The position numbers and the translations under genes were made by a program. This document shows positions 1 through 61,815 of a DNA stretch of 61,815 nucleotides, one piece after another. Within the stretch, counting starts at the first letter, position 1; each line of letters opens with the position of its first letter. Below the pieces are notes generated by a model that saw nothing but the letters and a program-made list of their open reading frames with translations, did no database searches and was not told the DNA's origin. Origin of the DNA: Hyphomonas sp. (lineage in GTDB: Bacteria; Pseudomonadota; Alphaproteobacteria; Caulobacterales; Hyphomonadaceae); the NCBI GenBank assembly GCA_046291585.1, contig JBKBRT010000001.1:1-61815 (forward strand), in the 5' to 3' direction.

Positions 1-46
1 GGTTAACAGGAATTTACCAAAATGTCCGGACGGAAAGAACCCCGTC

Positions 47-79
47 AAAACAAAACCGGCCGGTCTTTCGACCGGCCGG
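47..79 (-). terminator. Rho-independent terminator of tig
   Basis: Perfect 10-bp stem CCGGCCGGTC-TTTC-GACCGGCCGG (56-79) followed on the minus strand by a T-rich tract, just downstream of the tig stop. Confidence 0.8.
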
Positions 80-105
80 CTTGGAGTGCCTTGTAAGGAA
101 TAGAC

Positions 106-1443
106 TTACTCTTCGTCTTCCTTGAAAAGTTCTTCACGGGTGACGGTCTTTTCCTCAACCTTTGCCGTGTCGAGGATGTGGTCGACCACTTTATCCTCAT
201 AAATCGGGGCGCGCAGCTGAGCCATGGCGCCGGGGTTCTTCTGGAAGAACTGGACGACTTCCCGCTCCTGCCCCGGATACTGACGGGCTTCGCGGATGAG
301 GGCCTGGTTCACTTCGGCTTCAGAGATGCGCACATCGGCCAGACGGCCAACTTCAGCCAGCACGAGACCGAGCCGCACGCGACGCTCAGCGATCTTGCGG
401 TATTCGGCCTTCAATTCGTCTTCCGGTTTCGCCTTTTCCTCGTCGGAAACGCGGCCGGCATCCATTTCGCGCTGCAGCTGTTGCCAGATCTGCTCGAACT
501 CCTGCTCAACCATGCCGGGCGGCAGGTCGAAATCATGGGCGGCGTCGAGCTTGTCGAGCAGGTCGCGCTTGGCTTTGGAGCGCGAGGCGGTGTTGTGCTC
601 GTTCTGGAGCTGGTCTTTGACCAGGCCGCGCAGCTGTTCGAGGCTTTCGAGGCCGAGACCGGTGGCGAACTCGTCGTTGATCTCTGGCGTCTGCGGCGCG
701 CGGACTTCATGGATCTTGGTTTCAAACACAGCGGCCTTGCCGGCAAGATTTGCCGCCGGATAGTCTTCCGGGAAGGAGACGTTGAGTTCTTTTTCCTCGC
801 CAGCCTTCACGCCGAGCAGCTGCTCTTCGAAGCCGGGGATGAAGCGGTTGGCGCCCAGCACAACCGACTGCTGCTCAGCCGAGCCGCCTTCGAAGGCTTC
901 GCCGTCGATTTTGCCGACAAAGTCCACGATCACGGCGTCGCCGTCCTGGGAGGCTTCGCCTTCTGCGCGGGGCTCATACTTGATGTTCTGTTCGGCGATG
1001 CGCGCGAGGGATTCGTCGATCTGCTCGTCGGCAATCTCGGCAACCGGACGCTCGATCGTGAGGGTGGCGACGTCAACCGGGGTAAATTCCGGCATCACAT
1101 CCACGTGCATCTGGTAAGAAAGGTCTTCCTTGCCGGTGACGACTTTCTCGATATCGGCCTGCATGTCGACATTCGGCGTGCCGGCGGGGCGCAGCGAATT
1201 TTCCTCGAGCGCCTTCTGGTTGGTCTCGTTGACCAGCTTGTCGATCACTTCGCCCATGAGGTCGCGGCCATACATCTTGCGCACGTGAGCTGCCGGCACC
1301 TTGCCTGGGCGGAAGCCCTTGAGGCGCATTTGCGGGCGGATTTCCTCGATGCGCGCATCGAGTTTCGCCTGCAGCTCGCTGACCGGCACCTTGACCGCAA
1401 AGGTGCGGCTAAGACCTTCTGCCTTGGTCTGTGTCACTTCCAT
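106..1443 (-). CDS. tig: Trigger factor (ribosome-associated chaperone/PPIase)
   Basis: 445 aa; ribosome-binding signature GFRPGKVP; FKBP-type domain (VDFVGKIDGEAFEGG...FIPGFEEQLLG). Confidence 0.98.
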   Translation of the reverse strand: MEVTQTKAEGLSRTFAVKVPVSELQAKLDARIEEIRPQMRLKGFRPGKVPAAHVRKMYGRDLMGEVIDKLVNETNQKALEENSLRPAGTPNVDMQADIEKVVTGKEDLSYQMHVDVMPEFTPVDVATLTIERPVAEIADEQIDESLARIAEQNIKYEPRAEGEASQDGDAVIVDFVGKIDGEAFEGGSAEQQSVVLGANRFIPGFEEQLLGVKAGEEKELNVSFPEDYPAANLAGKAAVFETKIHEVRAPQTPEINDEFATGLGLESLEQLRGLVKDQLQNEHNTASRSKAKRDLLDKLDAAHDFDLPPGMVEQEFEQIWQQLQREMDAGRVSDEEKAKPEDELKAEYRKIAERRVRLGLVLAEVGRLADVRISEAEVNQALIREARQYPGQEREVVQFFQKNPGAMAQLRAPIYEDKVVDHILDTAKVEEKTVTREELFKEDEE

Positions 1444-1998
1444 GGGACATTCTTCCGTCTATTGGGCGGCGCGGCGCACGCCATATGCGCGCCCGGAGCC
1501 TGCTGATCCTGCCTGAAGCGGCGGCTTATGTCACACGCGCAGAGCCCTGTCCACGCCAGCTTCACGGGATATGCAGTGGCCTGAGATGACGTTGGGGAAG
1601 CCGGAGCAGAGGATGGGACCGGCCGCGCCCAAGCGGCAGGCCCCCGCGTGCCGCAAAGGCACCCCAACTATCAAATGAGGGGGTGGGCACGCCATCGCGC
1701 TTGCTTTTTCTGGCACATTAATTGCTCTGAGAAATGGGAATTCCGGAGCTGTCAAAAGCACCGTGCGCAGGGACACGTCTATATCCGGGGGCAGCCATGC
1801 GGTTGAACACGCACCAGAACCTGCCGGGGCCGGCAAACGGCGCCGAGGACTTCGGTCGTCAGACACCTGTCTTCATGTTGTTTTATCCCATTCGATGCGA
1901 TTTTGGCGGCCACCGCGCTGCCCCGGAATTTCAGGCTTCCGCCAGCAGGACAAAACCCCGCGCAAGCGACTCCACTTCCAGCAAGACGAACCAGACCC

Positions 1999-3474
1999 AT
2001 GATTGAAGACCCCGCCGCTACGGCACAAAGCCCCCAGGCTCACGCCGACACCGTGCCGCTCGTGCTGGATCTGGACGGAACCCTGATCCGGACAGATTCC
2101 CTTCAGGAACAAGCATTGACGCTGGTGCGCCGGAACCCGCTTGCAATCTTCAAGCTGATTGCCTGGGTCCTCGCGGGCCGCGTTGTACTGAAGGAGCGCC
2201 TGGCGGGCGCTGCCGACCTCGATGCAGAGTTCCTGCCCGTCAATGAAACCGTACTCGCTCTGGCGCAGGCTGAAGCAGCCAAGGGCCGCAAGATTGTCCT
2301 GGCCACGGCAGCCCATGCGGACACAGCCCGGCTGTTCCTGCAGCGGTTTCCTTTCATCTCGGAAATACTGGCGACCGAAGCCAAGCTGAACCTCAAGGGC
2401 AAAGCCAAGGCAGACGCGCTCGTTCAGCGTTTTCCGGGCGGTTTTGATTATGCCGGCGACAGCAGCGCTGATCTTGAAGTGTGGAAACGCGCCCGCAATG
2501 CCATCACGGTGGAAGCCTCCGGCGCCACGGTCCGCAAGGCCAAGACCACCGCAAACGTGATCCAGGTTATCCAGAGGCCGAGGGCGCTCAAACCGTTCGT
2601 CAAATGCCTGCGCCCCCACCAGTGGGCCAAGAATGGGCTTGTGGTTGTTCCTGCCATTCTTTCCGGCCGCATCATTGAACCCGACACTTTCCTGCCGCTC
2701 ATTCTCGCTTTCTTTGCCCTCTCGCTGACGGCGTCTGCGACGTATGTTTTCAATGACATCTGGGACCTGCAGGATGACCGCAGGCACTGGACCAAGAAGC
2801 GGCGGCCTTTTGCCAGCGGCGCCCTCTCCCTTCCCGCAGGCATCGGCGGTGCGTTGATCTGCTTCGCGGCCGGTCTCGCGCTCGCCCTGATGGCGGGAAC
2901 AGAAGTGCTGCAATGGGTGCTGGTCTATGTGGTCGTGACACTCACCTATTCCCTGTGGCTGAAACGCAAAGTTATTCATGACGCGCTGACGCTCGCCAGC
3001 CTGTTCACACTTCGGCTGGTGGTCGGGATGGTGGCGGTGGCGGCTGAGCCCTCTCCCTGGCTGTTTGTGTTCGCGATGTTCTTCTTCACGTCGCTGGCCT
3101 TTGCCAAACGCCACACAGAGATTGCGCGCGTGATTGAAAAGGGCGGATTTTGGGTGAATGGGCGCGGCTATCGCGCTTCGGACCTGCCGCTTGTTCTGGC
3201 GGCGGGTATCGCGAGTTCGGTCGCGGCCGTCATCATCATGGTATTGTACATCATCGAAGACGCGCATCAGAAAAGCTTCATCAAAAACGGTGACTGGCTT
3301 TGGGCCCTGCCCCCGCTGATCTTCCTCATTTCCAGCCGGATCTGGGTGATCAGCCAGCGCGGCGAACTGGACGACGATCCGGTGGTGTTTGTGGTCAAGG
3401 ACCGGATTTGCCTCGCCTATGCAGCGATGACCGGCATCAGCTTCTTCCTGGCCTGGTTTGGGGTTCCGCTTTGA
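1999..3474 (+). CDS. HAD-like domain fused to UbiA-family prenyltransferase (decaprenyl-phosphate phosphoribosyltransferase-like)
   Basis: N-terminal HAD motif LVLDLDGTL and GDS; C-terminal LRPHQWAKN, YVFNDIWDLQDDRRHWTKKRRPFASG, FAKR motifs and several TM helices; start set at ATG 1999. Confidence 0.88.
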   Translation: MIEDPAATAQSPQAHADTVPLVLDLDGTLIRTDSLQEQALTLVRRNPLAIFKLIAWVLAGRVVLKERLAGAADLDAEFLPVNETVLALAQAEAAKGRKIVLATAAHADTARLFLQRFPFISEILATEAKLNLKGKAKADALVQRFPGGFDYAGDSSADLEVWKRARNAITVEASGATVRKAKTTANVIQVIQRPRALKPFVKCLRPHQWAKNGLVVVPAILSGRIIEPDTFLPLILAFFALSLTASATYVFNDIWDLQDDRRHWTKKRRPFASGALSLPAGIGGALICFAAGLALALMAGTEVLQWVLVYVVVTLTYSLWLKRKVIHDALTLASLFTLRLVVGMVAVAAEPSPWLFVFAMFFFTSLAFAKRHTEIARVIEKGGFWVNGRGYRASDLPLVLAAGIASSVAAVIIMVLYIIEDAHQKSFIKNGDWLWALPPLIFLISSRIWVISQRGELDDDPVVFVVKDRICLAYAAMTGISFFLAWFGVPL

Positions 3475-3869
3475 CCGCACTGCTCCGCGATGAACGCATC
3501 CGGTTTCTGGTTGCAGGCGGCTCAGCGGCTTTCCTGAACTGGGTCATCCGGTTTCCGCTCTCTCTGTTCCTGCCATACGCAGCGGCTGTTACCGTCGCGA
3601 CGGCAATCGGGATGGTGGCCGGGTTTTTCCTGTATCGCAGCCTGGTTTTTCAAGGTTCGACCCGGTCGATCTGGTTGCAGATCCGCGACTTCATCGGCGT
3701 GAACATTGTAGCCGGCATCATTACCGTTCTGGCTGCGCTGGCGCTGAGTGCTGGCCCCTGGTGGCCGGAGGCCTACACGCACTACGCGCCCGGCGCCTCT
3801 CACCTTGCCGGGATCGGGATTGGCGCGGTCGTGAACTTTTTCGGCCACAAGCTTTTCACATTTCGCTGA
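3471..3869 (+). CDS. GtrA-family membrane protein (lipid-linked sugar flippase-like)
   Basis: TTG start overlapping the upstream stop; ~132 aa with 4 hydrophobic segments; RFLVAG start and NFFGHKLFTF end typical of GtrA. Confidence 0.8.
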   Translation: MTALLRDERIRFLVAGGSAAFLNWVIRFPLSLFLPYAAAVTVATAIGMVAGFFLYRSLVFQGSTRSIWLQIRDFIGVNIVAGIITVLAALALSAGPWWPEAYTHYAPGASHLAGIGIGAVVNFFGHKLFTFR

Positions 3870-4172
3870 TCCGGTCAGTGCGCGAGGGGTTCGGAACGCT
3901 CCCGCGCCGCATCAGTTATCTGTACACAACTTGATGCCGCCCTTGCTGTGCGGACCGCAGAACTCAAGCCGGTTGGCGGCAAACACGTTTCGTTAATGCC
4001 AGGGCCGAGAGCTGACTACGCAGACGACCTGTCTGTGGGCATGACACAAGCGTAGTGACGCCCCTGTGCCTGTGCGATCAACGCCGCCGCAATCGCCCCT
4101 CTCGGTATAGGTAGCGTCAGGCGACGGCAAGCCTCAGCTGAGGTGCGGCCGCGCGGAAGCATGGCAGTAAGG

Positions 4173-5324
4173 CTAGTGGAAACGGCTCTTCAATCGCAGC
4201 AGCGGTGATTCAAGGAACCTGTAGCTCGCAAGCGCCGTGAGCACACTCGCCGCAAAGGCGATTAGAAGCAGAAGCACCCCCTTGGCCGGCGTGATCTCTC
4301 CAAACCGTTCAGTCAACGGAGAATGCAGGAGAATAATGTTCACGATCGGGTGCCAGACGTACAATCCATAACTGTATTTCCCGAACCACCGCATTACCGG
4401 CAGCTCCATGATGAAACTCAAGGGCCGGAAGGTGAGCGAGAGGATCAGCAGGCTGGCATAGATGACTGTCAACAGCGAGATACCGACCGTCAGGATAACG
4501 GGATCTGCATTTGAGAAATCGCGGCGCAGCACAACTAGGACCAGGAATGCCGCCATTGCCGCACTCCCTAGCCGCCAGGCCCAGGGCACGAGCGGTGCGA
4601 TACCGCGAGGCCCCCGAACCAGCAGGGCAATCAGCGCGCCCATTGCCAGCCCATCCATCCGGGCGGGCGTGAAGACGTAAACGGCCAGCGCCGGCGCCTC
4701 ATTCATGACCATAACCGTGCGGATGATCGGCGCGCAAACGATCATGGCGCAGGCAACCATCATCAGCTTCCTGCGCGACAAAGTCAGCACGACCAGCGGC
4801 CAGATCAGATAGAATTGTTCCTCGATGGCCAGCGACCAGAAGTGATCAAGGATGCTTCCGCCACCTTCGATCGCCATCTGAAAATTGCCTACATAGAGCA
4901 GGATCCAGACGGGGTTGGCGCCGCCCATCAGGTCGTGGCGCCAAGCCATGTCGATGAGGATCACCACAATTGCCGCAAAATAGTAAAGCGGGAATATCCT
5001 CAGGGTACGGCGCGCATAGAAATTCTTGAAGTATTTATTTTTGCCCTTGGAGTCGAACAGAATGCCGGTGATCAGAAAGCCGGAAAGCACGAAAAACAGA
5101 TCGACGCCCGACCAGCCAATTCCGGTCAGCCGCAAGAGGATATTATCGAGCCCAAACGCCCCAGCGCTGGCTCCGTAATGGTAAAAAAGAACCAGGATGA
5201 CGCCGAGGCCGCGTATGCCGTCGAGCGCGCCGATATGACCCGACCAGATACTGGCGGCAGACAGATCGGCCGGCGCATCCAGCGTGACCGCAGCCTGTTC
5301 ACCCGTCTTTGTGGCGTCAGTCAT
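4173..5324 (-). CDS. Acyltransferase-3 (OafA-like) membrane O-acyltransferase
   Basis: LDGIRG, GVDLFFVLSGFLIT, FYARRTLRIFPLY, HFWSLAIEEQFY, SYGLYVWH motifs; start set at ATG 5324 overlapping the upstream stop. Confidence 0.92.
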   Translation of the reverse strand: MTDATKTGEQAAVTLDAPADLSAASIWSGHIGALDGIRGLGVILVLFYHYGASAGAFGLDNILLRLTGIGWSGVDLFFVLSGFLITGILFDSKGKNKYFKNFYARRTLRIFPLYYFAAIVVILIDMAWRHDLMGGANPVWILLYVGNFQMAIEGGGSILDHFWSLAIEEQFYLIWPLVVLTLSRRKLMMVACAMIVCAPIIRTVMVMNEAPALAVYVFTPARMDGLAMGALIALLVRGPRGIAPLVPWAWRLGSAAMAAFLVLVVLRRDFSNADPVILTVGISLLTVIYASLLILSLTFRPLSFIMELPVMRWFGKYSYGLYVWHPIVNIILLHSPLTERFGEITPAKGVLLLLIAFAASVLTALASYRFLESPLLRLKSRFH

Positions 5325-6849
5325 ACTGCCACCTGTAGAGCGCGCCATTGGATGACACATAGGCAATTCCGGATGCGCCATCGATTTCAATGGAGCGGAG
5401 CCATGGACCAAGATAAATTGTGCCTGTCGGGCGGGACGTACGCAGATCAATGGTCGTGATCTGGCCGGTCACGAAACTACCCGCGAGCAGAATTTCCCGC
5501 TCCGGATCGTAAGCCAGCGTGCGAACCCCGAACGGTGCCTTGAGAACCCCTTTGGACTCGAGCGTGTCAGCATCCAGCCGGAGGATCTCCGAGCCGACCG
5601 GCGACGTCACCAAAATCTCGTTCATGGATTCGACAAGGATCAGCCTATCAACCCGCGCGGGCGCTGCTGTCCTTCCGATGATTTCGCGCGCGGCCATATC
5701 GTAAATGAGGACTTCAGGACTACGCCGGAAGAAGCTCAGATATAGCCATGGTTTTGTCGGATGCTTGGACAGGTTACCGGCGTCCAGGTCGCGCGCATCG
5801 AGGATCTCCCCGCTGGCATGGTCCAGCAGGAGAAAGGCCGACCCTTCCTGGATATCGGCCTCCGAAACGAGGGCGACAGTATCAGAGATCGAGTCGAACG
5901 CGATCCAGGGGTCGCCAGGCGCCAGTGTGGGAACGTCTACCGCACGGTTCAGGGTCAACGTCTCGGCATCTATATAGAGCACCTGCTTGGTGTGCTGCTG
6001 GTAGACGCTGAATTCCTTATTGGCATTATCGTAGAAAATGCCTTGGGCGCCGCCGCTGACGACGTCTGAGACCCGCGGGGCAGCATCGAGATTGTCGAGG
6101 TCGAACTCAACAATACGTTCCAGGCCATGGCCGGTCGCATAAAGGCGGCGGCTTTCGGTATCCAGAGCGAGGCCGTTGATGTCCTCATGCATCAGGATGG
6201 ATACGCCCGCCGGCGTCCGGAGGGCCTGTTCGATGGGAATGAGCCGGCCGCCTTTCACAAGAGCCACGATGCTTGCACTGAGCAGAACGATCGCCAGCGC
6301 CCAACCGATCCATTTGATCGTCTGCTGAGCAGGGCTCTTGAGACCAGCAAGTTCACCCAGCCAGGAAATATGGCGGCGGACGATCATGCCCTCGCTTGCC
6401 CCGACAGCGATAGCCATTCCCAGATTGTTGGTCCGGCGCCGGAGAAACGCTTCCGGCAGAAAATTGGTGGCGGCAATCAGGATCGGAATGAGAGCATGGC
6501 GCAAGGGTGTTCCGGTGAGACTAAAGAGGATCACGGTGATGGCAACCGTTGCGCCAAGCAGAAGCGCGTAGCCGGAAACCGGACGCATGCGCAGAGAAAC
6601 CAGAACGAGGAGACCGAGAACTACGGCCAGGATCAGAAAAAGAAGGGTTCTCGAGACCGTGAGGCTGATCAGGTCGATAACGCGGACGATGATGCCCACC
6701 CCATCGAACACCGGCAAAGCGGAAATCGGTTCCCGGAACAGAAACAGCAGAACCAGAAGCGCCGGAATACGGAAAAGTCCCCAGATCAGAAGCGCTGTAG
6801 AACGTTTTTCCGGCGCCGCCGAAACTTTGTTGGTGTCGAATTCACTCAT
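5317..6849 (-). CDS. Membrane protein with C-terminal YncE-like beta-propeller domain
   Basis: N-terminal ~200 aa of TM helices followed by repeated propeller-like blades (GLALD..RRLY, RTLAYDP..ILL, SIEID..IAYV); start set at ATG 6849. Confidence 0.65.
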   Translation of the reverse strand: MSEFDTNKVSAAPEKRSTALLIWGLFRIPALLVLLFLFREPISALPVFDGVGIIVRVIDLISLTVSRTLLFLILAVVLGLLVLVSLRMRPVSGYALLLGATVAITVILFSLTGTPLRHALIPILIAATNFLPEAFLRRRTNNLGMAIAVGASEGMIVRRHISWLGELAGLKSPAQQTIKWIGWALAIVLLSASIVALVKGGRLIPIEQALRTPAGVSILMHEDINGLALDTESRRLYATGHGLERIVEFDLDNLDAAPRVSDVVSGGAQGIFYDNANKEFSVYQQHTKQVLYIDAETLTLNRAVDVPTLAPGDPWIAFDSISDTVALVSEADIQEGSAFLLLDHASGEILDARDLDAGNLSKHPTKPWLYLSFFRRSPEVLIYDMAAREIIGRTAAPARVDRLILVESMNEILVTSPVGSEILRLDADTLESKGVLKAPFGVRTLAYDPEREILLAGSFVTGQITTIDLRTSRPTGTIYLGPWLRSIEIDGASGIAYVSSNGALYRWQYD

Positions 6850-7117
6850 CTTCTGCCGCCTCAGCGCTCCCTGTCCCCAATCACTCAGCGGTCCCCGGCA
6901 AAAGATATGTGCCCTGATCTGGCACATGACTCCCGTCCCGGAGGCCCCTGCTTACTCACTGATGGGCGCATTGCCCCGTCAGCAAAGTGCAAGATCAGGG
7001 CCATCATGCTCTGAAATTTCTGAATATCTGACCAATTCGCGCAACAAGTTGAAGTCAGTCGCCGGCCAAATACGTCATGCACTCCGGAATGGCTTAATCA
7101 TCACTCTTGCGGGGCCA

Positions 7118-8407
7118 CTAAGAGTGCAGACGCCGGGCCCGCAACAGCGCGAGCATTGCCAACACAATCAGCGCGCCCCACAGCCAGTGCGATGCCACAA
7201 GATTGGCAAATGGCCCGAAACGCCCGACCGTCATCGAATGGCTGACGAACGCGATGCCCATCGACAGAACGAATGAGGCTATCAGAGGCCAGCGCATCCA
7301 GGCCAACGGCTCGCTTCTCTGTGTTCTGACCCAAAGGGCAAGGAACGCTGGCAAGATCCAAACATAATAGTGAACCCAGGATACGGTTGAGACCACAATC
7401 GCCAACGTGACGGCGATCAGGAGCTCGAGTTCAATGTCATCACTCGTCGGCCGGACGAGGCGCCTCGAATACCAGGCTGCGAAGACCGCGCCGAGCACGA
7501 GGAGCAATGCCAAGCCTTGCGCCACCATCCGGCCCGTCTCCGATAGCACATAGGGATCATAGTCGTGTCCGGCAGGACCGCCGACTTCGAACCGCGCCAC
7601 CAGGCCCTGGAGCGTCTGGTTACCATAAGCTGAGACGGTGCTGGAGGCATAAGGGGCAATGGTCGTATCGTACCAGAGGACGTGCATGTCCCAGCCGAAG
7701 ATGAGCAGCGAAAGCGCGATCGACCCGGCGATGACTGCAGCGCCGCCAGCAACTACACTCCACCGGCCGCGCAGAAAATAGAGGACACCGATCAACAGAA
7801 GAGCGGGCTTGATTACGGCAGCAACCCCGAACAGTGCGCCGGCAGCAAAACCTTTGCCAGAGCGCACCATCATCATGCCGCCCAGAATGAGCGCGAGCAC
7901 GAAGTGGGACGTGTTGCCGACCTTGAATGAGTAGAGCAGCGGTCCGAACACGCAGAGCGCGAAGAAGAGCAGCGCGCTGTCGCGACTGTCGAGGCCGTAC
8001 ATCTTGACCAGCAGCCGCCAGAGCAGCCCCACCACCAACACGCCCACCAGCGTAAACACGATTGCTCCCGTCATGGGGGACATCAGCCCGAACGGCGCGA
8101 ACAGATAAGCGACAATGGGGAGATTTACGAAGACGAGAGAGTCGCTGTTGTAAGCGCCGGCCAACGCCTGAGGTCCCTCCCAGATCAGTTTACCCGCCAG
8201 CCAGTAACATTCCACAAAATCCCAGAAAATGAATTCAGGTGATGGCAGGGTGCTGACAAAGACGAAGACCGTCATGATCGCGCCCAAGACCAGCGTGACC
8301 GGCCACATCAGGCCGGAATATCTTTCAGTCGCAGCGAGGCGGAAGATCAGGAAAAAACCCAGGAGAGCCCCGGCAAAATGAACGCCGTTGATCATCAGTG
8401 AATGCAT
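7118..8407 (-). CDS. GT87 (DUF2029) GT-C fold polyprenol-phosphate-sugar-dependent glycosyltransferase
   Basis: Polytopic 429 aa; DF..YW.AG, FVNLPIVAYLFAPF, GN, IKP, NQTLQG, SWVHYY motifs typical of GT87. Confidence 0.8.
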   Translation of the reverse strand: MHSLMINGVHFAGALLGFFLIFRLAATERYSGLMWPVTLVLGAIMTVFVFVSTLPSPEFIFWDFVECYWLAGKLIWEGPQALAGAYNSDSLVFVNLPIVAYLFAPFGLMSPMTGAIVFTLVGVLVVGLLWRLLVKMYGLDSRDSALLFFALCVFGPLLYSFKVGNTSHFVLALILGGMMMVRSGKGFAAGALFGVAAVIKPALLLIGVLYFLRGRWSVVAGGAAVIAGSIALSLLIFGWDMHVLWYDTTIAPYASSTVSAYGNQTLQGLVARFEVGGPAGHDYDPYVLSETGRMVAQGLALLLVLGAVFAAWYSRRLVRPTSDDIELELLIAVTLAIVVSTVSWVHYYVWILPAFLALWVRTQRSEPLAWMRWPLIASFVLSMGIAFVSHSMTVGRFGPFANLVASHWLWGALIVLAMLALLRARRLHS

Positions 8408-8651
8408 GGATCTCCCCCAACTTTACGCAAAACTATACCGTACACCCGCGCCCCAGCCCGACATTCAGGCCATTTTGTGGATGGATTCAAGCTGAATATA
8501 CGAAAGGAGGCAACGCGCGAGGAAAAGTTCACCGAATGCACAACCGATCATTTGCGGCGCTCGCTGGCGTGCGTGTTTCGGTATTGTTCAGCTTCGGGCG
8601 CCGTTCCTCATCTGCATTCCCGCATCGGTTTCCGGCGCTTCAGAAGCCCGG

Positions 8652-8680
8652 TTGCGGGCTTTGCCGGGGTAGCGTAGGAA
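8652..8680 (+). promoter_or_regulatory. Putative sigma70 promoter of the host tRNA-Leu gene
   Basis: TTGCGG-17 bp-TAGGAA ending 10 bp upstream of the tRNA 5' end. Confidence 0.4.
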
Positions 8681-8690
8681 GCCCCCGGAT

Positions 8691-8731
8691 GCGGATGTGG
8701 CGGAATTGGTAGACGCACTGGATTTAGGTTC
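8691..8731 (+). pseudogene. 5' half of the disrupted host tRNA-Leu(TAG) (attL)
   Basis: GCGGATGTGGCGGAATTGGTAGACGCACTGGATTTAGGTTC = acceptor 5' strand, D arm, anticodon loop; followed by unrelated AT-rich sequence; joins 33182-33225 to give an 85-nt cloverleaf. Confidence 0.93.
8721..8731 (+). repeat. attL core GATTTAGGTTC
   Basis: Identical to 33171-33181; centred on the 7-nt anticodon loop TTTAGGT. Confidence 0.92.
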
Positions 8732-8790
8732 TAATGTCTATAAAAATTTAACTATATTTTTCAATTAGTTACAGATTTACATAAACAGAC

Positions 8791-8821
8791 TGTGTCCAAA
8801 ACTGTGTCCAGCGATGTGTCT
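8791..8821 (+). repeat. Left integrase arm-type repeats (TGTGTCY x3)
   Basis: TGTGTCC at 8791 and 8803, TGTGTCT at 8815; same triplet at the right end. Confidence 0.75.
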
Positions 8822-9053
8822 GTTTTCAAGGTTTAACCCACGATGAGGCGGCGGCGCCAAAGTGTCTCGAAAGGGGGCTTTTGCAGCGGGAATCGTCGGG
8901 GCTTTAGCACGCGGTTTCCGAGCGTTTCAGAGTGGGTCAGCTGGTGCAGTTGAGGGCCTGTAAAGCAGGCTTGAGTGACGCCGCTCGAAACTGGCGCCAG
9001 CGGCATCCAAAAGCGGCGCATTTTGCCATTCAATGACCGAGTTGCTCCACCAT

Positions 9054-9078
9054 AAAAAAGGGTTGCGTATGCAACCCT
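9054..9078 (-). terminator. Putative Rho-independent terminator for minus-strand transcripts
   Basis: Minus strand reads AGGGTTGC-ATAC-GCAACCCT-TTTTT. Confidence 0.55.
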
Positions 9079-9322
9079 GCCTTCCGGCGAGGATGGGGGT
9101 AGCAAGCGCAAGGAGGCTCCGAACGAGGGTCCGCGCCGACAGGCGTGGAGACGTTTGGATGCCTTGCGCGCGCGAGGGGCAAAGCCCCTTAGCTTCGTGC
9201 GCGGCGTAGCCGCGATCCGAAAGCGCGAGGGATCGAAGCCGCATGGCCGAGCCCCGCCGCAGCCTTTGCGGCGAGGCTTGGTCCACGAGAGCCCGACCCG
9301 AAGGGGCGCGCCCAAGCGGTCG

Positions 9323-9619
9323 CTAGAACAGCGACAGTTGGGCATGGGCCTTCCAGTCGGATTTCTTGGCGGCTTCCGTTAGCCAGGCAAGAATATAAGC
9401 CCGCAGTTCTTGGACGTTTTCGACCTCTTTCAGGGGCAGGAAATGCGACTTGTAGCCCGTTTCCGATATCGGGTTCGGCGCACGGACGGGCTTGATGGTC
9501 TCAATCTCCATATGGGCGACATAGCCCAGGCCAGACCAGTCGGGGATGAAGGTGACTGACAGGGACAAGCCCTGCCAGTCGATCACTTCCTTGATGATGA
9601 TGTGTGATGCTTTGCTCAT
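9323..9619 (-). CDS. Small hypothetical protein ending in QLSLF (beta-clamp-binding motif)
   Basis: 98 aa, third gene of a compact operon; contains ISETGYKSHF; C-terminus AQLSLF. Confidence 0.75.
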   Translation of the reverse strand: MSKASHIIIKEVIDWQGLSLSVTFIPDWSGLGYVAHMEIETIKPVRAPNPISETGYKSHFLPLKEVENVQELRAYILAWLTEAAKKSDWKAHAQLSLF

Positions 9620-9627
9620 GGCTGGCC

Positions 9628-9966
9628 TCAATACTCAGAGGCCAGCATGATGGTCAGCACGCGGGTGGTGACATCTGGATTCGCAGGGTCTTCCGATCCG
9701 TAGCGAAGATCGCGGTCGTAGTAGTCGATCTTCCAGAAGACACGCTTGCCAGCGATATCGAAAGCACCGAAGTCGTGCTCGCCGTAGGGATCATTGTCCT
9801 CGGAGAAGGCCGAGAAAGTCTGAACGGCGCGGGTGGCGAGCAGCATGAAGTCGGGGCCTTGTGCCATGACGCCTGCCGTCATCATCCACTTCCCGCTGGA
9901 GATGCCAGCTTTGCGCATGGCGTCGTTGAGGTCGCGGATGCGATTTGCGGAGGAAAGAGTTGTCAT
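9628..9966 (-). CDS. DUF3768 family protein
   Basis: Characteristic DNDPYGEHDFG...FWKIDYYD...SEDPA.P.VT.RVLTIMLASEY. Confidence 0.88.
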   Translation of the reverse strand: MTTLSSANRIRDLNDAMRKAGISSGKWMMTAGVMAQGPDFMLLATRAVQTFSAFSEDNDPYGEHDFGAFDIAGKRVFWKIDYYDRDLRYGSEDPANPDVTTRVLTIMLASEY

Positions 9967-10190
9967 TGCTGCTCTCCTTCCACTTTCTCGGTAATGACGC
10001 GCAACATGACGCGGCCTTCACGTGGTATCGCATCCAACTGGATGCTGAAGCCCATGCCATCTTTGTTTGGCCATGCTGCACCAATCGGTGTCCATGTTGC
10101 CAGTTTGCCATCGCCGACGACGCGGTAGAGGCGGTGCGTGGGTTTGCGGCCTTGCGGCTGCTGCTGTTTGGGTTGAGGTTTCTTGGCCAT
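9963..10190 (-). CDS. Small hypothetical protein typical of mobile elements (WTPIGAAW family)
   Basis: 75 aa; strong RBS AAGGAG; WTPIGAAWPNKDGMGFSIQLDAIP motif; 4-bp overlap with the next gene. Confidence 0.78.
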   Translation of the reverse strand: MAKKPQPKQQQPQGRKPTHRLYRVVGDGKLATWTPIGAAWPNKDGMGFSIQLDAIPREGRVMLRVITEKVEGEQQ

Positions 10191-10196
10191 TTAAGG

Positions 10197-10246
10197 TCTC
10201 CTTGTTCTGGCCACGGACTATTCCGCGGCTTCATGGGAGCCAAGGA
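10197..10246 (-). promoter_or_regulatory. Structured leader motif, copy A
   Basis: TCCTTGGCTCCCATGAAGCCGCGGAATAGTCCGTGGCCAGAACAAGGAGA, similar to 27668-27718. Confidence 0.6.
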
Positions 10247-10554
10247 CCTCTGGCCATAGAGACGGCGATCACACCCCGCGCCCCTGCGCGCCCCAAAGGG
10301 AGCGGAGCTGCACGGAACGCATGCGGAGGAAGCGAGCTGGGTTGAACGGCGGCGGGCCTGAGGTACACAGCTCACGAAGATGGAGCACGCGAATGTCTGT
10401 CAGATTGCAAGGGAACTTTTGCCAACCAATCCAACAGGCTATTGCGCCGCATCACGCAAAACAAACCCATCATCGGATAATCCGTCAAAGGAGGAACTGG
10501 AATTCATGGTATAATGAAGATGTCAGCATAAGAGCCGAGCAGGCAGGGGTTCGA

Positions 10555-10908
10555 TTGGGGAATTGGATTGCAGCCATAGAAGGGATCATCGTTGCGGATG
10601 TCATCCGTTGGACGGAGGGCATCTATGAGAAACGCCGACGCAAGAAAGACAAACCCCGCCGCATCGGCGAGCGCCAAGTCACAGCGGAAGTTCTCGAAAC
10701 AACAAATGACGGATGGCTCAAGCTACTGGTTCGCGCATGCACGATCACCCAGGATGACTACGCAGGCAGCCGCCTCCCGATGCTGAACGCGGGGGACGAG
10801 ATCAAGCGGGCGCGTAAGACGGTTCAGCGCGGCAAAACAGAGCGCCTGCTTTGGAGTGACGAGACGGCCCGCAAGGAAGTTGATGCAACAAAACGGCATT
10901 CAAACTAG
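10555..10908 (+). CDS. Hypothetical basic protein
   Basis: 3' part of ORF 10321-10908 looks protein-like (DVIRWTE, VTAEV, RLLWSDE); TTG start after GCAGGGG, with TATAAT at ~10510; start uncertain. Confidence 0.5.
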   Translation: MGNWIAAIEGIIVADVIRWTEGIYEKRRRKKDKPRRIGERQVTAEVLETTNDGWLKLLVRACTITQDDYAGSRLPMLNAGDEIKRARKTVQRGKTERLLWSDETARKEVDATKRHSN

Positions 10909-13518
10909 CGATGGCTTGACTGCATTTTTTTGACGCTCACGGATTGAGTGAATCCAGTCTTCTAATGCTTTGACTTCATTTACGAGATCCTCGATCGAAA
11001 CTTGTTCTGGATTTAGAGCGTCCGCCGCCGAGTGAAGATCTTCGGATAGTCTCGATTGTGCACACATTACGATTTTAACATCTTCTTCCGTAAGCACACC
11101 AAGTCGGAACATGGAAGTGGGTTTTACCTTGTTGTCAAACCTCTCAAGGACTGGGCGAATATAATCGGAGATTGCCTGTTCCCAAGCGTCACGCAACTGA
11201 CCAATCGTGCCCTTGCAAAAGGTAGTGCGCCGAGTGTCGGTAAGCTTGTCGAAGTTGGGCTTTTCGGACTTGAGGGAGGACCGCAAGGCGTTGCACATCT
11301 CAAGACCAGACTTCGCTTTGTCGGGCAATTCATTCTCAATGTAGCCTGGCTTATCCTGCCGCCGTCTGACATTGCGAAAAGCGATGGGACGGTTTGCCTT
11401 ATCCGCCTCGCGGCGCAGCTCATATAGAAACACAAGATCATGAGTGAACACGACAACTTGTCGATGTTCTGCTTCTTCAACCAGCCGCGTTGCAACCGCG
11501 TTTCTGTGAACGTGGTCAAGCGACGACATTGGGTCATCAAAGACGATGCTGGAATAACGCTGCGCAGTTACTAATTCAGCAAGAAATGTGGCGAGTGCCA
11601 CGCACCTATGCTCGCCTTCGCTCAAAATCTCGCCAACTTTAGCGTCTGGTCGTTCTACCAAAGCCACGCGAAAATATGAAACTGCTTGTCGATCTTTTTC
11701 TTTGCGCAGCTCGACGGGCATTCGAGATAGCTTAAGCTTATCAATTTCCCTCGCAAATCGGCCTCGCAACGCATCTGTTACCATGCGGTCGGAAAGATCT
11801 TTGTTTTTGTCAGTGATCGGCTTTTTCGCTGTGGTTTTTAGCGCTGTCTTGATAGTGTCTATTTCCTTTAGGCGGGCGATATGGACCTTGATGTCCGCAA
11901 TCAAGGGCACAAGGGCAGCGCGATCTTTGAGTTCAACATATTCCGCTTTTAGAGCTTTGTAGGCGTCGCTTTGTGTGTCAGCCGATAACTGCGCAGCTCG
12001 CATCTTTAGGTCGGCGGCAAGAGCCGAGAGCGTTTCAATTGGATTGTCACTGAGTGGGTTAGGTTCACTTTTTCCTAGTACCATTGCTCGAAGACGCCAC
12101 AGCGCCATAACGAATGCGCGGCGAACTTTTCTAGCCAATGATGGGTCACCAATTTCGGTAACGACGAACTTGTATTGCTTCAGGATGTCAGTGCGTCGCA
12201 CTGCTTGTCTTCTCAACTCAGTGAGCGCAGCATCCAGGTTCGTACGCGCTGCAGCTTCCTCTTCCTTCGTCGAGCTTTTGACGAATGCCTCAAATGTCTG
12301 TTGGCGCGAGATTGCCTCCGCACCAAGCGACTGCTGACAAAGCACGCAAAGCGTTTCCGAGTCGCCAGAAGGAAATTGCTTTTCGGGATAAGCTACCGTA
12401 TTGGCGTAGTTTCGCGCCGCCTCCCACAATTTGAGCCAAGCCGCTTGTCCAACTTCTGGCAGGGGCGAGGCATTAAAAAGCTCTTGCGATGCGATCGATG
12501 CCGCTTTTGAAGCATTGTTGTGGTTCGTTCGCAGAGCGTCCAATTCAATGAATGCCTGAGGACTGGTAGCAGTGATGAGCCTGGCGAGTGATTCTCCTAC
12601 GCGTTCTATTTCGGCGCGATGGTTATCAAGCCTTGCGCCAGCGCGCTTTGGATCTTGTGCGAAATCAGCCTCTAGCGTCGCCAGTCGCGCAGCTTCCTGC
12701 TCACTGAGCGCAGCAAGTTTATCGAATTGTGGAATGTTGGACTTCGCATTTAGTTCGAAGAGATAGCTGCCAGCAGCTGTGTCTCTGCTTAACGACGGCG
12801 ACGAAATCAAAAGCGGCACTTGCTTTTCGAGCGCGGCAATCCTGCCTTCCAGTTCGATTTTGATGCGATCCGCAGCATCGGCCAATGACTCCATCAATCT
12901 CATTGGCCGAGGAATGTAAGCAACCTCGTTTGTGCTTTCGACATGTATGCTCGCGCTCCGCGAGTCGAATATGCTGATTGAGGGAAGATCGTCATGTGGC
13001 TTTCCATCAGGTGTCCAATCAAATTTCTCAATGTTCGGACCGCGAGCAAAGTTTATCTCAGCACTCTGTGGTGTATCAGTGGTGTCGACCAAATCTCGAT
13101 GTATTGAAAACTTTTCGTCTCGTGTTCGACAGGCATGCTTCAGTACGCGAACGTAACCCGACTTACCTGACCCATTGTCTCCATAAATCACTGTCAATCC
13201 TTGGGGTTCGAAGGATAGCTCTTGCTGGCTCGCAAGCGCATTGATAGCGATGGGGTTTTTTACAGAGACAAGTGAAATTGGCTCAGTCGTGCTGGCCTCT
13301 GCTACAATATGCGATTGTGATAGCGGAGCATGAGGGTGACTTGGGTCGAGGCATATCTCAGTCAGCTCGGATATAGCTTTTTCGTCAAGGCTTTCTCCAA
13401 CAATCAGACGGCGAAGTGCGTCTGTCTGCCATGCTGGTCGCTTTTCGGCCCAAACTACCAGGTCGGCAAGGGCGGCTTTCTCTGTTAGTGGTGCGGAATG
13501 CTTGGTCATTTGGCTCAT
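10900..13518 (-). CDS. SMC/Rad50-like ABC ATPase with zinc hook and HEPN-like C-terminus (RloC-like)
   Basis: 872 aa; Walker A GDNGSGKS, coiled coil with CVLC, signature LSEGE, Walker B IVFDDP, H-loop VFTHD; C-terminal LRDAWE...RLSEDLH. Confidence 0.8.
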   Translation of the reverse strand: MSQMTKHSAPLTEKAALADLVVWAEKRPAWQTDALRRLIVGESLDEKAISELTEICLDPSHPHAPLSQSHIVAEASTTEPISLVSVKNPIAINALASQQELSFEPQGLTVIYGDNGSGKSGYVRVLKHACRTRDEKFSIHRDLVDTTDTPQSAEINFARGPNIEKFDWTPDGKPHDDLPSISIFDSRSASIHVESTNEVAYIPRPMRLMESLADAADRIKIELEGRIAALEKQVPLLISSPSLSRDTAAGSYLFELNAKSNIPQFDKLAALSEQEAARLATLEADFAQDPKRAGARLDNHRAEIERVGESLARLITATSPQAFIELDALRTNHNNASKAASIASQELFNASPLPEVGQAAWLKLWEAARNYANTVAYPEKQFPSGDSETLCVLCQQSLGAEAISRQQTFEAFVKSSTKEEEAAARTNLDAALTELRRQAVRRTDILKQYKFVVTEIGDPSLARKVRRAFVMALWRLRAMVLGKSEPNPLSDNPIETLSALAADLKMRAAQLSADTQSDAYKALKAEYVELKDRAALVPLIADIKVHIARLKEIDTIKTALKTTAKKPITDKNKDLSDRMVTDALRGRFAREIDKLKLSRMPVELRKEKDRQAVSYFRVALVERPDAKVGEILSEGEHRCVALATFLAELVTAQRYSSIVFDDPMSSLDHVHRNAVATRLVEEAEHRQVVVFTHDLVFLYELRREADKANRPIAFRNVRRRQDKPGYIENELPDKAKSGLEMCNALRSSLKSEKPNFDKLTDTRRTTFCKGTIGQLRDAWEQAISDYIRPVLERFDNKVKPTSMFRLGVLTEEDVKIVMCAQSRLSEDLHSAADALNPEQVSIEDLVNEVKALEDWIHSIRERQKNAVKPSLV

Positions 13519-14714
13519 GCTCTGCGCTCCACCTTTATCAGGCGCGCGGTCATCGGATCATAAACGTATTTCGTGATAGTGCCGTCCTTTATGCGTTCGA
13601 CGGCTTCATCGACAACAAAAACTGGAACAAGAAACCACTCACGCGGAACGACAGGATTGCCAAAGCGATCCTTGATCTCGATGTCGAGCCTTGCGGGATC
13701 GAACACGCGATGGATGATGTTTTCCAGCTTCGTCCGATTGATGTTGAAAAGGTCGTATGTTGCTACGATCTCCACATCGGCCATCAAAAACGTTGGGTCG
13801 AGCTTGGCGTTGGCGAGGCGGCGTTTCACATCGCCACCCGTCACGCCAATTTTGTGAAGCACCTCGCGGTGCTGCGCCACGACTGGGTGGTCTGACTTGC
13901 TGCGCAAGACATAAATTGTGCCGCTGGCCGCGTCGTCATCGTCGGCTTCATCCGAAAACAGCGGGCCAGCTGAGGGCTCGGAAATGCGGCGGCTAGTTTC
14001 ATCTTTGTAAAGAGCACGCTGAAGCGAGCGGAGCAGAAGATCGCTTTCTGTAGCGTTGGAATAAATTACACGCAGGCGGGCATCTGTCTGTCCATTCGGG
14101 GCTTTAAACATTTCACCGACTTCGGCGACGTAGACGGTCTGCCCCCCTAGAACGAATAGCTCGCCTGCCTTGATGTCTGCTTTGAGAAATCCAGCGTCTT
14201 TTCTGATCTGGCGTGTGATCCGCGCGCCAGAATCCAACTCACGCTTAACGCTATCAAAAATTGGCTTGAACTTCTCAAAATCGGCGCAGGGCGTGCGGTT
14301 TGCAATATCCTCGGCTGCGCGCTTTTCAGCGGTCGTTCGCACATGCCGCAACTCTGTGATTGCTGCATCACCATCTGCGCCTTCAAGCGCGGCAGCGAGT
14401 TCATCTTCATCAATCTCATCCGACATGGCCGCCGCTGGCGCGTCGCCAAGCAAGCCCTGATGATCGAGGGGAAGTAAAATTGCTCGGCACTCCTCAAGAG
14501 TGCGCAGCCTGTCCAGGCGGACGGCATAGAGGCGCTCAAAGATGTCGCGATCTTCTCCATGTCGTGGGGCATGGCTATGCTTTTCGACGAAGCGCTGAAT
14601 TTCTTCGAAGCCCGCGATGATGCGTTCCTCCCGGGCAGAACGGCCTGACTTACGTTCGGGCTCATCAAAGTCCGCAAGCGCTTGCGCGAGTTCGTCGAGG
14701 TTGGGATCACTCAT
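13515..14714 (-). CDS. YeeC-like GIY-YIG (T5orf172) nuclease
   Basis: GTIYVLRS...HKIGVT...RR...LENIIHRVF...PREWF pattern; follows the YeeB-like helicase; start set at ATG 14714. Confidence 0.85.
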   Translation of the reverse strand: MSDPNLDELAQALADFDEPERKSGRSAREERIIAGFEEIQRFVEKHSHAPRHGEDRDIFERLYAVRLDRLRTLEECRAILLPLDHQGLLGDAPAAAMSDEIDEDELAAALEGADGDAAITELRHVRTTAEKRAAEDIANRTPCADFEKFKPIFDSVKRELDSGARITRQIRKDAGFLKADIKAGELFVLGGQTVYVAEVGEMFKAPNGQTDARLRVIYSNATESDLLLRSLQRALYKDETSRRISEPSAGPLFSDEADDDDAASGTIYVLRSKSDHPVVAQHREVLHKIGVTGGDVKRRLANAKLDPTFLMADVEIVATYDLFNINRTKLENIIHRVFDPARLDIEIKDRFGNPVVPREWFLVPVFVVDEAVERIKDGTITKYVYDPMTARLIKVERRA

Positions 14715-16755
14715 AGCGACCTTCCTTTCTGAAGCGCATAAATGCGGCGGCCCCTTCGGCCATGCGCTTTTCCCAGGCATCAGCGGAAGTCAGCGCGGGC
14801 AAACGTCCACGCTCCTTTTGGAAACGGAATGCCCGCACAGCAAGATCCTTGGCTTCCTCTGGAGAGAGGGCAGTGCGCTTCGCTGCAATCGCGGCCGCGA
14901 CCTGCTTCAAGCTTTCCTCACTCATTGTTTTTGCGAGGATTGAATAAGCTTCGCCGAACGGGTTGATCTGATCAATTAGATCGATATCGAGTTCCCGAAC
15001 GTCCATTGCGAACTTCCGTACACCGTCGATCAGCGCTCTGTTGGCCGACGGTTCGTCGTCACCAAGCGCAATCTTCTTTGCCTGCTGGGTCAGCGTAAGC
15101 GCGGCAATAGCATGTTGGCGGACAGCCTCCTGATCTTCGTCATCAAGTTCGGGGTACTTGTCTTTAATGATTTTGCCGAGGCGTACTTGCGTCAAATCCT
15201 GTGGGACCAGCTCTTCGTCGAACAAACCGCGTTCGATTGCAGTTTTGTCCTGCACGAACGCAGCGATCACCTCATTCAGGTCCTCCTTGCAAATGCGCGC
15301 AGCTTCCTTGCTTTTCGGTTCGGCAAGGCCGTTGATCTCGATCTGGAAGCGTCCGCTTTCCTCATTGAAGCCGACATTGCATTTCTTGGGATCGTAGCCA
15401 TCGTCGCCGTAGTCAAAGCCTGGGGCAGCGGTGTTGTTCGGGTTTTTAGGCTTGAACTCAAATCTTGGAGCAAGAACTTGCTCCATCAAAAGGCTGGCAG
15501 CGATGGCTTTCAGCGTATCGTTGACCGCTTCTGTCACGGCGCCCTCTGATGCATCGGGCTCGGCGATCAGGTTTGTGAAACGCGCGCGAGTCTTGCCTGG
15601 CGCATCGCGTGTCGCGCGCCCGATGATCTGTACGATTTCGGTCAGACTGGAGCGATAGCCAACAGTCAGTGCATGCTCGCACCAAATCCAGTCAAAGCCT
15701 TCTTTGGCCATGCCAAGAGCGATGATGATGTCTACATGATCGCGGTTGTTCTTTTGCGATGCGTCTTTGAGCGCAGCCGAGACCCGATCCCGCTTGGCGG
15801 GATCGTCATCAACAAGGTCGGCGATCCGCAGTTCGCGGTCGGCGGTTTTGACGAGCTGAAAACCAGTTACAGGGTCAGTGCCCTGCCACTCGCCAAGCGC
15901 CTCCAGGATGTGCTCAACTTCCCTGATCTTATCTTTCGTGCTCTCGCGCGAATTGACACTCGGTATGTGAACAATGGTCTTCTCTGATGGGTCGAGTACC
16001 TTGAGGATGTCATCGGCATATGAGCCCGAATAGAAGAAGTAGCCAATGTCGAGCAGCTTAAGGTGTTCATACCCGTTGAGCTGCTCATAGTAGGTGTACG
16101 TGACGGACTCGAACTTTGCTTCGTCTTGCGGCGCAAGCACAGGCACAGCGTCGCCACGGAAATACGAGCCCGTCATCGCCACAACGTGCACCTGGTCACG
16201 TGCCATGATATGGCCGAGGTGTTGGCCCAGCCTACTTTCGGGGTCTGCTGAAACGTGGTGGAACTCGTCTATCGCGATCAAGCGCTTATCGAACGCTTCA
16301 GCGCCCAGCCGATCCATCGCGAAGCGGAAGGTCGCGTGAGTGCAGACCAGGACTTTGTCTTCGCTCTTGAGAAAGGCCTCAACTGAATTGACCTTACCGC
16401 CATTGTCCGAGCCAGGCGCGTTGCAGAGATTCCATTTCGGCTCCACCCGCCAATCCGCCCAGAAGCCGTATTTCGTCAGAGGCTCATCATTGAAGCTGGC
16501 ACCGATGGACTTTTCAGGGACGACGATGATGGCCTGCTTGAGGTTCTGGTTGGCGAGCTTATCGAGCGCAATGAACATCAGTGCACGGCTCTTACCCGAT
16601 GCTGGCGGGGACTTGATCAGCAGATACTGCTCGCCCCGCTTTTCATACGCGCGCTCTTGCATTGGCCGCATACCGAGGAGGTTCGCCTTGGTGGACGCGC
16701 CACTACAGGAATACGAGACTGAAACGGACGGAACGTGGTTGGCTTTATCGGTCAT
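14707..16755 (-). CDS. YeeB-like superfamily 2 helicase/ATPase
   Basis: 682 aa; SPPASGKS, DEFHH, MTGS, KEGFD, QIIGRATR motifs. Confidence 0.88.
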   Translation of the reverse strand: MTDKANHVPSVSVSYSCSGASTKANLLGMRPMQERAYEKRGEQYLLIKSPPASGKSRALMFIALDKLANQNLKQAIIVVPEKSIGASFNDEPLTKYGFWADWRVEPKWNLCNAPGSDNGGKVNSVEAFLKSEDKVLVCTHATFRFAMDRLGAEAFDKRLIAIDEFHHVSADPESRLGQHLGHIMARDQVHVVAMTGSYFRGDAVPVLAPQDEAKFESVTYTYYEQLNGYEHLKLLDIGYFFYSGSYADDILKVLDPSEKTIVHIPSVNSRESTKDKIREVEHILEALGEWQGTDPVTGFQLVKTADRELRIADLVDDDPAKRDRVSAALKDASQKNNRDHVDIIIALGMAKEGFDWIWCEHALTVGYRSSLTEIVQIIGRATRDAPGKTRARFTNLIAEPDASEGAVTEAVNDTLKAIAASLLMEQVLAPRFEFKPKNPNNTAAPGFDYGDDGYDPKKCNVGFNEESGRFQIEINGLAEPKSKEAARICKEDLNEVIAAFVQDKTAIERGLFDEELVPQDLTQVRLGKIIKDKYPELDDEDQEAVRQHAIAALTLTQQAKKIALGDDEPSANRALIDGVRKFAMDVRELDIDLIDQINPFGEAYSILAKTMSEESLKQVAAAIAAKRTALSPEEAKDLAVRAFRFQKERGRLPALTSADAWEKRMAEGAAAFMRFRKEGRYE

Positions 16756-17537
16756 TTCTTACTCGTTGTTTGGTGTTGGGCAGGAGAGTCCTTCGCAGCA
16801 GCTTTTTCAAACCAGTCTGGTAGGTTGTTTATTTGTAATCCGAATACGTTCTCAGGACAGTCTTTCCAGAATTCAACGACGGCGTCCGAAAAATCCTGTA
16901 AATGCGCATCAGTCACCCTAAGGTGCGTGTGATCGCGATACTTCGCGTCACTTAACGCGGTGTCCATGCCGTCAAACGGATCGTCGAGGTAGTCGGGGAA
17001 TATCCTGCGCAATTCATCGAGCGACTTACCATCGCCATGCTTATAGACATTCACGACAAGGCGGCACGCATCGAGTAGCGCAAAGTAACTTTGCGCCTGC
17101 ACTTTCCAGCCCAGACATTCCAAAAATTCCATGACCTTCTTGAAGTCTGCGGCCCAGACGGCTGCTCCGAGATGTTCGCCTTTATGCCAATGTCGAGCTT
17201 GGCTCACGATCCAGTCGCGTAGCTGCTTGTCCCATTCGTGATAAATTCCCGCGACGACGCTTAAGCGCGTTTGCTCGCGCATATCGCTCAAGAGCTCGTA
17301 GAAATCTACGCCAGCTTGCTGAGCCGCATCGTAAAAATCGGAAGGATCATGCCGGTCTGGGTCAAAGTGGTGCTTGTGCAGTTTCAACCATTCCTCCGAA
17401 GCGCGCTCGGCTTCAACTTCAATGTCATCGAAGCGCGAAAGCAGACGCTTTCGCGCTTGCTCCACATAAAAAACGTGCCCATCGATCAGCGACTGCCTGA
17501 ATGGTCCCCACATCTGAAACAGAGCAATGTCGGTCAT
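16752..17537 (-). CDS. Hypothetical helical protein, possible HEPN-like RNase
   Basis: 261 aa; 4-bp overlaps on both sides; YHEWDKQL and RLVVNVYKHGDG segments. Confidence 0.7.
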   Translation of the reverse strand: MTDIALFQMWGPFRQSLIDGHVFYVEQARKRLLSRFDDIEVEAERASEEWLKLHKHHFDPDRHDPSDFYDAAQQAGVDFYELLSDMREQTRLSVVAGIYHEWDKQLRDWIVSQARHWHKGEHLGAAVWAADFKKVMEFLECLGWKVQAQSYFALLDACRLVVNVYKHGDGKSLDELRRIFPDYLDDPFDGMDTALSDAKYRDHTHLRVTDAHLQDFSDAVVEFWKDCPENVFGLQINNLPDWFEKAAAKDSPAQHQTTSKK

Positions 17538-18589
17538 GTGACGCCCCTTGTTTTAACGCCAAAGGCCTCTGTCAGAAAATCCACTGTCTCCTGACTGTAC
17601 AGCTTGCAGGCGGTGTTCTGGTTGGCAAAGATGCCCTGAAACGTCTTTGCATTTGTGCGGTCGAAGGTTTTCTTCCACTCGATGCCAACCGCATAGGCGC
17701 GACGGTCTGGGTCATCCGAAAACTCGGTGAGGTACGACTTGGGCAGCACCTGTGTGAGCGCGCGCCCGTCAGCCAGCAGGAATTCATCCGTTGGCTGTCG
17801 TTCGGTTGTGACGACACCATACCCAAGATAGCCGTTGTTGACTTGGTAGTAGAAGACTTCGTCGCCTACGGAGAGGCGAGAGAGGCCATCCGTGTACCAT
17901 TTACCTCCGCTCGCGGATATGAAGCCGTGCTTGCGCATATCTTCCCACGGGCGCATCTCCTCTGGTCCGCCCGTGACGTAGTAGTATCCCGTCCAAGGTC
18001 CGCGCGTCTTGCGCGTCGCCCTGTCGGTAACTTCCTCTTGCTCCAAGAGTGCATCGGTCGTGAGCCATTCCTTCCCGTCCTGCTCAAAGACGTTGAAGAA
18101 GGATGCGTTGATCCCGACGCTGTGCTGCTCGGAGAGGTATTCGATGATGCGCTTGGTAGCCTCATCGACCTCGCTCGCGACCACAATCATTTGGTGCGTG
18201 GCGTTCAAGGTTTCGGGAAGGCTCTTGCCGAATTTTTCGCGGTAGAGGTCGGCCAGCGGACGGCCTGACTTTTCCAGCGCCAACTTGTGAACGTCACTGG
18301 TCGTTAGCCTGCAAACCCAAGAGGCGTAGTCGAGCACCTGCGCAACGATGTCGCGCGGGCTGCGATCACGTTTCAGCTCAACGATGATAAGGTTGCCATC
18401 GCGATCCATGGCAAGGATGTCGATCCTCTTGCCATGGTCGGTGTCCACCTGCTGGCCGATGACCAACCCGTCCACACCGATGAGACTCAGGTCGTCAGCA
18501 ACCCAACCTTCGATCTTGGCTTCAAAGTCGAGAGGCTTGCGGCGCGTTTCGATGAGGCGATCTTGTTGAACTTGGAAGAGACGGGTCAC
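17534..18589 (-). CDS. NucS/DUF91-type PD-(D/E)xK nuclease fused to EVE/PUA-like domain
   Basis: RIDILAMD...IVELKR...QVLDY; C-terminal WEDMRKHGF...LSVGDEVFYY...YLGYGVV...IEW. Confidence 0.8.
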   Translation of the reverse strand: MTRLFQVQQDRLIETRRKPLDFEAKIEGWVADDLSLIGVDGLVIGQQVDTDHGKRIDILAMDRDGNLIIVELKRDRSPRDIVAQVLDYASWVCRLTTSDVHKLALEKSGRPLADLYREKFGKSLPETLNATHQMIVVASEVDEATKRIIEYLSEQHSVGINASFFNVFEQDGKEWLTTDALLEQEEVTDRATRKTRGPWTGYYYVTGGPEEMRPWEDMRKHGFISASGGKWYTDGLSRLSVGDEVFYYQVNNGYLGYGVVTTERQPTDEFLLADGRALTQVLPKSYLTEFSDDPDRRAYAVGIEWKKTFDRTNAKTFQGIFANQNTACKLYSQETVDFLTEAFGVKTRGVT

Positions 18590-21372
18590 GAGGCGGCTCC
18601 TTTCCGCTTCGGTGCCCGTCTCGACGGCGCCGTTGCTGCGGTCATTTTGGTGTAGAGTTCAAACAGCTTCTCCAGCCGTTCGGTGTCGTTCTTGAAGCGC
18701 CGTCCGATGTAGATGCGCTCAAGCACCTCGTCGTTGCGTTCGTGCGCCTCGCGCAAATCGGCCGGCATCCTTTCGGGATCATACAGGTCCGCGATAGTTG
18801 CAGGGAAATGTGCTTCACGTGTCAGCAGGATGTCCTCTGCGCAGCGCGTGAGGTCTGCTTTGTTCTTTTCTGTGAGCGATGGAATGGGGAAAGTGTTCCA
18901 CCCGAGGGTGTTTGAGTAGCGGAAATCGGTTTTGAGTTTCCCGCAGACCGTCGCGATCCAAATGAGGTGCAGGCGCGAGGCTATCAGCGCCATGTTCCAA
19001 AGCGGTGCTTCGTAAAGTGCAAAGGCGAGATTTGAAACGACCGTTCCAATTGGAACGATACCGCACGGAAGGTAGGGGCGTCTCTCCGACGACGCACTTG
19101 GAACAACCAGTGTGAGATGGCAGTCTCGGTGAGGGCGATACGCAAACTGAAATGGTTGTTCGGCCAGCGCCACCGTCTCCCGTCTATCGCTCTTGCTTCG
19201 AAACTGGGCGACTTGGCGAATCTTTGCTGAGACTATGGGGTTGGCATTGGCTGCGGATTCGAGGCCGGGATCGATCCACAGACACCATCTCCCAATGCCG
19301 TTTATAAATTCTCTTGAACCCACATACCGGCGCACGAAGCGGGAGACGGCTTTTCCTTCAGCATCTATGGCCATGCGTTCGTCTTCGGATAAGGTGAAAT
19401 GGCCGCCGTCAATCGGTTGGTTTCCAAACGTCATCGCAGGCAGCTCGGACAGCGGTCGTTGAGCTTTCTCTACTTCAACGTTCTCACCAGACACGAGGTA
19501 GCCATTTATATTCGGTGCCTCTCGGACGGTGACCTCGCCATCAGAGGTTGTCGAATACAACCTCTTCACTCTACGGCAATCGCGCCCGATCCCGACAATC
19601 GCAACCATTACCCCTGCGTTGTGGCTGGCTAAGTTGGCCCATTTGAATGAGGTATAAGCAAATGTAATTTCGTGCCCGGTTTTGAATATTAGTGGCCACA
19701 GAATCGGAACATGTTTGCCTTGGCAGATGGAGTTTGTTGTCACAAACGCCGCAACTGTAGGCGTGTGCATCCCATACTCGACCGCCTTCGCGAACCAGCC
19801 TGCTACGTAGTCAAGAGACTTCCAGCTTGTGGTCTTGTTGCCAAAAATTGCCTTGAGATCGGATTTGTGACTCTCAGACTGGCCTTGGCTTCCAAGGTAG
19901 GGCGGATTCCCGCAGATGTACGTCTCGCCTCCCTCGTTCTCAAAGTCGATCTGAGGTTGGTCCAGTGGCGTGCTAAACAGGTCGTCGCCGCGCATTTTTA
20001 CGCCCGTCCCTGTGGGCGGGCAGATGCTGAGCCAGTCAAGGCGCAGAGCGTTGTCGCAGGTAATCCAGTTCTCTGCGTCGAGTGGCAGGAACTCCGCAAG
20101 CGCTTCCTTCTGCCCGCGATAGAGCACATCGCACTGAAACTCCGCGATGATTAGCGCGAGGCGCGCGATCTCGGCAGGGAAATTGCGCAGCTCGATCCCA
20201 CGAAAATTCGTGAGCGGAATTTCGGTGCGGCGATCTTCTTCATCGCGCCGCTTGTTGATCTCGGCCTCGATCTTACGCATTTCCTTGTAAGCGATGACGA
20301 GAAAGTTGCCCGAACCGCAGGCAGGGTCGAAGACGCGAATGCGGGACATGCGCTTGCGCAGGTTGAGGAGACTACGGGCGTTGTCACCCGCTTCGTCCAA
20401 TTTTTCACGCAGGTCATCGAGGAAGAGTGGATTGAGCACCTTCAAGATGTTCGGCACGCTGGTGTAGTGCATGCCGAGCGCACCGCGCTCCTCGTCGTCG
20501 GCCACAGCCTGAATCATCGAACCGAAGATGTCAGGGTTGATCTGCGTCCAGTCGAGTTTGCCGATATGGATGAGATAGGTACGCGCGCTCCTACTGAAAC
20601 GCGGCACATCCGCGCTGCCGGAGAACAAGCCGCCGTTCACATAGGGAAAGCCGTCTGCCCAGCGGGGCAGTTTCGCGGCTTCGCGTTCGGCGATCTTGGT
20701 ATTCATCGCACGAAAAATCTCGCTGATGATTTCGTGCGTGTTTGAGGAATCGCGCGCGCTCATCTGCTCGACGGTCTGTGTGAAGAGACCTGTGCCGTTG
20801 AAGATGTCCGTGTCTTCGGCAAAGAAGCAGAAAATCAGGCGCGCCATGAAATGATTCATTTCGTGACGGCGGTCTGCCGTGCCCCAGTCGGGGTTGTCTT
20901 TGAGCAGTTCGATGTAGAGCTTGTTGAGGCGCGCGGTCGCGCGGATGTCGAATGAGTTCTCCCTGATCTGCTTGACGGTTGAGATGCCAGCCAACGGCAG
21001 GAAGAAACCGAAGTGATCGGGAAACTCCGCATAAGCGCAGGCGACGGTTTCACCGCTTTCGAGGTCTTCGGCCTCGAACGTATCTCCATCCGTAGCCAGG
21101 ACGAATTTGGCTTTGGCTCTAGCCGTGGTCGGGCTGGCTTTTAGCTCGGAGAGCGTTTTCGTGACTTCGCCAGGAGCGCAGGCCTTGATGTGAATGTTGT
21201 TGGTCTGGAGGACGCCGCCGACATCGGACTTGTTCGTTTCGCCTTTGCGAAGGCGCTTGATCGTCGTTTCCTTGTTGCCGAATGCTTCGAGGAAGGCGAA
21301 CGGGAACTCGGCAGCATCAAATGGCTGCTCTGCAAGCGCGCTGACGGCTTCTTCGATTTCAACTGCATTCAT
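18586..21372 (-). CDS. MmeI/YeeA-like amino-DNA methyltransferase with target-recognition domain
   Basis: 928 aa; HYTS, motif I FDPACGSGNF, motif IV GNPPY, C-terminal CGKLKTDFRYSNTL.WNTFP. Confidence 0.92.
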   Translation of the reverse strand: MNAVEIEEAVSALAEQPFDAAEFPFAFLEAFGNKETTIKRLRKGETNKSDVGGVLQTNNIHIKACAPGEVTKTLSELKASPTTARAKAKFVLATDGDTFEAEDLESGETVACAYAEFPDHFGFFLPLAGISTVKQIRENSFDIRATARLNKLYIELLKDNPDWGTADRRHEMNHFMARLIFCFFAEDTDIFNGTGLFTQTVEQMSARDSSNTHEIISEIFRAMNTKIAEREAAKLPRWADGFPYVNGGLFSGSADVPRFSRSARTYLIHIGKLDWTQINPDIFGSMIQAVADDEERGALGMHYTSVPNILKVLNPLFLDDLREKLDEAGDNARSLLNLRKRMSRIRVFDPACGSGNFLVIAYKEMRKIEAEINKRRDEEDRRTEIPLTNFRGIELRNFPAEIARLALIIAEFQCDVLYRGQKEALAEFLPLDAENWITCDNALRLDWLSICPPTGTGVKMRGDDLFSTPLDQPQIDFENEGGETYICGNPPYLGSQGQSESHKSDLKAIFGNKTTSWKSLDYVAGWFAKAVEYGMHTPTVAAFVTTNSICQGKHVPILWPLIFKTGHEITFAYTSFKWANLASHNAGVMVAIVGIGRDCRRVKRLYSTTSDGEVTVREAPNINGYLVSGENVEVEKAQRPLSELPAMTFGNQPIDGGHFTLSEDERMAIDAEGKAVSRFVRRYVGSREFINGIGRWCLWIDPGLESAANANPIVSAKIRQVAQFRSKSDRRETVALAEQPFQFAYRPHRDCHLTLVVPSASSERRPYLPCGIVPIGTVVSNLAFALYEAPLWNMALIASRLHLIWIATVCGKLKTDFRYSNTLGWNTFPIPSLTEKNKADLTRCAEDILLTREAHFPATIADLYDPERMPADLREAHERNDEVLERIYIGRRFKNDTERLEKLFELYTKMTAATAPSRRAPKRKGAAS

Positions 21373-21800
21373 CCGATAGGTCCAGTAGTCCGATGGTTTG
21401 TGTTCGCATGCCTATTGCAGGCGTCGTTATAGCCCTAGTTCGCAGCGCGTAACCTCTCAATGCGCGCAGAAACGCGCGCATCTGGAATCCAGATTAGCTT
21501 CACCACGTCCCCAGCCACCTGCTGCGGGTTTGGACGTAATAAAGCCTACGTTTCAGAGGAAACGATTCGAACTGTTGCTACTTTAGCGCGGCGGACGATT
21601 TGATCCAACGTCCTTAGGAGGCTTCGGGTTGGCAGGTTTCCGTAACTGTTCGTCGGGGGGAGCAGGTTTGGCCTGCCCGCCAAATATCCGCCGTAGCAAC
21701 AAGGCAGTCGCGCGAACGAAGGCCTGCCGCAGTGAGCGTATAGTGCTCGCAACCTTGTTGAAGGCGAGGCTCGGCTTCAGTTGCGTTAAGCGCGAGCCGC

Positions 21801-23228
21801 TCAGCGTGCGCGCGTGGGCGGGTCCGTTCCCGCCGAGAAACTGTCTTGCTCGGCCTGCTCGCGCTGGCGCTGCTCTTCTGCCAGACGCTGTGCAAATCGC
21901 TGCGCTTCCTCGTAGTCGCGGACGCGGCGGCTGAGCGTGGCTGTGAAATGCGCCTCACGGTCCTCGATCTGTCGGCTGTGCCGATCAGCAATCTGCTGAA
22001 GCTCTGTGGCTTTGAATTGTTCGATCCTGTCGATTTCTTCGGCGTGCTCATTTTCAAGTGCGGCGACGACGAGGTCGCGCGCTTCGGCGCGCTCGGCTTT
22101 GCGGCTCTCGCCCCAAGCGGGGACGACAAAGTCGATCACGCGGTCGATGATCTTTTGAACGCCCGAACGTTCGGCTTGCTGATCGTACTTTTCGAGGGCG
22201 GCGGCGCGCATGGCGTCTGACTGCGCCATCTGGTCTGCAAACTTCACATCCAAAGCGTGCGCGACTTGCGCGCGTTCAGTATGCTGTAGCTCAGCAAGTT
22301 TGCGCATGTCGTCGGCATGCCATTCCTTCAAAGTCTCTTCGAGCTTTTGAGGATCGGCCGCTTCCATTGGGGGCGGCTCGGTGATGGCAGGTTCCTGCGG
22401 CTCCGCTGTGGGTCTCGGCGGGCGCTCGGCCTGGATCGACTTTGCCTCTGCGACGCTTGGCAAAGCGTCGGCTTGCACATCGGCCATGAAGTCGCGCAGA
22501 TCCTTGGCGGTCACGCCTTTGATCTGCCGTGCGAGGCTATAGACCTCTCCAGCCTGATCAACGATCACAAAATCGCGGCGGTCGCCTTTGGCAATGACAA
22601 GTCCATCGTCGTCCAGCTTGGCGACGAATGCGCTGCCGCTATCCGAGGCATGATAGTGAGAGGTGACGCGATCCTTGAATGCCTTGGGGTCGATGCCCGA
22701 GCGTTCGGCCTGCTGCCATTCAGCATGGTTGAACTCGGCGGCTGGCATGGGCTGATCAGCAACACGTTTTTCGTGTTTGCCAGGCACGAGATCGTGCCCG
22801 AACTCCTTTTCAAGCGCGGCGCTGGCCCGTTCGTGGGCCTGATAGTTGTTGCTGTCGGAAACCAGCGTCATCGTGTCGATGTCGGTGCGCTGCCAGACCA
22901 CATGAATATGCTGGCGGCCATTCTTTTCGTGCAGAACAACGGCGCGTGGCTGGCCGTCGAGGCCAAGCTCGCGTTCGAGTACTTCCACGGCCCGCACCCA
23001 TTGGCTGGCAGTCATGCTGTACTGCTCGGCGGGATCGATATTGGCGTGGTAGAGCCCGCGCTTGCCTTTGGTGCCCTCGGCGATGAGCTGCCACTCCTTG
23101 AAAGCATCCCCGAGCGTCTGGGCGGAGGATTGCAGTTCGAGGATTTCGACGCGCTCGTTCGTATCGGCGCGGAGAAGGTGGGTTGCGAGTTGCTTGGGGC
23201 CGCTGCGGCTCTTGCCCTTGATAATCAC
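21801..23228 (-). CDS. Relaxase (MOBP-like HUH) with C-terminal coiled coil
   Basis: MIIKG start, LYHANIDP, VVLHEKNGRQHIHVVW (3H motif); GTGA overlap with mobC. Confidence 0.9.
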   Translation of the reverse strand: MIIKGKSRSGPKQLATHLLRADTNERVEILELQSSAQTLGDAFKEWQLIAEGTKGKRGLYHANIDPAEQYSMTASQWVRAVEVLERELGLDGQPRAVVLHEKNGRQHIHVVWQRTDIDTMTLVSDSNNYQAHERASAALEKEFGHDLVPGKHEKRVADQPMPAAEFNHAEWQQAERSGIDPKAFKDRVTSHYHASDSGSAFVAKLDDDGLVIAKGDRRDFVIVDQAGEVYSLARQIKGVTAKDLRDFMADVQADALPSVAEAKSIQAERPPRPTAEPQEPAITEPPPMEAADPQKLEETLKEWHADDMRKLAELQHTERAQVAHALDVKFADQMAQSDAMRAAALEKYDQQAERSGVQKIIDRVIDFVVPAWGESRKAERAEARDLVVAALENEHAEEIDRIEQFKATELQQIADRHSRQIEDREAHFTATLSRRVRDYEEAQRFAQRLAEEQRQREQAEQDSFSAGTDPPTRAR

Positions 23229-23584
23229 TTCGTGGGCACCCCCAGAACGGCCAGAATGGCCTTGCGAAGATCATCATGGGCGGCGAGCGCCGCTTGCAGC
23301 CGCGCCTCATCATACTCGTTTCGAGCATTGAGGCGGTGGGCGATCTGGTTGAGGTTGTTCCCGACACGGCCAACCTCGCCAACGAGGCGGCGCAGCATTT
23401 TGGCGTCGATGGGAACGCGGCGCTGGGCGCGCGGACCTGGATCGCCAAGCGCCGCAGCGCGCATGAACGCTCCTACGCTCATACCTCGGAGCGCGGAGAG
23501 TTCATCAATGGCGGCGCGCTCGTCGGGTGTGACACGTACCGTGATCGTGTCACCCCTGCGCCGCTTTTCGCTGCCACTCGTCAT
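23225..23584 (-). CDS. mobC: MobC relaxosome accessory (ribbon-helix-helix) protein
   Basis: ITVRVTPDE..I, GMSVGAFMR, GRVGNNLNQIAH; RBS GGGAGG before ATG 23584. Confidence 0.9.
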   Translation of the reverse strand: MTSGSEKRRRGDTITVRVTPDERAAIDELSALRGMSVGAFMRAAALGDPGPRAQRRVPIDAKMLRRLVGEVGRVGNNLNQIAHRLNARNEYDEARLQAALAAHDDLRKAILAVLGVPTK

Positions 23585-23640
23585 GCGCACCTCCCATTCG
23601 TATGGCGCGGCAGTCTGCGGAGGCTTTGCCTCGGCTCGGT

Positions 23641-23925
23641 CCAGCACGGTGCTGGCCCTGGTTCCAAGGGCGGGCAGCCTCCTTGGTCAGGCTCCAAGGG
23701 CTCGAAGGCCCATGGTCGTCGCTGGGGACGAAACCCCAGTCTGGCATCCAAAGGGCACGAAGGCTCTTTGGTCGTGGTTCCAAGGGGCGCGACAGCCCCT
23801 TGTGTCGTTGCTGGGGGCGAAACCCCAGTCAGGTTTCCAAAGGGCGCGAAGGCTCTTTGGTCGGGTGCACGGGGCGAAGCTCCTGCGCTCGGGGATGCAA
23901 CGGGGTATGCAATGACCCCTTGCCA
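23641..23925 (+). repeat. Tandem array of ~10 hairpins with an 89-bp higher-order repeat
   Basis: Hairpins at 23664, 23694, 23722, 23748, 23781, 23811, 23837, each with GTC at or just after its 3' base; 23716-23774 nearly identical to 23805-23863. Confidence 0.85.
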
Positions 23926-23960
23926 AGCCAGCCAATCGTAAACGATTGGCGGCGCGCGGT
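23896..23960. other. Candidate oriT
   Basis: Perfect inverted repeat GCCAATCGT-AA-ACGATTGGC (23931-23950) in the non-coding gap upstream of mobC-relaxase; nic site not identified. Confidence 0.5.
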
Positions 23961-24059
23961 GTGACCGCGCATGGCTTGCAGACTCCCGAATTACCTCAGT
24001 ATAGCAGAAAATCATTAACGATTGCCCGTCCCGCACTGCCGCAAAGAGCGCTGCGTTGA

Positions 24060-26669
24060 TCAAAAGCTGTGTTGCAGTTCGATCACGTCCTGCCGTGCTA
24101 AACCTGCCCGTTGGATATGGGCGTAGGCATGCCACCGGCCCATGGCGATAAAGTCAGCTGGAGTCATTGCGGGGGCTGTCGTATTGCCTTCGGTGCGGTA
24201 CTTGCGATCCTGATCTTCCTGCCGCCATGCCGCTTGCTGCATTGCACTAAGCGCTGCGAGCTGCGTTGGTTGGTCTGTGGCTGTGGGAACAAAGCGATTG
24301 TCCGTGGCATAGGTGGGCTTGGCAGATGCCTGGCCAATGCCGGCGCGCGAGAGAAAGCCCTTGGCAGCTTTAAAGAAGAACTGCGTGCCGGATCCCTCAT
24401 CTGGCGACGCAGCATCATCGAGATGATCGAAGGGCGACCAGCCGCTGATGAGCTTGCGCTGATCGAGGCTTTCCCACTGTCCGTCTCCAAAGACGCGGTT
24501 TCGCTCAAACTGGCCTGCCACCCAGCAGGCATAGGAAACGGTCGCCTGATCCTCGCTTCTGAGGAATATCTTGCTGCGGGATTGCTGCATGAAGTTTTCG
24601 GCGGCGTCCTTGCCTATGGCCTGCGTCAGCGCGGCCACGGTCTGGGTGGCAAAGACACCCGCAAGACCCGTCGAACGGGCGACGTTCCAGAAGGTCGCGT
24701 CCGACAAGCCCGTGGTCGGATCGACCGTGGCGAGTTCCTGCACCTCGTCCATGACGACAAGGCAGGGTTTGTCCTGGGGATTGGCACCTGACTGTTTGAG
24801 CGCGGCTTCGCGCAGCCGCGCTTCTCGATAGAGAACGGTTTTGAGCAGAATGGCGATCAGGCGCGCGGGCAAGCCGTCGTCTACGGTGTTGAGGGTGACA
24901 AGCGCGATCTTGCCATTCAGCGGCGCATCAAGACTGGCCGTGCCTGTGTCCAGCCCGCAGAGGAAGCGTTCACGCAAGATCGGCGCACCCGCGAAGCCAT
25001 CCATGAGCTGCGAGATATTGGCGATAATGCCTGTCTTAGTGTCCTTTGCCATCTCGGCCCAGGATTGGGTCAGATAGGTATGGCTCGCGACAACGTCTGG
25101 CCCTGCCAGCCGCGCGGTGCGCTCTTCGAGCTGCGTATAGGTGTCACGCTCACCAGCGGCGCGCGCCGTTTCCATGCGTAGGATATGGCCTGTGGTGGCT
25201 TTGCCGATGGCGTCGAGCGCAGGCTGAAGACGCTTTTCATCGATCACGGCCTGATAGGCCCACCAGAGGCTGTAGGGATTGAGGTGGCGCGCTTCTGCCT
25301 GGCCTTCGGGCGTTTCCGCGTAGGCGCGCCCGATGGTCAGCATGTGCCGCATGACGTTTGCGGCCATGTCGGGCCAGAAGCTGTCACCGCGCCCGCCGCC
25401 CATTTGGGTGAGCACAGAACGCAGCGTGGCAGCGATCTGGTTGGGCGATAGTTTGGCGGTGATGTTCACGCCAAGCTCGCTTGCGCCTGTGCCGATGCGA
25501 ACAATGTCGGCCTTACGCCCGACCTGCTCGGCAATGCGCTCGGCGTCGCGCCACAGGACGCCCTTGGCGTCGGTGACGTACGCGCCGAACTTGGGCTCGG
25601 CGAGAACCTGCGTCATGAGCGGCTTCAGTATGGCGGTGGTTTTTCCATCGCCCGTGCCGCCAAAGACAAGCAGATGCTGGAACAGCGACTCCCGATCCAG
25701 CGCGAGCGGCTGATCCTTGACGGGAGCGGCAAGATCGCCGCGCAGGCGCAGCGTGCCTGTTCCCGATCCCACTTTGAAAAGTGGTGATCCGCTGAGGTAG
25801 CCATTGGCATGGCTGACCTGCCGCACATAGCCCGTGTGGGCCAGTGCGCGCGCTTCGGCGCGGTAGCTCCAGCGCACATGCGCGTCTTTGGAAATGGCCT
25901 CATAGGGCGCAGCGGCTATGCTGCGCCAATGCTCGACAGCGGCCACCGCGACGAGCAGGCCAATGCCAAGCGCGATCAAAACCCATGCGGTGATCAGCGC
26001 CGCTGCAAGCAGCAGCGCGAAAACAAATCCGCCAGCGGCATCGGCGGCCATGGCCTGCCAGACCGCCCAGCTTCCGAGGTAGATCGGCTCGTCGCCTGGG
26101 AATTGCTCCAGCAGGACTTGTTCAGCGTGGGTTTCGCTGCGCGTAAAATACCAGATCAGCCCAAAGATAATCGGCTGCGCGGCAAGTGCGATCAGCGCGG
26201 CCATTAGGCCAAGGCGGCCCGCTGCTGTGGACAGTCCTGCATTAAAATGGCGGTCGGCCATCCACGGCAGATCAATGCCGCCAACAAGTTTGCCGTCTTC
26301 CCAAAGAGGGCGACGGATATCGTCAGGCACTTCGGAATAGAGAAAGGGAAAGCGGCTTTCTGGCCACATCTCTCGCGCGACAGCGTCGCGATTACCAGAG
26401 GCGAGCCCTTCCTTGCGCGCGCCTGTTGTTTCAACGGCGCGGGCGAACAGGTCACCTGCACGCTGAAGGGGAGGCACACGGGCGATCAGCCACTGGATCG
26501 GACGATCTGCGATCCATGCCACTGTGCCGAGTACAAACAAAAGCATCGCTGGTAAGACATTGAGCAGCGACATGGCAATGCTGCGCACAGGCGGCAACAA
26601 CACAAGCGCAGCGGCCACCACGATGGCGGCGAGCGCCATCAGCAAACCGATATCAAATCCTTCGGTCAT
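24060..26669 (-). CDS. Type IV coupling protein (VirD4/TraD-like)
   Basis: 869 aa; N-terminal TM helices; HLLVFGGTGDGKT, SFW, VVMDEVQE, ARS.G...FATQ. Confidence 0.85.
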   Translation of the reverse strand: MTEGFDIGLLMALAAIVVAAALVLLPPVRSIAMSLLNVLPAMLLFVLGTVAWIADRPIQWLIARVPPLQRAGDLFARAVETTGARKEGLASGNRDAVAREMWPESRFPFLYSEVPDDIRRPLWEDGKLVGGIDLPWMADRHFNAGLSTAAGRLGLMAALIALAAQPIIFGLIWYFTRSETHAEQVLLEQFPGDEPIYLGSWAVWQAMAADAAGGFVFALLLAAALITAWVLIALGIGLLVAVAAVEHWRSIAAAPYEAISKDAHVRWSYRAEARALAHTGYVRQVSHANGYLSGSPLFKVGSGTGTLRLRGDLAAPVKDQPLALDRESLFQHLLVFGGTGDGKTTAILKPLMTQVLAEPKFGAYVTDAKGVLWRDAERIAEQVGRKADIVRIGTGASELGVNITAKLSPNQIAATLRSVLTQMGGGRGDSFWPDMAANVMRHMLTIGRAYAETPEGQAEARHLNPYSLWWAYQAVIDEKRLQPALDAIGKATTGHILRMETARAAGERDTYTQLEERTARLAGPDVVASHTYLTQSWAEMAKDTKTGIIANISQLMDGFAGAPILRERFLCGLDTGTASLDAPLNGKIALVTLNTVDDGLPARLIAILLKTVLYREARLREAALKQSGANPQDKPCLVVMDEVQELATVDPTTGLSDATFWNVARSTGLAGVFATQTVAALTQAIGKDAAENFMQQSRSKIFLRSEDQATVSYACWVAGQFERNRVFGDGQWESLDQRKLISGWSPFDHLDDAASPDEGSGTQFFFKAAKGFLSRAGIGQASAKPTYATDNRFVPTATDQPTQLAALSAMQQAAWRQEDQDRKYRTEGNTTAPAMTPADFIAMGRWHAYAHIQRAGLARQDVIELQHSF

Positions 26670-27325
26670 GATCTGTGGCTCCCTGTGATCACGCTGGATG
26701 GCAGAAAGTCTCTCAGCGTCCCGAGCACTTCATGCGGGCGCACGGATGTCTGGTCGCAGCGCAGGGCTGCGGCGAAGTCCAGGCAGTAATAGTCCCAGGT
26801 GCCAGCGGCAGACTTGCGAAAGAGCCCGTAGGTGCGCGCAAGCTGGGGTGGCCGATCAGTATCGGCTGATGGCGTATCGAGACGCACATATGAGGCAACA
26901 AGAACGGTACTGTTCTTGCGCAGCGCGTTGAGCGTGCCAGCCTTCCATCTACCTGCCCAATAGTCTTCTATTTTGATGCGCGCGGCTTCTGCGGGCAAAC
27001 GCCCCGCCGCGTTCAGTCTTTCGAGTGCATCCGTGATCTGGCCTTGCACGTCCGTGCGGCTCACGGCTGCTGCGGGATTTTCAGGCGCGATCTCTATCGT
27101 CGCGATCAGCGGATCGAGCTGCGCGACTGCTGCGCTCAGTGTTCGGACATACTCGCGTTTAGCATTCGCCACGCGATCCGAGCGCTCGGCCTGCGGCGCA
27201 TAGATGAGCGCCAATGCCCCCAATGTGATGGTTGCCGCTGCTGCGACAAGCAGAAAGGGCGTTGCGTTGCGCCAGCGGGCGGCGCGCACGTGCCCGTCTG
27301 TCACAAGCTCTTGCCATTGTGACAT
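26666..27325 (-). CDS. Hypothetical membrane-anchored protein coupled to the T4CP gene
   Basis: 219 aa; one N-terminal TM helix; RBS AGGAG; ATGA overlap with T4CP. Confidence 0.72.
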   Translation of the reverse strand: MSQWQELVTDGHVRAARWRNATPFLLVAAAATITLGALALIYAPQAERSDRVANAKREYVRTLSAAVAQLDPLIATIEIAPENPAAAVSRTDVQGQITDALERLNAAGRLPAEAARIKIEDYWAGRWKAGTLNALRKNSTVLVASYVRLDTPSADTDRPPQLARTYGLFRKSAAGTWDYYCLDFAAALRCDQTSVRPHEVLGTLRDFLPSSVITGSHRS

Positions 27326-27667
27326 CGCGTTTCTCCTGTGAGCGCCTTCGTCAGGCTACTGAGAAGGCAGCGCACATACGATGATGCAGCATCACCATCA
27401 ATAAAACGGGATTCTATCAATGCGGGAATCTTTTCACGTGATGCGCCTGACTGGTGCTTACGTGATTTCGGATGTTGCGAGAGTTAGGATTCGACCTTCT
27501 ATCCAAACTGGACTGTGAACTCAGTGCACGGTGTTTCCTATTTGAAGCCACGCGAGCCGCGTCCTTCTCATTGGCATCCTTGCATCGGTTCGCCTTTATG
27601 CCCGCAAGCCCAAGCATGGGCTTCTCCACTTTGTTTCGCACGGGTGCGGGCGGGCGATACGCGCTGC

Positions 27668-27718
27668 TCCTTGTCTGCCATGAAGGCCGCGATGGTCGCG
27701 GTCTCCAAAACAAGGAGA
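27668..27718 (+). promoter_or_regulatory. Structured leader motif, copy B
   Basis: TCCTTGTCTGCCATGAAGGCCGCGATGGTCGCGGTCTCCAAAACAAGGAGA; CTCCTTGT is complementary to ACAAGGAG. Confidence 0.6.
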
Positions 27719-27724
27719 AACACC

Positions 27725-27925
27725 ATGTCGTTTATATTCACCCAAGCAGATTTGAAGGACCTTACCGTTCAACAACTTCGCGCCAAGCGCGCCGAAATCA
27801 TTACCGACCTTGAGGCGCGGGGCCTACGGCTTGAAGATTGCCCGCATATTCAGATCAGCATTCGTTTTATCGATGAGGCGTTGGCGCTGGCAGCGCGCCG
27901 CAGTCCATCGGCCCCCAGACCTTGA
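27725..27925 (+). CDS. Small helical hypothetical protein (66 aa)
   Basis: Strong RBS AAGGAG 7 nt before ATG 27725; MSFIFTQADLKDLTVQQLR... Confidence 0.7.
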   Translation: MSFIFTQADLKDLTVQQLRAKRAEIITDLEARGLRLEDCPHIQISIRFIDEALALAARRSPSAPRP

Positions 27926-27956
27926 GGGCTTGTGAAACTCGGTGGCCGTAGTTCGT

Positions 27957-30179
27957 TTAAGTGCGAACTGGGATATCGATCGTTGGGCGCAATGGCTCCA
28001 GTTGCGTGGAAAACCGTCGGACGACCTGATCATACAAGTCCGCAATATGTTTGGCATGGACACTAACAACAAGCGCATACGGTAGACTGTGAGTTGGCGC
28101 AAAGTTTCGCCCTTCAAGACGGGCGTTGTAGTGAATGTCAAAGCACGGATTTCTTAGGCTGCTTCCTCTGAAGCGACGTGAAGCATGAAGGCAGTTCTCC
28201 CACTTCCATGCATCTCTTCGAAGATCCTCTTCAGTCATACCCGAATTTGCCGCGCCAAAGAAACTCTTTGTGTCTGGATGGACTTGGTTGTCTCGTGAGA
28301 ATTTTTGATCGTTGGGGCGGAAGGATACTTCAAGCCCCGCACGTGTGTAGTTTCCAGGGTGATGTGGATCTGTTTGAGACTTGTAACAAATTGTAGCGGT
28401 GATCTCGGCGTTTCCTGAAATCTCGCCAACAGGCAAAGGAATTGGCGCCCTAATATACTTCGCAGGCGAGATTGTTCCTTGGTAGACGACACGAATTGTA
28501 TCGTCGTCGCAGATCACGATGTCCTCCAACGATCTCGAAATCCGTCCCCACCCAACTTCTTCAGCGGGCTGATTGCCCCTCTCTGCACGGTGGATCAGCA
28601 ATGCGCGAATAGCCAATAAGCTGAGGTTGGAGCCGAAATGAGCTCGTACACCTGCGCCGAGACGTAAGGTGCTCGGCGTGGCGAAAGAAGTTCCACCTGT
28701 GGAGTCAAGTGTCGGTTGATCTCCTTGGCCGACAACGAGGAAAGGCCGCTGGATCGAACCACCGAAATCGACAAGGTCGGGCTTCATCAACCCTGGGCTT
28801 CGTCCTGGCCCAACTGAGCTATAAGGGGCACGCCGCCAACCCGCATCGGGAGTATCGCAAGCGCCAATCGCTAATGCGTTTACACAATCTGCAGGCACCT
28901 GAATTCGATTAAGTCCAAGAGTAGCATCCCCGTCTCCGTCGTTTCCAACTGCTATCGCAGCGAGGGTATTCGTGCGCGCAAAACGATCATCAAGAACCGC
29001 CGTCCATGCATGCACATCATCATCCTCAATAGGGAGACGAGGGCCGAGGCTAAGGTTTACGAAGTCGTAGTCGATGTCAGAGAGCACTCGATCAATGCGA
29101 TCAAGAACATCGAAGAGCTCATGCGGATTTTGACCTGGCTCGTTGTCCAGAACTCGATAATGATCGACATTTGAGTAGGGCCTCGGAAGCGGCTGTGTCG
29201 GATCTATGTGACCAAACAGAAAGGCAGAGGTCACTGCTGTTCCGTGTTTCAAGAATTCTGTATGTGCCGGACCGAGATTTGGCCCATCTACAGGCCGCGC
29301 CCATGGCGTAAGCGGGTGATTATCCGGTAGCCCTCCATCAAAAATCGCTGCTCTGATGTTTGGATCAAGCGCCCCTTCGACCGGAAGCTGAAGCATCTGT
29401 GTCGGAATAGAGGACGAGCGTATCGTAGGCCGTAGCATGCGCAACCGAGGCATTTCGCGGATTGCGCGAACTACTGAGAAGACTGCGATCTCATCTGCCA
29501 ACTCTGCAGGAGCTTCAACTTCTAGAAAGCACAACCCACCAGCATAGAATCTGCGGTCAAGACGAGATTCGACACCCACATCCTGCAGGTACTTGCGAAA
29601 CTCACCTAAAATAAAATTCTCGCCCAATAGCTCATCAACATGGAGCACTACTTCAAAGACACCTGTTCCAGAGGAAGGCAGCGTGCCTTTGATCTTTGTT
29701 TCTACCGTAGGCGCACTGATGTCTTCCAAGGTAATGAGGTCTTTTCCCTCAGGCGTGGCCTCAGCCCAGCTAGGAAGCTGACTGCTCCATCGACGAATCG
29801 CGTCACGTGGACCAATTACAAAAAGCTCTGTAGTCAGCGTTTCAACAGGCTCACGATCCCGCGAGCGTTTTTCGGGCTTAACTCGCCGCGGCTTACTGCC
29901 TACGGCTGTCATTCCGGCGGCCTTCAAAAGGTCATGGGGAAAGTAAGACTTAGCAATGTACTCTGGGTTCAGTGTAAGTGAAACGACTGCTTGGTCATTT
30001 GGGCAGGCGTTCGAAGGCAATGCGTCGATTTGCGAGACCGCTTTGGTTAGACGCGGGACAAGTCGTGACTGCGCTTCAGCAAACGAATACGGCGCCACTT
30101 TGGGCCCTCCACCACCGCGAACAGTGATGTCTTCGGCGAGCCTCTCGCCCTTACCCAGAAGGAAGTTGCGCTTTGTCAC
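27957..30179 (-). CDS. S8 subtilisin-like serine protease (IetS-like)
   Basis: 740 aa; triad motifs IFDGG, KHGTAV, GTSFATP; NLSLG, AVGNDG, KPDLV; no signal peptide. Confidence 0.92.
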   Translation of the reverse strand: MTKRNFLLGKGERLAEDITVRGGGGPKVAPYSFAEAQSRLVPRLTKAVSQIDALPSNACPNDQAVVSLTLNPEYIAKSYFPHDLLKAAGMTAVGSKPRRVKPEKRSRDREPVETLTTELFVIGPRDAIRRWSSQLPSWAEATPEGKDLITLEDISAPTVETKIKGTLPSSGTGVFEVVLHVDELLGENFILGEFRKYLQDVGVESRLDRRFYAGGLCFLEVEAPAELADEIAVFSVVRAIREMPRLRMLRPTIRSSSIPTQMLQLPVEGALDPNIRAAIFDGGLPDNHPLTPWARPVDGPNLGPAHTEFLKHGTAVTSAFLFGHIDPTQPLPRPYSNVDHYRVLDNEPGQNPHELFDVLDRIDRVLSDIDYDFVNLSLGPRLPIEDDDVHAWTAVLDDRFARTNTLAAIAVGNDGDGDATLGLNRIQVPADCVNALAIGACDTPDAGWRRAPYSSVGPGRSPGLMKPDLVDFGGSIQRPFLVVGQGDQPTLDSTGGTSFATPSTLRLGAGVRAHFGSNLSLLAIRALLIHRAERGNQPAEEVGWGRISRSLEDIVICDDDTIRVVYQGTISPAKYIRAPIPLPVGEISGNAEITATICYKSQTDPHHPGNYTRAGLEVSFRPNDQKFSRDNQVHPDTKSFFGAANSGMTEEDLRRDAWKWENCLHASRRFRGSSLRNPCFDIHYNARLEGRNFAPTHSLPYALVVSVHAKHIADLYDQVVRRFSTQLEPLRPTIDIPVRT

Positions 30180-31306
30180 TTTTTACCTGCCGATCTTTTT
30201 GCTGGACGCGGGCTTATAGTCCGTGTTCGGATGGTTTCCCTAGCTACCCCTGTTAATTCATGCGCTCGACGTTGTGAAACCAGCCCCCCATCCACTAGAG
30301 ATGCGGCAAGCTGAATTTTGTCTTGCTTTGAAAGGTCGTCCGTTTTGATAAGCGCTGATAGTTGTTCATCCAGCGCTTTGCCATTGATCGCCGCCGCTCG
30401 CCTTGCAGCACGCATGTCGCGCTCAAGGTCGCTGAACGAATGACCACGCAGAGCCAGAGCTAGTATGCTGGCCCATTGCCCTGCATGTGGAGTGCTCTTG
30501 CTGAGTTCTGCTTCAATAAACGCCCGCGCAGCATCAACCGTAGGCAGAGGGAATTCTACAGCAACTTCAAAACGGCGCCATATTGCTGGATCAAGCAAAT
30601 CAGCATGGTTTGTTGCCGCGACAAGCAAGCCAGTCGATGGCCAATCATCTAATTGCTGGATAAGAACGGTTACAAGCCGCTTGAGCTCACCGATTTCACC
30701 ACGATCATCGCGTCTTTTTGCTATGGCGTCGAGTTCGTCCAACAAAAGGACGCATTCGATTGACTTGGCATAGTCCAATACATGCCGCAGGTTTGTGCCA
30801 GTTCGTCCCAAATAGCTGCTCATCACGGCAGCAAGGTCCAAGACGACAAGGGGGCGCTTGAGTTCGCGGGCGAGCCAGCGCGCCGCCATGGTTTTACCTA
30901 CGCCTGGCGGTCCAGTGAACAATGCAGTTCTAGTTGGCTCAAGTCCCGCCTTGAGCAAGGCGCTAGCGTGAGCGCGCTCATCGACAAGTCGCTTCAGAAC
31001 ACCTGCAACGCCATCGCTGAAAACAGGCTCATGATCGAGCATGGGACTTTCTTCGAAGCGCAACAGGTGAAAGCGTGTATCGGCATCCACGGGTAGAGCG
31101 ACATCGGCATTGCGTCGGAGCGGTGATGATCGAGTTGGTGACTCCCTCAGGAGGTCGATCAAGGCATCCGCCAACTCTGGCGCTGAGGACCGATAACGTT
31201 TCGCCGCGCGCTGCACGAAAACTTGAACGTCCTGAGCTCTGCCCGATAACGCAAGCCGCGCCATATGGACCAGATCAGTTTCAACGCTCTTTTTTTCTTC
31301 CGCCAT
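30176..31306 (-). CDS. AAA+ ATPase (IetA-like) with C-terminal HTH-like segment
   Basis: GPPGVGKT, LLLDELD, AATNH, LDPAIWRRF; GTGA overlap with the S8 gene; start set at ATG 31306. Confidence 0.92.
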   Translation of the reverse strand: MAEEKKSVETDLVHMARLALSGRAQDVQVFVQRAAKRYRSSAPELADALIDLLRESPTRSSPLRRNADVALPVDADTRFHLLRFEESPMLDHEPVFSDGVAGVLKRLVDERAHASALLKAGLEPTRTALFTGPPGVGKTMAARWLARELKRPLVVLDLAAVMSSYLGRTGTNLRHVLDYAKSIECVLLLDELDAIAKRRDDRGEIGELKRLVTVLIQQLDDWPSTGLLVAATNHADLLDPAIWRRFEVAVEFPLPTVDAARAFIEAELSKSTPHAGQWASILALALRGHSFSDLERDMRAARRAAAINGKALDEQLSALIKTDDLSKQDKIQLAASLVDGGLVSQRRAHELTGVARETIRTRTISPRPAKRSAGKK

Positions 31307-31319
31307 TCGAGAAAGCCCT

Positions 31320-31367
31320 CTGATTCTCAATAAGAATCAGTATGGCAGGCTATGGAAGAATTTGCAA
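31320..31367 (-). promoter_or_regulatory. sigma70 promoter and operator-like palindrome of the ATPase-protease operon
   Basis: Minus strand TTGCAA-17 bp-CATACT; inverted repeat CTGATTCT-N5-AGAATCAG (31320-31340) over the predicted start site. Confidence 0.65.
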
Positions 31368-31608
31368 CATTAGAGGACAGATTCTTCCATAATGCGCATA
31401 TCTATTTGATTATATACGTATTTATTGTGGACAACTTTTGGTGACGTGCGCTGTCGCTCGTCAAAGTCCATTAGCGATGGCCGATCCCGTTCGGGACAAC
31501 TCTGGCCACCATGCGCCGCGTTCGCGGGGCATTTCGCACACTTGGGTCGCACGGTGCCGCGCTCTGCCCTGCGTGAGAAGCAGTCCTGCTTCTTGAAGGA
31601 AATATGAG

Positions 31609-31693
31609 TGGTGCGGATAGAGGGACTCGAACCCACACACCTTGCGGCGACGGTACCTAAAACCGTTGCGTCTACCAATTCCGCCATATCCGC
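31609..31693 (-). tRNA. Element-encoded intact tRNA-Leu(TAG)
   Basis: GCGGATATGGCGGAATTGGTAGACGCAACGGTTTTAGGTACCGTCGCCGCAAGGTGTGTGGGTTCGAGTCCCTCTATCCGCACCA; 85-nt cloverleaf with long variable arm, encoded CCA, one T-T mismatch in the T stem. Confidence 0.95.
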
Positions 31694-31764
31694 ACGTCGG
31701 AATACTCAGTCTAGGATATGGCGAAACTTTTCGCCACGGAGAAATGCGGCATCATTTGCCAGAA

Positions 31765-33054
31765 TCAGTGATGATCTGGGCGCGCCTCGGGCTTGCCCGT
31801 TGTGCGGGGCTTGGCTGGCGCGCGCCGTGCGCGCGGACGCTTCACATTGATGGCGCCAGCATCCAAGCGATCCTTGATGTGGGCAGCATAAAACTCTTCG
31901 ATCATTTTGACGCTGGTGCGGCAGTTGTTTGCGATCTGGTGAATGTTCGCGCCCTCCATGAGGCGCGTAGAAATGTAGGTATGGCGCAGGCTGTAGGCCG
32001 TGCGCTGGCGACCGTCGCGGTCGAATTTAAGTCCTTCTTCTTGAAGTATCTGATTGAATAAGTGCCGCTTGAACTTGCGGAACACGAGTTGATCGGGTGG
32101 CAGTTCAGGGCGAGGGGAGCCTGCGGGCTGTTGATCGTTCAACTCCTTTTCACGCCGCGCCCGAAGTCGGCGGAAAGGCTCCACGGCGCCAGGCATGCTT
32201 TTGCAGTAGCCGACCCCAGTTTTGCCGCGCACATCAATGACGAGGATTGTCTCCTTCGTTGCGGCATCATCTTCAATACTCACATCGCGGAACTCCAGCC
32301 GCGAGGCTTCATCGGGTCGTAGTCCAGTGTTGGCCATGAACAGCACAAAATCGTGCATGTCCTCATAGTGGCTTTTCCAGCCAGGACGCCCTCCATCGGT
32401 GATCCGCTTGCGGGTCGCCGTATAGAGCTGCTTGTACTCTTCGGGTGAGAACCAAGCGTGGCGGCCTTTCTTTCCCTGTGTCATGTAGGGCTGGGAGAGG
32501 CTGGGCACGAAGGGAATCCAGCCCATGCCCTCTGCGTACTTCAAGACTTGGCGGATAATGACGATTTCCTGAGTCATTGTACTGCGGGCGGGTTGCCGCC
32601 CTTGTTGAGCAGGTTGGTCACCCTGCGCAGGTTTTGCAGTCTTTGCCATAAAGTCTTCGGCCCGCTTGACGCGGTAGGCTTGCACCATTCCTCGGTTGAT
32701 TTCTGAGAGCGCCTTCTCTGCGAAGAAGGGGAGGATGTGTACCTTAAGGCGAAGCTCCACCATTGCGACGTACTGCGGGCTGCGCGTCGTGGACGCGAGC
32801 ACGCGGATTTCGCGCACATAATGCTCGGCGGCTTCTTTGAATTTGCGTTCCTGCTTGATGATTTCGCCACGGCGCAGCTTGCCGCGCAGGTCGAGATACC
32901 ATTCCTCAGCAACGTCCTTGGCGCGGTCCAGATCTTGCTCCCGCGTGGACTCCCTGTAGCGCTTGCCGCCGACCCGCGCAGAGCACTGCCAGACGCGGCT
33001 CTGGGGGCGTCGGTAAACCTGCAATCTGCCATCAAACATCTGGTGTGTGGTCAC
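31765..33054 (-). CDS. Tyrosine recombinase / integrase
   Basis: NTGLRPDE, RGKTG, YSLRHTY, MIEEFYA catalytic motifs; N-terminal arm-binding-like beta domain; adjacent to attR. Confidence 0.93.
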   Translation of the reverse strand: MTTHQMFDGRLQVYRRPQSRVWQCSARVGGKRYRESTREQDLDRAKDVAEEWYLDLRGKLRRGEIIKQERKFKEAAEHYVREIRVLASTTRSPQYVAMVELRLKVHILPFFAEKALSEINRGMVQAYRVKRAEDFMAKTAKPAQGDQPAQQGRQPARSTMTQEIVIIRQVLKYAEGMGWIPFVPSLSQPYMTQGKKGRHAWFSPEEYKQLYTATRKRITDGGRPGWKSHYEDMHDFVLFMANTGLRPDEASRLEFRDVSIEDDAATKETILVIDVRGKTGVGYCKSMPGAVEPFRRLRARREKELNDQQPAGSPRPELPPDQLVFRKFKRHLFNQILQEEGLKFDRDGRQRTAYSLRHTYISTRLMEGANIHQIANNCRTSVKMIEEFYAAHIKDRLDAGAINVKRPRARRAPAKPRTTGKPEARPDHH

Positions 33055-33065
33055 GGCTTTCTACC

Positions 33066-33093
33066 TGTGTCCGAGTGTGTCCAAACTGTGTCT
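33066..33093 (+). repeat. Right integrase arm-type repeats (TGTGTCY x3)
   Basis: TGTGTCC at 33066 and 33076, TGTGTCT at 33087, directly upstream of the integrase start. Confidence 0.75.
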
Positions 33094-33170
33094 AGGGCTT
33101 ATAACCCTAGTATAACAAGAAAATCCTTGTTTTTAAACGGGATTCTTGTTACCTATTGGCGAATCTACGA

Positions 33171-33181
33171 GATTTAGGTTC
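33171..33181 (+). repeat. attR core GATTTAGGTTC
   Basis: Identical to 8721-8731. Confidence 0.92.
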
Positions 33182-33225
33182 CAGCGCCGCAAGGTGTGAA
33201 GGTTCGAGTCCTTTCATCCGCACCA
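33171..33225 (+). pseudogene. 3' half of the disrupted host tRNA-Leu(TAG) (attR)
   Basis: GATTTAGGTTCCAGCGCCGCAAGGTGTGAAGGTTCGAGTCCTTTCATCCGCACCA; CATCCGC pairs with GCGGATG at 8691 and TCCAG with CTGGA; no 5' half upstream. Confidence 0.93.
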
Positions 33226-33330
33226 CGAATGCTGCCAACGGCTGCTTCAGACCTCTGGCGTGGTGTCTGTGAGGTGCCATATGCACCTTTCTTCTTTTCC
33301 TCCAGAACACCGTTTGATCTTCCTCCGGCC

Positions 33331-33837
33331 ATGACTTTCCAGATCCTCCACATGACGCCGTTGCATATTGATGAGGTGGTCCGCGTGCAGGCGCAGGCAT
33401 TCCCGGAAGATCTTCGGGAATCGCCGGAGGTTTTTGCTGACCGGCTCGCCCGATTTGGAGCCCATTATCGCGTTGCGTTCATGGGAAACCGGATGGTGGG
33501 CTACATGATCAGTTTTCCGTGGAAGCTGGGCGACGCGCCGGTGAACAATCAGAAATTTCCTGTCGAGCTGCCGGAGCCAGACTGTTTCTACATCCATGAT
33601 ATTGCTGTTCTGCCCGATGCCCGGGGAACGGGCATTTCTAGGGCCCTGCTGGATGACGCCTATACTCAGGCGCATGCGCTCGGTTTTGACGCGGTCAGCC
33701 TTGTCGCGGTTGGGCAATCCGGCAGTTTCTGGGACAAGGCGGGCTTTGTGCCCTACGCTCTGGTGGGCCCCGGGAAGCTGGGGCGCATCGTCGAGATCTA
33801 TGGGCCCGGCGCGCGCCTGATGGCCTTGCCGATCTGA
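33331..33837 (+). CDS. GNAT-family N-acetyltransferase
   Basis: YIHDIAVLPDARGTGI motif A and FWDKAGF; start set at ATG 33331. Confidence 0.88.
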   Translation: MTFQILHMTPLHIDEVVRVQAQAFPEDLRESPEVFADRLARFGAHYRVAFMGNRMVGYMISFPWKLGDAPVNNQKFPVELPEPDCFYIHDIAVLPDARGTGISRALLDDAYTQAHALGFDAVSLVAVGQSGSFWDKAGFVPYALVGPGKLGRIVEIYGPGARLMALPI

Positions 33838-33839
33838 GG

Positions 33840-35282
33840 CTAGCCCAGTTCGCCGTGCAGGGCGCTCAGGATGATCGGCAGCTGCATCTCAATATCCTCG
33901 GCAATCAGGCCCGCGCCCACGCGGCGCCCGGCTTCCCCGTGCAGCCAGCAGCCGATGGCCGCCGCCACGAACGTATCTACGCCCTGCGCCATGAAACCGG
34001 CGATGATGCCTGCCAGGACATCCCCCGACCCCGCCGTGGCCAGCCACCGGGTGGCGTGGGTGTTGACGAGAGCGTTGCCATCAGGCTGGGCGATGACGGT
34101 ATCAGCGCCCTTGAGGAGGATGACACAGCCCGCCTTTGCAGCCGCCGCCCGGACAGCCTGAACCTTGTTATCGCTGGTGGCCAGCAGATCGCCAAACAGG
34201 CGGGCAAATTCACCGGTATGGGGCGTGAGGATATCTGTGGGGCGCAGCTGGCTGAACAGGGCGCCAGGATCGTCCCCGAAGACGGTGAGCGCATCGGCAT
34301 CGAGCAGCAGCCTGGCCGGGCCCTTGAGGAGGGCCTCGACATTGGCGCGGGTGGCGTCTGTGAGACCGGCTGCCGGACCAATCACTATGGCGGTGGCTCG
34401 TGCGGCATAGGCGGCCAGGTCCTCGGGGGTCACGAACGGCGCGAGCATGATGGCAGTGAGGTGGGCGGCGTGGACAGCGGCCGCGTCAGGCGGCGAGAGC
34501 ATCGTGACAAGCCCTGCCCCGGCGCGCAGGCCCGCCCTGGCCGTGAGCCGGGCTGCGCCGGTCGTCCACGGGCCGCCGCTGACGACCTTGAGATGGCCGC
34601 GCTGGTATTTGTGAACCCCGAAACCCGGCTGAGGCATCTGAGTGTGCCAGAGCGCGGGGCTGTTTTCGGCCAGTGCAGTCTGAACCGGCACACCGATATC
34701 GGCCACCATGACGGGGCCGGAAAAGGCCGAACCGGGGAGCAGCACATGCGCCGGGCGCAGCGCAGCGAAGGTTATGGTCGCCTGAGCCTGAAAAGCGGGG
34801 CCGAGCGGTTTGCCGGTGTATCCGTCAATGCCGGAAGGAACGTCGACCGATATGACGTGCCCGCCGCGTTGGGCCAGCGCAGCTGCGGCGCCCTCCAGCG
34901 GGCGGGTCAGTCCGGCGCCATACAGGGCATCAAGGATAAGCTCTGGCTGTGAGTTCAGCGCCGCTTCGAGCGGATGGACCGGGCCCGTCCACTCGCTGGC
35001 AGCTTTGGCCGTATCCCCGGTGAGCTCACTTACCGGACGGGCGCAATAGACCTCCACATTCCGCCAGAATTTCGCAAGCTTTGCCGCAGCAATGAACCCG
35101 TCGCCGCCATTGCCGCCCGGACCGCACAGCACCTGAATCCGGCCATCAGGCCAGTGGGTATGGACAAACTCGGCAACCGCCTCGCCTGCCCTATGCATAA
35201 GGGTGAAGCTATCGGTGCCCGCGCTGATAACAGCCTGCTCGGCGGCAAGCATTTCCTGAGGTGTAAGTATCGGTCTTCCCAT
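33840..35282 (-). CDS. nnr: Bifunctional NAD(P)H-hydrate epimerase/dehydratase
   Basis: YjeF_N CGPGGNGGDG, DALYGAG, SVDVPSG; kinase-like DADAL, LTPHTGEF, LATAGSGDVLAG. Confidence 0.93.
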   Translation of the reverse strand: MGRPILTPQEMLAAEQAVISAGTDSFTLMHRAGEAVAEFVHTHWPDGRIQVLCGPGGNGGDGFIAAAKLAKFWRNVEVYCARPVSELTGDTAKAASEWTGPVHPLEAALNSQPELILDALYGAGLTRPLEGAAAALAQRGGHVISVDVPSGIDGYTGKPLGPAFQAQATITFAALRPAHVLLPGSAFSGPVMVADIGVPVQTALAENSPALWHTQMPQPGFGVHKYQRGHLKVVSGGPWTTGAARLTARAGLRAGAGLVTMLSPPDAAAVHAAHLTAIMLAPFVTPEDLAAYAARATAIVIGPAAGLTDATRANVEALLKGPARLLLDADALTVFGDDPGALFSQLRPTDILTPHTGEFARLFGDLLATSDNKVQAVRAAAAKAGCVILLKGADTVIAQPDGNALVNTHATRWLATAGSGDVLAGIIAGFMAQGVDTFVAAAIGCWLHGEAGRRVGAGLIAEDIEMQLPIILSALHGELG

Positions 35283-35291
35283 GAGCGGGGC

Positions 35292-35831
35292 TCATAGCAC
35301 GCGGGTTGCGGATTCGCTCCCGTATTCTGCCACCCGAAGCACACCGCCGCGGCGCTCAAGCCGGGTGACCGAACAGTGTCCGGGGCGGAAGATCGTTACC
35401 CGGTCATCGCCCTCCAGCGCGCCAACGAGCGCATTGATCGCGACAAAGTGGGAAAATACCGCGACGCCATCGGGCAATTCCGAAACAGTCTGAGACATTC
35501 TGAGACGCCATTCGACCAGATCGGCGCCCGCATCGGTCCAGGAGCCGGCCATCAGCCCCCGCAGCCAGGACACGCGGTCTTCGATACCGGCGGGGGTGGA
35601 GATTTCAGACACTTCCGGCACGACCCGGGCGGTCAGCCCTGCCCGCGCCTCAAAGGGCTGAGCCGTCTCTCGGCAACGCTGCATGGGACTGGTGACAGCA
35701 GTCTTGGCGCCAAGCTTTGTGAGAATTTCAGAAGCGGCTTCGGCCTGCCCCTTGCCCAGATCGCTGAGCCCGGGATCGGGATGGTCGCCCCAGCTCGCGG
35801 CGGCTTCGCCATGACGGATAAGGAAGATCAC
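35292..35831 (-). CDS. Histidine phosphatase (phosphoglycerate mutase family)
   Basis: LIRHGE, SPMQRCRETA, FSH; GTG start overlapping the upstream stop. Confidence 0.88.
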   Translation of the reverse strand: MIFLIRHGEAAASWGDHPDPGLSDLGKGQAEAASEILTKLGAKTAVTSPMQRCRETAQPFEARAGLTARVVPEVSEISTPAGIEDRVSWLRGLMAGSWTDAGADLVEWRLRMSQTVSELPDGVAVFSHFVAINALVGALEGDDRVTIFRPGHCSVTRLERRGGVLRVAEYGSESATRVL

Positions 35832-36637
35832 GCGGCGGCTTGCTCGCGCAGCTTTCCAGCATCGCTGAGCTGGGTTTCGGCGCTGTAGCCATGAGCCGAC
35901 AGCATACCAAGCGCGCGGCGATACGCGACCGGCGGCTTGATGCCGAGGCGGGCGCGGGCTTCTTCCAGCGGTTCTTTCATGAGGGCGATGATATCCTGAC
36001 GCATGATTTTCTGGGCGGCCGCGCCGTTGCGCTTGCCTTCCCAGAAGCAATCCATGATTCGCGCCGATTTGGGGGCGTTTTTCGCGATCGTGCGGCACCC
36101 CATGAAGGCGATGAAGAGTACGCCGTTGCCGGGGTTCTGGCTGTAGGTGAAGGCGAGCAGCGAGGCTTCGCCCAACGCGTCGCGGTTGTAGCCGGAAAGC
36201 ACGTGGAAGAGGTCATGCGTGTCGCGCAGGCGATTGCCGAACCAGAGATAGTCGTCGTCGAACACCGGCTGGCCGGCCCGGTGCTTCTCGCTTTCCTCGA
36301 CAAGCCCCTGAGCGGTCAGCCCCTCCCGCTCCATGAACTCGACATAAGCGCGCCCGACGGTGCCCTCGGGCAGACGCTTGATCCAACTGTGATCATCGAG
36401 GACGGACGGAAGGTAGGCGCGCTCCTTAAGCAGGCGGCGGCCTTCCGGACTGGCAACAAAAGCGGCGAAGTTTTTCTCGAAGGCGCGTCCGTTGAGCGCC
36501 TCAATGATATGAAAGACCTGTTCAGTGTCTTCCTTGTTGGCGATCAGCTTCTGCATATGGCCCCACGCCTTGAGCGGCTGGACACGGGATCGTTTGCGGT
36601 CGGGATGGACGACGATTTCCAGATCCTGGACGGTCAT
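35828..36637 (-). CDS. Coq4-family protein
   Basis: LPEGTVGRAY and RDTHDLFHVLSGY...LGE (HDxxH-x11-E) motif. Confidence 0.82.
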   Translation of the reverse strand: MTVQDLEIVVHPDRKRSRVQPLKAWGHMQKLIANKEDTEQVFHIIEALNGRAFEKNFAAFVASPEGRRLLKERAYLPSVLDDHSWIKRLPEGTVGRAYVEFMEREGLTAQGLVEESEKHRAGQPVFDDDYLWFGNRLRDTHDLFHVLSGYNRDALGEASLLAFTYSQNPGNGVLFIAFMGCRTIAKNAPKSARIMDCFWEGKRNGAAAQKIMRQDIIALMKEPLEEARARLGIKPPVAYRRALGMLSAHGYSAETQLSDAGKLREQAAA

Positions 36638-36861
36638 TTTGGGGAGCCCTCGTAACTTCACGGATTGACGTTGCGTAGCACAATCTCACGCCGTCGATAA
36701 GTGACGCTAGCGTCATTTTACTGCTTTTCCATGAAAATTCCGCCGCCCAATATTTAATCAAGGGTGCACAATTCTTAATCTGGCGATCAAAGGTAACCAA
36801 TTTGCGGCCCCCCCCCTATCGCTTCAGACGGGAACACCTCATACGCACGGATGGACTCTAA

Positions 36862-37227
<366 letters not shown>

Positions 37228-37307
37228 TCGATCCCTGCGGGGCCGGCCCTCTGGCGCAGGCCCCGCAAAACCCCGTACCGAAAAACGCTCATTAGAAGGC
37301 AAAAAAA

Positions 37308-38711
37308 ATGGCAGATGATCTTCTCAAGCTTATGAAGGACCAGGACGTCCAGTATGTGGACCTGCGCTTCACCGATACGCGCGGTAAGCTGCAGCACGTG
37401 TCCTTCCACAAGGACATGGTGGACAAGAGCTTCTTTGAAGATGGCCAGATGTTTGATGGCTCCTCGATCGCTGGCTGGAAAGCCATCAACGAGTCCGACA
37501 TGCTTCTGAAACCGGACACAAAAGGCGCGTTCATCGATCCGTTCTTCCAACAGACCACGCTGGTTGTGTTCTGTGACATTCTCGACCCAATCTCGGGCCA
37601 GGCTTACAGCCGCGACCCGCGCACGACCGCCAAGAAAGCCGAGGCTTACCTTGCCGCATCCGGCATCGGTGACACCGCGTTCTTTGGCCCGGAAGCTGAA
37701 TTCTTCATTTTTGATGATGTTCGCTGGTCGACCGATCCCCACAGCACCGGCTATTCGTTCGACTCGACCGAACTGCCGACGAACTCCGGCCGCGAGTATC
37801 CGATGGGCAACCTCGGCCACCGCCCCGGCCCGAAGGGCGGTTACTTCCCCGTCCCGCCGATCGACTCCGAGCAGGACATGCGCGGCGAGATGCTGTCGAT
37901 CATGGGCGATATCGGCCTGGAGCCGGAGAAGCACCACCATGAAGTGGCGCCTGCCCAGCACGAGCTTGGCCTGAAATTCTCCACGCTCACGGTCATGGCT
38001 GACCGGATGCAGCTCTACAAATACGTGATCCACCAGGTGGCTGCGTCCTACGGCAAGACGGCGACGTTCATGCCGAAACCGATGTTCAAGGACAACGGCT
38101 CGGGCATGCACGTTCACCAGTCGATCTGGAAAGGCGGCAAGCCGCTGTTTGCCGGCGACAAGTATGCCGATCTCTCCGAGATGTGCCTTTACTACATCGG
38201 CGGCATCATCAAGCACGCCAAGGCGCTGAACGCGATCACCAACCCGTCGACCAACTCCTACAAGCGTCTGGTCCCAGGCTATGAAGCGCCTGTGATGCTG
38301 GCCTATTCGGCCCGCAACCGGTCTGCCTCGATCCGTATTCCTTACGGCTCGAACCCGAAAGCCAAGCGGATCGAAACCCGCTTCCCAGACCCGATGGCAA
38401 ACCCTTACCTCGCCTTCGCGGCCCTGCTGATGGCCGGCCTCGACGGGATCGAGAACAAGATCCATCCCGGCGACGCGATGGACAAGGACCTCTACGACCT
38501 GCCACCGGCGGAAGCCAAGCAGATCCCGCAGGTTTGCGGCTCGCTGCGTGAAGCCCTGGCGGCCCTCGACGCCGACCGCGCCTTCCTCAAGAAAGGCGGC
38601 GTGTTCGACGACGACCAGATCGATGCCTATATCGAACTGAAGATGGAAGAGAACATGCGTTACGAACTCCATCCGCACCCGGTCGAGTTCGACATGTACT
38701 ACAAGAACTAG
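37308..38711 (+). CDS. glnA: Glutamine synthetase type I
   Basis: [34 protein letters not shown], adenylylation site DLYDL. Confidence 0.98.
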
Positions 38712-38737
38712 GACGCGGGGTTTTAGTTTTGGGGCAG

Positions 38738-38766
38738 AGGCCGGCATCTTCGGGTGCCGGCCTTTT
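38738..38766 (+). terminator. Rho-independent terminator of glnBA
   Basis: AGGCCGGCATC-TTCG-GGTGCCGGCCT-TTT. Confidence 0.8.
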
Positions 38767-38798
38767 CGTTGCCGCAAAGGCGTGGCACGTCCTCGTCC

Positions 38799-39722
38799 AT
38801 GAGCTTTGTTCAACTCGCGCTGCTTTATGGCGCTCATATCTTCTGGCCTTTTGCCCTGTTCTGCCTGTGGGGGATCTTCCGGGCGCGCGGCGTGTTGCGG
38901 ATCGCTGCTGCTGTGGCTTTGATCCTCTCCCTTCCTCTCGCCTGGGCGCGCTTCGTTGAGCCACGGCTGCTGACGGTTCACGAGGCGACAATCCTCCTTC
39001 CGGGCTCGAGCACGGCCTCTCCCGCCATCCGTATTGCGCTTTTTGGTGATCCCCACATCGGGGCGTTTCCGCACGCCACGGCGATCAAACGGATTGTAGA
39101 ACGCATCAATGGGCAGGGCGTGGATGCGGTGTTTCTCGCAGGCGACCTGACATATCGTCCGAGACCTGAGGATATTTCCGAGGACTTCGCGGCGCTGGCA
39201 GATCTGGATGCGCCGCTGTTTGCCGTGCTGGGCAATCATGATGTTGGATTTCCCGGGCAGAACCTGACCGAGCCTCTGATGCGCGCGCTGCAGCAAGCCG
39301 AGGCGCGCGTCGTGCACAATCGGGCACTGGAGACCGAGATTTCCGGGAAGCGCGTGATTGTGTCCGGGGCCTCAGACCTCTGGGAGCGGCGGCAGGATTT
39401 CGGCTTTCATGCCAGCCTGCCGGAGGGTGTTCCGGTCATTCTGCTCACGCACAATCCGGATACGGCGCTTACGGTTCCGGACACGTTTCCCTATGATCTC
39501 ATGCTCGCCGGACACACGCATGGTGGGCAGGTGCGCATACCCGGGATTTACAAAAATATACTTCCGGTGAGCGGACCGTTTGACCGTGAACTCCACCATT
39601 TCCAGAGCCCGGCCGGAGAACGGTTGGTTTATGTCACTACGGGCACGGGAATGGTCGGTGTACCGATGCGCTTCCTGATGCCGCCACGGATTGACGTACT
39701 GACAGTGCATCTGCCGGAATGA
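38799..39722 (+). CDS. Membrane-anchored metallophosphoesterase
   Basis: GDPH, AGD, LGNHD, THNPD, AGHTHGGQ motifs. Confidence 0.9.
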   Translation: MSFVQLALLYGAHIFWPFALFCLWGIFRARGVLRIAAAVALILSLPLAWARFVEPRLLTVHEATILLPGSSTASPAIRIALFGDPHIGAFPHATAIKRIVERINGQGVDAVFLAGDLTYRPRPEDISEDFAALADLDAPLFAVLGNHDVGFPGQNLTEPLMRALQQAEARVVHNRALETEISGKRVIVSGASDLWERRQDFGFHASLPEGVPVILLTHNPDTALTVPDTFPYDLMLAGHTHGGQVRIPGIYKNILPVSGPFDRELHHFQSPAGERLVYVTTGTGMVGVPMRFLMPPRIDVLTVHLPE

Positions 39723-39757
39723 AAAACGCCCGCCAGGAAATTCCGGGCGGGCGTCTT
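39722..39757 (-). terminator. Terminator of clpX (possibly bidirectional)
   Basis: ACGCCCGCC-loop-GGCGGGCGT with T tract on the minus strand, between convergent genes. Confidence 0.72.
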
Positions 39758-39781
39758 GAAGTTCTTTGACCTAAGGGCCGA

Positions 39782-41044
39782 TCAGCCTGCTTCGGTCTGG
39801 CTCTTGGAAGCGTGGACATAGAGAGGCTCGGCGTTGCCGTCGACCACTTCTGCGTTGATCACCACTTCTTCCACGCCGCGCAGGTTTGGCAGCTCGAACA
39901 TCGTGTCGAGCAAGATCGATTCCATGATCGACCGCAGGCCACGAGCGCCGGTTTTGCGCGTGATGGCACGGCGGGCAACTGCCACCAGCGCTTCAGGCGT
40001 AAAGGTCAGCTGCACGCTCTCCATGTCGAAGAGGCGCTGATACTGCTTGAGAAGAGCGTTCTTCGGCTGGGTGAGGATCTGGATGAGGGCTTTCTCGTCC
40101 AGGTCTTCGAGCGTTGCCAGAACCGGCAGACGGCCGATGAATTCGGGAATAAGGCCGAACTTCTGAAGATCTTCAGGCTCAACCTCACGGAGCGTCTCGC
40201 CGACGCCGCGCTCTTCACCGGTCTTGATGGTGGCGCCAAAACCGATCGAGGCACTCTCGCCGCGGGCGGAGATGATCTTCTCGAGGCCGGCAAATGCGCC
40301 GCCGCAGATAAACAGAATGTTGGTCGTGTCGACCTGCAGGAACTCCTGCTGGGGATGTTTGCGCCCACCCTGCGGGGGGACAGCGGCAACCGTGCCCTCC
40401 ATGATCTTCAGGAGCGCCTGCTGGACCCCCTCGCCCGATACATCCCGCGTAATCGATGGATTGTCCGACTTGCGGGAGATCTTGTCGATCTCGTCGATGT
40501 AGACGATGCCGCGCTGGGCGCGCTCGACGTTATAGTCAGCCGCCTGGAGCAGTTTCAGGACGATGTTTTCCACATCCTCGCCAACATAGCCGGCTTCGGT
40601 CAGCGTCGTGGCGTCCGCCATGGTGAACGGCACGTCCAGGATGCGCGCCAGCGTCTGGGCCAGCAGTGTCTTGCCGCAGCCCGTGGGGCCAACCAGGAGG
40701 ATGTTGGATTTCGACAGCTCCACCCCATCGGTCTTACCGGCATGGGAGAGGCGTTTGTAATGGTTATGAACGGCGACGGACAGGATGCGCTTGGCATAGC
40801 GCTGGCCGATCACGTAATCGTCGAGAACATCGCAGATTTCCTGCGGCGTCGGCACCCCATCACGGGACTTGATCGCGGAGGTTTTGTTTTCCTCGCGGAT
40901 GATGTCCATGCAGAGTTCGACGCATTCATCGCAGATGAACACTGTCGGCCCGGCAATGAGCTTTTTGACCTCATGCTGGCTTTTACCGCAGAAGGAACAG
41001 TACAGCGTGTTCTTTGAATCGCCGGAGCCGTTTGGTTTGGTCAT
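39782..41044 (-). CDS. clpX: ATP-dependent Clp protease ATP-binding subunit ClpX
   Basis: Zn finger CSFCGK...[33 protein letters not shown] loop. Confidence 0.98.
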
Positions 41045-41170
41045 GCGGTCCTCACTGCCATACAAGGCTTAACGTGGACTTTAAGCCCCTGCCAAGCATG
41101 GTCTTTTTCTAGACAATAAACCTGTTCGCCTGCCCTGCAAGGGCTGGGCCGCACCTTGAAACACAGGGTA

Positions 41171-41794
41171 TTATTTTTCGTCTTCTGCGGTGCGGCGTTC
41201 ATAAACCTTGTCAACGATCCCAAATTCCATGGCTTCTTCAGCTGTTAGGAAGGTGTCGCGATCGAGCTTTCTTTCAACGACGTTGTATTCCTGACCCGTG
41301 TGCCGGACATAAATTTCGTTCAAACGGCGCTTGAGTTCGATGATTTCTTCGGCATGGCGCTCAATATCCGTGGCAACGCCCGAATATCCACCAGACGGCT
41401 GATGCAGCATCACGCGGGCGTTGGGCAGGGCGATGCGCATGCCTTTTTCCCCTGCGGCAAGCAGGAGCGAGCCCATCGAGGCCGCCTGTCCGATGCACAC
41501 TGTGGAAATCGGGCAGCGGACATATTGCATCGTGTCGTAGATCGCCAGGCCCGAGGAGACATAGCCGCCGGGGCTGTTGATATACATGGCGATTTCGCGC
41601 TTCGGGTTCTCCGATTCGAGGAACAGAAGCTGCGCGGTGATGAGCGATGCCATGCCATCCTCAACCATGCCGGTCACGAAAACGATCCGCTCCTTGAGAA
41701 GGCGGGAGAAGATATCAAACGCGCGCTCACCACGGCTCGTCTGCTCGACGACCATCGGAACAAGATTGAGAGCGGTCTGAAGTGATGTCGACAT
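41171..41794 (-). CDS. clpP: Clp protease proteolytic subunit
   Basis: [28 protein letters not shown]. Confidence 0.98.
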
Positions 41795-41912
41795 AAAAAT
41801 GACCTTGTGGATCAGGGCTGAATCGCCGCCTGCTGGTTTGGCAGAAGCCTTTATATTTGTCCATTCGCCGGCGACCGCAAGGCCGCGCCTGCTGTGGAAT
41901 AGAGTCTAATCC

Positions 41913-42806
41913 CTAACGGAACGGCCACGGACCGCAACCACTGGGTAACGCAACCGCCGGATTGTCCATGAAAGCGGCGTAATCAGCAATCACCTTGCTT
42001 CTCTGATTATCGCTCAAAAGAACGTGGTAGCCGTCGGGATAATAGACGGTACGGACGCTGGGTGGGAAGCGTTTGAATGTGCGCCGGGGCCCGTCGGGTA
42101 GAATGACCTCATCCCGGGCGCCATAGGAGGCAAGCACGGGCAGGCCTGCCGGAAGGCGGCCGGCCACATCATGTGCCCGCTCCATGAGGTCGACGACACC
42201 GGCGATCTGATCAACGCGGTTTTCTCTGGCATGCAGCGGATCGGCATCCTGAAGGGTAAGGAACTCGGCATTGTCGGACATCCGCGGTTTGGCGAAGGCG
42301 GGCGGCCGCAGGATCAGGCCCGGGCTGAGTGAGTTCATGAACTTCAGCGACCCGGCATAGGCAGGGTTCAATGCGCCCCAGCCGCTCAGGCCCGGTCCAG
42401 ACAGGATCAGCCGATCTGCCAATGGCGGACGGTCCGACGCAAACGCCGTGATGGCGACGGCAGACCCCATAGAGATGGCAACCACTGTCAGCGTGGCCTT
42501 TGGATGGCGCGCGCGGGCAAGGCTGACGGCCGTGCGCATATCTTCCCGCATCAACTCTTCGTCCGGCCAGATGCCCCGGCCGGCGGACCGGCCAAAGCCC
42601 CGCTGGTCATAAGCATAGACCGCCCTGCCCTCTGCGGCCCATTCCGGCGCGGCAAGGCGAAACTCACCGGCATAATTATTCATGCCGTGAACGCCGACGA
42701 TGACGTGTTTGGGGGATGCGGCCTTATGCGGTTTCCAGACGGTCAGGCCAAGCCGCGCCCCGTCATGGGCGAGCATTGCCTCTTCATCCTCAAGAAATGT
42801 TGGCAT
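41913..42806 (-). CDS. Alpha/beta hydrolase (lysophospholipase-like)
   Basis: VHGMNNY, DQRGFGRS, AISMG nucleophile elbow, GYHVL. Confidence 0.88.
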   Translation of the reverse strand: MPTFLEDEEAMLAHDGARLGLTVWKPHKAASPKHVIVGVHGMNNYAGEFRLAAPEWAAEGRAVYAYDQRGFGRSAGRGIWPDEELMREDMRTAVSLARARHPKATLTVVAISMGSAVAITAFASDRPPLADRLILSGPGLSGWGALNPAYAGSLKFMNSLSPGLILRPPAFAKPRMSDNAEFLTLQDADPLHARENRVDQIAGVVDLMERAHDVAGRLPAGLPVLASYGARDEVILPDGPRRTFKRFPPSVRTVYYPDGYHVLLSDNQRSKVIADYAAFMDNPAVALPSGCGPWPFR

Positions 42807-42815
42807 GGAACCCCA

Positions 42816-43859
42816 TCAGCAAGCGACCGGCGGGCGGTCTGCAGAGGCCCAGTGCGTACAGCTCTCACGGAAGGGCCATTCGCCTTCCCCGCTGGGCAGG
42901 GCTGTGGCGGGATCTTTCATGAACGCCAGATAATCTGCGTGCACCCGCTCGGCCTGCAGGTCGCGCAGCAGCATGTGATAGCCATTGGGATAGTAGACGG
43001 TGCGGACGAAGGTCGGGAGGATGTCTGCGGCCCGGCGCACGCCATTTTCCGGGATAACGATATCCCGCGCGCCATAGGAGATCAGGGTCGGAACGTTGGG
43101 TTTGAGCCGGGCAGCGGCCGTGTTGGCATTTTCCATCAGGGCAACGAGGCCATAAACCTGATCGATCCGCGTCCTGTAGGTCATGTGGGGGTCAGACCAT
43201 GTCCGGCGCAGCATGTCGTTGTTGTCGGAGGGCTCAATCTTGACGAGGCCGACCGGTGGCACCACGAGCCAGTCGGGATTGGCGTGGGCGGTTGCCCAGA
43301 GACTGACCCGGTAAAGCGGATTGATGGCGCCCCAGCCGCGCAGCCCGGGGCCAGAGACGATCAGGCGGTCGGCTTTCGGCGGGCGCTCTGACCCAAAGGC
43401 CGTCAGCGCGACGGAGCCGCCCATGGAGATACCCACAACGGTTATCGTAGCATTCGGGTGGCGGGCCCGGGCGACGTCCACTGCGGTGCGCAGGTCTTCG
43501 CGCATCAACTCTTCTTCCGGCCAGATGCCTTTGTTGGGCGAGCGGCCAAAACCGCGCTGGTCATACGCATAGGTGGTGACGCCGTGCCGCGCCCAGTAAG
43601 GTGCGGCCATATGGAAGGCATTGGCATAGTCATTCATGCCGTGAACGCCCACGACGACATGCTCCGGGTTTGTTGTGCCTGCAGCCGGCCAGACGGTGAG
43701 CCCGAGGCGGGCGCCATCCTGAGCGATGAACTGGTTTCTTTCCGGCATGAAGGCCGGCGTTATCTCAGCCGAGGGGCTGAGCGCGCCCTGCGTGACAGGC
43801 GTGGCACACGCCGCAACCGAGACGGACAGGGCCGCCGTCACCAACGCGGCCAACCGCAT
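42816..43859 (-). CDS. Alpha/beta hydrolase lipoprotein (lysophospholipase-like)
   Basis: Lipobox VAAC after ATG 43859; VHGMNDY, DQRGFGRS, GISMGG, GYHML. Confidence 0.88.
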   Translation of the reverse strand: MRLAALVTAALSVSVAACATPVTQGALSPSAEITPAFMPERNQFIAQDGARLGLTVWPAAGTTNPEHVVVGVHGMNDYANAFHMAAPYWARHGVTTYAYDQRGFGRSPNKGIWPEEELMREDLRTAVDVARARHPNATITVVGISMGGSVALTAFGSERPPKADRLIVSGPGLRGWGAINPLYRVSLWATAHANPDWLVVPPVGLVKIEPSDNNDMLRRTWSDPHMTYRTRIDQVYGLVALMENANTAAARLKPNVPTLISYGARDIVIPENGVRRAADILPTFVRTVYYPNGYHMLLRDLQAERVHADYLAFMKDPATALPSGEGEWPFRESCTHWASADRPPVAC

Positions 43860-44108
43860 AAGGCCCCCGGCAAAGGGGCGGGAGGCAAAAGACCAAACAG
43901 CAAGCGTCATCATCAAATCCATATAAGGCGCCGCCATGATCGCACCAGCCGATGAACAGCGCGTGACGCAGCGGGCGCCATTTTGCCGACAGGCCGCACG
44001 TGGGGCAACATTCTTGCCGCAGCCGGGGACGAACGGCCGGCTGCTTGCCCCTGAGTGGCTGTCATGCGAGACCGGGGCATCGAAGATTCCAGACGGGGAA
44101 CCGTTCCT

Positions 44109-45842
44109 ATGCACCTGAAACATCTTACCCTCTCGGCGGCCGCGCTCGCGCTGGCAGCCTGCGGCCCCTCGGCGCCAACCGACACCGCGCAAGCGCCTCA
44201 GACTGACGCCGTGGCCGAAGAGCTGCTGCTCCCGCTGCCGGAGGCCACCGTGCCCGAAATCGCTGCGGCTGACATAGCCGTGCGCGTGAAGACCCTGGCG
44301 GACGACATTTTTGAGGGCCGCGGCCCCGGAACGCCGGCTGGCGAAGCCTCCGCCGCATGGATCGCCGCAGAGCTTGCCCGCATTGGGCTGGAGCCGGCTG
44401 GCGATGATGGCTCATGGTATCAGCAGGTTGAGATGGTGAACCAGACTGTCGACCCGGCCGCTTCCAGCCTCGTTCTGACCTGGCCTGATCAGGAAGAGCT
44501 GTCGCTCGACCTCAAGGACCAGGCGGTGATGTGGACCAAGCGGCAGAATACCGATCACATCTCATTTGAGCCAAGTGACGTGGTCTTCGTCGGCTACGGG
44601 GCCGTTGCGCCTGAGTATGGCTGGAATGACTATGCAGGCCAGGACTATACCGGCAAAACCGTGCTGATCCTCGTCAATGATCCCGGCTTTGCCACCGAAG
44701 ACCCCAACCTCTTCAACGGCAAAGCCATGACATATTACGGCCGCTGGACCTACAAATTTGAAGAGGCCGCCCGCCAGGGCGCCGCAGCTGCCATCGTTAT
44801 CCACGAAACCGAACCGGCCGCCTATGGCTGGGACGTTGTGGCCAATTCCTGGACCGGCGCCCAGTCCGATCTGGTGCGCCCCAATGGCGGCGCAGATCGC
44901 GCCATGATGGAGGGCTGGGTTCAGCGCGACATTGCCGTGGACATGTTCGCCAAGGCAGGGCTCGACTTTGAAGCCCTGAAAGCGGCTGCGAAAACCCCCG
45001 GCTTTCAGCCCGTCGCCCTTAAAGGTGTCAAGGCGCGCGGCGAAATCCACCAGACCATCGACAAGCTGACCAGCCGCAACGTGATCGGCGTGTTGCCTGG
45101 CGCGACAACGCCAGAAGAATATGTACTGTACACGGCGCACTGGGATCATCTTGGCATGAAGACAGGTGCCCCAGGCGAAGACTTCTACGCAGACCAGATC
45201 TACAATGGCGCCGTCGACAATGCGACGGGCACAGCCGGCATTCTGGAGATTGCCGAAGCGATGAAAGCACAGACGCTGGATCGATCGACGATGTTCCTGT
45301 TCGTGACGCTGGAAGAGTCCGGCCTGCTGGGGTCTGAGTATTTTGCGAACAATCCAACGGTCCCGCTGAACAAGGTGGTGGCCGGGATCAATATCGACGG
45401 CGCGCTTCCGATGGGCCGCACCAGAGACATGACGGTCGTGGGCTTTGGCGCCTCCGAGCTTGAAGACATCTTGAAGGATGTGCTCGTCGCTTATGATCGC
45501 ATCATTACCCCGGATGGCCGCCCAGAAGCCGGGTTCTTCTACCGTTCGGACCACATCTCGCTGGCCAAGAAGGGCGTGCCGATGCTCTACGCAGGCGAAG
45601 GCGAAGATAAGCGCGAAGGGGGCATTGCTGCCGGGCGGGCTGCAGCAGCTGCTTACACCGCAGAGCGCTACCACAAGCCGATGGACGAATATTCCGACAG
45701 CTGGGACCTCTCCGGCTTCGAGGAAGACCTGAAGGCGCTGTATGATGTCGGGTTACGCATCGCCAATTCCGACAGCTGGCCAACCTGGTATCCCGGCAAC
45801 GAGTTTGAATCGATCCGTCAAGAGAGCCTCGCCGGCGAATAA
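44109..45842 (+). CDS. M28 family metallopeptidase lipoprotein with PA domain
   Basis: Lipobox LAAC; TAHWDHLG, GAVDNATG, LEESGLLGS, RSDH, YHKPMD. Confidence 0.92.
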   Translation: MHLKHLTLSAAALALAACGPSAPTDTAQAPQTDAVAEELLLPLPEATVPEIAAADIAVRVKTLADDIFEGRGPGTPAGEASAAWIAAELARIGLEPAGDDGSWYQQVEMVNQTVDPAASSLVLTWPDQEELSLDLKDQAVMWTKRQNTDHISFEPSDVVFVGYGAVAPEYGWNDYAGQDYTGKTVLILVNDPGFATEDPNLFNGKAMTYYGRWTYKFEEAARQGAAAAIVIHETEPAAYGWDVVANSWTGAQSDLVRPNGGADRAMMEGWVQRDIAVDMFAKAGLDFEALKAAAKTPGFQPVALKGVKARGEIHQTIDKLTSRNVIGVLPGATTPEEYVLYTAHWDHLGMKTGAPGEDFYADQIYNGAVDNATGTAGILEIAEAMKAQTLDRSTMFLFVTLEESGLLGSEYFANNPTVPLNKVVAGINIDGALPMGRTRDMTVVGFGASELEDILKDVLVAYDRIITPDGRPEAGFFYRSDHISLAKKGVPMLYAGEGEDKREGGIAAGRAAAAAYTAERYHKPMDEYSDSWDLSGFEEDLKALYDVGLRIANSDSWPTWYPGNEFESIRQESLAGE

Positions 45843-45881
45843 GCCGGCAGGACTTTTCGATCATCAGAAAACAGAGGCTGT

Positions 45882-46670
45882 ATGCTTTCCTACCAGCATG
45901 GCTTTCACGCCGGAAACCGCGCAGATGTTCTGAAGCATGCGGTGCTCGACACCCTGCTCCGGGCGGCTGCAAACGGGCCGCGGCCCCTGTTTTATGTCGA
46001 AACGCATTCCGGGCGCGGACGGTATGACCTGACAAATGCGCAGGCGCGCAAACGCGGCGAGTCCGATGATGGCGTGATTGCGCTGATGAAGGGGACGCCT
46101 CCAAAGCCGCTTTGCTCCTGGATGGAACTCGTCAACGCACGCGGGATGAAAGACTATCCGGGCTCACCGGCGCTCGCGCAAACGCTGCTCCCGAAATCGG
46201 CGCGAATGGTCTTGTTTGAGCTTCATCCGCAGGAGAACGCCGTCATCAACGAGGCGATGAAGGGCGACGACCGTATCCGTATACAGAAGGCTGACGGCTA
46301 TTCGGGGGCGCTGAAACTGGCGCCGCGCGCGGGCGAGCAGATGGTCATTCTCGTTGACCCCAGCTATGAAACCCACCGGGATATTGAGGCGCTGGCACTG
46401 TGGACGCCCAAGGCGCTAAAGCGCTGGCCCGGCGCCTTGCTCATCCTCTGGCTCCCCCTTTTCCGGGATGGCCGGGAGGCCGAGTTCGGTGAATACCTTG
46501 CGACGCTGGGAGATGCCATGATCGTTGGCGCACGCTGGCCTGTTGCAGCCGGAACGGAAAGCTCGATTGAAGGATCAGCCATGGTCGCCTTTGGCGCGCC
46601 GGCCGAGGCCCGCGCTAAGTGTGAGGCGATTGCGTCAAGCCTTGAAAACTATTGGGCGCAGACGGCCTAG
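45882..46670 (+). CDS. rlmJ: 23S rRNA m6A2030 methyltransferase
   Basis: MLSYQHGFHAGNRADVLKH, YPGSP, DPSYE. Confidence 0.93.
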   Translation: MLSYQHGFHAGNRADVLKHAVLDTLLRAAANGPRPLFYVETHSGRGRYDLTNAQARKRGESDDGVIALMKGTPPKPLCSWMELVNARGMKDYPGSPALAQTLLPKSARMVLFELHPQENAVINEAMKGDDRIRIQKADGYSGALKLAPRAGEQMVILVDPSYETHRDIEALALWTPKALKRWPGALLILWLPLFRDGREAEFGEYLATLGDAMIVGARWPVAAGTESSIEGSAMVAFGAPAEARAKCEAIASSLENYWAQTA

Positions 46671-47629
46671 TCGGCCACTTTTTTCCGTCCGTATTCCTCA
46701 TAGCTCTTGCCGAGTGCAAAGGAGATCATGCCGAGCCCCCGGCTGACTGTGTAGGCGCGCGCAAGGATTGCGCGTTTGTTCTGGCCCAGTGTAATCATGG
46801 CCGCGAGGGCCGTCAGGACGCTGCCGGCGACGACCCGGATCACGCCATTGACGCCGCTTTTCACGCGCGCCATGGCCGGATTGAGGTGGCGCCCGGCAAT
46901 CATCGCATCTGTCAGGCCGGTGCGATACCAGCGGCGCAGCAGCCAGTTCACCCGCGCTCGATCTTCCGGGACATGTTCATACACAAGCGCATCCTTCGCC
47001 TGGGTGAGCCGGTGACTGCGATCAAGGAGCTGGGTGAAGAAGAGAGTGTCTTCTGCGCCGGTCAGCGACATTCGCGGGTCGAAGCGAAGGGCTTCCCTGC
47101 GCACCACGGTCATGTCGATCAGGCAATTGCAGGTGGCGCCGGGCTTGGTCTGATCATGGTCCTCCGTGATCGGCGTTCCGTGAACACCCCAATCCTTCAT
47201 CCATTGCGGCGCCGATTGTGGATACACAGATTGGACGGGCCCGAAGACACTTGCCGCGCCTGTTTCGCGGTATCGACGAACGAGGGCGGCAAGCCAATCA
47301 GGGTGCGCAAACTCGTCGTCGTCGATAAAGGCGAGAAGGTCTGCCTCGCCTGCGAGCTGCAGTGCGCGATTGCGAACATGCGTGACGCCGGGTGCTTCCT
47401 CAAGTTCATAGCTGAGCGGCGCGGGGAACGCCTGCTGCCATTTTTCGACAACAGGGCGTGCATTACCCGCGCGGTCATTGTCGATGATGACGAAGTGGAC
47501 ATCCGCGTTCTTCGGCAATGTCAGCGCCGACAGGCTTTTCAGAAGGCCATCCAACATCTCGTTGCGCCGATAGGTCGGCGCGGCAACGAGGATCTGCAAG
47601 TTCCGCGATGTATCGCCTGGAGGGATCAA
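46667..47629 (-). CDS. GT2 glycosyltransferase (ExoM-like)
   Basis: PTYRR, IIDND, RN, FIDDDE, AED motifs; start uncertain. Confidence 0.88.
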   Translation of the reverse strand: MIPPGDTSRNLQILVAAPTYRRNEMLDGLLKSLSALTLPKNADVHFVIIDNDRAGNARPVVEKWQQAFPAPLSYELEEAPGVTHVRNRALQLAGEADLLAFIDDDEFAHPDWLAALVRRYRETGAASVFGPVQSVYPQSAPQWMKDWGVHGTPITEDHDQTKPGATCNCLIDMTVVRREALRFDPRMSLTGAEDTLFFTQLLDRSHRLTQAKDALVYEHVPEDRARVNWLLRRWYRTGLTDAMIAGRHLNPAMARVKSGVNGVIRVVAGSVLTALAAMITLGQNKRAILARAYTVSRGLGMISFALGKSYEEYGRKKVAD

Positions 47630-47738
47630 TGCAGCGTTCCTTCAAATCTGGCCGGTGGCAAAACATAACGCCGCTTGGACGATGACCCGTTAACGCCGCG
47701 CAGACTTGCAAATTCCGGGCCGGGCCGGCCCCTGATGC

Positions 47739-47768
47739 AAACGGGGCGGCCCCGTTGGAGCCGCCCCG
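47739..47768 (-). terminator. Putative terminator of the acyl-CoA dehydrogenase operon
   Basis: CGGGGCGGC-N9-GCCGCCCCG with short T tract on the minus strand. Confidence 0.55.
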
Positions 47769-47796
47769 CCTAATTCTGGTTAATGACCGACAGGCC

Positions 47797-48951
47797 TTAT
47801 TCAGCCGCGACGGCCATGTCCGTTGCCGAAAGCTCGGTGTAGCGCTTCAGGTGGTGGTCGACATTGCCGAACTCGGAGTCGATCATCGTGAGGCGTTTGA
47901 AATAGTGACCGATGGCGAGCTCGTCGGTCATGCCCATGCCGCCATGGATCTGGATCGCCTGCTGGCCAACAAAGCGGCCGGCCTGGCCGATGCGGACCTT
48001 GGCAGCCGAAGCTGCCTTCTTGCGGGTCACTTCATCTTCTTCGAGCTTCAGGGTGGCCATATAGGTCATGGAAATCGACTGTTCATGCTCAATGAACATG
48101 TCGGCCATGCGGTGCTGGAGAACCTGGAACTTGCCGATCGGCGTGCCGAACTGCTTGCGGGTCTTGGAGTAGTCAACGGTCTGCGCGTTGGCCACTTTCA
48201 TAGCACCGCAGGCCTCAGCGCACAGCGCTGCGATGGCTTCGTCGGTGACCTTTTCAACGAGGCCGAGGCTGTCGGAGGGATCGCCGATGACGGCATCTGC
48301 GCCAACAGAAACGTTTTCCAAGTAGACTTCCGAAGCGCGGCGGCCATCAACCGTCGGGTAGTCCCGCGTGGTGACGCCTTTGGCATCCTTGGCCACGATG
48401 AACACGCCCACGCCTTTGGCGTCGCGGCGGCCGCCGGAGGTGCGTGCGGTCACGATCAAATGGGACGCCCAGGGCGCGCCGATCACGACTGCCTTGTGGC
48501 CCGAAATCTTCCAGCCGCTACCGTCTTTCGTCGCGGTGGTTTCGAGGTCAGCCAGATTATAGCGGCCTTTGGGCTCAGCATAGGCAAACGCAAATACGCG
48601 CTCGCCAGAGATCAGCGCCGCAAGGTGGTCCTGCTTCTGCGCGTCGGTGCCCGCTTTCAGGAAGCCGCCGCCGAGAACGACGGTCTGAAGGAAAGGCTCG
48701 ACCACAAGGCCTTTGCCGAATTCTTCCATCACGACCATCGCATCGATCGGTCCGCCGCCGAGGCCGCCATCTTCTTCAGAGAAGGGCGCGGCAAGCAGGC
48801 CGAGTTCAGCGAACTGAGCCCACATTTCCGGACGCCAGCCGTCTTTCGAGGCCACGACCTTACGGCGGGTGTCGAAATCATACTGGTCCTTGATCAGCCG
48901 TGCGAGGCTGTCGCGGATCATCGTCTGCTCTTCGGTAAAATTGAAATCCAT
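47797..48951 (-). CDS. Acyl-CoA dehydrogenase (PimD-like small subunit)
   Basis: RKQFGTPIGKFQVLQHRMAD, QIHGGMGMTDE. Confidence 0.9.
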   Translation of the reverse strand: MDFNFTEEQTMIRDSLARLIKDQYDFDTRRKVVASKDGWRPEMWAQFAELGLLAAPFSEEDGGLGGGPIDAMVVMEEFGKGLVVEPFLQTVVLGGGFLKAGTDAQKQDHLAALISGERVFAFAYAEPKGRYNLADLETTATKDGSGWKISGHKAVVIGAPWASHLIVTARTSGGRRDAKGVGVFIVAKDAKGVTTRDYPTVDGRRASEVYLENVSVGADAVIGDPSDSLGLVEKVTDEAIAALCAEACGAMKVANAQTVDYSKTRKQFGTPIGKFQVLQHRMADMFIEHEQSISMTYMATLKLEEDEVTRKKAASAAKVRIGQAGRFVGQQAIQIHGGMGMTDELAIGHYFKRLTMIDSEFGNVDHHLKRYTELSATDMAVAAE

Positions 48952-48980
48952 GGATGTAATCTCCTCCCTGCCCCGGTGCC

Positions 48981-50174
48981 TTAGAGGCCGAGGATCATCT
49001 TGCTGATAATGTTGCGCTGGATCTCGTTGGACCCGCCATAGATCGAAGTCTTGCGCATGTTGAAGTAACTGTCTGCGCTGAAGTTCGAATAATCAGGGCC
49101 CACACCGACGTCATTGACGCCGAAATTGTCCATACCGCGTGCATAGGGCGCGCCGTAATTGCCAACGGCCTCGAGCGTCAGCTCGGTCAGGCGCTGCTGG
49201 ATTTCGGTGCCCTTGATCTTGAGGATCGAGCTTTCCGGCCCGGGGCCCTTGCCTTGAGCTTCAGAAGCCAGCGTGCGCAGCTCCGTGAACTCAAGCGCAG
49301 TCAGATCGATTTCAAGCTGGCTGATCTTGCGGGCGAACTCGTCCGTCTTGATCAGTGGCGTGCCATCCAGCGTTTCCTGGGTGGCGATGGAACGCAGACG
49401 CTCGACGCCGCGCTTGGAGCGCGCCACACCAGCGATGCCTGACCGCTCGTGTGCGAGGAGGAACTTCGCATAAGTCCAGCCTTCGTTTTCTTTGCCGACG
49501 AGGTTTTCGACCGGCACGCGGACATCGGTGAGCCAGGTTTCGTTCACTTCATGCGTCCCGTCGATCAGCTTGATCGGGCGCACTTCGATGCCGGGCGTTT
49601 TCATATCGACGAGGATGAACGAGATGCCTTCCTGGGCTTTTGCCGACGGGTCGGTGCGGCAGAGGAAGAAGCCCCAGTCAGCGTGCTGGGCGAGCGTCGT
49701 CCAGGTCTTTTGGCCGTTGAGGATATAATGATCGCCATCGCGGACAGCGGTTGTCTTCAGGCTGGCAAGGTCGGAGCCGGCGCCAGGCTCGGAGTAGCCC
49801 TGCGCCCACCACACATCACCGGCAAGAATGCCCGGCAGGTGTTTGGCTTTCTGTTCGTCATTGCCGAACGTGTAGATGACCGGGCCGACCATCGAGATGC
49901 CAAACGGAAGGGGCATCATCGCGTCAATGCGGGCATTCTCTTCCGACCAGATGTAGCGCTGGGTGGAGGTCCAGCCCGTGCCGCCATACTTCTTCGGCCA
50001 GGCGGGCGCAGACCAGCCCTTTTTGCCGAGGATCTTGTGCCAGGCGAGAAACTGCTCGCGGGTCAGGTCTTCGCGGTTGCCGATGCCGGCGAGTTCTTTC
50101 GGGTAGTTGTCACGAATAAAGGCACGCACTTCATCGCGGAAGGCGATCTCTTCGGGTGAAAATTCGAGGTTCAT
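48981..50174 (-). CDS. Acyl-CoA dehydrogenase (PimC-like large subunit)
   Basis: QGYSEPGAGSDLASL, NGQKTWTT, SIYGGSNEIQRNII. Confidence 0.92.
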   Translation of the reverse strand: MNLEFSPEEIAFRDEVRAFIRDNYPKELAGIGNREDLTREQFLAWHKILGKKGWSAPAWPKKYGGTGWTSTQRYIWSEENARIDAMMPLPFGISMVGPVIYTFGNDEQKAKHLPGILAGDVWWAQGYSEPGAGSDLASLKTTAVRDGDHYILNGQKTWTTLAQHADWGFFLCRTDPSAKAQEGISFILVDMKTPGIEVRPIKLIDGTHEVNETWLTDVRVPVENLVGKENEGWTYAKFLLAHERSGIAGVARSKRGVERLRSIATQETLDGTPLIKTDEFARKISQLEIDLTALEFTELRTLASEAQGKGPGPESSILKIKGTEIQQRLTELTLEAVGNYGAPYARGMDNFGVNDVGVGPDYSNFSADSYFNMRKTSIYGGSNEIQRNIISKMILGL

Positions 50175-50296
50175 GGACGTTCGCTCCTGGATCTGCCTGT
50201 TTAGTCCCGGCACTTCATTTCTGTATGTCAGCCATTCCTATTCGCTGACAAGGTGACGCGCACGTAAACGTAAAGAATGCCGCAGTTTTCCTTGCG

Positions 50297-51298
50297 TCAT
50301 CCTTGGGCGGGTTTGGCTATAAACGGCGCGCAGGCCGTCTTGAGCAGCCCGACAGCCGTGGCCGAGCCTAGCCCGCTGCCTGTCTGGAATTCCAGCTGAA
50401 CAAGCGGTTTCAGGCCGATGCGCTCGAGCGCGGCTTCATGCGCGGGCCGCTGGGTAATATGGGAGGCAAGGCAATGGCTGACCGCCTGGGGGGAAACGGC
50501 GTGAACAATGCCCGCCGCAATGGTCGTGGCAAAGCCGTCGAGCAGCACCGGAATGCCTTGATGGCGCGCGGCAATAATGGCGCCTACGCAGGCGGCAATC
50601 TCCCGCCCGCCCAGGCAGCGCAGCGATTCCAGCGGGTCCGACAGGTGCCCCCGGTGAACTCTCAATGCGGTGCTGACTATGTCCACCCGCTTTTGGGATA
50701 AGCCAGCGGGCGTATGCGCGCTCGGCCGCACCCAGTATTCCGGAGACCCGCCATAGAGCGCGCAGGCAACCGCCGCCGCGACGGTTCCAACCCCGGCGCC
50801 CGACACGGCAATGGCGAGCAAATCCGGATTGTCTTCAACCGCCTCAAAACCAAAGGCGATGGTCGCGGCGCACTCGCGCTCAGACATCGCCGCCGTTTCA
50901 GCGATGCTCGGCGTCGGCTTGTCGAGGGCCAGTTCGAACACCCTGACATTTGCGCCGACCTGGGCGGCAATCGCGGAGAGTGGCGCGCGGCCGGATTTGA
51001 GCGCATCGATATGCGCGCGGGTGTCCTCATTCGACGAGAGGGATACGCCGGAATCGACGAGGCCGTGTGACCCGGCAAAGATTGCCAGTGTCGGCTTTTC
51101 GACGCGCGGCGGAAACCGGCGTTGCCAGGTCGCCAACCATTCAGCGGCTTCGCCCAACCGGCCGAAATCGCCCTCACGGCCCATGCCGAGAAGTGCCTCG
51201 TGCACTTTCCGCCCGGATGCCGGATCGGTCTCGACCGGCTTCAGAATCAGGTCGCGGACGTCGTCCAGGGGGGACTTGCTCCGGGTGGGCTCGCTCAA
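50297..51298 (-). CDS. CobT-like phosphoribosyltransferase with degenerate active-site motifs
   Basis: FGRL, FAGSHG, LGGREIAA, LLDGF, SH...AH; canonical GEMG and LGEG motifs altered. Confidence 0.8.
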   Translation of the reverse strand: MSEPTRSKSPLDDVRDLILKPVETDPASGRKVHEALLGMGREGDFGRLGEAAEWLATWQRRFPPRVEKPTLAIFAGSHGLVDSGVSLSSNEDTRAHIDALKSGRAPLSAIAAQVGANVRVFELALDKPTPSIAETAAMSERECAATIAFGFEAVEDNPDLLAIAVSGAGVGTVAAAVACALYGGSPEYWVRPSAHTPAGLSQKRVDIVSTALRVHRGHLSDPLESLRCLGGREIAACVGAIIAARHQGIPVLLDGFATTIAAGIVHAVSPQAVSHCLASHITQRPAHEAALERIGLKPLVQLEFQTGSGLGSATAVGLLKTACAPFIAKPAQG

Positions 51299-51436
51299 GA
51301 CAGTTGTCTCCTGTTACCGGAATAGCCGGCAATTTTAATTATGGCAGATAAGATACACGTCGTGTGGCAAGGATTTATTTCATCCTCGCCTGTAGAACTT
51401 GCACTGCAGCCCGTCGCCAGTATGGGTGAGTGTATA

Positions 51437-51634
51437 ATGACAGAGATTGAGCCGATAAAGAGCCCTTGCATCAAGGTTTGTGCTGTAGATGGCCAAACAG
51501 GGCTTTGCCTTGGCTGCGGACGGACCCTGCCGGAGATCGGCGCCTGGACAAGGCTCGGGGAGGCGGAGCGTGGCGCAGTGATTGCCTCACTGCCAGCACG
51601 CATTGAACGATTGAAGGCCCTCGGGAAACGGTGA
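51437..51634 (+). CDS. DUF1289 family small Cys-rich protein
   Basis: SPCIKVC...CLGCGRTLPEIGAW. Confidence 0.88.
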   Translation: MTEIEPIKSPCIKVCAVDGQTGLCLGCGRTLPEIGAWTRLGEAERGAVIASLPARIERLKALGKR

Positions 51635-52182
51635 CGGGAATGAGCGCAGGTAAGATATTATCCCTGATAGCCACTGCGGTCGCGATCGCAATGGTTATCG
51701 GTCTATATCTTGCGCCCAAGCTACGCGAAGCGGAATATCTCGCGGCGCTCGAGCGCCAGCGCGAGGCCAGGAATGTCGTCGCGGTGGCCTCCGAACCCAA
51801 CTCCGCCATTCACACCCGCGCTGCCTTCATCGAGCGTGAGGCAGATGGCCATTACTGGACCCGCGCCGATGTGACCGGCACGGAAGTCAAATTCATGGTG
51901 GATACCGGCGCCAGCATCGTGGCCCTCACCTATCGTGACGCCCAGCGACTTGGCCTCAAGCCTGAAATCCTGAGCTATGATTCGGAAATCCGCACAGCCG
52001 GCGGCGTGACTTATGGCGCGCCCGTAACCCTTGCCAGCATCCGCATCGGCCGGGTGGAGGTTGAGAGCGTCAATGCGGTTGTCCTGCGCAGCGATCTGGA
52101 ACAGTCCCTCTTGGGGATGACCTTCCTCAGCGAACTGAATTCTTACGAGTTCCGCAAAGGCCAGCTGATCATACGCCAGTAA
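51631..52182 (+). CDS. Clan AA aspartic protease (TIGR02281-like)
   Basis: N-terminal TM; DGHY, FMVDTGAS, SLLGMTFL. Confidence 0.9.
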   Translation: MTGMSAGKILSLIATAVAIAMVIGLYLAPKLREAEYLAALERQREARNVVAVASEPNSAIHTRAAFIEREADGHYWTRADVTGTEVKFMVDTGASIVALTYRDAQRLGLKPEILSYDSEIRTAGGVTYGAPVTLASIRIGRVEVESVNAVVLRSDLEQSLLGMTFLSELNSYEFRKGQLIIRQ

Positions 52183-53593
52183 TCGGCTTGCCATCGGCGC
52201 CGCGGCCGACACCGATTTCCCAGGCAAAACGCTGATCATCCCCCGACCAGCGCGCATAGGTAACACGGCCATCCAGCCCTGCAGCCTTCATCAGATCCCT
52301 GTACCAATTGTCCGTCCCTGCGTTCAGCCTCTGAGGATGAACGCCCCAGAGCAGGCATGCCTGACGCAGGCGCTGATCGTCGAGCGATCCGTAAAGGATG
52401 GGAACAGCGCCGCGCACGCGCGCAAACCGGGCCAGTCGATCAAAAGCCCCCGTGCGCAAGGCCAGCGCCGTAGCGCCCTCCGCCTCAGCCATGGTGAGGG
52501 ATGCCCGCGCAACAATATCTATGGCAGCGTCCGCCTGCCCCTCGCCGCAAAATTCCGCAAGTGAGCGGCGGTAATCATCCGCGCCTTCCGTCGCGCGGAT
52601 GATGCGGGACATGATGGCAACCGCTGTTGCCGGATGGCGGCCAACGGCCGTCTCGGCGGACAGCATCACGGCGTCTGCGCCCTGGTAGATTGCGGTGGCA
52701 ACATCCGACGCTTCGGCGCGGGTGGGCGCAGAATTCTCGATCATCGATTCCAGCATCTGGGTTGCCACGATCACCGGGCGTCCCAACGCGCGCGCTGCCC
52801 GCACGATGCGCCGCTGGATAACGGGCACTTCCTCCGGCGCAAACTCGACGCCCAGATCGCCCCGGGCCACCATGACGGCATCCGCCGCTTCGACGATAGC
52901 GTCCAGATTATCGATCGCTGCGGGCTTCTCGAGTTTCGCAACCAGGGGAGCGCGGCCGGCGATGATGGCCTTGACCTCTTCGATATCCTCGACCGTCTGG
53001 ACGAATGACAGCGCCACAATGTCGACGCCGATTTCAAGCGCAAACAGAAGATCAGCGCGGTCTTTCTCGGTCAGCGCACGCACCGGCAAAGCCTTTCCGC
53101 GTACGGTAAAGCCCTTGCGATCCCCCAGCTTGCCGGGCACCTCAGCGCGCACACGCGGCTCGCTGCCACCGCTGATGACCGTGAAGATCAGCTTGCCATC
53201 GTCAGCGAGGATCGTGTCGCCCTCCTCCAGGATGGCAACAATCTCGGCGTGCGGCACGGGGATCGACTCGGCGTCTGGCGCCGTCTCTCCCACAATGAGG
53301 CGGTAATCCTTGCGGAAGCCGAGCTTCAGGGCGCCGCCCTCAAATTTACCGACGCGGACTTTGGGCCCCTGGAGGTCTGCCAGCGTGGCAAGTGGCCAGC
53401 CGACTGCTACTTCCGCAGCACGCACAGCGTTCAAAGCCTCAAGATGGGCCGCATGCTCGCCGTGGCTGAAATTCAGCCGGAACACATCCACACCTGCCTG
53501 CGCCAGCGCACGCACCTCCCGGGGCGAGCGGCTGCCCGGCCCGAGCGTGGCAACGATCTTGGCGTTTTCGCCGAGCAGATGGGCTTTCGTCAT
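52169..53593 (-). CDS. pyk: Pyruvate kinase
   Basis: KIVATLGP, FRLNFSHG, DLQGPK, MVARGDLGVE, ATQMLESM, MLSAETA. Confidence 0.96.
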   Translation of the reverse strand: MTKAHLLGENAKIVATLGPGSRSPREVRALAQAGVDVFRLNFSHGEHAAHLEALNAVRAAEVAVGWPLATLADLQGPKVRVGKFEGGALKLGFRKDYRLIVGETAPDAESIPVPHAEIVAILEEGDTILADDGKLIFTVISGGSEPRVRAEVPGKLGDRKGFTVRGKALPVRALTEKDRADLLFALEIGVDIVALSFVQTVEDIEEVKAIIAGRAPLVAKLEKPAAIDNLDAIVEAADAVMVARGDLGVEFAPEEVPVIQRRIVRAARALGRPVIVATQMLESMIENSAPTRAEASDVATAIYQGADAVMLSAETAVGRHPATAVAIMSRIIRATEGADDYRRSLAEFCGEGQADAAIDIVARASLTMAEAEGATALALRTGAFDRLARFARVRGAVPILYGSLDDQRLRQACLLWGVHPQRLNAGTDNWYRDLMKAAGLDGRVTYARWSGDDQRFAWEIGVGRGADGKPITGV

Positions 53594-53866
53594 TAAGCGC
53601 GTCCTTGAGTGCGATGTGTGTTTGCGAGCTTGGCTACAACAACTCTCTCCAACCGCGAAGCGCTTCTCTTATACCCGCCGCCCAGTCGCGGCAGCCCCCT
53701 GCCGCGGACGCTTCAGGAAACTCCAAGAATGCGGCGTTATTGCAACGAGTTTAATTCCAAAAAAATTATATAATTCAACGTCTTTCAGCTCCCATAAATT
53801 TACCATTTACCGCTATCAATGCCTGAAAGCGTCACGCAGCGCACAATAAACTCTACAGGATCTGGC

Positions 53867-55600
53867 ATGCAATTTGGTGAACTCGACATTCAAAAAGTCC
53901 CGGCACTGAAGGCCGATGGGCTTTGCCGTGACGCGATCGATTTCTTTGTCGCCAATCCAAACCTTCGACTGATCGCCGCCGTGGATGCAACCGGTCGCCC
54001 CGCTGGCGCGATAGCGCGTACAAAGATTATCTCAAAGGCTGCCAGCCAGTTTGGCCGAGCGCTTTATGATGCCCGGCCACTGAGCGAGTTTTTGGACCCA
54101 CCGCGCTTTATGGTCGGCGCAGATCAGGAAGTCGCAGAGATTGCGAACCATCTTGCTGCAGACGACCTGACAAATGCACCTGACGGATATATTCTTGTTG
54201 ACCATCTGGGCCGTTATGCAGGCATCATAGATGGGCTGGCCGTTTTGCGCGCCCTCATTGAGCTGAACATGCAGCTGGTTGAGGGGCTCAATTCAGAAGT
54301 CGCCGTGCGCCGGGAAGCCGAACAGCAGGCACGGCGCCTTGCGGATACGGACACTCTAACAGGCCTCAACAATCGCAGGCTGTTCATCGAAGCTGCCGAC
54401 CGCTTCGTTGCAGATACGCAATCGGCCACGCTGATATATGTGGACCTCGATCGGTTCAAATATCTCAACGACAAATATGGCCATGCTGTGGGCGATGACG
54501 CGCTAAAGGTCATTTCCCGGCGCATTCAGGAGTGGCATCCCGATGCCTTGATAGCCCGGCTGGGCGGAGACGAGTTCGGCATCCTGATTGCAGCTGAGGA
54601 CTTAGATGGCGAACTGGAGACGGAACTGACGGGCCTCCACGCCACGCTCTGCGCACCCTTTCTTTCAAAGGCAGGCGCCGTCAGCGTAGGCGCATCCATC
54701 GGGGCCGCTTCCTTTCCGGAAGACGCATCGGCGCGCCCGGAATGGCTGCACGCAGCAGACAAAGCAATGCAGCGCGCAAAGGCCGATCACGGCGGCGTGC
54801 GCCTATTCGATCCAGCCGTTGATATTGCGCAGGCCAACCAGGCACGCCTCACCGCGTCCCTGCAGACGGCCGTCTCGGAAAATCAAATTCGTCCGGTGTT
54901 CCAGCCATTTTACTCCGTCGCAGATGGCACGCTTGCGGGCTATGAAGTTCTGGCTCGCTGGAATGGACCCGACATTGGTTTTGTTCCGGGTCCGGCAGAG
55001 TTCATTCCCTTGATCGAGCGTTTTGGATTGATCGACGATATGTTCTGGGGCGTTGCGGAACAGGCCCTGACGGCCTGCCGGAAAATGCCCTCATACCTCA
55101 AAATCGCGCTGAACGTATCCCCTATCCAGTTCGCCAATCGCCTGTTCCCGGCACGCCTGGCAGCACTGGCGTCCCGAACCGGCGTGCAATGCCGGCAGCT
55201 GGAAATCGAAATCACGGAAACTGCCATGTTCCGGGACATGACCGATACAGTGGCGGTGCTTCGTGAGTTGAGCGATATGGGCATGTCGATTGCGCTCGAT
55301 GACTTTGGAACAGGCTACTCTTCTCTCACGTTGGTGAAGGAGCTTCCACTGACCAAACTGAAAATCGATAAATCCTTCATTCAGTCAGCCCAGCATTCTC
55401 CGAGCTCGGAGAAAATCGTCTCCGCCGCTATCGGCCTTAGCCAGGCGCTGAATATCCTCTGCTGCGCCGAAGGCGTTGAAGACATGGCCACCCTGGACCA
55501 TCTCAGGTCAATGAACTGCGACCTTGCCCAGGGGTTCTTGCTCGGGCGGCCTTCTGCGACCCTCTTTCCCGAGCGTATTCCGATGCACGTTGCAGGTTAA
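53867..55600 (+). CDS. Diguanylate cyclase/phosphodiesterase (CBS-like + GGDEF + EAL)
   Basis: [41 protein letters not shown]; start could be 53819. Confidence 0.92.
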
Positions 55601-58239
55601 GCCACCGCGTCTGCCATTACAAAGGGATCATAGGCGAGGATCGGCGCCAGCCAGCGCTCGGCCATCCGTGTGTCCCAGCCCTTGCGCGCGGCATAGTCGG
55701 CAACCTGATCGCGGTCGATCCGCCCGACTGCAAAATACACGCTCTTGGGATGGGACAGGTACAGGCCGGAAACGCTGGAAGCGGGCATCATTGCGTAGCT
55801 GGATGTCAGTTCCACGCCGATCCGCTTTTCAGCTTCGAGCAGACGGAAGAGGGTCGCCTTTTCCGTATGATCGGGCTGGCAGGGATATCCCGGTGCGGGG
55901 CGGATGCCCTGATATTTCTCCGCAATCATATCTGGCGATGAGAGGGCTTCATCGGGCGCATAGGCCCAGAGCTCTTTGCGGACCTTTTCGTGCATATATT
56001 CTGCCATCGCCTCGGCAAAACGGTCAGCCAGCGCCTTGACCATGATGGACGAATAATCATCGCCCTTGGCGGCGAATTTTTGCGCAATGTCCTCAACTTC
56101 AGGACCAGACGTGACGCAGAAGCCCCCGACCCAATCATCGCCCTGCGGCGCGACGAAGTCTGCCAGAGCAAAGTTTGGCTGGCCATTCTCCTTCATCATC
56201 TGCTGACGGAGGGTGAGGAAGGTTTCACCATTGGCGAGCCTGACGTCATCGCCAGCCGAATTCGCTTTCCAGAAACCAATGACGGCCTTGGGCTTCAGCC
56301 AACCTTCGCCGACCAGCTGCTGCATCATCACCTGCGTATCACGCCAGAGGCTGGAGGCCGCCTCCCCGACGATCTTGTCTTCCAGGATTGCCGGATAGCG
56401 CCCGGCCAGATCCCAGGCAGAGAAATACGGCGTCCAGTCGATATAGCTCGCCAGCGTACCCAGATCGATATCCTCGAAGGTCCGTACACCCTCATAGGTC
56501 GGCTTGGGCGGCGTGTAGCTTTCCCAGTCGAATTTGAGTTTGGCAGCGCGCGCTTCGGCAATCGGCACGCGCGGCTTGGGCGGGCCATCCTTGCGGGCTT
56601 CGCGCATCCGTTCATACCGGGCGCGCACTTCGCCGAGGAATACAGGCCGATCCTCATCACTCAGCAGCGTGCTGACGACGCCAACGGCACGGCTGGCGTC
56701 AACCACATGAACGACAGGCGCCGAACGGATGGCGGGTTCGATCTTAACCGCCGTATGCGCAGCGCTTGTCGTTGCTCCGCCGATGAGCAGTGGCTGCACC
56801 ATACCCCGGCGCTGCATCTCGGACGCTACATACACCATTTCATCAAGGCTCGGCGTGATCAGGCCGGACAGCCCGATAATGTCGGCTTTCTCGCGAACCG
56901 CCGCATCGAGAATTTTCTCGGCCGGCACCATTACGCCAAGATCAAAGATATCGTACCCGTTGCAAGCCAGCACAACGCCGACAATATTCTTGCCGATGTC
57001 ATGCACATCGCCCTTTACCGTCGCGAGGATGACCTTGCCATTCGACTTGCGCTCAAGGCCTAGCTCGCGCTTTTCCGCTTCCATGTAAGGCTCAAGCCAG
57101 GCAACCGCCTGCTTCATCACGCGGGCGGATTTCACCACCTGCGGCAGGAACATCTTGCCCGATCCGAACAGATCGCCCACGACATTCATACCCGCCATCA
57201 ACGGGCCTTCGATCACATGCAGCGGGCGGGCGACACTGAGGCGCGCTTCTTCCGTATCCACATCAATGAATTCTGTAATGCCATGCACCAGCGCATGTTC
57301 GAGGCGCTTGGCGACAGGCAGGTCACGCCAGGCAAGGTCCTTGACCTGAACCTTGCCCTTTTGCCCTTTGAAACGCTCAGCCAGATCCACGAGCCGGTCA
57401 GTCGCGTCAGCGCGGCGATTGAGGATCACGTCTTCCACCGCTTCGCGCAGTTCCGGATCTATGTCGTCATAGATATCGAGCTGGCCGGCGTTGACGATAC
57501 CCATGTCCATGCCAGCGGGGATCGCATAATAGAGGAACACCGAATGCATCGCGCGGCGCACCGGCTCATTCCCCCGGAAGGAGAAGGATACATTCGAGAG
57601 GCCGCCGGAAATGTGACATCCCGGGCAGGCCTGCCGGATCACGCGAGTCGCTTCGATAAAATCGAGCGCGTAGGTATTGTGCTCCTCGATACCGGTGGCG
57701 ACGGCAAAGACGTTGGGATCGAAGATGATATCCTCGGGGGGAAACCCTACTTCTTCGGTCAGTATACGGTAGGCTCTCTGGCATATCTCGATCTTGCGGG
57801 CGGCCGTATCGGCCTGGCCCTGCTCATCGAACGCCATGACCACCACGGCGGCGCCGTAGGAAAGACATGCCCGGGCCTGCTCGCGAAACTTCTCCTCGCC
57901 TTCCTTCATGGAAATCGAGTTGACGATTGGTTTGCCCTGAACGCATTTCAAGCCTGCCTCAATCACTTCCCATTTGGAGGAGTCGATCATGATCGGCACC
58001 CGGGCGATATCCGGTTCAGCCGCGATCAGGTTCAGGAAGGTGGTCATGGCCTGAACACCGTCCAGCATGCCCTCATCCATGTTCACGTCGATAACCTGCG
58101 CGCCGCTCTCGACCTGCTGGCGCGCAACAACCACGGCGTCGCCATAGCGCCCCTCCGTGATCATTTTCCGGAACGCGGCGGAACCAGTAATGTTTGTGCG
58201 TTCACCGATATTGATGAATGTGGCTGTAGCTGCTGTCAT
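55597..58239 (-). CDS. metH: Methionine synthase, C-terminal part (pterin, cobalamin and reactivation domains)
   Basis: Starts at INIGERTN; [24 protein letters not shown]. Confidence 0.95.
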
Positions 58240-58664
58240 TTTCGCGACCTTCCGCGGTCGAGCGGCCAGTTTCCATCCGGGAGAATGGAAAAGCCGTCCG
58301 TCTTCTGATTGTAAATGTAAATCCACGCCTGTTCGCCGGTCTCTGAGCCCATGGCATCAAGGACAGATAAGCGGCGGCGCAGATAGAGGGATGTGGCGGG
58401 GTCATCCGTCACGTCCTCGAATTCATCCATTGCAGGGATGATCCCCGTATCTCTGACGCGCCAGCGTATACCCTGGCAGAGGGTCTCGCCCGCCACCACG
58501 CCCGGAAATCCACCCAGATCGAGCATCGTTCCGCGAAACCGGCAGGGACCGAGAAACTCCCCGGCCACGTCGAGCCCAAGCGAGTCCGGCGCGCCCGCGG
58601 CGCCCTGTTTGAGGAGACCGTAAAAGATGAAAACATCTCCGGCCTGCACGTCTCTTGATGTCAT
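58236..58664 (-). CDS. Gamma-glutamylcyclotransferase (AIG2-like) family protein
   Basis: [30 protein letters not shown]; ATGA overlaps on both sides. Confidence 0.82.
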
Positions 58665-59719
58665 GACGCAACCGTAAAGGGCTCAAGTCCCGAGAGGCGC
58701 ATCGCTCGGTTCAATTCCGGCACCTGGCGCGGCGCTGACGATTTAACCGCCCGCGCAATCGCCGCGATATGCCCCGGCGACGTGCCACAGCAGCCGCCGA
58801 GAACGTTCACCAGGCCACTTTGGGCCCATTCCTTGAGATGCGCAGCAGTCTGATCGGGCGTTTCGTCATACTCCCCAAACGCGTTGGGCAGGCCCGCATT
58901 GGGATAGGCGATGACGCGCGTGTCCGCCACGCGTGAAATCGACGCCACGTGCTGGCGCATCAGATCGGCGCCCAGCGCGCAATTGAGGCCAATGGCCCAG
59001 GGTTTGGCATGGCGCACCGAATTCCAGAACGCTTCTGCCGTCTGCCCACTGAGGGTACGGCCAGAAGCATCCGTGATCGTGCCGGATATGATGATCGGCA
59101 AATCGATACCCTTGTCCTGGCGCAGATCGAGCAGTGCCTTGATCGCCGCCTTGGCATTTAGCGTATCAAACACGGTCTCGATCAGCAACACGTCGATAAA
59201 TGGCGCCATCGCTTCAGCCTGTTCGTAATAAGCTTCGCGCACCTGATCGAAGGTTACATCCCGGTAGCCCGGATCATTGACATTCGGGCTGAGCGACAGG
59301 GTCTTGTTCGTCGGGCCGATGGCCCCCATCACCCCGACGGGGCGGCCAAGCTCGGCTTCAGCCGTATCGGCCACCTCACGGGCAATCCGAGCGCCTTCCC
59401 GAGCGATTTCGGCAGCGATGGGCTCCATCTTGTAATCCGCCATGGCGATTGTCGTGGCGGAAAAGGTGTTGGTCTCCACAAAGTCCGCCCCCGCATCAAT
59501 ATACTTGCGGTGAATTTCGCCGATCACATCAGGGCGCGTCAGATTGAGAAGATCATTGTTGCCCTTCAGCGGGATTTCCCAGTCGGCAAACCGGCTGCCT
59601 TGGAAGTCTTCCTCGGTCAGTTTGTAATTCTGGATCTGTGTGCCCATCGCGCCATCGAGCACGAGAATACGTTGGGTGGCGAGCTGCTCGAGTGCCTTGA
59701 AACGGTTATTGCGGGTCAT
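58661..59719 (-). CDS. metH: Methionine synthase, N-terminal homocysteine-binding part
   Basis: LDGAMGT, ETNTF, GRTLSGQT, GLNCALG, PNAGLPN, GGCCGT. Confidence 0.95.
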   Translation of the reverse strand: MTRNNRFKALEQLATQRILVLDGAMGTQIQNYKLTEEDFQGSRFADWEIPLKGNNDLLNLTRPDVIGEIHRKYIDAGADFVETNTFSATTIAMADYKMEPIAAEIAREGARIAREVADTAEAELGRPVGVMGAIGPTNKTLSLSPNVNDPGYRDVTFDQVREAYYEQAEAMAPFIDVLLIETVFDTLNAKAAIKALLDLRQDKGIDLPIIISGTITDASGRTLSGQTAEAFWNSVRHAKPWAIGLNCALGADLMRQHVASISRVADTRVIAYPNAGLPNAFGEYDETPDQTAAHLKEWAQSGLVNVLGGCCGTSPGHIAAIARAVKSSAPRQVPELNRAMRLSGLEPFTVAS

Positions 59720-59722
59720 GGC

Positions 59723-60637
59723 TCAGGCTGCCTTTGCGGACTGGGGAGTAAGGCCGAGGAGACGGCAGGTGGAGAGCGCAAGGCCCGCCCGGTTCAGCGT
59801 GTAGAAATGGAAGTCCTCCACGCCTTCTGCCTGAAGCTTGCGGCAGAGATCTGCAGCGACATTCGCGGTGACGAGATCGCGGGTTTCCTCGTCCGCGTCC
59901 AGACCGTCATAGAGTGTGTGCAGCCAGGCCGGGATCGAGGAGCCGCAAAGACCGGCAATGCGTTTCAGGCCGTTGAAATTGGGCTGCAGCATAATGCCCG
60001 GAACGATCGGCATAGTCACTCCCCCGGCCCGCGCCCTGTCGAGGAAAGCGAGATAGACGTCCGGCTCGAAGAAGAATTGCGTAATAGCCCGGTCGGCGCC
60101 GGCATCCTGCTTGGCCTTCAGGAAGGCAATCTCGGCGTCCCAGCCCTGATTTTCCGGGTGAAGCTCAGGATAGCAGGAAACCGAAATCTCGAAACATTTG
60201 CCGAGCTCGGGGCGATGCTCCCTCAGTCCACGGATGAGATCAACCGAGTCAGCAAAGCCGCCCGGATGAGGCTCAAACTTTGTCCCCATGCCGGCCGGCG
60301 GATCGCCGCGCAACGCAACAATGTGCTTCACGCCCGCCTGCCAGTATTCCTCAGCCACGGCGAGCACTTCTTCCCTGGTTGCGGAAACGCAGGTCAGATG
60401 CGCGGCGGGGCGCAGCGCCGTCTCGCTGGCGATGCGGCGCACCGTGTCATGTGTGCGCTCCCGGGTGGAGCCGCCCGCGCCATAAGTGACTGACACAAAG
60501 GCCGGCGCCATCGGCTCGAGCCGTTGAACGGTTTCCCAGAGGCGGGCATTCATCGCCTCGGATTTGGGCGGAAAGAACTCGAACGAAACCCGGACAGGGT
60601 CTTTGGCGGATTGCGACTGGATGGCCGGATGGTTCAC
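59723..60637 (-). CDS. metF: 5,10-methylenetetrahydrofolate reductase
   Basis: SFEFFPPK, SVTYGAGG, AHLTC, ALRGDPP, ITQFFF, HFYTLN. Confidence 0.97.
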   Translation of the reverse strand: MNHPAIQSQSAKDPVRVSFEFFPPKSEAMNARLWETVQRLEPMAPAFVSVTYGAGGSTRERTHDTVRRIASETALRPAAHLTCVSATREEVLAVAEEYWQAGVKHIVALRGDPPAGMGTKFEPHPGGFADSVDLIRGLREHRPELGKCFEISVSCYPELHPENQGWDAEIAFLKAKQDAGADRAITQFFFEPDVYLAFLDRARAGGVTMPIVPGIMLQPNFNGLKRIAGLCGSSIPAWLHTLYDGLDADEETRDLVTANVAADLCRKLQAEGVEDFHFYTLNRAGLALSTCRLLGLTPQSAKAA

Positions 60638-61611
60638 GCGGCTTTCTCCCGAACTGCGGCGGCCTTTGAAGCGCGCCAGATATTGACGGTAAGGCCCGGC
60701 GCGCCATTTTCCGGCGGCGCAAAGCTGATCGGATTTTCGAGACTGAGGCCGGCTTCTCCGGTCCAGTTGGCCAGCGCGTCATGGCGCACACCCAGGCGAT
60801 GATGACCATGCTCGGCGCGCAGGAATTCCAGATCGTGGGGGGCAAAATCGATGACCAGGAGGCGTCCGCCCGGGGCAAGCACGCGGCCCGCCTCGGCGAT
60901 GGCGTCGCCTGGCGCGTCCAGGAAGTGCAGCACCTGATGAATGATGACAAGATCCGCGCTGGCGTCGGCAAAGGGCACGGCGGTGACATTGCCAAACCGG
61001 ACCCGCGCATTGCGGGCGCTGGCGGCTTCCAGATTTGCCCGCGCCACGGTCAACATCCTGTGGCTGAAATCGATTCCCTCAGCTTCCTTCACGCGCGGAG
61101 CAAAGAGCGCCAGCATACGGCCGGTTCCTGTACCGAAATCTATCAAGCGGTGAAACGGTCCCTGCCCTGCCAGCTCGAGCAGCGCGTTCTCGATCGCCTC
61201 GTTCGGATAGTGCAGACCGCGCACGGTGTCCCAAGTCTCGGCAATACTGGAGAAGTAGGCTTCTGCCGATGCGGCGCGCCCCGCCATGACCGTGCGCAAG
61301 CGATCAAGGTCTGCCTCGATCTCGGGAACATCGGGTCCGAGCGCGCTGAACAGGGCATCCAGCAAATCCTTGCCGGGACCGCTCCTGGCCGCACGATAAA
61401 AAACAAAGGCGCCCTCCGGCAGGCGCTCGGCTAGGCCGGCTTCGGAAAGGGCTTTGAGATGGTGCGAAAGGCGCGGCTGGCTTTGCTCCAACACCTGCAC
61501 CAGTTCCCCAACCGACAGATCCTGATACCGGATCAGCGCCAGCAGGCGCAGCCGGGTTGGCTCACCTGCAGCCCGAAGCCGCTCCAGAAGTCCGTCGAAT
61601 ATCTCGCTCAT
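60634..61611 (-). CDS. sahR: ArsR-family HTH fused to SAM-binding domain (SahR-type regulator)
   Basis: EPTRLRLL...SQPRLSHHLKAL..AGL; DFGTGTG, HQVLH; heads the metF-metH operon; start 61611 or 61620. Confidence 0.88.
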   Translation of the reverse strand: MSEIFDGLLERLRAAGEPTRLRLLALIRYQDLSVGELVQVLEQSQPRLSHHLKALSEAGLAERLPEGAFVFYRAARSGPGKDLLDALFSALGPDVPEIEADLDRLRTVMAGRAASAEAYFSSIAETWDTVRGLHYPNEAIENALLELAGQGPFHRLIDFGTGTGRMLALFAPRVKEAEGIDFSHRMLTVARANLEAASARNARVRFGNVTAVPFADASADLVIIHQVLHFLDAPGDAIAEAGRVLAPGGRLLVIDFAPHDLEFLRAEHGHHRLGVRHDALANWTGEAGLSLENPISFAPPENGAPGLTVNIWRASKAAAVREKAA

Positions 61612-61613
61612 GA

Positions 61614-61643
61614 AAATCATATAAACGAACTTTTATATGATTT
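61614..61643. promoter_or_regulatory. SahR-type operator palindrome
   Basis: Perfect 12-bp inverted repeat AAATCATATAAA-CGAACT-TTTATATGATTT immediately upstream of the regulator. Confidence 0.8.
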
Positions 61644-61815
61644 GCAATGCGTCTTTGGAACCCGATCTTAAACAGCCTCGTAGGAATGCTTATTAGTATG
61701 GCAGGAAAGTCACGTTTCTGACGAAATTTCTAGGCGTATGGTTGAAGCAGGAAAACCAAGGTCCATCTGACTTGCATTCGCATAACCAAGTATGTCATCA
61801 CCCGTTGACTTATAA

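What the first reader, a model, noticed from the sequence alone, without database searches (positions are those of the whole stretch)
8691..33225. Mobilizable element that destroys its target tRNA-Leu(TAG) and supplies a complete replacement gene
Seen: the host tRNA is cut at the anticodon loop (5' half 8691-8731, 3' half 33171-33225) with only 11 bp duplicated, and neither junction rebuilds a tRNA. An intact 85-nt tRNA with the same TAG anticodon sits inside the element directly downstream of the integrase, on the same strand. Known: tRNA-targeting integrases normally restore the gene by carrying its 3' part in attP; complementation by an element-encoded tRNA is known from some actinobacteriophages, but I do not know of it in an alphaproteobacterial mobilizable defence island. 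Inference: integrase plus tRNA form an integration-complementation module. If this isoacceptor is single-copy, CUA decoding depends on the element, so partial deletions are counter-selected and only precise excision is tolerated.
Basis: partly seen in the sequence, partly recalled or inferred. Interest (0 to 1): 0.92.

Follow-up and report, generated by a model that had tools for sequence, protein, structure and literature searches.

The report
Mobile island replaces tRNA it breaks
A 24-kb piece of foreign DNA carrying anti-phage-type and mobilisation genes sits in the middle of this bacterium's leucine tRNA(UAG) gene, leaves it in two halves and carries its own complete copy, which the cell likely needs; the trick is known from phages, but here a likely non-phage integrase family uses it in dozens of genomes and on three different leucine tRNAs.

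Summary
Confirmed. The host tRNA-Leu(TAG) is split in its anticodon loop with an 11-bp duplication, and neither end forms a tRNA. The element's own gene (31693-31609) is the only intact Leu(TAG) in this 85%-complete assembly. Three genus relatives carry the rejoined gene letter for letter.

It is a family trait. Among 122 loci (window included), 70 of 77 evaluable split targets have a downstream tRNA-Leu with the matching anticodon (TAG, CAA, or TAA with a group I intron); 0 of 10 restoring loci do. One mobilisation backbone occurs with TAG, TAA and CAA modules.

The principle is published: actinophage tRNA-dependent lysogeny, and Sinorhizobium prophages at this same tRNA. This scan had already found the intron-bearing TAA/CAA forms on other DNA. 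New here are the intron-less TAG clade on a non-phage mobilisable element, the module swap, and replacement genes that never keep the host core (0 of 25), possibly avoiding their own integrase (uncertain).

Correction: the tRNA should protect only itself, not the cargo; a 1-kb remnant with no integrase keeps the tRNA. Expression and essentiality are untested.

The parts
8691..8731 (+). Orphaned 5' half of the host tRNA-Leu(TAG), ending just past the anticodon loop (left junction); 11-bp core at 8721-8731, 7-nt loop at 8723-8729
   Evidence: rejoined gene identical to intact genes in G394, G755, G015
8791..8821 (+). Three direct TGTGTCY repeats (8791, 8803, 8815), predicted arm-type integrase sites
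   Evidence: homologous left junctions carry them at +68/69 and +80/81 from the loop
9628..9966 (-). DUF3768 protein, one of several small ORFs (9323-10190) at the left end
   Evidence: Pfam PF12599; homologues also in TAG-type elements of G965 and G981
10900..13518 (-). AAA/SMC-like ATPase, candidate defence protein PDC-S06
   Evidence: PADLOC E 2e-179; 77% identical copy in the CAA-type element of G736
13515..21372 (-). Restriction-like operon: MmeI-family methyltransferase (18586-21372), PDC-S11/NucS-like protein (17534-18589), unknown (16752-17537), helicase (14707-16755), T5orf172 protein (13515-14780)
   Evidence: the YeeA/YeeB/YeeC label comes from earlier scan notes and was not tested here
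21801..26669 (-). Mobilisation module: MobA/VirD2-type relaxase (21801-23228), MobC/NikA (23225-23647), coupling protein (24060-26669); no mating-pair genes found
   Evidence: 94% nucleotide identity over 5,729 bp with the TAA-type element of G364 and about 71% with G736
27957..31330 (-). IetA-like AAA ATPase (30176-31330) and IetS-like S8 protease (27957-30179), candidate defence / toxin-antitoxin pair
   Evidence: PADLOC IetA E 2e-77, IetS E 2e-44; below the NCBIfam equivalog cut-offs
31609..31693 (-). Element-borne complete tRNA-Leu(TAG) with encoded CCA; same 7-nt anticodon loop as the host gene, different anticodon stem (T31-A39 for A31-T39)
31765..33054 (-). Tyrosine integrase, 429 aa, intact reading frame
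   Evidence: PHROG_1 E 1e-30, weak PF00589; R246, K278, R357, H358, Y389 invariant in 23 aligned homologues (their catalytic role is assigned from general knowledge)
33066..33093 (+). Three direct TGTGTCY repeats (33066, 33076, 33087), predicted arm-type sites
   Evidence: at least one site at about -97 or -86 from the loop in 14 of 15 TAG-clade right junctions printed; genome background 0.09 per kb
33171..33225 (+). Orphaned 3' half of the host tRNA-Leu(TAG) with CCA (right junction); 11-bp core at 33171-33181

Best explanation
This is a 24.4-kb island with integrase, relaxase, coupling-protein and defence-type genes that lies in the anticodon loop of the host tRNA-Leu(TAG) gene, restores neither half and carries a complete gene with the same anticodon, which likely supplies the lost tRNA after what was likely integrase-catalysed insertion. 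Shown: the split, the 11-bp core, the intact internal gene, the empty site in relatives, and the family-wide coupling of split target and cognate tRNA. Inferred steps: (1) the element arrives, probably by relaxase-dependent transfer through another element's mating apparatus, and circularises; (2) the integrase binds TGTGTCY arm sites on both sides of a short core and exchanges strands across the 7-bp anticodon loop, as lambda-type integrases do; (3) because attP holds no tRNA half, the host gene is destroyed; (4) the internal gene is transcribed and charged and reads CUA, which no other Leu tRNA in this assembly reads under standard wobble, so it is needed from the moment of integration; (5) precise excision would rebuild the host gene. 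In the circle, arm sites, core, integrase and tRNA form one block of about 1.7 kb, and this block appears to be swapped as a unit. The likely gain is host range: a short core needs no match to each host's acceptor and anticodon stems. The tRNA secures its own retention, not that of the cargo.
For: Window anatomy. Empty site in G394; identical intact genes in 3 of 29 genus loci. Single copy is the rule: 33 of 35 matching genus genomes and 123 of 127 matching class genomes have one match. CTA occurs in 557 of 1,579 long ORFs of G000 (mechanical ORF calls). Family survey of 122 loci: 83 split; of 77 evaluable, 70 have a full downstream tRNA-Leu with the target's anticodon (15 TAG, 24 CAA, 31 TAA), 2 have one cut by the contig end, 5 have none, 0 have a mismatched anticodon; 0 of 10 evaluable restoring loci have one. 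At an equal 1.1-kb window: 67 of 77 against 0 of 10. Restoring loci without the tRNA fall in three separate places of the tree. In 6 of 7 near-complete genomes with a TAG-type element the internal gene is the only intact Leu(TAG) found; 5 of 5 CAA and 5 of 5 TAA genomes tested show only the half and the internal gene. One backbone with three modules: window TAG, G364 TAA+intron, G736 CAA. The internal gene scores like the host's other Leu tRNAs (55.1 against 52-60 bits). The same logic is shown experimentally for phage Fionnbharth (PMC10865867).
Against: No expression, charging, excision or transfer data. A consensus scan finds no sigma-70 promoter before the internal gene; 17 of 26 homologous upstream regions show a TATA hexamer just upstream by eye, but the window has a variant. 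G000 is 85% complete, so a second copy could be unassembled. G772 has a second intact gene. Five split loci lack a replacement, two of them with 10 kb of downstream DNA held (L039, L093). No excisionase and no oriT were identified. Loci are related, so counts overstate independence. The host-range gain is inference only.
Confidence: 0.85

Rival explanations
1. Add-on to the main reading: the replacement gene is also recoded at the integrase core (31:39 pair or loop in TAG elements, group I intron in TAA elements) so that the integrase cannot use it, which would prevent self-recombination and loss of the last working copy.
For: 0 of 25 TAG-clade internal genes (window included) keep the host-type A-loop-T arm; they use five other arm types. 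That arm is in 13 of 26 intact class-sample genes and 34 of 35 matching genus genomes (G746 has it only in the split half). Both loop-flanking bases differ from the host in 6 of 6 elements with both halves compared. All 31 split-TAA loci with a full internal gene have an intron in the anticodon (Rfam RF00028 hit in 1 of the 3 intron loci that ARAGORN and Rfam both saw with an intact exon pair plus L003, i.e. 1 of 4).
Against: 6 of 22 intron-less CAA internal genes keep the host's 9 core bases. The window's internal gene keeps the whole 7-nt loop. The element side of junctions tolerates C, G or T next to the loop (L064, L239, L242, L022) and A on the other side (L272), and L005's host has a G-C arm. 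Five arm types are few independent events; each also occurs in ordinary host genes. Fionnbharth's secondary sites keep only 3 core bases.
Confidence: 0.35
2. The internal tRNA is a passenger, or serves codon supply or anti-defence; the host survives the split through a second copy or by relaxed wobble.
For: CTA is 6.9% of Leu codons in 11 element genes against 1.2% in the genome's long ORFs. G772 has a second copy; five split loci lack the tRNA. G000 is incomplete.
Against: The anticodon tracks the split target in 70 of 70 full cases, and the gene is absent from all 10 restoring loci, four of which target Leu(TAA) too. A remnant without integrase keeps it.
Confidence: 0.08
3. The element was a normal restoring island whose tRNA fragment decayed or was rearranged after insertion, with the internal gene being a displaced copy of the host's own.
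For: Restoring members exist in the same integrase family (11 of 122 loci); some junctions share longer cores (19 bp in G669).
Against: Arm sites lie at fixed distances from the loop in many hosts, leaving no room for a lost fragment; the internal gene differs from the host gene at 12 of 85 positions and keeps both stems paired; the layout recurs across the TAG clade (SH-aLRT 100).
Confidence: 0.03
4. Assembly artefact, or the two halves are transcribed apart and joined in trans as a split tRNA.
For: G000 is a fragmented assembly; tRNA genes are break points in metagenome graphs.
Against: Logan contigs agree with 0 differences and bridge the left junction; the layout recurs on single contigs in G912, G913, G965, G981; a complete gene is present, so trans-joining is not needed, and it is not known in bacteria (recalled).
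Confidence: 0.03

Closest known systems
tRNA-dependent lysogeny of actinobacteriophages (Fionnbharth, clusters K4/K6/L, Gaia; Guerrero-Bustamante and Hatfull 2024, PMC10865867; read: first 10,000 characters, sections 10 and 11, passages)
   Same: Tyrosine integrase with arm sites, ~10-bp core in a tRNA gene, no rebuilt tRNA, cognate tRNA on the element; Gaia has tRNA-Leu(CAA) downstream of int; restoring and non-restoring relatives coexist.
   Different: Here a non-phage element with relaxase, coupling protein and defence cargo in Alphaproteobacteria; the integrase has no close match among 50,697 phage records (one weak hit); three Leu isoacceptors, one with a group I intron; no experiments here. 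'Genomic island' and 'proteobacteria' do not occur in that paper's text.
Sinorhizobium meliloti prophages similar to vB_MloP_Lo5R7ANS in strains AK21 and RU11/001 (PMC11476347; read: sections 7 and 15, passages)
   Same: Same class of host, same target isoacceptor tRNA-Leu(UAG), gene inactivated in its central part and replaced by a diverged element-borne copy.
   Different: Two intact prophages, described by sequence only; integrases said to resemble that phage's. The paper reports no genomic island with this behaviour in the parts read.
Canonical tRNA-targeting islands and prophages (attP carries a tRNA fragment; described in PMC10865867 introduction and PMC11476347)
   Same: Tyrosine integrase next to one junction, tRNA gene target; 11 of 122 loci of this family are of this type.
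   Different: This element carries no fragment and leaves the gene split.
[quoted passage not shown]
   Same: The TAA sister clade's internal genes carry an intron after the wobble U; two CAA loci have a C before the apparent splice site, like Leu.3Cg.
   Different: That preprint does not link the introns to integrases or split host genes in its text; the window's own tRNA has no intron.

Membership tests
tRNA-dependent lysogeny (PMC10865867) | Tyrosine-family integrase acting at an attB in a host tRNA gene | tested here: met
   junctions (activity itself not tested)
tRNA-dependent lysogeny (PMC10865867) | Short (~10 bp) common core; no functional tRNA rebuilt at either junction | tested here: met
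   11 bp; no tRNA call at either junction
tRNA-dependent lysogeny (PMC10865867) | [quoted passage not shown] | tested here: met
tRNA-dependent lysogeny (PMC10865867) | Disrupted tRNA is essential and the element's tRNA is required for survival | not testable with these tools
   indirect only: sole intact copy in G000 and in 6 of 7 other genomes
tRNA-dependent lysogeny (PMC10865867) | The element is a temperate phage | tested here: not met
   No virion or repressor family among the ORFs scanned; relaxase and coupling protein instead. It works like the system but is not a member.
Integrative mobilisable element (definition recalled) | Integrase and att junctions | tested here: met
Integrative mobilisable element (definition recalled) | Relaxase and/or coupling protein but no mating-pair (VirB4/T4SS) genes | tested here: met
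   PF03432, PF21983, PF10412/PF02534 hits; no mating-pair family among the ORFs scanned
Integrative mobilisable element (definition recalled) | oriT, excision and transfer by a helper element | not testable with these tools
   oriT and excisionase not identified; 94% identical backbone in another species of the genus is indirect
Canonical tRNA-restoring island | attP carries the tRNA fragment that restores the gene | tested here: not met

The most novel reading that the evidence does not exclude
A widespread non-phage integrase family works through interchangeable attP-integrase-tRNA cassettes that destroy a host tRNA-Leu gene and install a replacement built to be invisible to their own integrase (stem or loop recoding for TAG, a self-splicing intron for TAA). 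Over time this acts as a ratchet that swaps native tRNA-Leu genes for foreign ones and spreads tRNA introns, leaving tRNA-only scars.
Probability: 0.35. Interest if true: 0.75.

Novelty: new variant of a known kind. Interest (0 to 1): 0.52.

Why it matters
It extends tRNA-dependent integration from phages to mobilisable defence islands and shows it as the majority state of one integrase family (83 split against 11 restoring loci among 94 classified). Such islands would be missed or mis-bounded by island finders that expect a restored tRNA gene (inference). The authors of the phage study left open how common the strategy is and which state came first; this family, with TAG, CAA, TAA and restoring members and one backbone carrying three modules, makes that testable. 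If the replacement genes resist their own integrase, that gives a selective reason for group I introns in proteobacterial tRNA-Leu genes. A 1.7-kb attP-int-tRNA block could also serve as a self-selecting integration tool for alphaproteobacteria.

Tried and rejected
Viral contigs: the single-protein scan found no relative; the alignment scan found 12 loci, 3 of them at 44% identity or more. Phage records: 1 weak hit of 50,697. Plasmids: 23 records, 5 covering 80% or more of the protein; not followed up. Forty relatives searched with the integrase gave 2 other genomes with a match, none in the genus. Public runs: no RNA holder listed, so nothing on expression. Contig depths of X1 are slightly higher on the flanks (29, 33.5) than on the element (24.7, 25.7), but the tool warns that these are no share of cells; no contig with the exact empty site appeared in the rows shown. 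Free-energy folding gave no cloverleaf for either junction, but did not give the standard D and T arms for the intact gene either, so it is uninformative. Promoter and terminator scan: none. Excisionase search among small ORFs and an Atlas search of the 219-aa ORF: nothing usable. Paper searches without a relevant hit: (0 papers; only PMC10865867; 3 listings, not read; 10 listings on tRNA essentiality, not read), so essentiality of Leu(UAG) rests on wobble rules. PMC12429752 was seen as passages only. Supplements of PMC11476347 and of the Williams preprint were not seen and may list further cases; most subscription journals are outside the library. Rejected: protection of cargo by the tRNA (G746 remnant), decay of a restoring island, misassembly, trans-joined tRNA.
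Full report
OBSERVATION. The window (G000:C126) holds the first 41 nt of a tRNA-Leu gene at 8691-8731 and the last 55 nt at 33171-33225, both on +. They share 11 bp, GATTTAGGTTC, centred on the anticodon loop; this is the longest shared stretch and occurs nowhere else in the assembly. Rejoined in a script they give a normal 85-nt Leu(TAG). ARAGORN and Rfam find one tRNA in the window, 31693-31609 (-), Leu(TAG), and none at the junctions. It is 73 of 85 identical to the rejoined gene, lies 71 nt behind the integrase on the same strand, and is the only intact Leu(TAG) among the 37 tRNAs ARAGORN finds in G000; Rfam agrees. G000 is 85% complete. The insert is 56.3% GC against 60.4% in the flanks.

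EMPTY SITE AND ASSEMBLY. Of 40 genus relatives, 35 match a Leu(TAG) pattern and 33 match once. Among 29 of these loci, G394, G755 and G015 carry a gene identical to the rejoined halves, and in G394 the window's left flank (7140-8522) and right flank (33171-34691) are contiguous around it. Logan contigs of run X1, which may be the source sample, match without differences and bridge the left junction; the right one falls one letter short of the bridging bar. The host is an alphaproteobacterium; the element's relaxase and coupling protein cluster with proteins named from Hyphomonas, which suggests but does not prove the genus.

ANATOMY. From the right junction inwards, on the minus strand: integrase (PHROG_1; invariant R, K, R-H, Y), tRNA, IetA/IetS-like pair, coupling protein, MobC, relaxase, an MmeI-family methyltransferase operon with PDC-S11, helicase and T5orf172 genes, PDC-S06 and small ORFs. 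No virion, mating-pair or excisionase family was found among the ORFs scanned. Three direct TGTGTCY repeats lie inside each junction (8791/8803/8815 and 33066/33076/33087); 9 occur in the whole element against 0.09 per kb in the genome. Homologous junctions have them at about -97/-86 and +68/+80 from the loop. I read them as arm-type sites around a short core, with the 7-bp loop as the exchange region (inference from lambda-type integrases).

FAMILY SURVEY. The integrase has 6,345 relatives among 7,996 candidates scored. I gathered 136 loci (the metagenome scan kept the best 80 of 572 relatives from 15 of 64 parts) and kept 122: those at 40% identity or more, less 4 duplicates; the window itself and some near-identical loci remain. 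At the integrase-proximal junction 83 show half a tRNA-Leu gene, 11 an intact tRNA (4 Leu-TAA, 5 Met, 1 Tyr, 1 Lys) and 28 could not be classified. I set two states by hand (L110, L014) and read three intron-bearing genes that ARAGORN mis-spliced as TAA (L024, L027, L046). Of 77 split loci with enough downstream DNA, 70 have a full tRNA-Leu with the target's anticodon (15 TAG, 24 CAA of which 2 have introns, 31 TAA all with an intron), 2 have one cut by the contig end and 5 have none; no anticodon is mismatched. None of 10 evaluable restoring loci has one. With an equal 1.1-kb window the counts are 67 of 77 against 0 of 10 (its Fisher p of 5e-8 overstates, since kin are not independent). The restoring loci without tRNA fall in three places of the tree. 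The TAG loci form one clade (20 rows, SH-aLRT 100, quick tree, midpoint root) in which the target is inverted relative to the integrase. Rfam confirmed a group I intron in L011, 1 of the 4 intron loci given.

SINGLE-COPY TEST IN OTHER GENOMES. Seven of 401 genomes of a related family carry a TAG-type integrase. In G912, G913, G965 and G981 both halves and the internal gene lie on one contig, 21-31 kb apart; in these and in G918 and G843 the internal gene is the only intact Leu(TAG) found; G772 has a second intact gene. Five CAA-type and five TAA-type genomes, five of them single contigs, each show just two pattern matches, the half and the internal gene. In a class-wide sample 127 of 250 genomes matched a strict pattern and 123 matched once (this count includes the unpublished G601 and G444). 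CTA is rare (1.2% of Leu codons) but present in 557 of 1,579 long ORFs; by standard wobble only the UAG tRNA reads it (established knowledge).

MODULE SWAP. The relaxase was found in 2 of 150 family genomes. G364 shares 5,729 bp at 94% with the window (22159-27887) but carries a 47%-identical integrase, a split Leu(TAA) and an intron-bearing replacement. G736 shares the backbone at about 71% and PDC-S06 at 77%, with a split Leu(CAA) and an intron-less CAA replacement. So target, integrase and tRNA change together on one backbone. In a circle, arm sites, core, integrase and tRNA would be one block of about 1.7 kb.

WHAT THE tRNA PROTECTS. G746 has the same host gene split by an insert of about 1 kb that holds a replacement Leu(TAG) and one ORF; no integrase of this family was found there, and it lacks the TGTGTCY sites, so it may come from another family. 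It shows that everything but the tRNA can be absent.

POSSIBLE SELF-IMMUNITY. Host halves in the TAG clade nearly all read A-TTTAGGT-T; none of 25 internal genes does (18, 7), and they use five other arm types. The host-type arm is in 13 of 26 intact genes among 30 class loci fetched (includes unpublished G601), and 73 of 131 class matches begin it, by my hand count. Both loop-flanking bases differ in 6 of 6 host/internal pairs. Against: 6 of 22 intron-less CAA genes keep the host's 9 core bases; element-side flanks vary; L005's host has a G-C arm; the window's internal gene keeps the whole loop; and five types are few events. I give immunity 0.35. The idea for the intron case also stands in earlier scan notes, which I saw after forming it and which are not independent evidence.

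EXPRESSION. Not shown. The internal gene has encoded CCA, a discriminator A and a long variable arm, and scores like the host's other Leu tRNAs. Its T-stem U-U mismatch also occurs in native host halves (L008, L009). The consensus scan found no promoter; 17 of 26 homologous upstream regions have a TATA hexamer just before the gene by eye, while the window and L242 have CCTAGAC there.

COMPARISON WITH THE KNOWN. Guerrero-Bustamante and Hatfull (PMC10865867) showed the mechanism in actinophages, with 8-17-bp cores, and name Lactobacillus prophage Lj965 as an earlier case. PMC11476347 reports two S. meliloti prophages that inactivate and replace tRNA-Leu(UAG). The element meets three sequence criteria of tRNA-dependent lysogeny but is not a phage, so it works like it without being a member. 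I found no paper on a non-phage mobilisable element of this kind in searches, within a library that lacks most subscription journals and with supplements unseen. Williams 2020 lists the intron classes without linking them to integrases. Earlier agents of this scan reported the intron-bearing TAA/CAA forms in at least five other genomes and a serine-integrase TAG case; none listed was this intron-less tyrosine-integrase TAG clade or the backbone swap.

VERDICT. Real and well supported; a new variant of a known kind. Complementation 0.85; immunity 0.35; interest 0.52.

Noticed in passing
L214 640-1763 (G746:C48): A ~1-kb insert splits the same host Leu(TAG) gene and holds only a same-strand replacement tRNA (C31-G39 arm) and one ORF; 16-bp duplication, no TGTGTCY sites, no integrase of this family in the genome.
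   Followed up: partly
G913:C1:1030400-1032604 (L248, L250); G666:C45:211-3405 (L175, L176): Two different tRNA-Leu(TAG) 5' halves in tandem, 2.2 and 3.2 kb apart, each followed by arm-type repeats: perhaps a junction carried over from a former host or a stacked satellite element.
   Followed up: no
window 31719-31736: Perfect 8-bp inverted repeat with a 2-nt spacer between the integrase stop and the tRNA, over the likely promoter: possible operator or terminator.
   Followed up: no
L206 and others against L209, L215, L221 and the window: The host Leu(TAG) gene points the opposite way relative to the flanking NAD(P)H-hydrate repair gene in most genus relatives compared with G000, G394, G755 and G015, which also have the GNAT gene next to it.
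   Followed up: no
L067, L079 (CAA with C before the apparent splice site); L023 (intron after U33): Element-borne Leu(CAA) genes with introns at two positions; the first resembles the Leu.3Cg class whose splicing Williams 2020 calls untested.
   Followed up: partly
L121, L126 (G229, G296); G061, G281: Two related integrase genes in tandem between the split host half and the intron-bearing replacement tRNA.
   Followed up: no
L011 11621-15173; window 27957-31330: An AAA ATPase plus S8 protease pair sits directly behind the replacement tRNA in both a TAG-type and a TAA-type element, so this position may be a cargo hotspot.
   Followed up: no
L005 13501-13585: A second, degenerate copy of the internal Leu(TAG) gene, inverted, 2 kb downstream of the first.
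   Followed up: no
L087 ~2640-2720; L133 ~2840-3110: A Leu(TAA)-type 3' half or intron-bearing remnant directly behind an internal Leu(CAA) gene: traces of module replacement.
   Followed up: no
window 10900-13518: The PDC-S06-like gene has 15 CTA among 90 Leu codons, far above the genome's 1.2%.
   Followed up: no
G000:C221:61-150: Weak Rfam tRNA hit with a GGG anticodon that ARAGORN misses; looks like a Pro(GGG) gene with a foreign or damaged 5' part.
   Followed up: no

Follow-up and report, generated by a model that had tools for sequence, protein, structure and literature searches.

A mobilizable island of Hyphomonas splits tRNA-Leu(UAG) and brings a spare copy whose altered anticodon stem may guard it from the island's own integrase

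Introduction

Tyrosine recombinases bind core-type sites that flank the overlap region. The overlap is 6–8 bp long and mismatches within it are deleterious (PMC10865867), so that a site can be disabled either in the overlap or in its flanks. In the tRNA-dependent lysogeny described for actinobacteriophages (Fionnbharth and clusters K4, L and X; PMC10865867), a tyrosine integrase with arm-type sites flanking the core uses an 8–17-bp core in a tRNA gene, the gene is not rebuilt, and the phage carries a same-isotype tRNA. The phage tRNA differs from that of the host. The spare tRNA is itself a potential target, a matter on which the sections of PMC10865867 drawn on here only speculate, suggesting that plasmids may use the tRNA that they carry as an integration site. 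In Sinorhizobium meliloti, Lo5R7ANS-like prophages (PMC11476347) share with the locus described below the isotype, the host class, the central split and a divergent (80.6%) replacement tRNA. In the anticodon-centred (type A) tRNA islands catalogued by Islander (PMC4383910), the tyrosine integrase crosses over in the anticodon loop, as is proposed here, and the gene is restored from the attP fragment. Introns in tRNA genes have been proposed as a host protection against integration (Randau and Soll, cited in PMC3488258).

The locus analysed here lies in a 61,815-nucleotide stretch of DNA from Hyphomonas sp. (contig JBKBRT010000001.1, hereafter the window). It holds an island that works like tRNA-dependent lysogeny (PMC10865867) but is no phage.

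Results

The island and its ends

The features of the locus are as follows (window coordinates).
8691–8731, plus strand: 5' half of the host tRNA-Leu(UAG), with the attL core (8721–8731) at its end; matches tRNAs of genus mates
8732–33170: integrated element of 24.4 kb bounded by the two cores, an integrative mobilizable island with defence cargo
8791–8821, plus strand: three TGTGTCY direct repeats inside attL, predicted arm-type sites
21801–26669, minus strand: mobilization module (Pfam PF03432, PF21983, PF10412)
21801–23228, minus strand: relaxase
23225–23647, minus strand: MobC/NikA
24060–26669, minus strand: type IV coupling protein
31609–31693, minus strand: complete element-borne tRNA-Leu(UAG) (ARAGORN Leu(tag)) with encoded CCA and anticodon stem ACGGT/ACCGT
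31694–31764, minus strand: 71-nt spacer between the integrase stop and the tRNA, a weak match to the promoter-like pattern upstream of the tRNA of relatives
31765–33054, minus strand: tyrosine integrase of 429 aa (weak match to Pfam PF00589, E 5e-4)
33066–33093, plus strand: TGTGTCY in three direct repeats inside attR, predicted to be arm-type sites
33171–33225, plus strand: attR core (33171–33181) with the 3' half of the host's tRNA-Leu(UAG)

The Pfam matches of the scanned element ORFs include no phage family, and the relaxase, MobC, coupling protein and defence genes are not those of a temperate phage. The matches include no mating-pair family either. An integrase and a relaxase without a full mating-pair system characterize an integrative mobilizable element, and the island may be so classed on its gene content. 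Just upstream of mobC, a 60-nt direct repeat occurs twice (23715–23863), the copies being 90% alike and separated by 89 nt; this is possibly the transfer origin. The defence cargo, for which there are PADLOC matches, includes a type IIG restriction-modification gene, an IetA/IetS-like pair, PDC-S06 and PDC-S11. The PDC-S06 protein is an 872-aa ABC ATPase (10900–13518, minus strand) with a CXXC and a C-terminal R-x5-H motif; presumably it resembles the RloC-type nucleases and may be RloC-like, and an atlas search with its C-terminus returned unnamed and AAA_13 clusters only.

Homologs of the 429-aa protein at 63–81% identity are named integrase; in the comparison of the island integrases the region of R246, H358 and Y389 is invariant. 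The plasmids searched contained only distant integrases, with less than 60% identity. The TGTGTCY motif occurs 14 times in the window, six of these in the two end clusters, and it likewise follows attL in the relatives.

The split host gene

Inverted-repeat matches led to the two halves of a host Leu(UAG) gene, both on the plus strand and sharing the 11-bp core GATTTAGGTTC (8721–8731 and 33171–33181). Joined, the halves form a normal cloverleaf. At three of 28 genus-mate loci (L008, L013 and L014) the intact tRNA has exactly this sequence, and the reconstruction is therefore sound. Its anticodon stem, CTGGA/TCCAG, occurs in 25 of the 28 loci. The split falls in the host anticodon loop, and the 7-nt loop TTTAGGT is presumed to be the crossover region. 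ARAGORN called a working tRNA at neither attL nor attR, and the target is not restored by an attP fragment, unlike in an Islander-type tRNA island. No second intact Leu(UAG) was found beside the element copy in this assembly, which is 85% complete, and the long open frames contain 862 CTA codons. Of 20 genomes searched, 19 likewise gave no match to an intact Leu(UAG) other than the element copy; the exception, G477, also has a host-type copy. In the window, as in 11 of 27 genus-mate loci (L002–L029), the host-type gene stands in inverted orientation with respect to tig/yjeF.

The element-borne tRNA

The only tRNA called by ARAGORN in the whole window is the element copy. In agreement with the sequence-only reading of this DNA, pairwise comparison with the host gene gave 12 differences in 85 nt, all in stems, with identical loops and variable arm. 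Three compensatory swaps (27:43, 28:42 and 31:39) turn the anticodon stem from CTGGA/TCCAG into ACGGT/ACCGT, again as that reading had described; counted from the loop, the first, fourth and fifth positions are changed and the third is kept. A further compensatory swap is at 7:66. The T-stem is changed at 50, 51, 63 and 65, such that 51:63 is compensatory, G49·U65 becomes G-C, and A50-U64 becomes a U·U mismatch; one of the 12 changes is not compensatory. The earlier claim that the spare no longer carries the att core is overstated: the 31:39 swap does lie inside the core, altering two of its 11 bases, but nine of the 11 bases and the whole loop remain. That six of the 12 changes fall in one 10-base stem is not striking in a single gene; the excess is at the family level.

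The cloverleaf rests on ARAGORN, as the minimum-energy folds of both tRNAs were uninformative (z −1.2 and −1.7). The promoter-like pattern assigned to the 71-nt spacer comes from a family alignment judged by eye, and a scan of 31400–31900 for sigma-70 promoters and terminators returned nothing. The contigs examined contained no joint or strain variant at the tRNA and are uninformative on excision.

Spare tRNAs of related elements

A complete Leu(UAG) lies just downstream of the integrase in 28 of 58 loci with related integrases, with the host 3' half usually upstream on the other strand. Ten of the 58 target Leu(UAA), and Leu(CAA) or Ser(CGA) is carried in isolated cases. The remaining loci are cut by contig ends, are distant or, in L039, have no spare despite room downstream. 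The test set comprised the 31 elements in which a host 3' half is present; 26 of them come from genomes (window included) and five from metagenomes. L052, dropped by the script, and L051 and L076, which have no host half, are outside it. The background consisted of 88 alphaproteobacterial Leu(UAG) genes, namely the first 60 of 129 matches with A31 and 28 of 110 without it, a ratio close to that of the same 200 genomes (129 A31 to 60 non-A31, counted by hand); being even across families, it under-samples the CTTGG and GCAGG stems of the family to which the Sphingobium genome belongs. Three unpublished genomes (G290, G098 and G653) enter only the class, A31 and Caulobacter-family tallies; they stand outside this background and support none of the conclusions.

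Base 39 or the loop is changed in 29 of the 31 spares, where the background predicts a fraction of 0.40, although the relatedness of the elements and of their tRNAs makes such counts overstate the contrast. The null expectation for this change is flat with distance in the rest of the gene. Spares have on average 2.9 mismatches to the host in the 3' stem versus 1.5 for background genes. The stem pattern Y27-N-R29-G30, defined after the data were seen, is present in 85 of 88 background genes versus none of the 31 spares (one of 32 if L052, whose spare has the usual Y-N-R-G stem, is included). When distinct stem-loop types are counted instead of genes, 12 of 13 spare types are changed versus 16 of 29 background types (Fisher p 0.03).

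Both ends are available for 18 elements. Their attP arms, on which no tRNA constraint acts, carry the host base at the three loop-adjacent positions in 14, 16 and 12 cases on the left and 15, 14 and 12 on the right, and the match decays farther from the loop. The spares match the host at the same positions in 4, 18 and 2 and in 2, 18 and 2 of 18, and the background match rates are 0.60, 1.0 and 0.47. The second loop-adjacent pair, G30-C40, is invariant in all tRNAs compared. At least two of the features kept in attP, a set that was also defined after the data were seen, are broken in 29 of 31 spares versus six of 88 background genes, or in 12 of 13 spare types versus five of 29 background types. 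Three stem types are still attP-like, two of which have two loop mismatches instead. In L031 and L048, whose integrases are the closest relatives of that in the window, loop bases 32 and 38 are changed instead.

The pattern has exceptions. In three of the 28 spares (L051, L078 and L086) the 11-bp core is kept and only the outer stem differs. The host of L032 itself has G31-C39 and is targeted nonetheless, G31·U39 hosts are also targeted (L041 and L056), and one attP arm of L163 has A39, so that one swap on its own cannot stop every member of the family. The likeness between attP and host may come from ancestry rather than from binding. Several attP arms look like decaying tRNA halves (attR of L038, L040, L042, L045 and L071; attL of L060), which suggests that ancestors rebuilt the tRNA before gaining a spare.

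Several other arrangements were seen at these sites. More distant integrases in L066, L067 (Ser CGA), L073 and L091 (Leu CAA) are accompanied by spares of the same isotype, and the Ser(CGA) and Leu(CAA) spares each differ from the host 5' half in the stem or loop. An integrase-less mini-element of ~1 kb, containing a spare with an ACGGC stem and one small ORF, splits the host Leu(UAG) in L009 (G025:C48, 750–1800), and the same element occurs in L249. Degenerate second Leu(UAG) copies lie near an intact one in L364 (G024:C36) and in L032 (13501–13585).

A sister clade with an intron-bearing tRNA-Leu(UAA)

A sister clade of the integrase splits tRNA-Leu(UAA), and its 10 loci among the 58 carry a spare interrupted in the anticodon by a group I intron of 200–280 nt. 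The loci considered were L057–L061, L063, L064, L068, L072 and L075, together with L267, L269, L272, L274, L278, L280 and L282. The intron gave Rfam matches above the gathering threshold in five of seven loci scanned and was recognized in the others by ARAGORN or by motif. All 10 Leu(UAA) genomes have only the host 5' half and the intron-bearing copy. In host/spare pairs the three loop-adjacent host bases are kept in 14 of 14 and the whole 5' stem in nine. The site is thus broken in the DNA while the RNA stays host-like, which fits a cause acting at the DNA level. Intron-bearing Leu(UAA) lies beside this integrase in seven of 27 loci and without it in 20. The intron was matched in 47 of 401 genomes of the class, mostly without this integrase. 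L059 contains a marginal Rfam match to the twister-sister ribozyme (3222–3303, minus strand; 34.3 bits, cut-off 34).

Phages and viral contigs with unrelated integrases

The integrase of phage Lo5R7ANS is unrelated to that of the island (21% local identity). Its Leu(UAG) has a CTTGG/CCAAG stem, and an attP-like site just behind keeps host-type flanks. At least two unrelated integrase groups use this Leu(UAG) loop, with the same changed stems. The first 80 of 105 viral loci contributed 81 Leu(UAG) matches, a sample restricted to non-A31 genes; the stem pattern is broken in 12 of 13 matches near an integrase versus 17 of 68 without one. The matches without an integrase mostly have the 31:39 swap alone (CTGGT/ACCAG), the form that dominates viral multi-tRNA arrays and also occurs in two large alphaproteobacterial phages. 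In L516 (1860–3300) a second element lies in a host-type site 67 nt from a changed tRNA and not in the tRNA itself, a single event. L516 and L460 are both cases of nesting, in which a second element with its own changed Leu(UAG) occupies the host-type site of the first. A search for a phage donor of the window's tRNA gave a best full-length identity of 81% and no close source.

Origin of the spare tRNA

The nearest relative of the window's tRNA differs by 5 nt, has the same stem and lies at the chromosomal yjeF-tig locus of G092, a member of another family in which it is the only such copy (one of 15 matches). Of 89 metagenome loci with the ACGG stem, 11 lie beside this integrase and 27 lie by tig or yjeF without it, in both orientations. 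The occurrence of the ACGGT/ACCGT stem in other elements and in chromosomes makes foreign origin a part of the story, so that origin from another species, offered by the sequence-only reading as an alternative, is not merely an alternative. The window's tRNA is probably a member of a shared mobile pool and not a recoded host tRNA, judging from these matches. Two readings were rejected: that it was recoded from the gene of its own host, since the same stem occurs in other elements and as a chromosomal copy elsewhere, and that a non-A31 stem denotes an element-borne gene, since such stems are common in chromosomes (110 of 401 genomes of the class).

The family of the Sphingobium genome has chromosomal CTTGG in 15 and GCAGG in seven of 140 matches (counted by eye). 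In L293–L322 and the matches of this family, the tRNA backbone is nearly fixed and the anticodon stem has eight or more compensatory versions. Element-type genes make up 13 of 133 matches in the Caulobacter family; five adjoin this integrase, and none of seven other published copies that were checked does so within the flanks taken. Lone element-type copies stand at tig/yjeF without an integrase in L366 (G763:C32), L367, L368, L354, L357 and L372, and in L366 a scar-like host-type 5' half lies ~600 nt away. The interpretation favoured here is that lone chromosomal copies are leftovers of decayed elements rather than donors.

Discussion

What the sequences show directly is a split host gene with an 11-bp core, a spare gene, and stem differences that recur across the family. 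The explanation that we judge best, and somewhat probable on the comparative evidence, is that the anticodon stem of the spare is kept different from that of the host as a safeguard against recombination by the integrase. The integrase would cross over in the 7-nt loop and read the flanking bases, and the spare would be an expressed, essential gene. If its flanks were host-like, the excised circle would contain a second attB at 1.5 kb from attP. Recombination there would invert the integrase (as arranged here) or delete it (in the same-strand clade) and break the tRNA, or else take in further copies; a broken spare would mean loss of the tRNA on which integration depends. Under such selection the copies that persist would be those with changes at free stem pairs or at loop bases 32/38, or those with an intron. 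As base pair 30:40 cannot change, the nearest free pairs (31:39, 29:41 and 27:43) or loop bases 32/38 would change instead. The spares would be drawn from a shared mobile tRNA pool, sorted and kept, and not recoded afresh for each host. The earlier proposal that selection removed the integrase flanks and kept tRNA function thus finds comparative support as regards a spare that is not recognized, but not as regards recoding from the host.

Other processes could leave the same stems. An ancestral element, or several, may have captured a Leu(UAG) with an unusual stem that the descendants inherited, the loss of the att site being a by-product without selection. The same-stem copy of G092, the 27 of 89 metagenome ACGG-stem copies by tig or yjeF without this integrase and the chromosomal CTTGG and GCAGG stems of the Sphingobium family accord with capture, as does the Sinorhizobium case, in which the tRNA was read as coming from unrelated Alphaproteobacteria (PMC11476347). 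Yet the 13 stem-loop types are scattered over the integrase tree (a quick tree of 29 of the 31 elements, with long branches for L046 and L047), and nearly all break at least two attP-kept features. Moreover, the G092 copy stands alone in its family, and the lone Caulobacteraceae copies are patchy and, with the host-type half of L366, look like leftovers. Capture without selection is for these reasons considered unlikely as the whole explanation. In a further reading, the changed stems resist an anticodon nuclease of host or element, as phage tRNAs resist PARIS or OLD. Such resistance would suit the ABC ATPase of the island, if that protein is indeed RloC-like, and the predominance of the 31:39 swap alone in viral multi-tRNA arrays and its presence in the two large phages. 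In E. coli tRNA-Lys, the change of a U-A pair to A-U confers resistance to PARIS (PMC11464382). The intron clade, however, leaves the mature stem-loop host-like, multi-pair changes accompany integrases and not tRNA arrays, and no ATPase homolog was found in the flanks of L031–L091 (at most 10 kb). The window's tRNA, furthermore, gains rather than loses the CNG stem motif needed by P2-OLD (PMC12445682). Resistance to a nuclease is accordingly rated as quite improbable. By itself the 31:39 swap is frequent in chromosomes and phage tRNA arrays, which leaves both nuclease resistance and foreign origin some standing.

The least probable reading, to which we give very little credence, is that the changed stem excludes competing Leu(UAG) islands or lowers the identity to the two host halves. 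The use of this loop by at least two unrelated integrase groups with the same changed stems speaks for competition, and the inversion of the tRNA in 11 of 27 genus-mate loci implies a recombinationally busy site. Long stretches identical to the host halves remain, however (positions 8–27 and 45–58), which argues against reduced homology, and exclusion of competitors would act by the same mechanism as avoidance of self-recombination, such that the two cannot be told apart here.

More tentatively, and with rather more doubt than belief, a pool of integrase-proof tRNAs (Leu(UAG) with stem swaps, Leu(UAA) with a group I intron) may be kept by site-destroying elements throughout the Alphaproteobacteria; after the decay of an element its tRNA would be left as the sole chromosomal copy, immunizing the lineage against re-integration. 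If so, elements would repeatedly replace a core tRNA gene and drive both the polymorphism of the Leu(UAG) anticodon stem and the scattered distribution of the intron in Leu(UAA). The family offers a position-specific, testable answer as to which flanking pairs change and which cannot, with the intron clade as a built-in contrast. It also points to a reason, apart from codon bias or escape from nucleases, why mobile tRNAs may have unusual anticodon stems, to a route for swapping essential tRNA genes between lineages and, for genome engineering, to a design for a single-use tRNA landing site.

Compared with the Fionnbharth-type phages (PMC10865867), with which it has the kind of integrase, the arm-type sites, the unrebuilt gene and the same-isotype tRNA in common, the present element is a mobilizable island and its tRNA is fixed directly behind the integrase. 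The text of that report used here does not analyse the stem changes as protection. The Lo5R7ANS-like prophages (PMC11476347) differ from the island in being phages. The type A islands of PMC4383910 restore the gene from the attP fragment, which this island does not, and the Islander orientation filter, as described there, would reject a tRNA and fragment on opposite strands such as those found here; the island class is one rejected by tRNA-fragment finders. In the openly accessible literature searched, with PMC10865867 and PMC11476347 taken without their supplements, nothing was found on att-proof stems in replacement tRNAs; a term search of PMC13626063 likewise gave no match. As with the introns of Randau and Soll (PMC3488258), the att site of the sister clade is interrupted in the DNA and the RNA is kept; unlike in their proposal, which concerns hosts, it is the element that carries the intron-bearing copy, and the window's clade relies on stem swaps. 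Elements of the kind that destroys its target tRNA and supplies a spare are known, and what is new is the family-wide, att-avoiding pattern of the spare.
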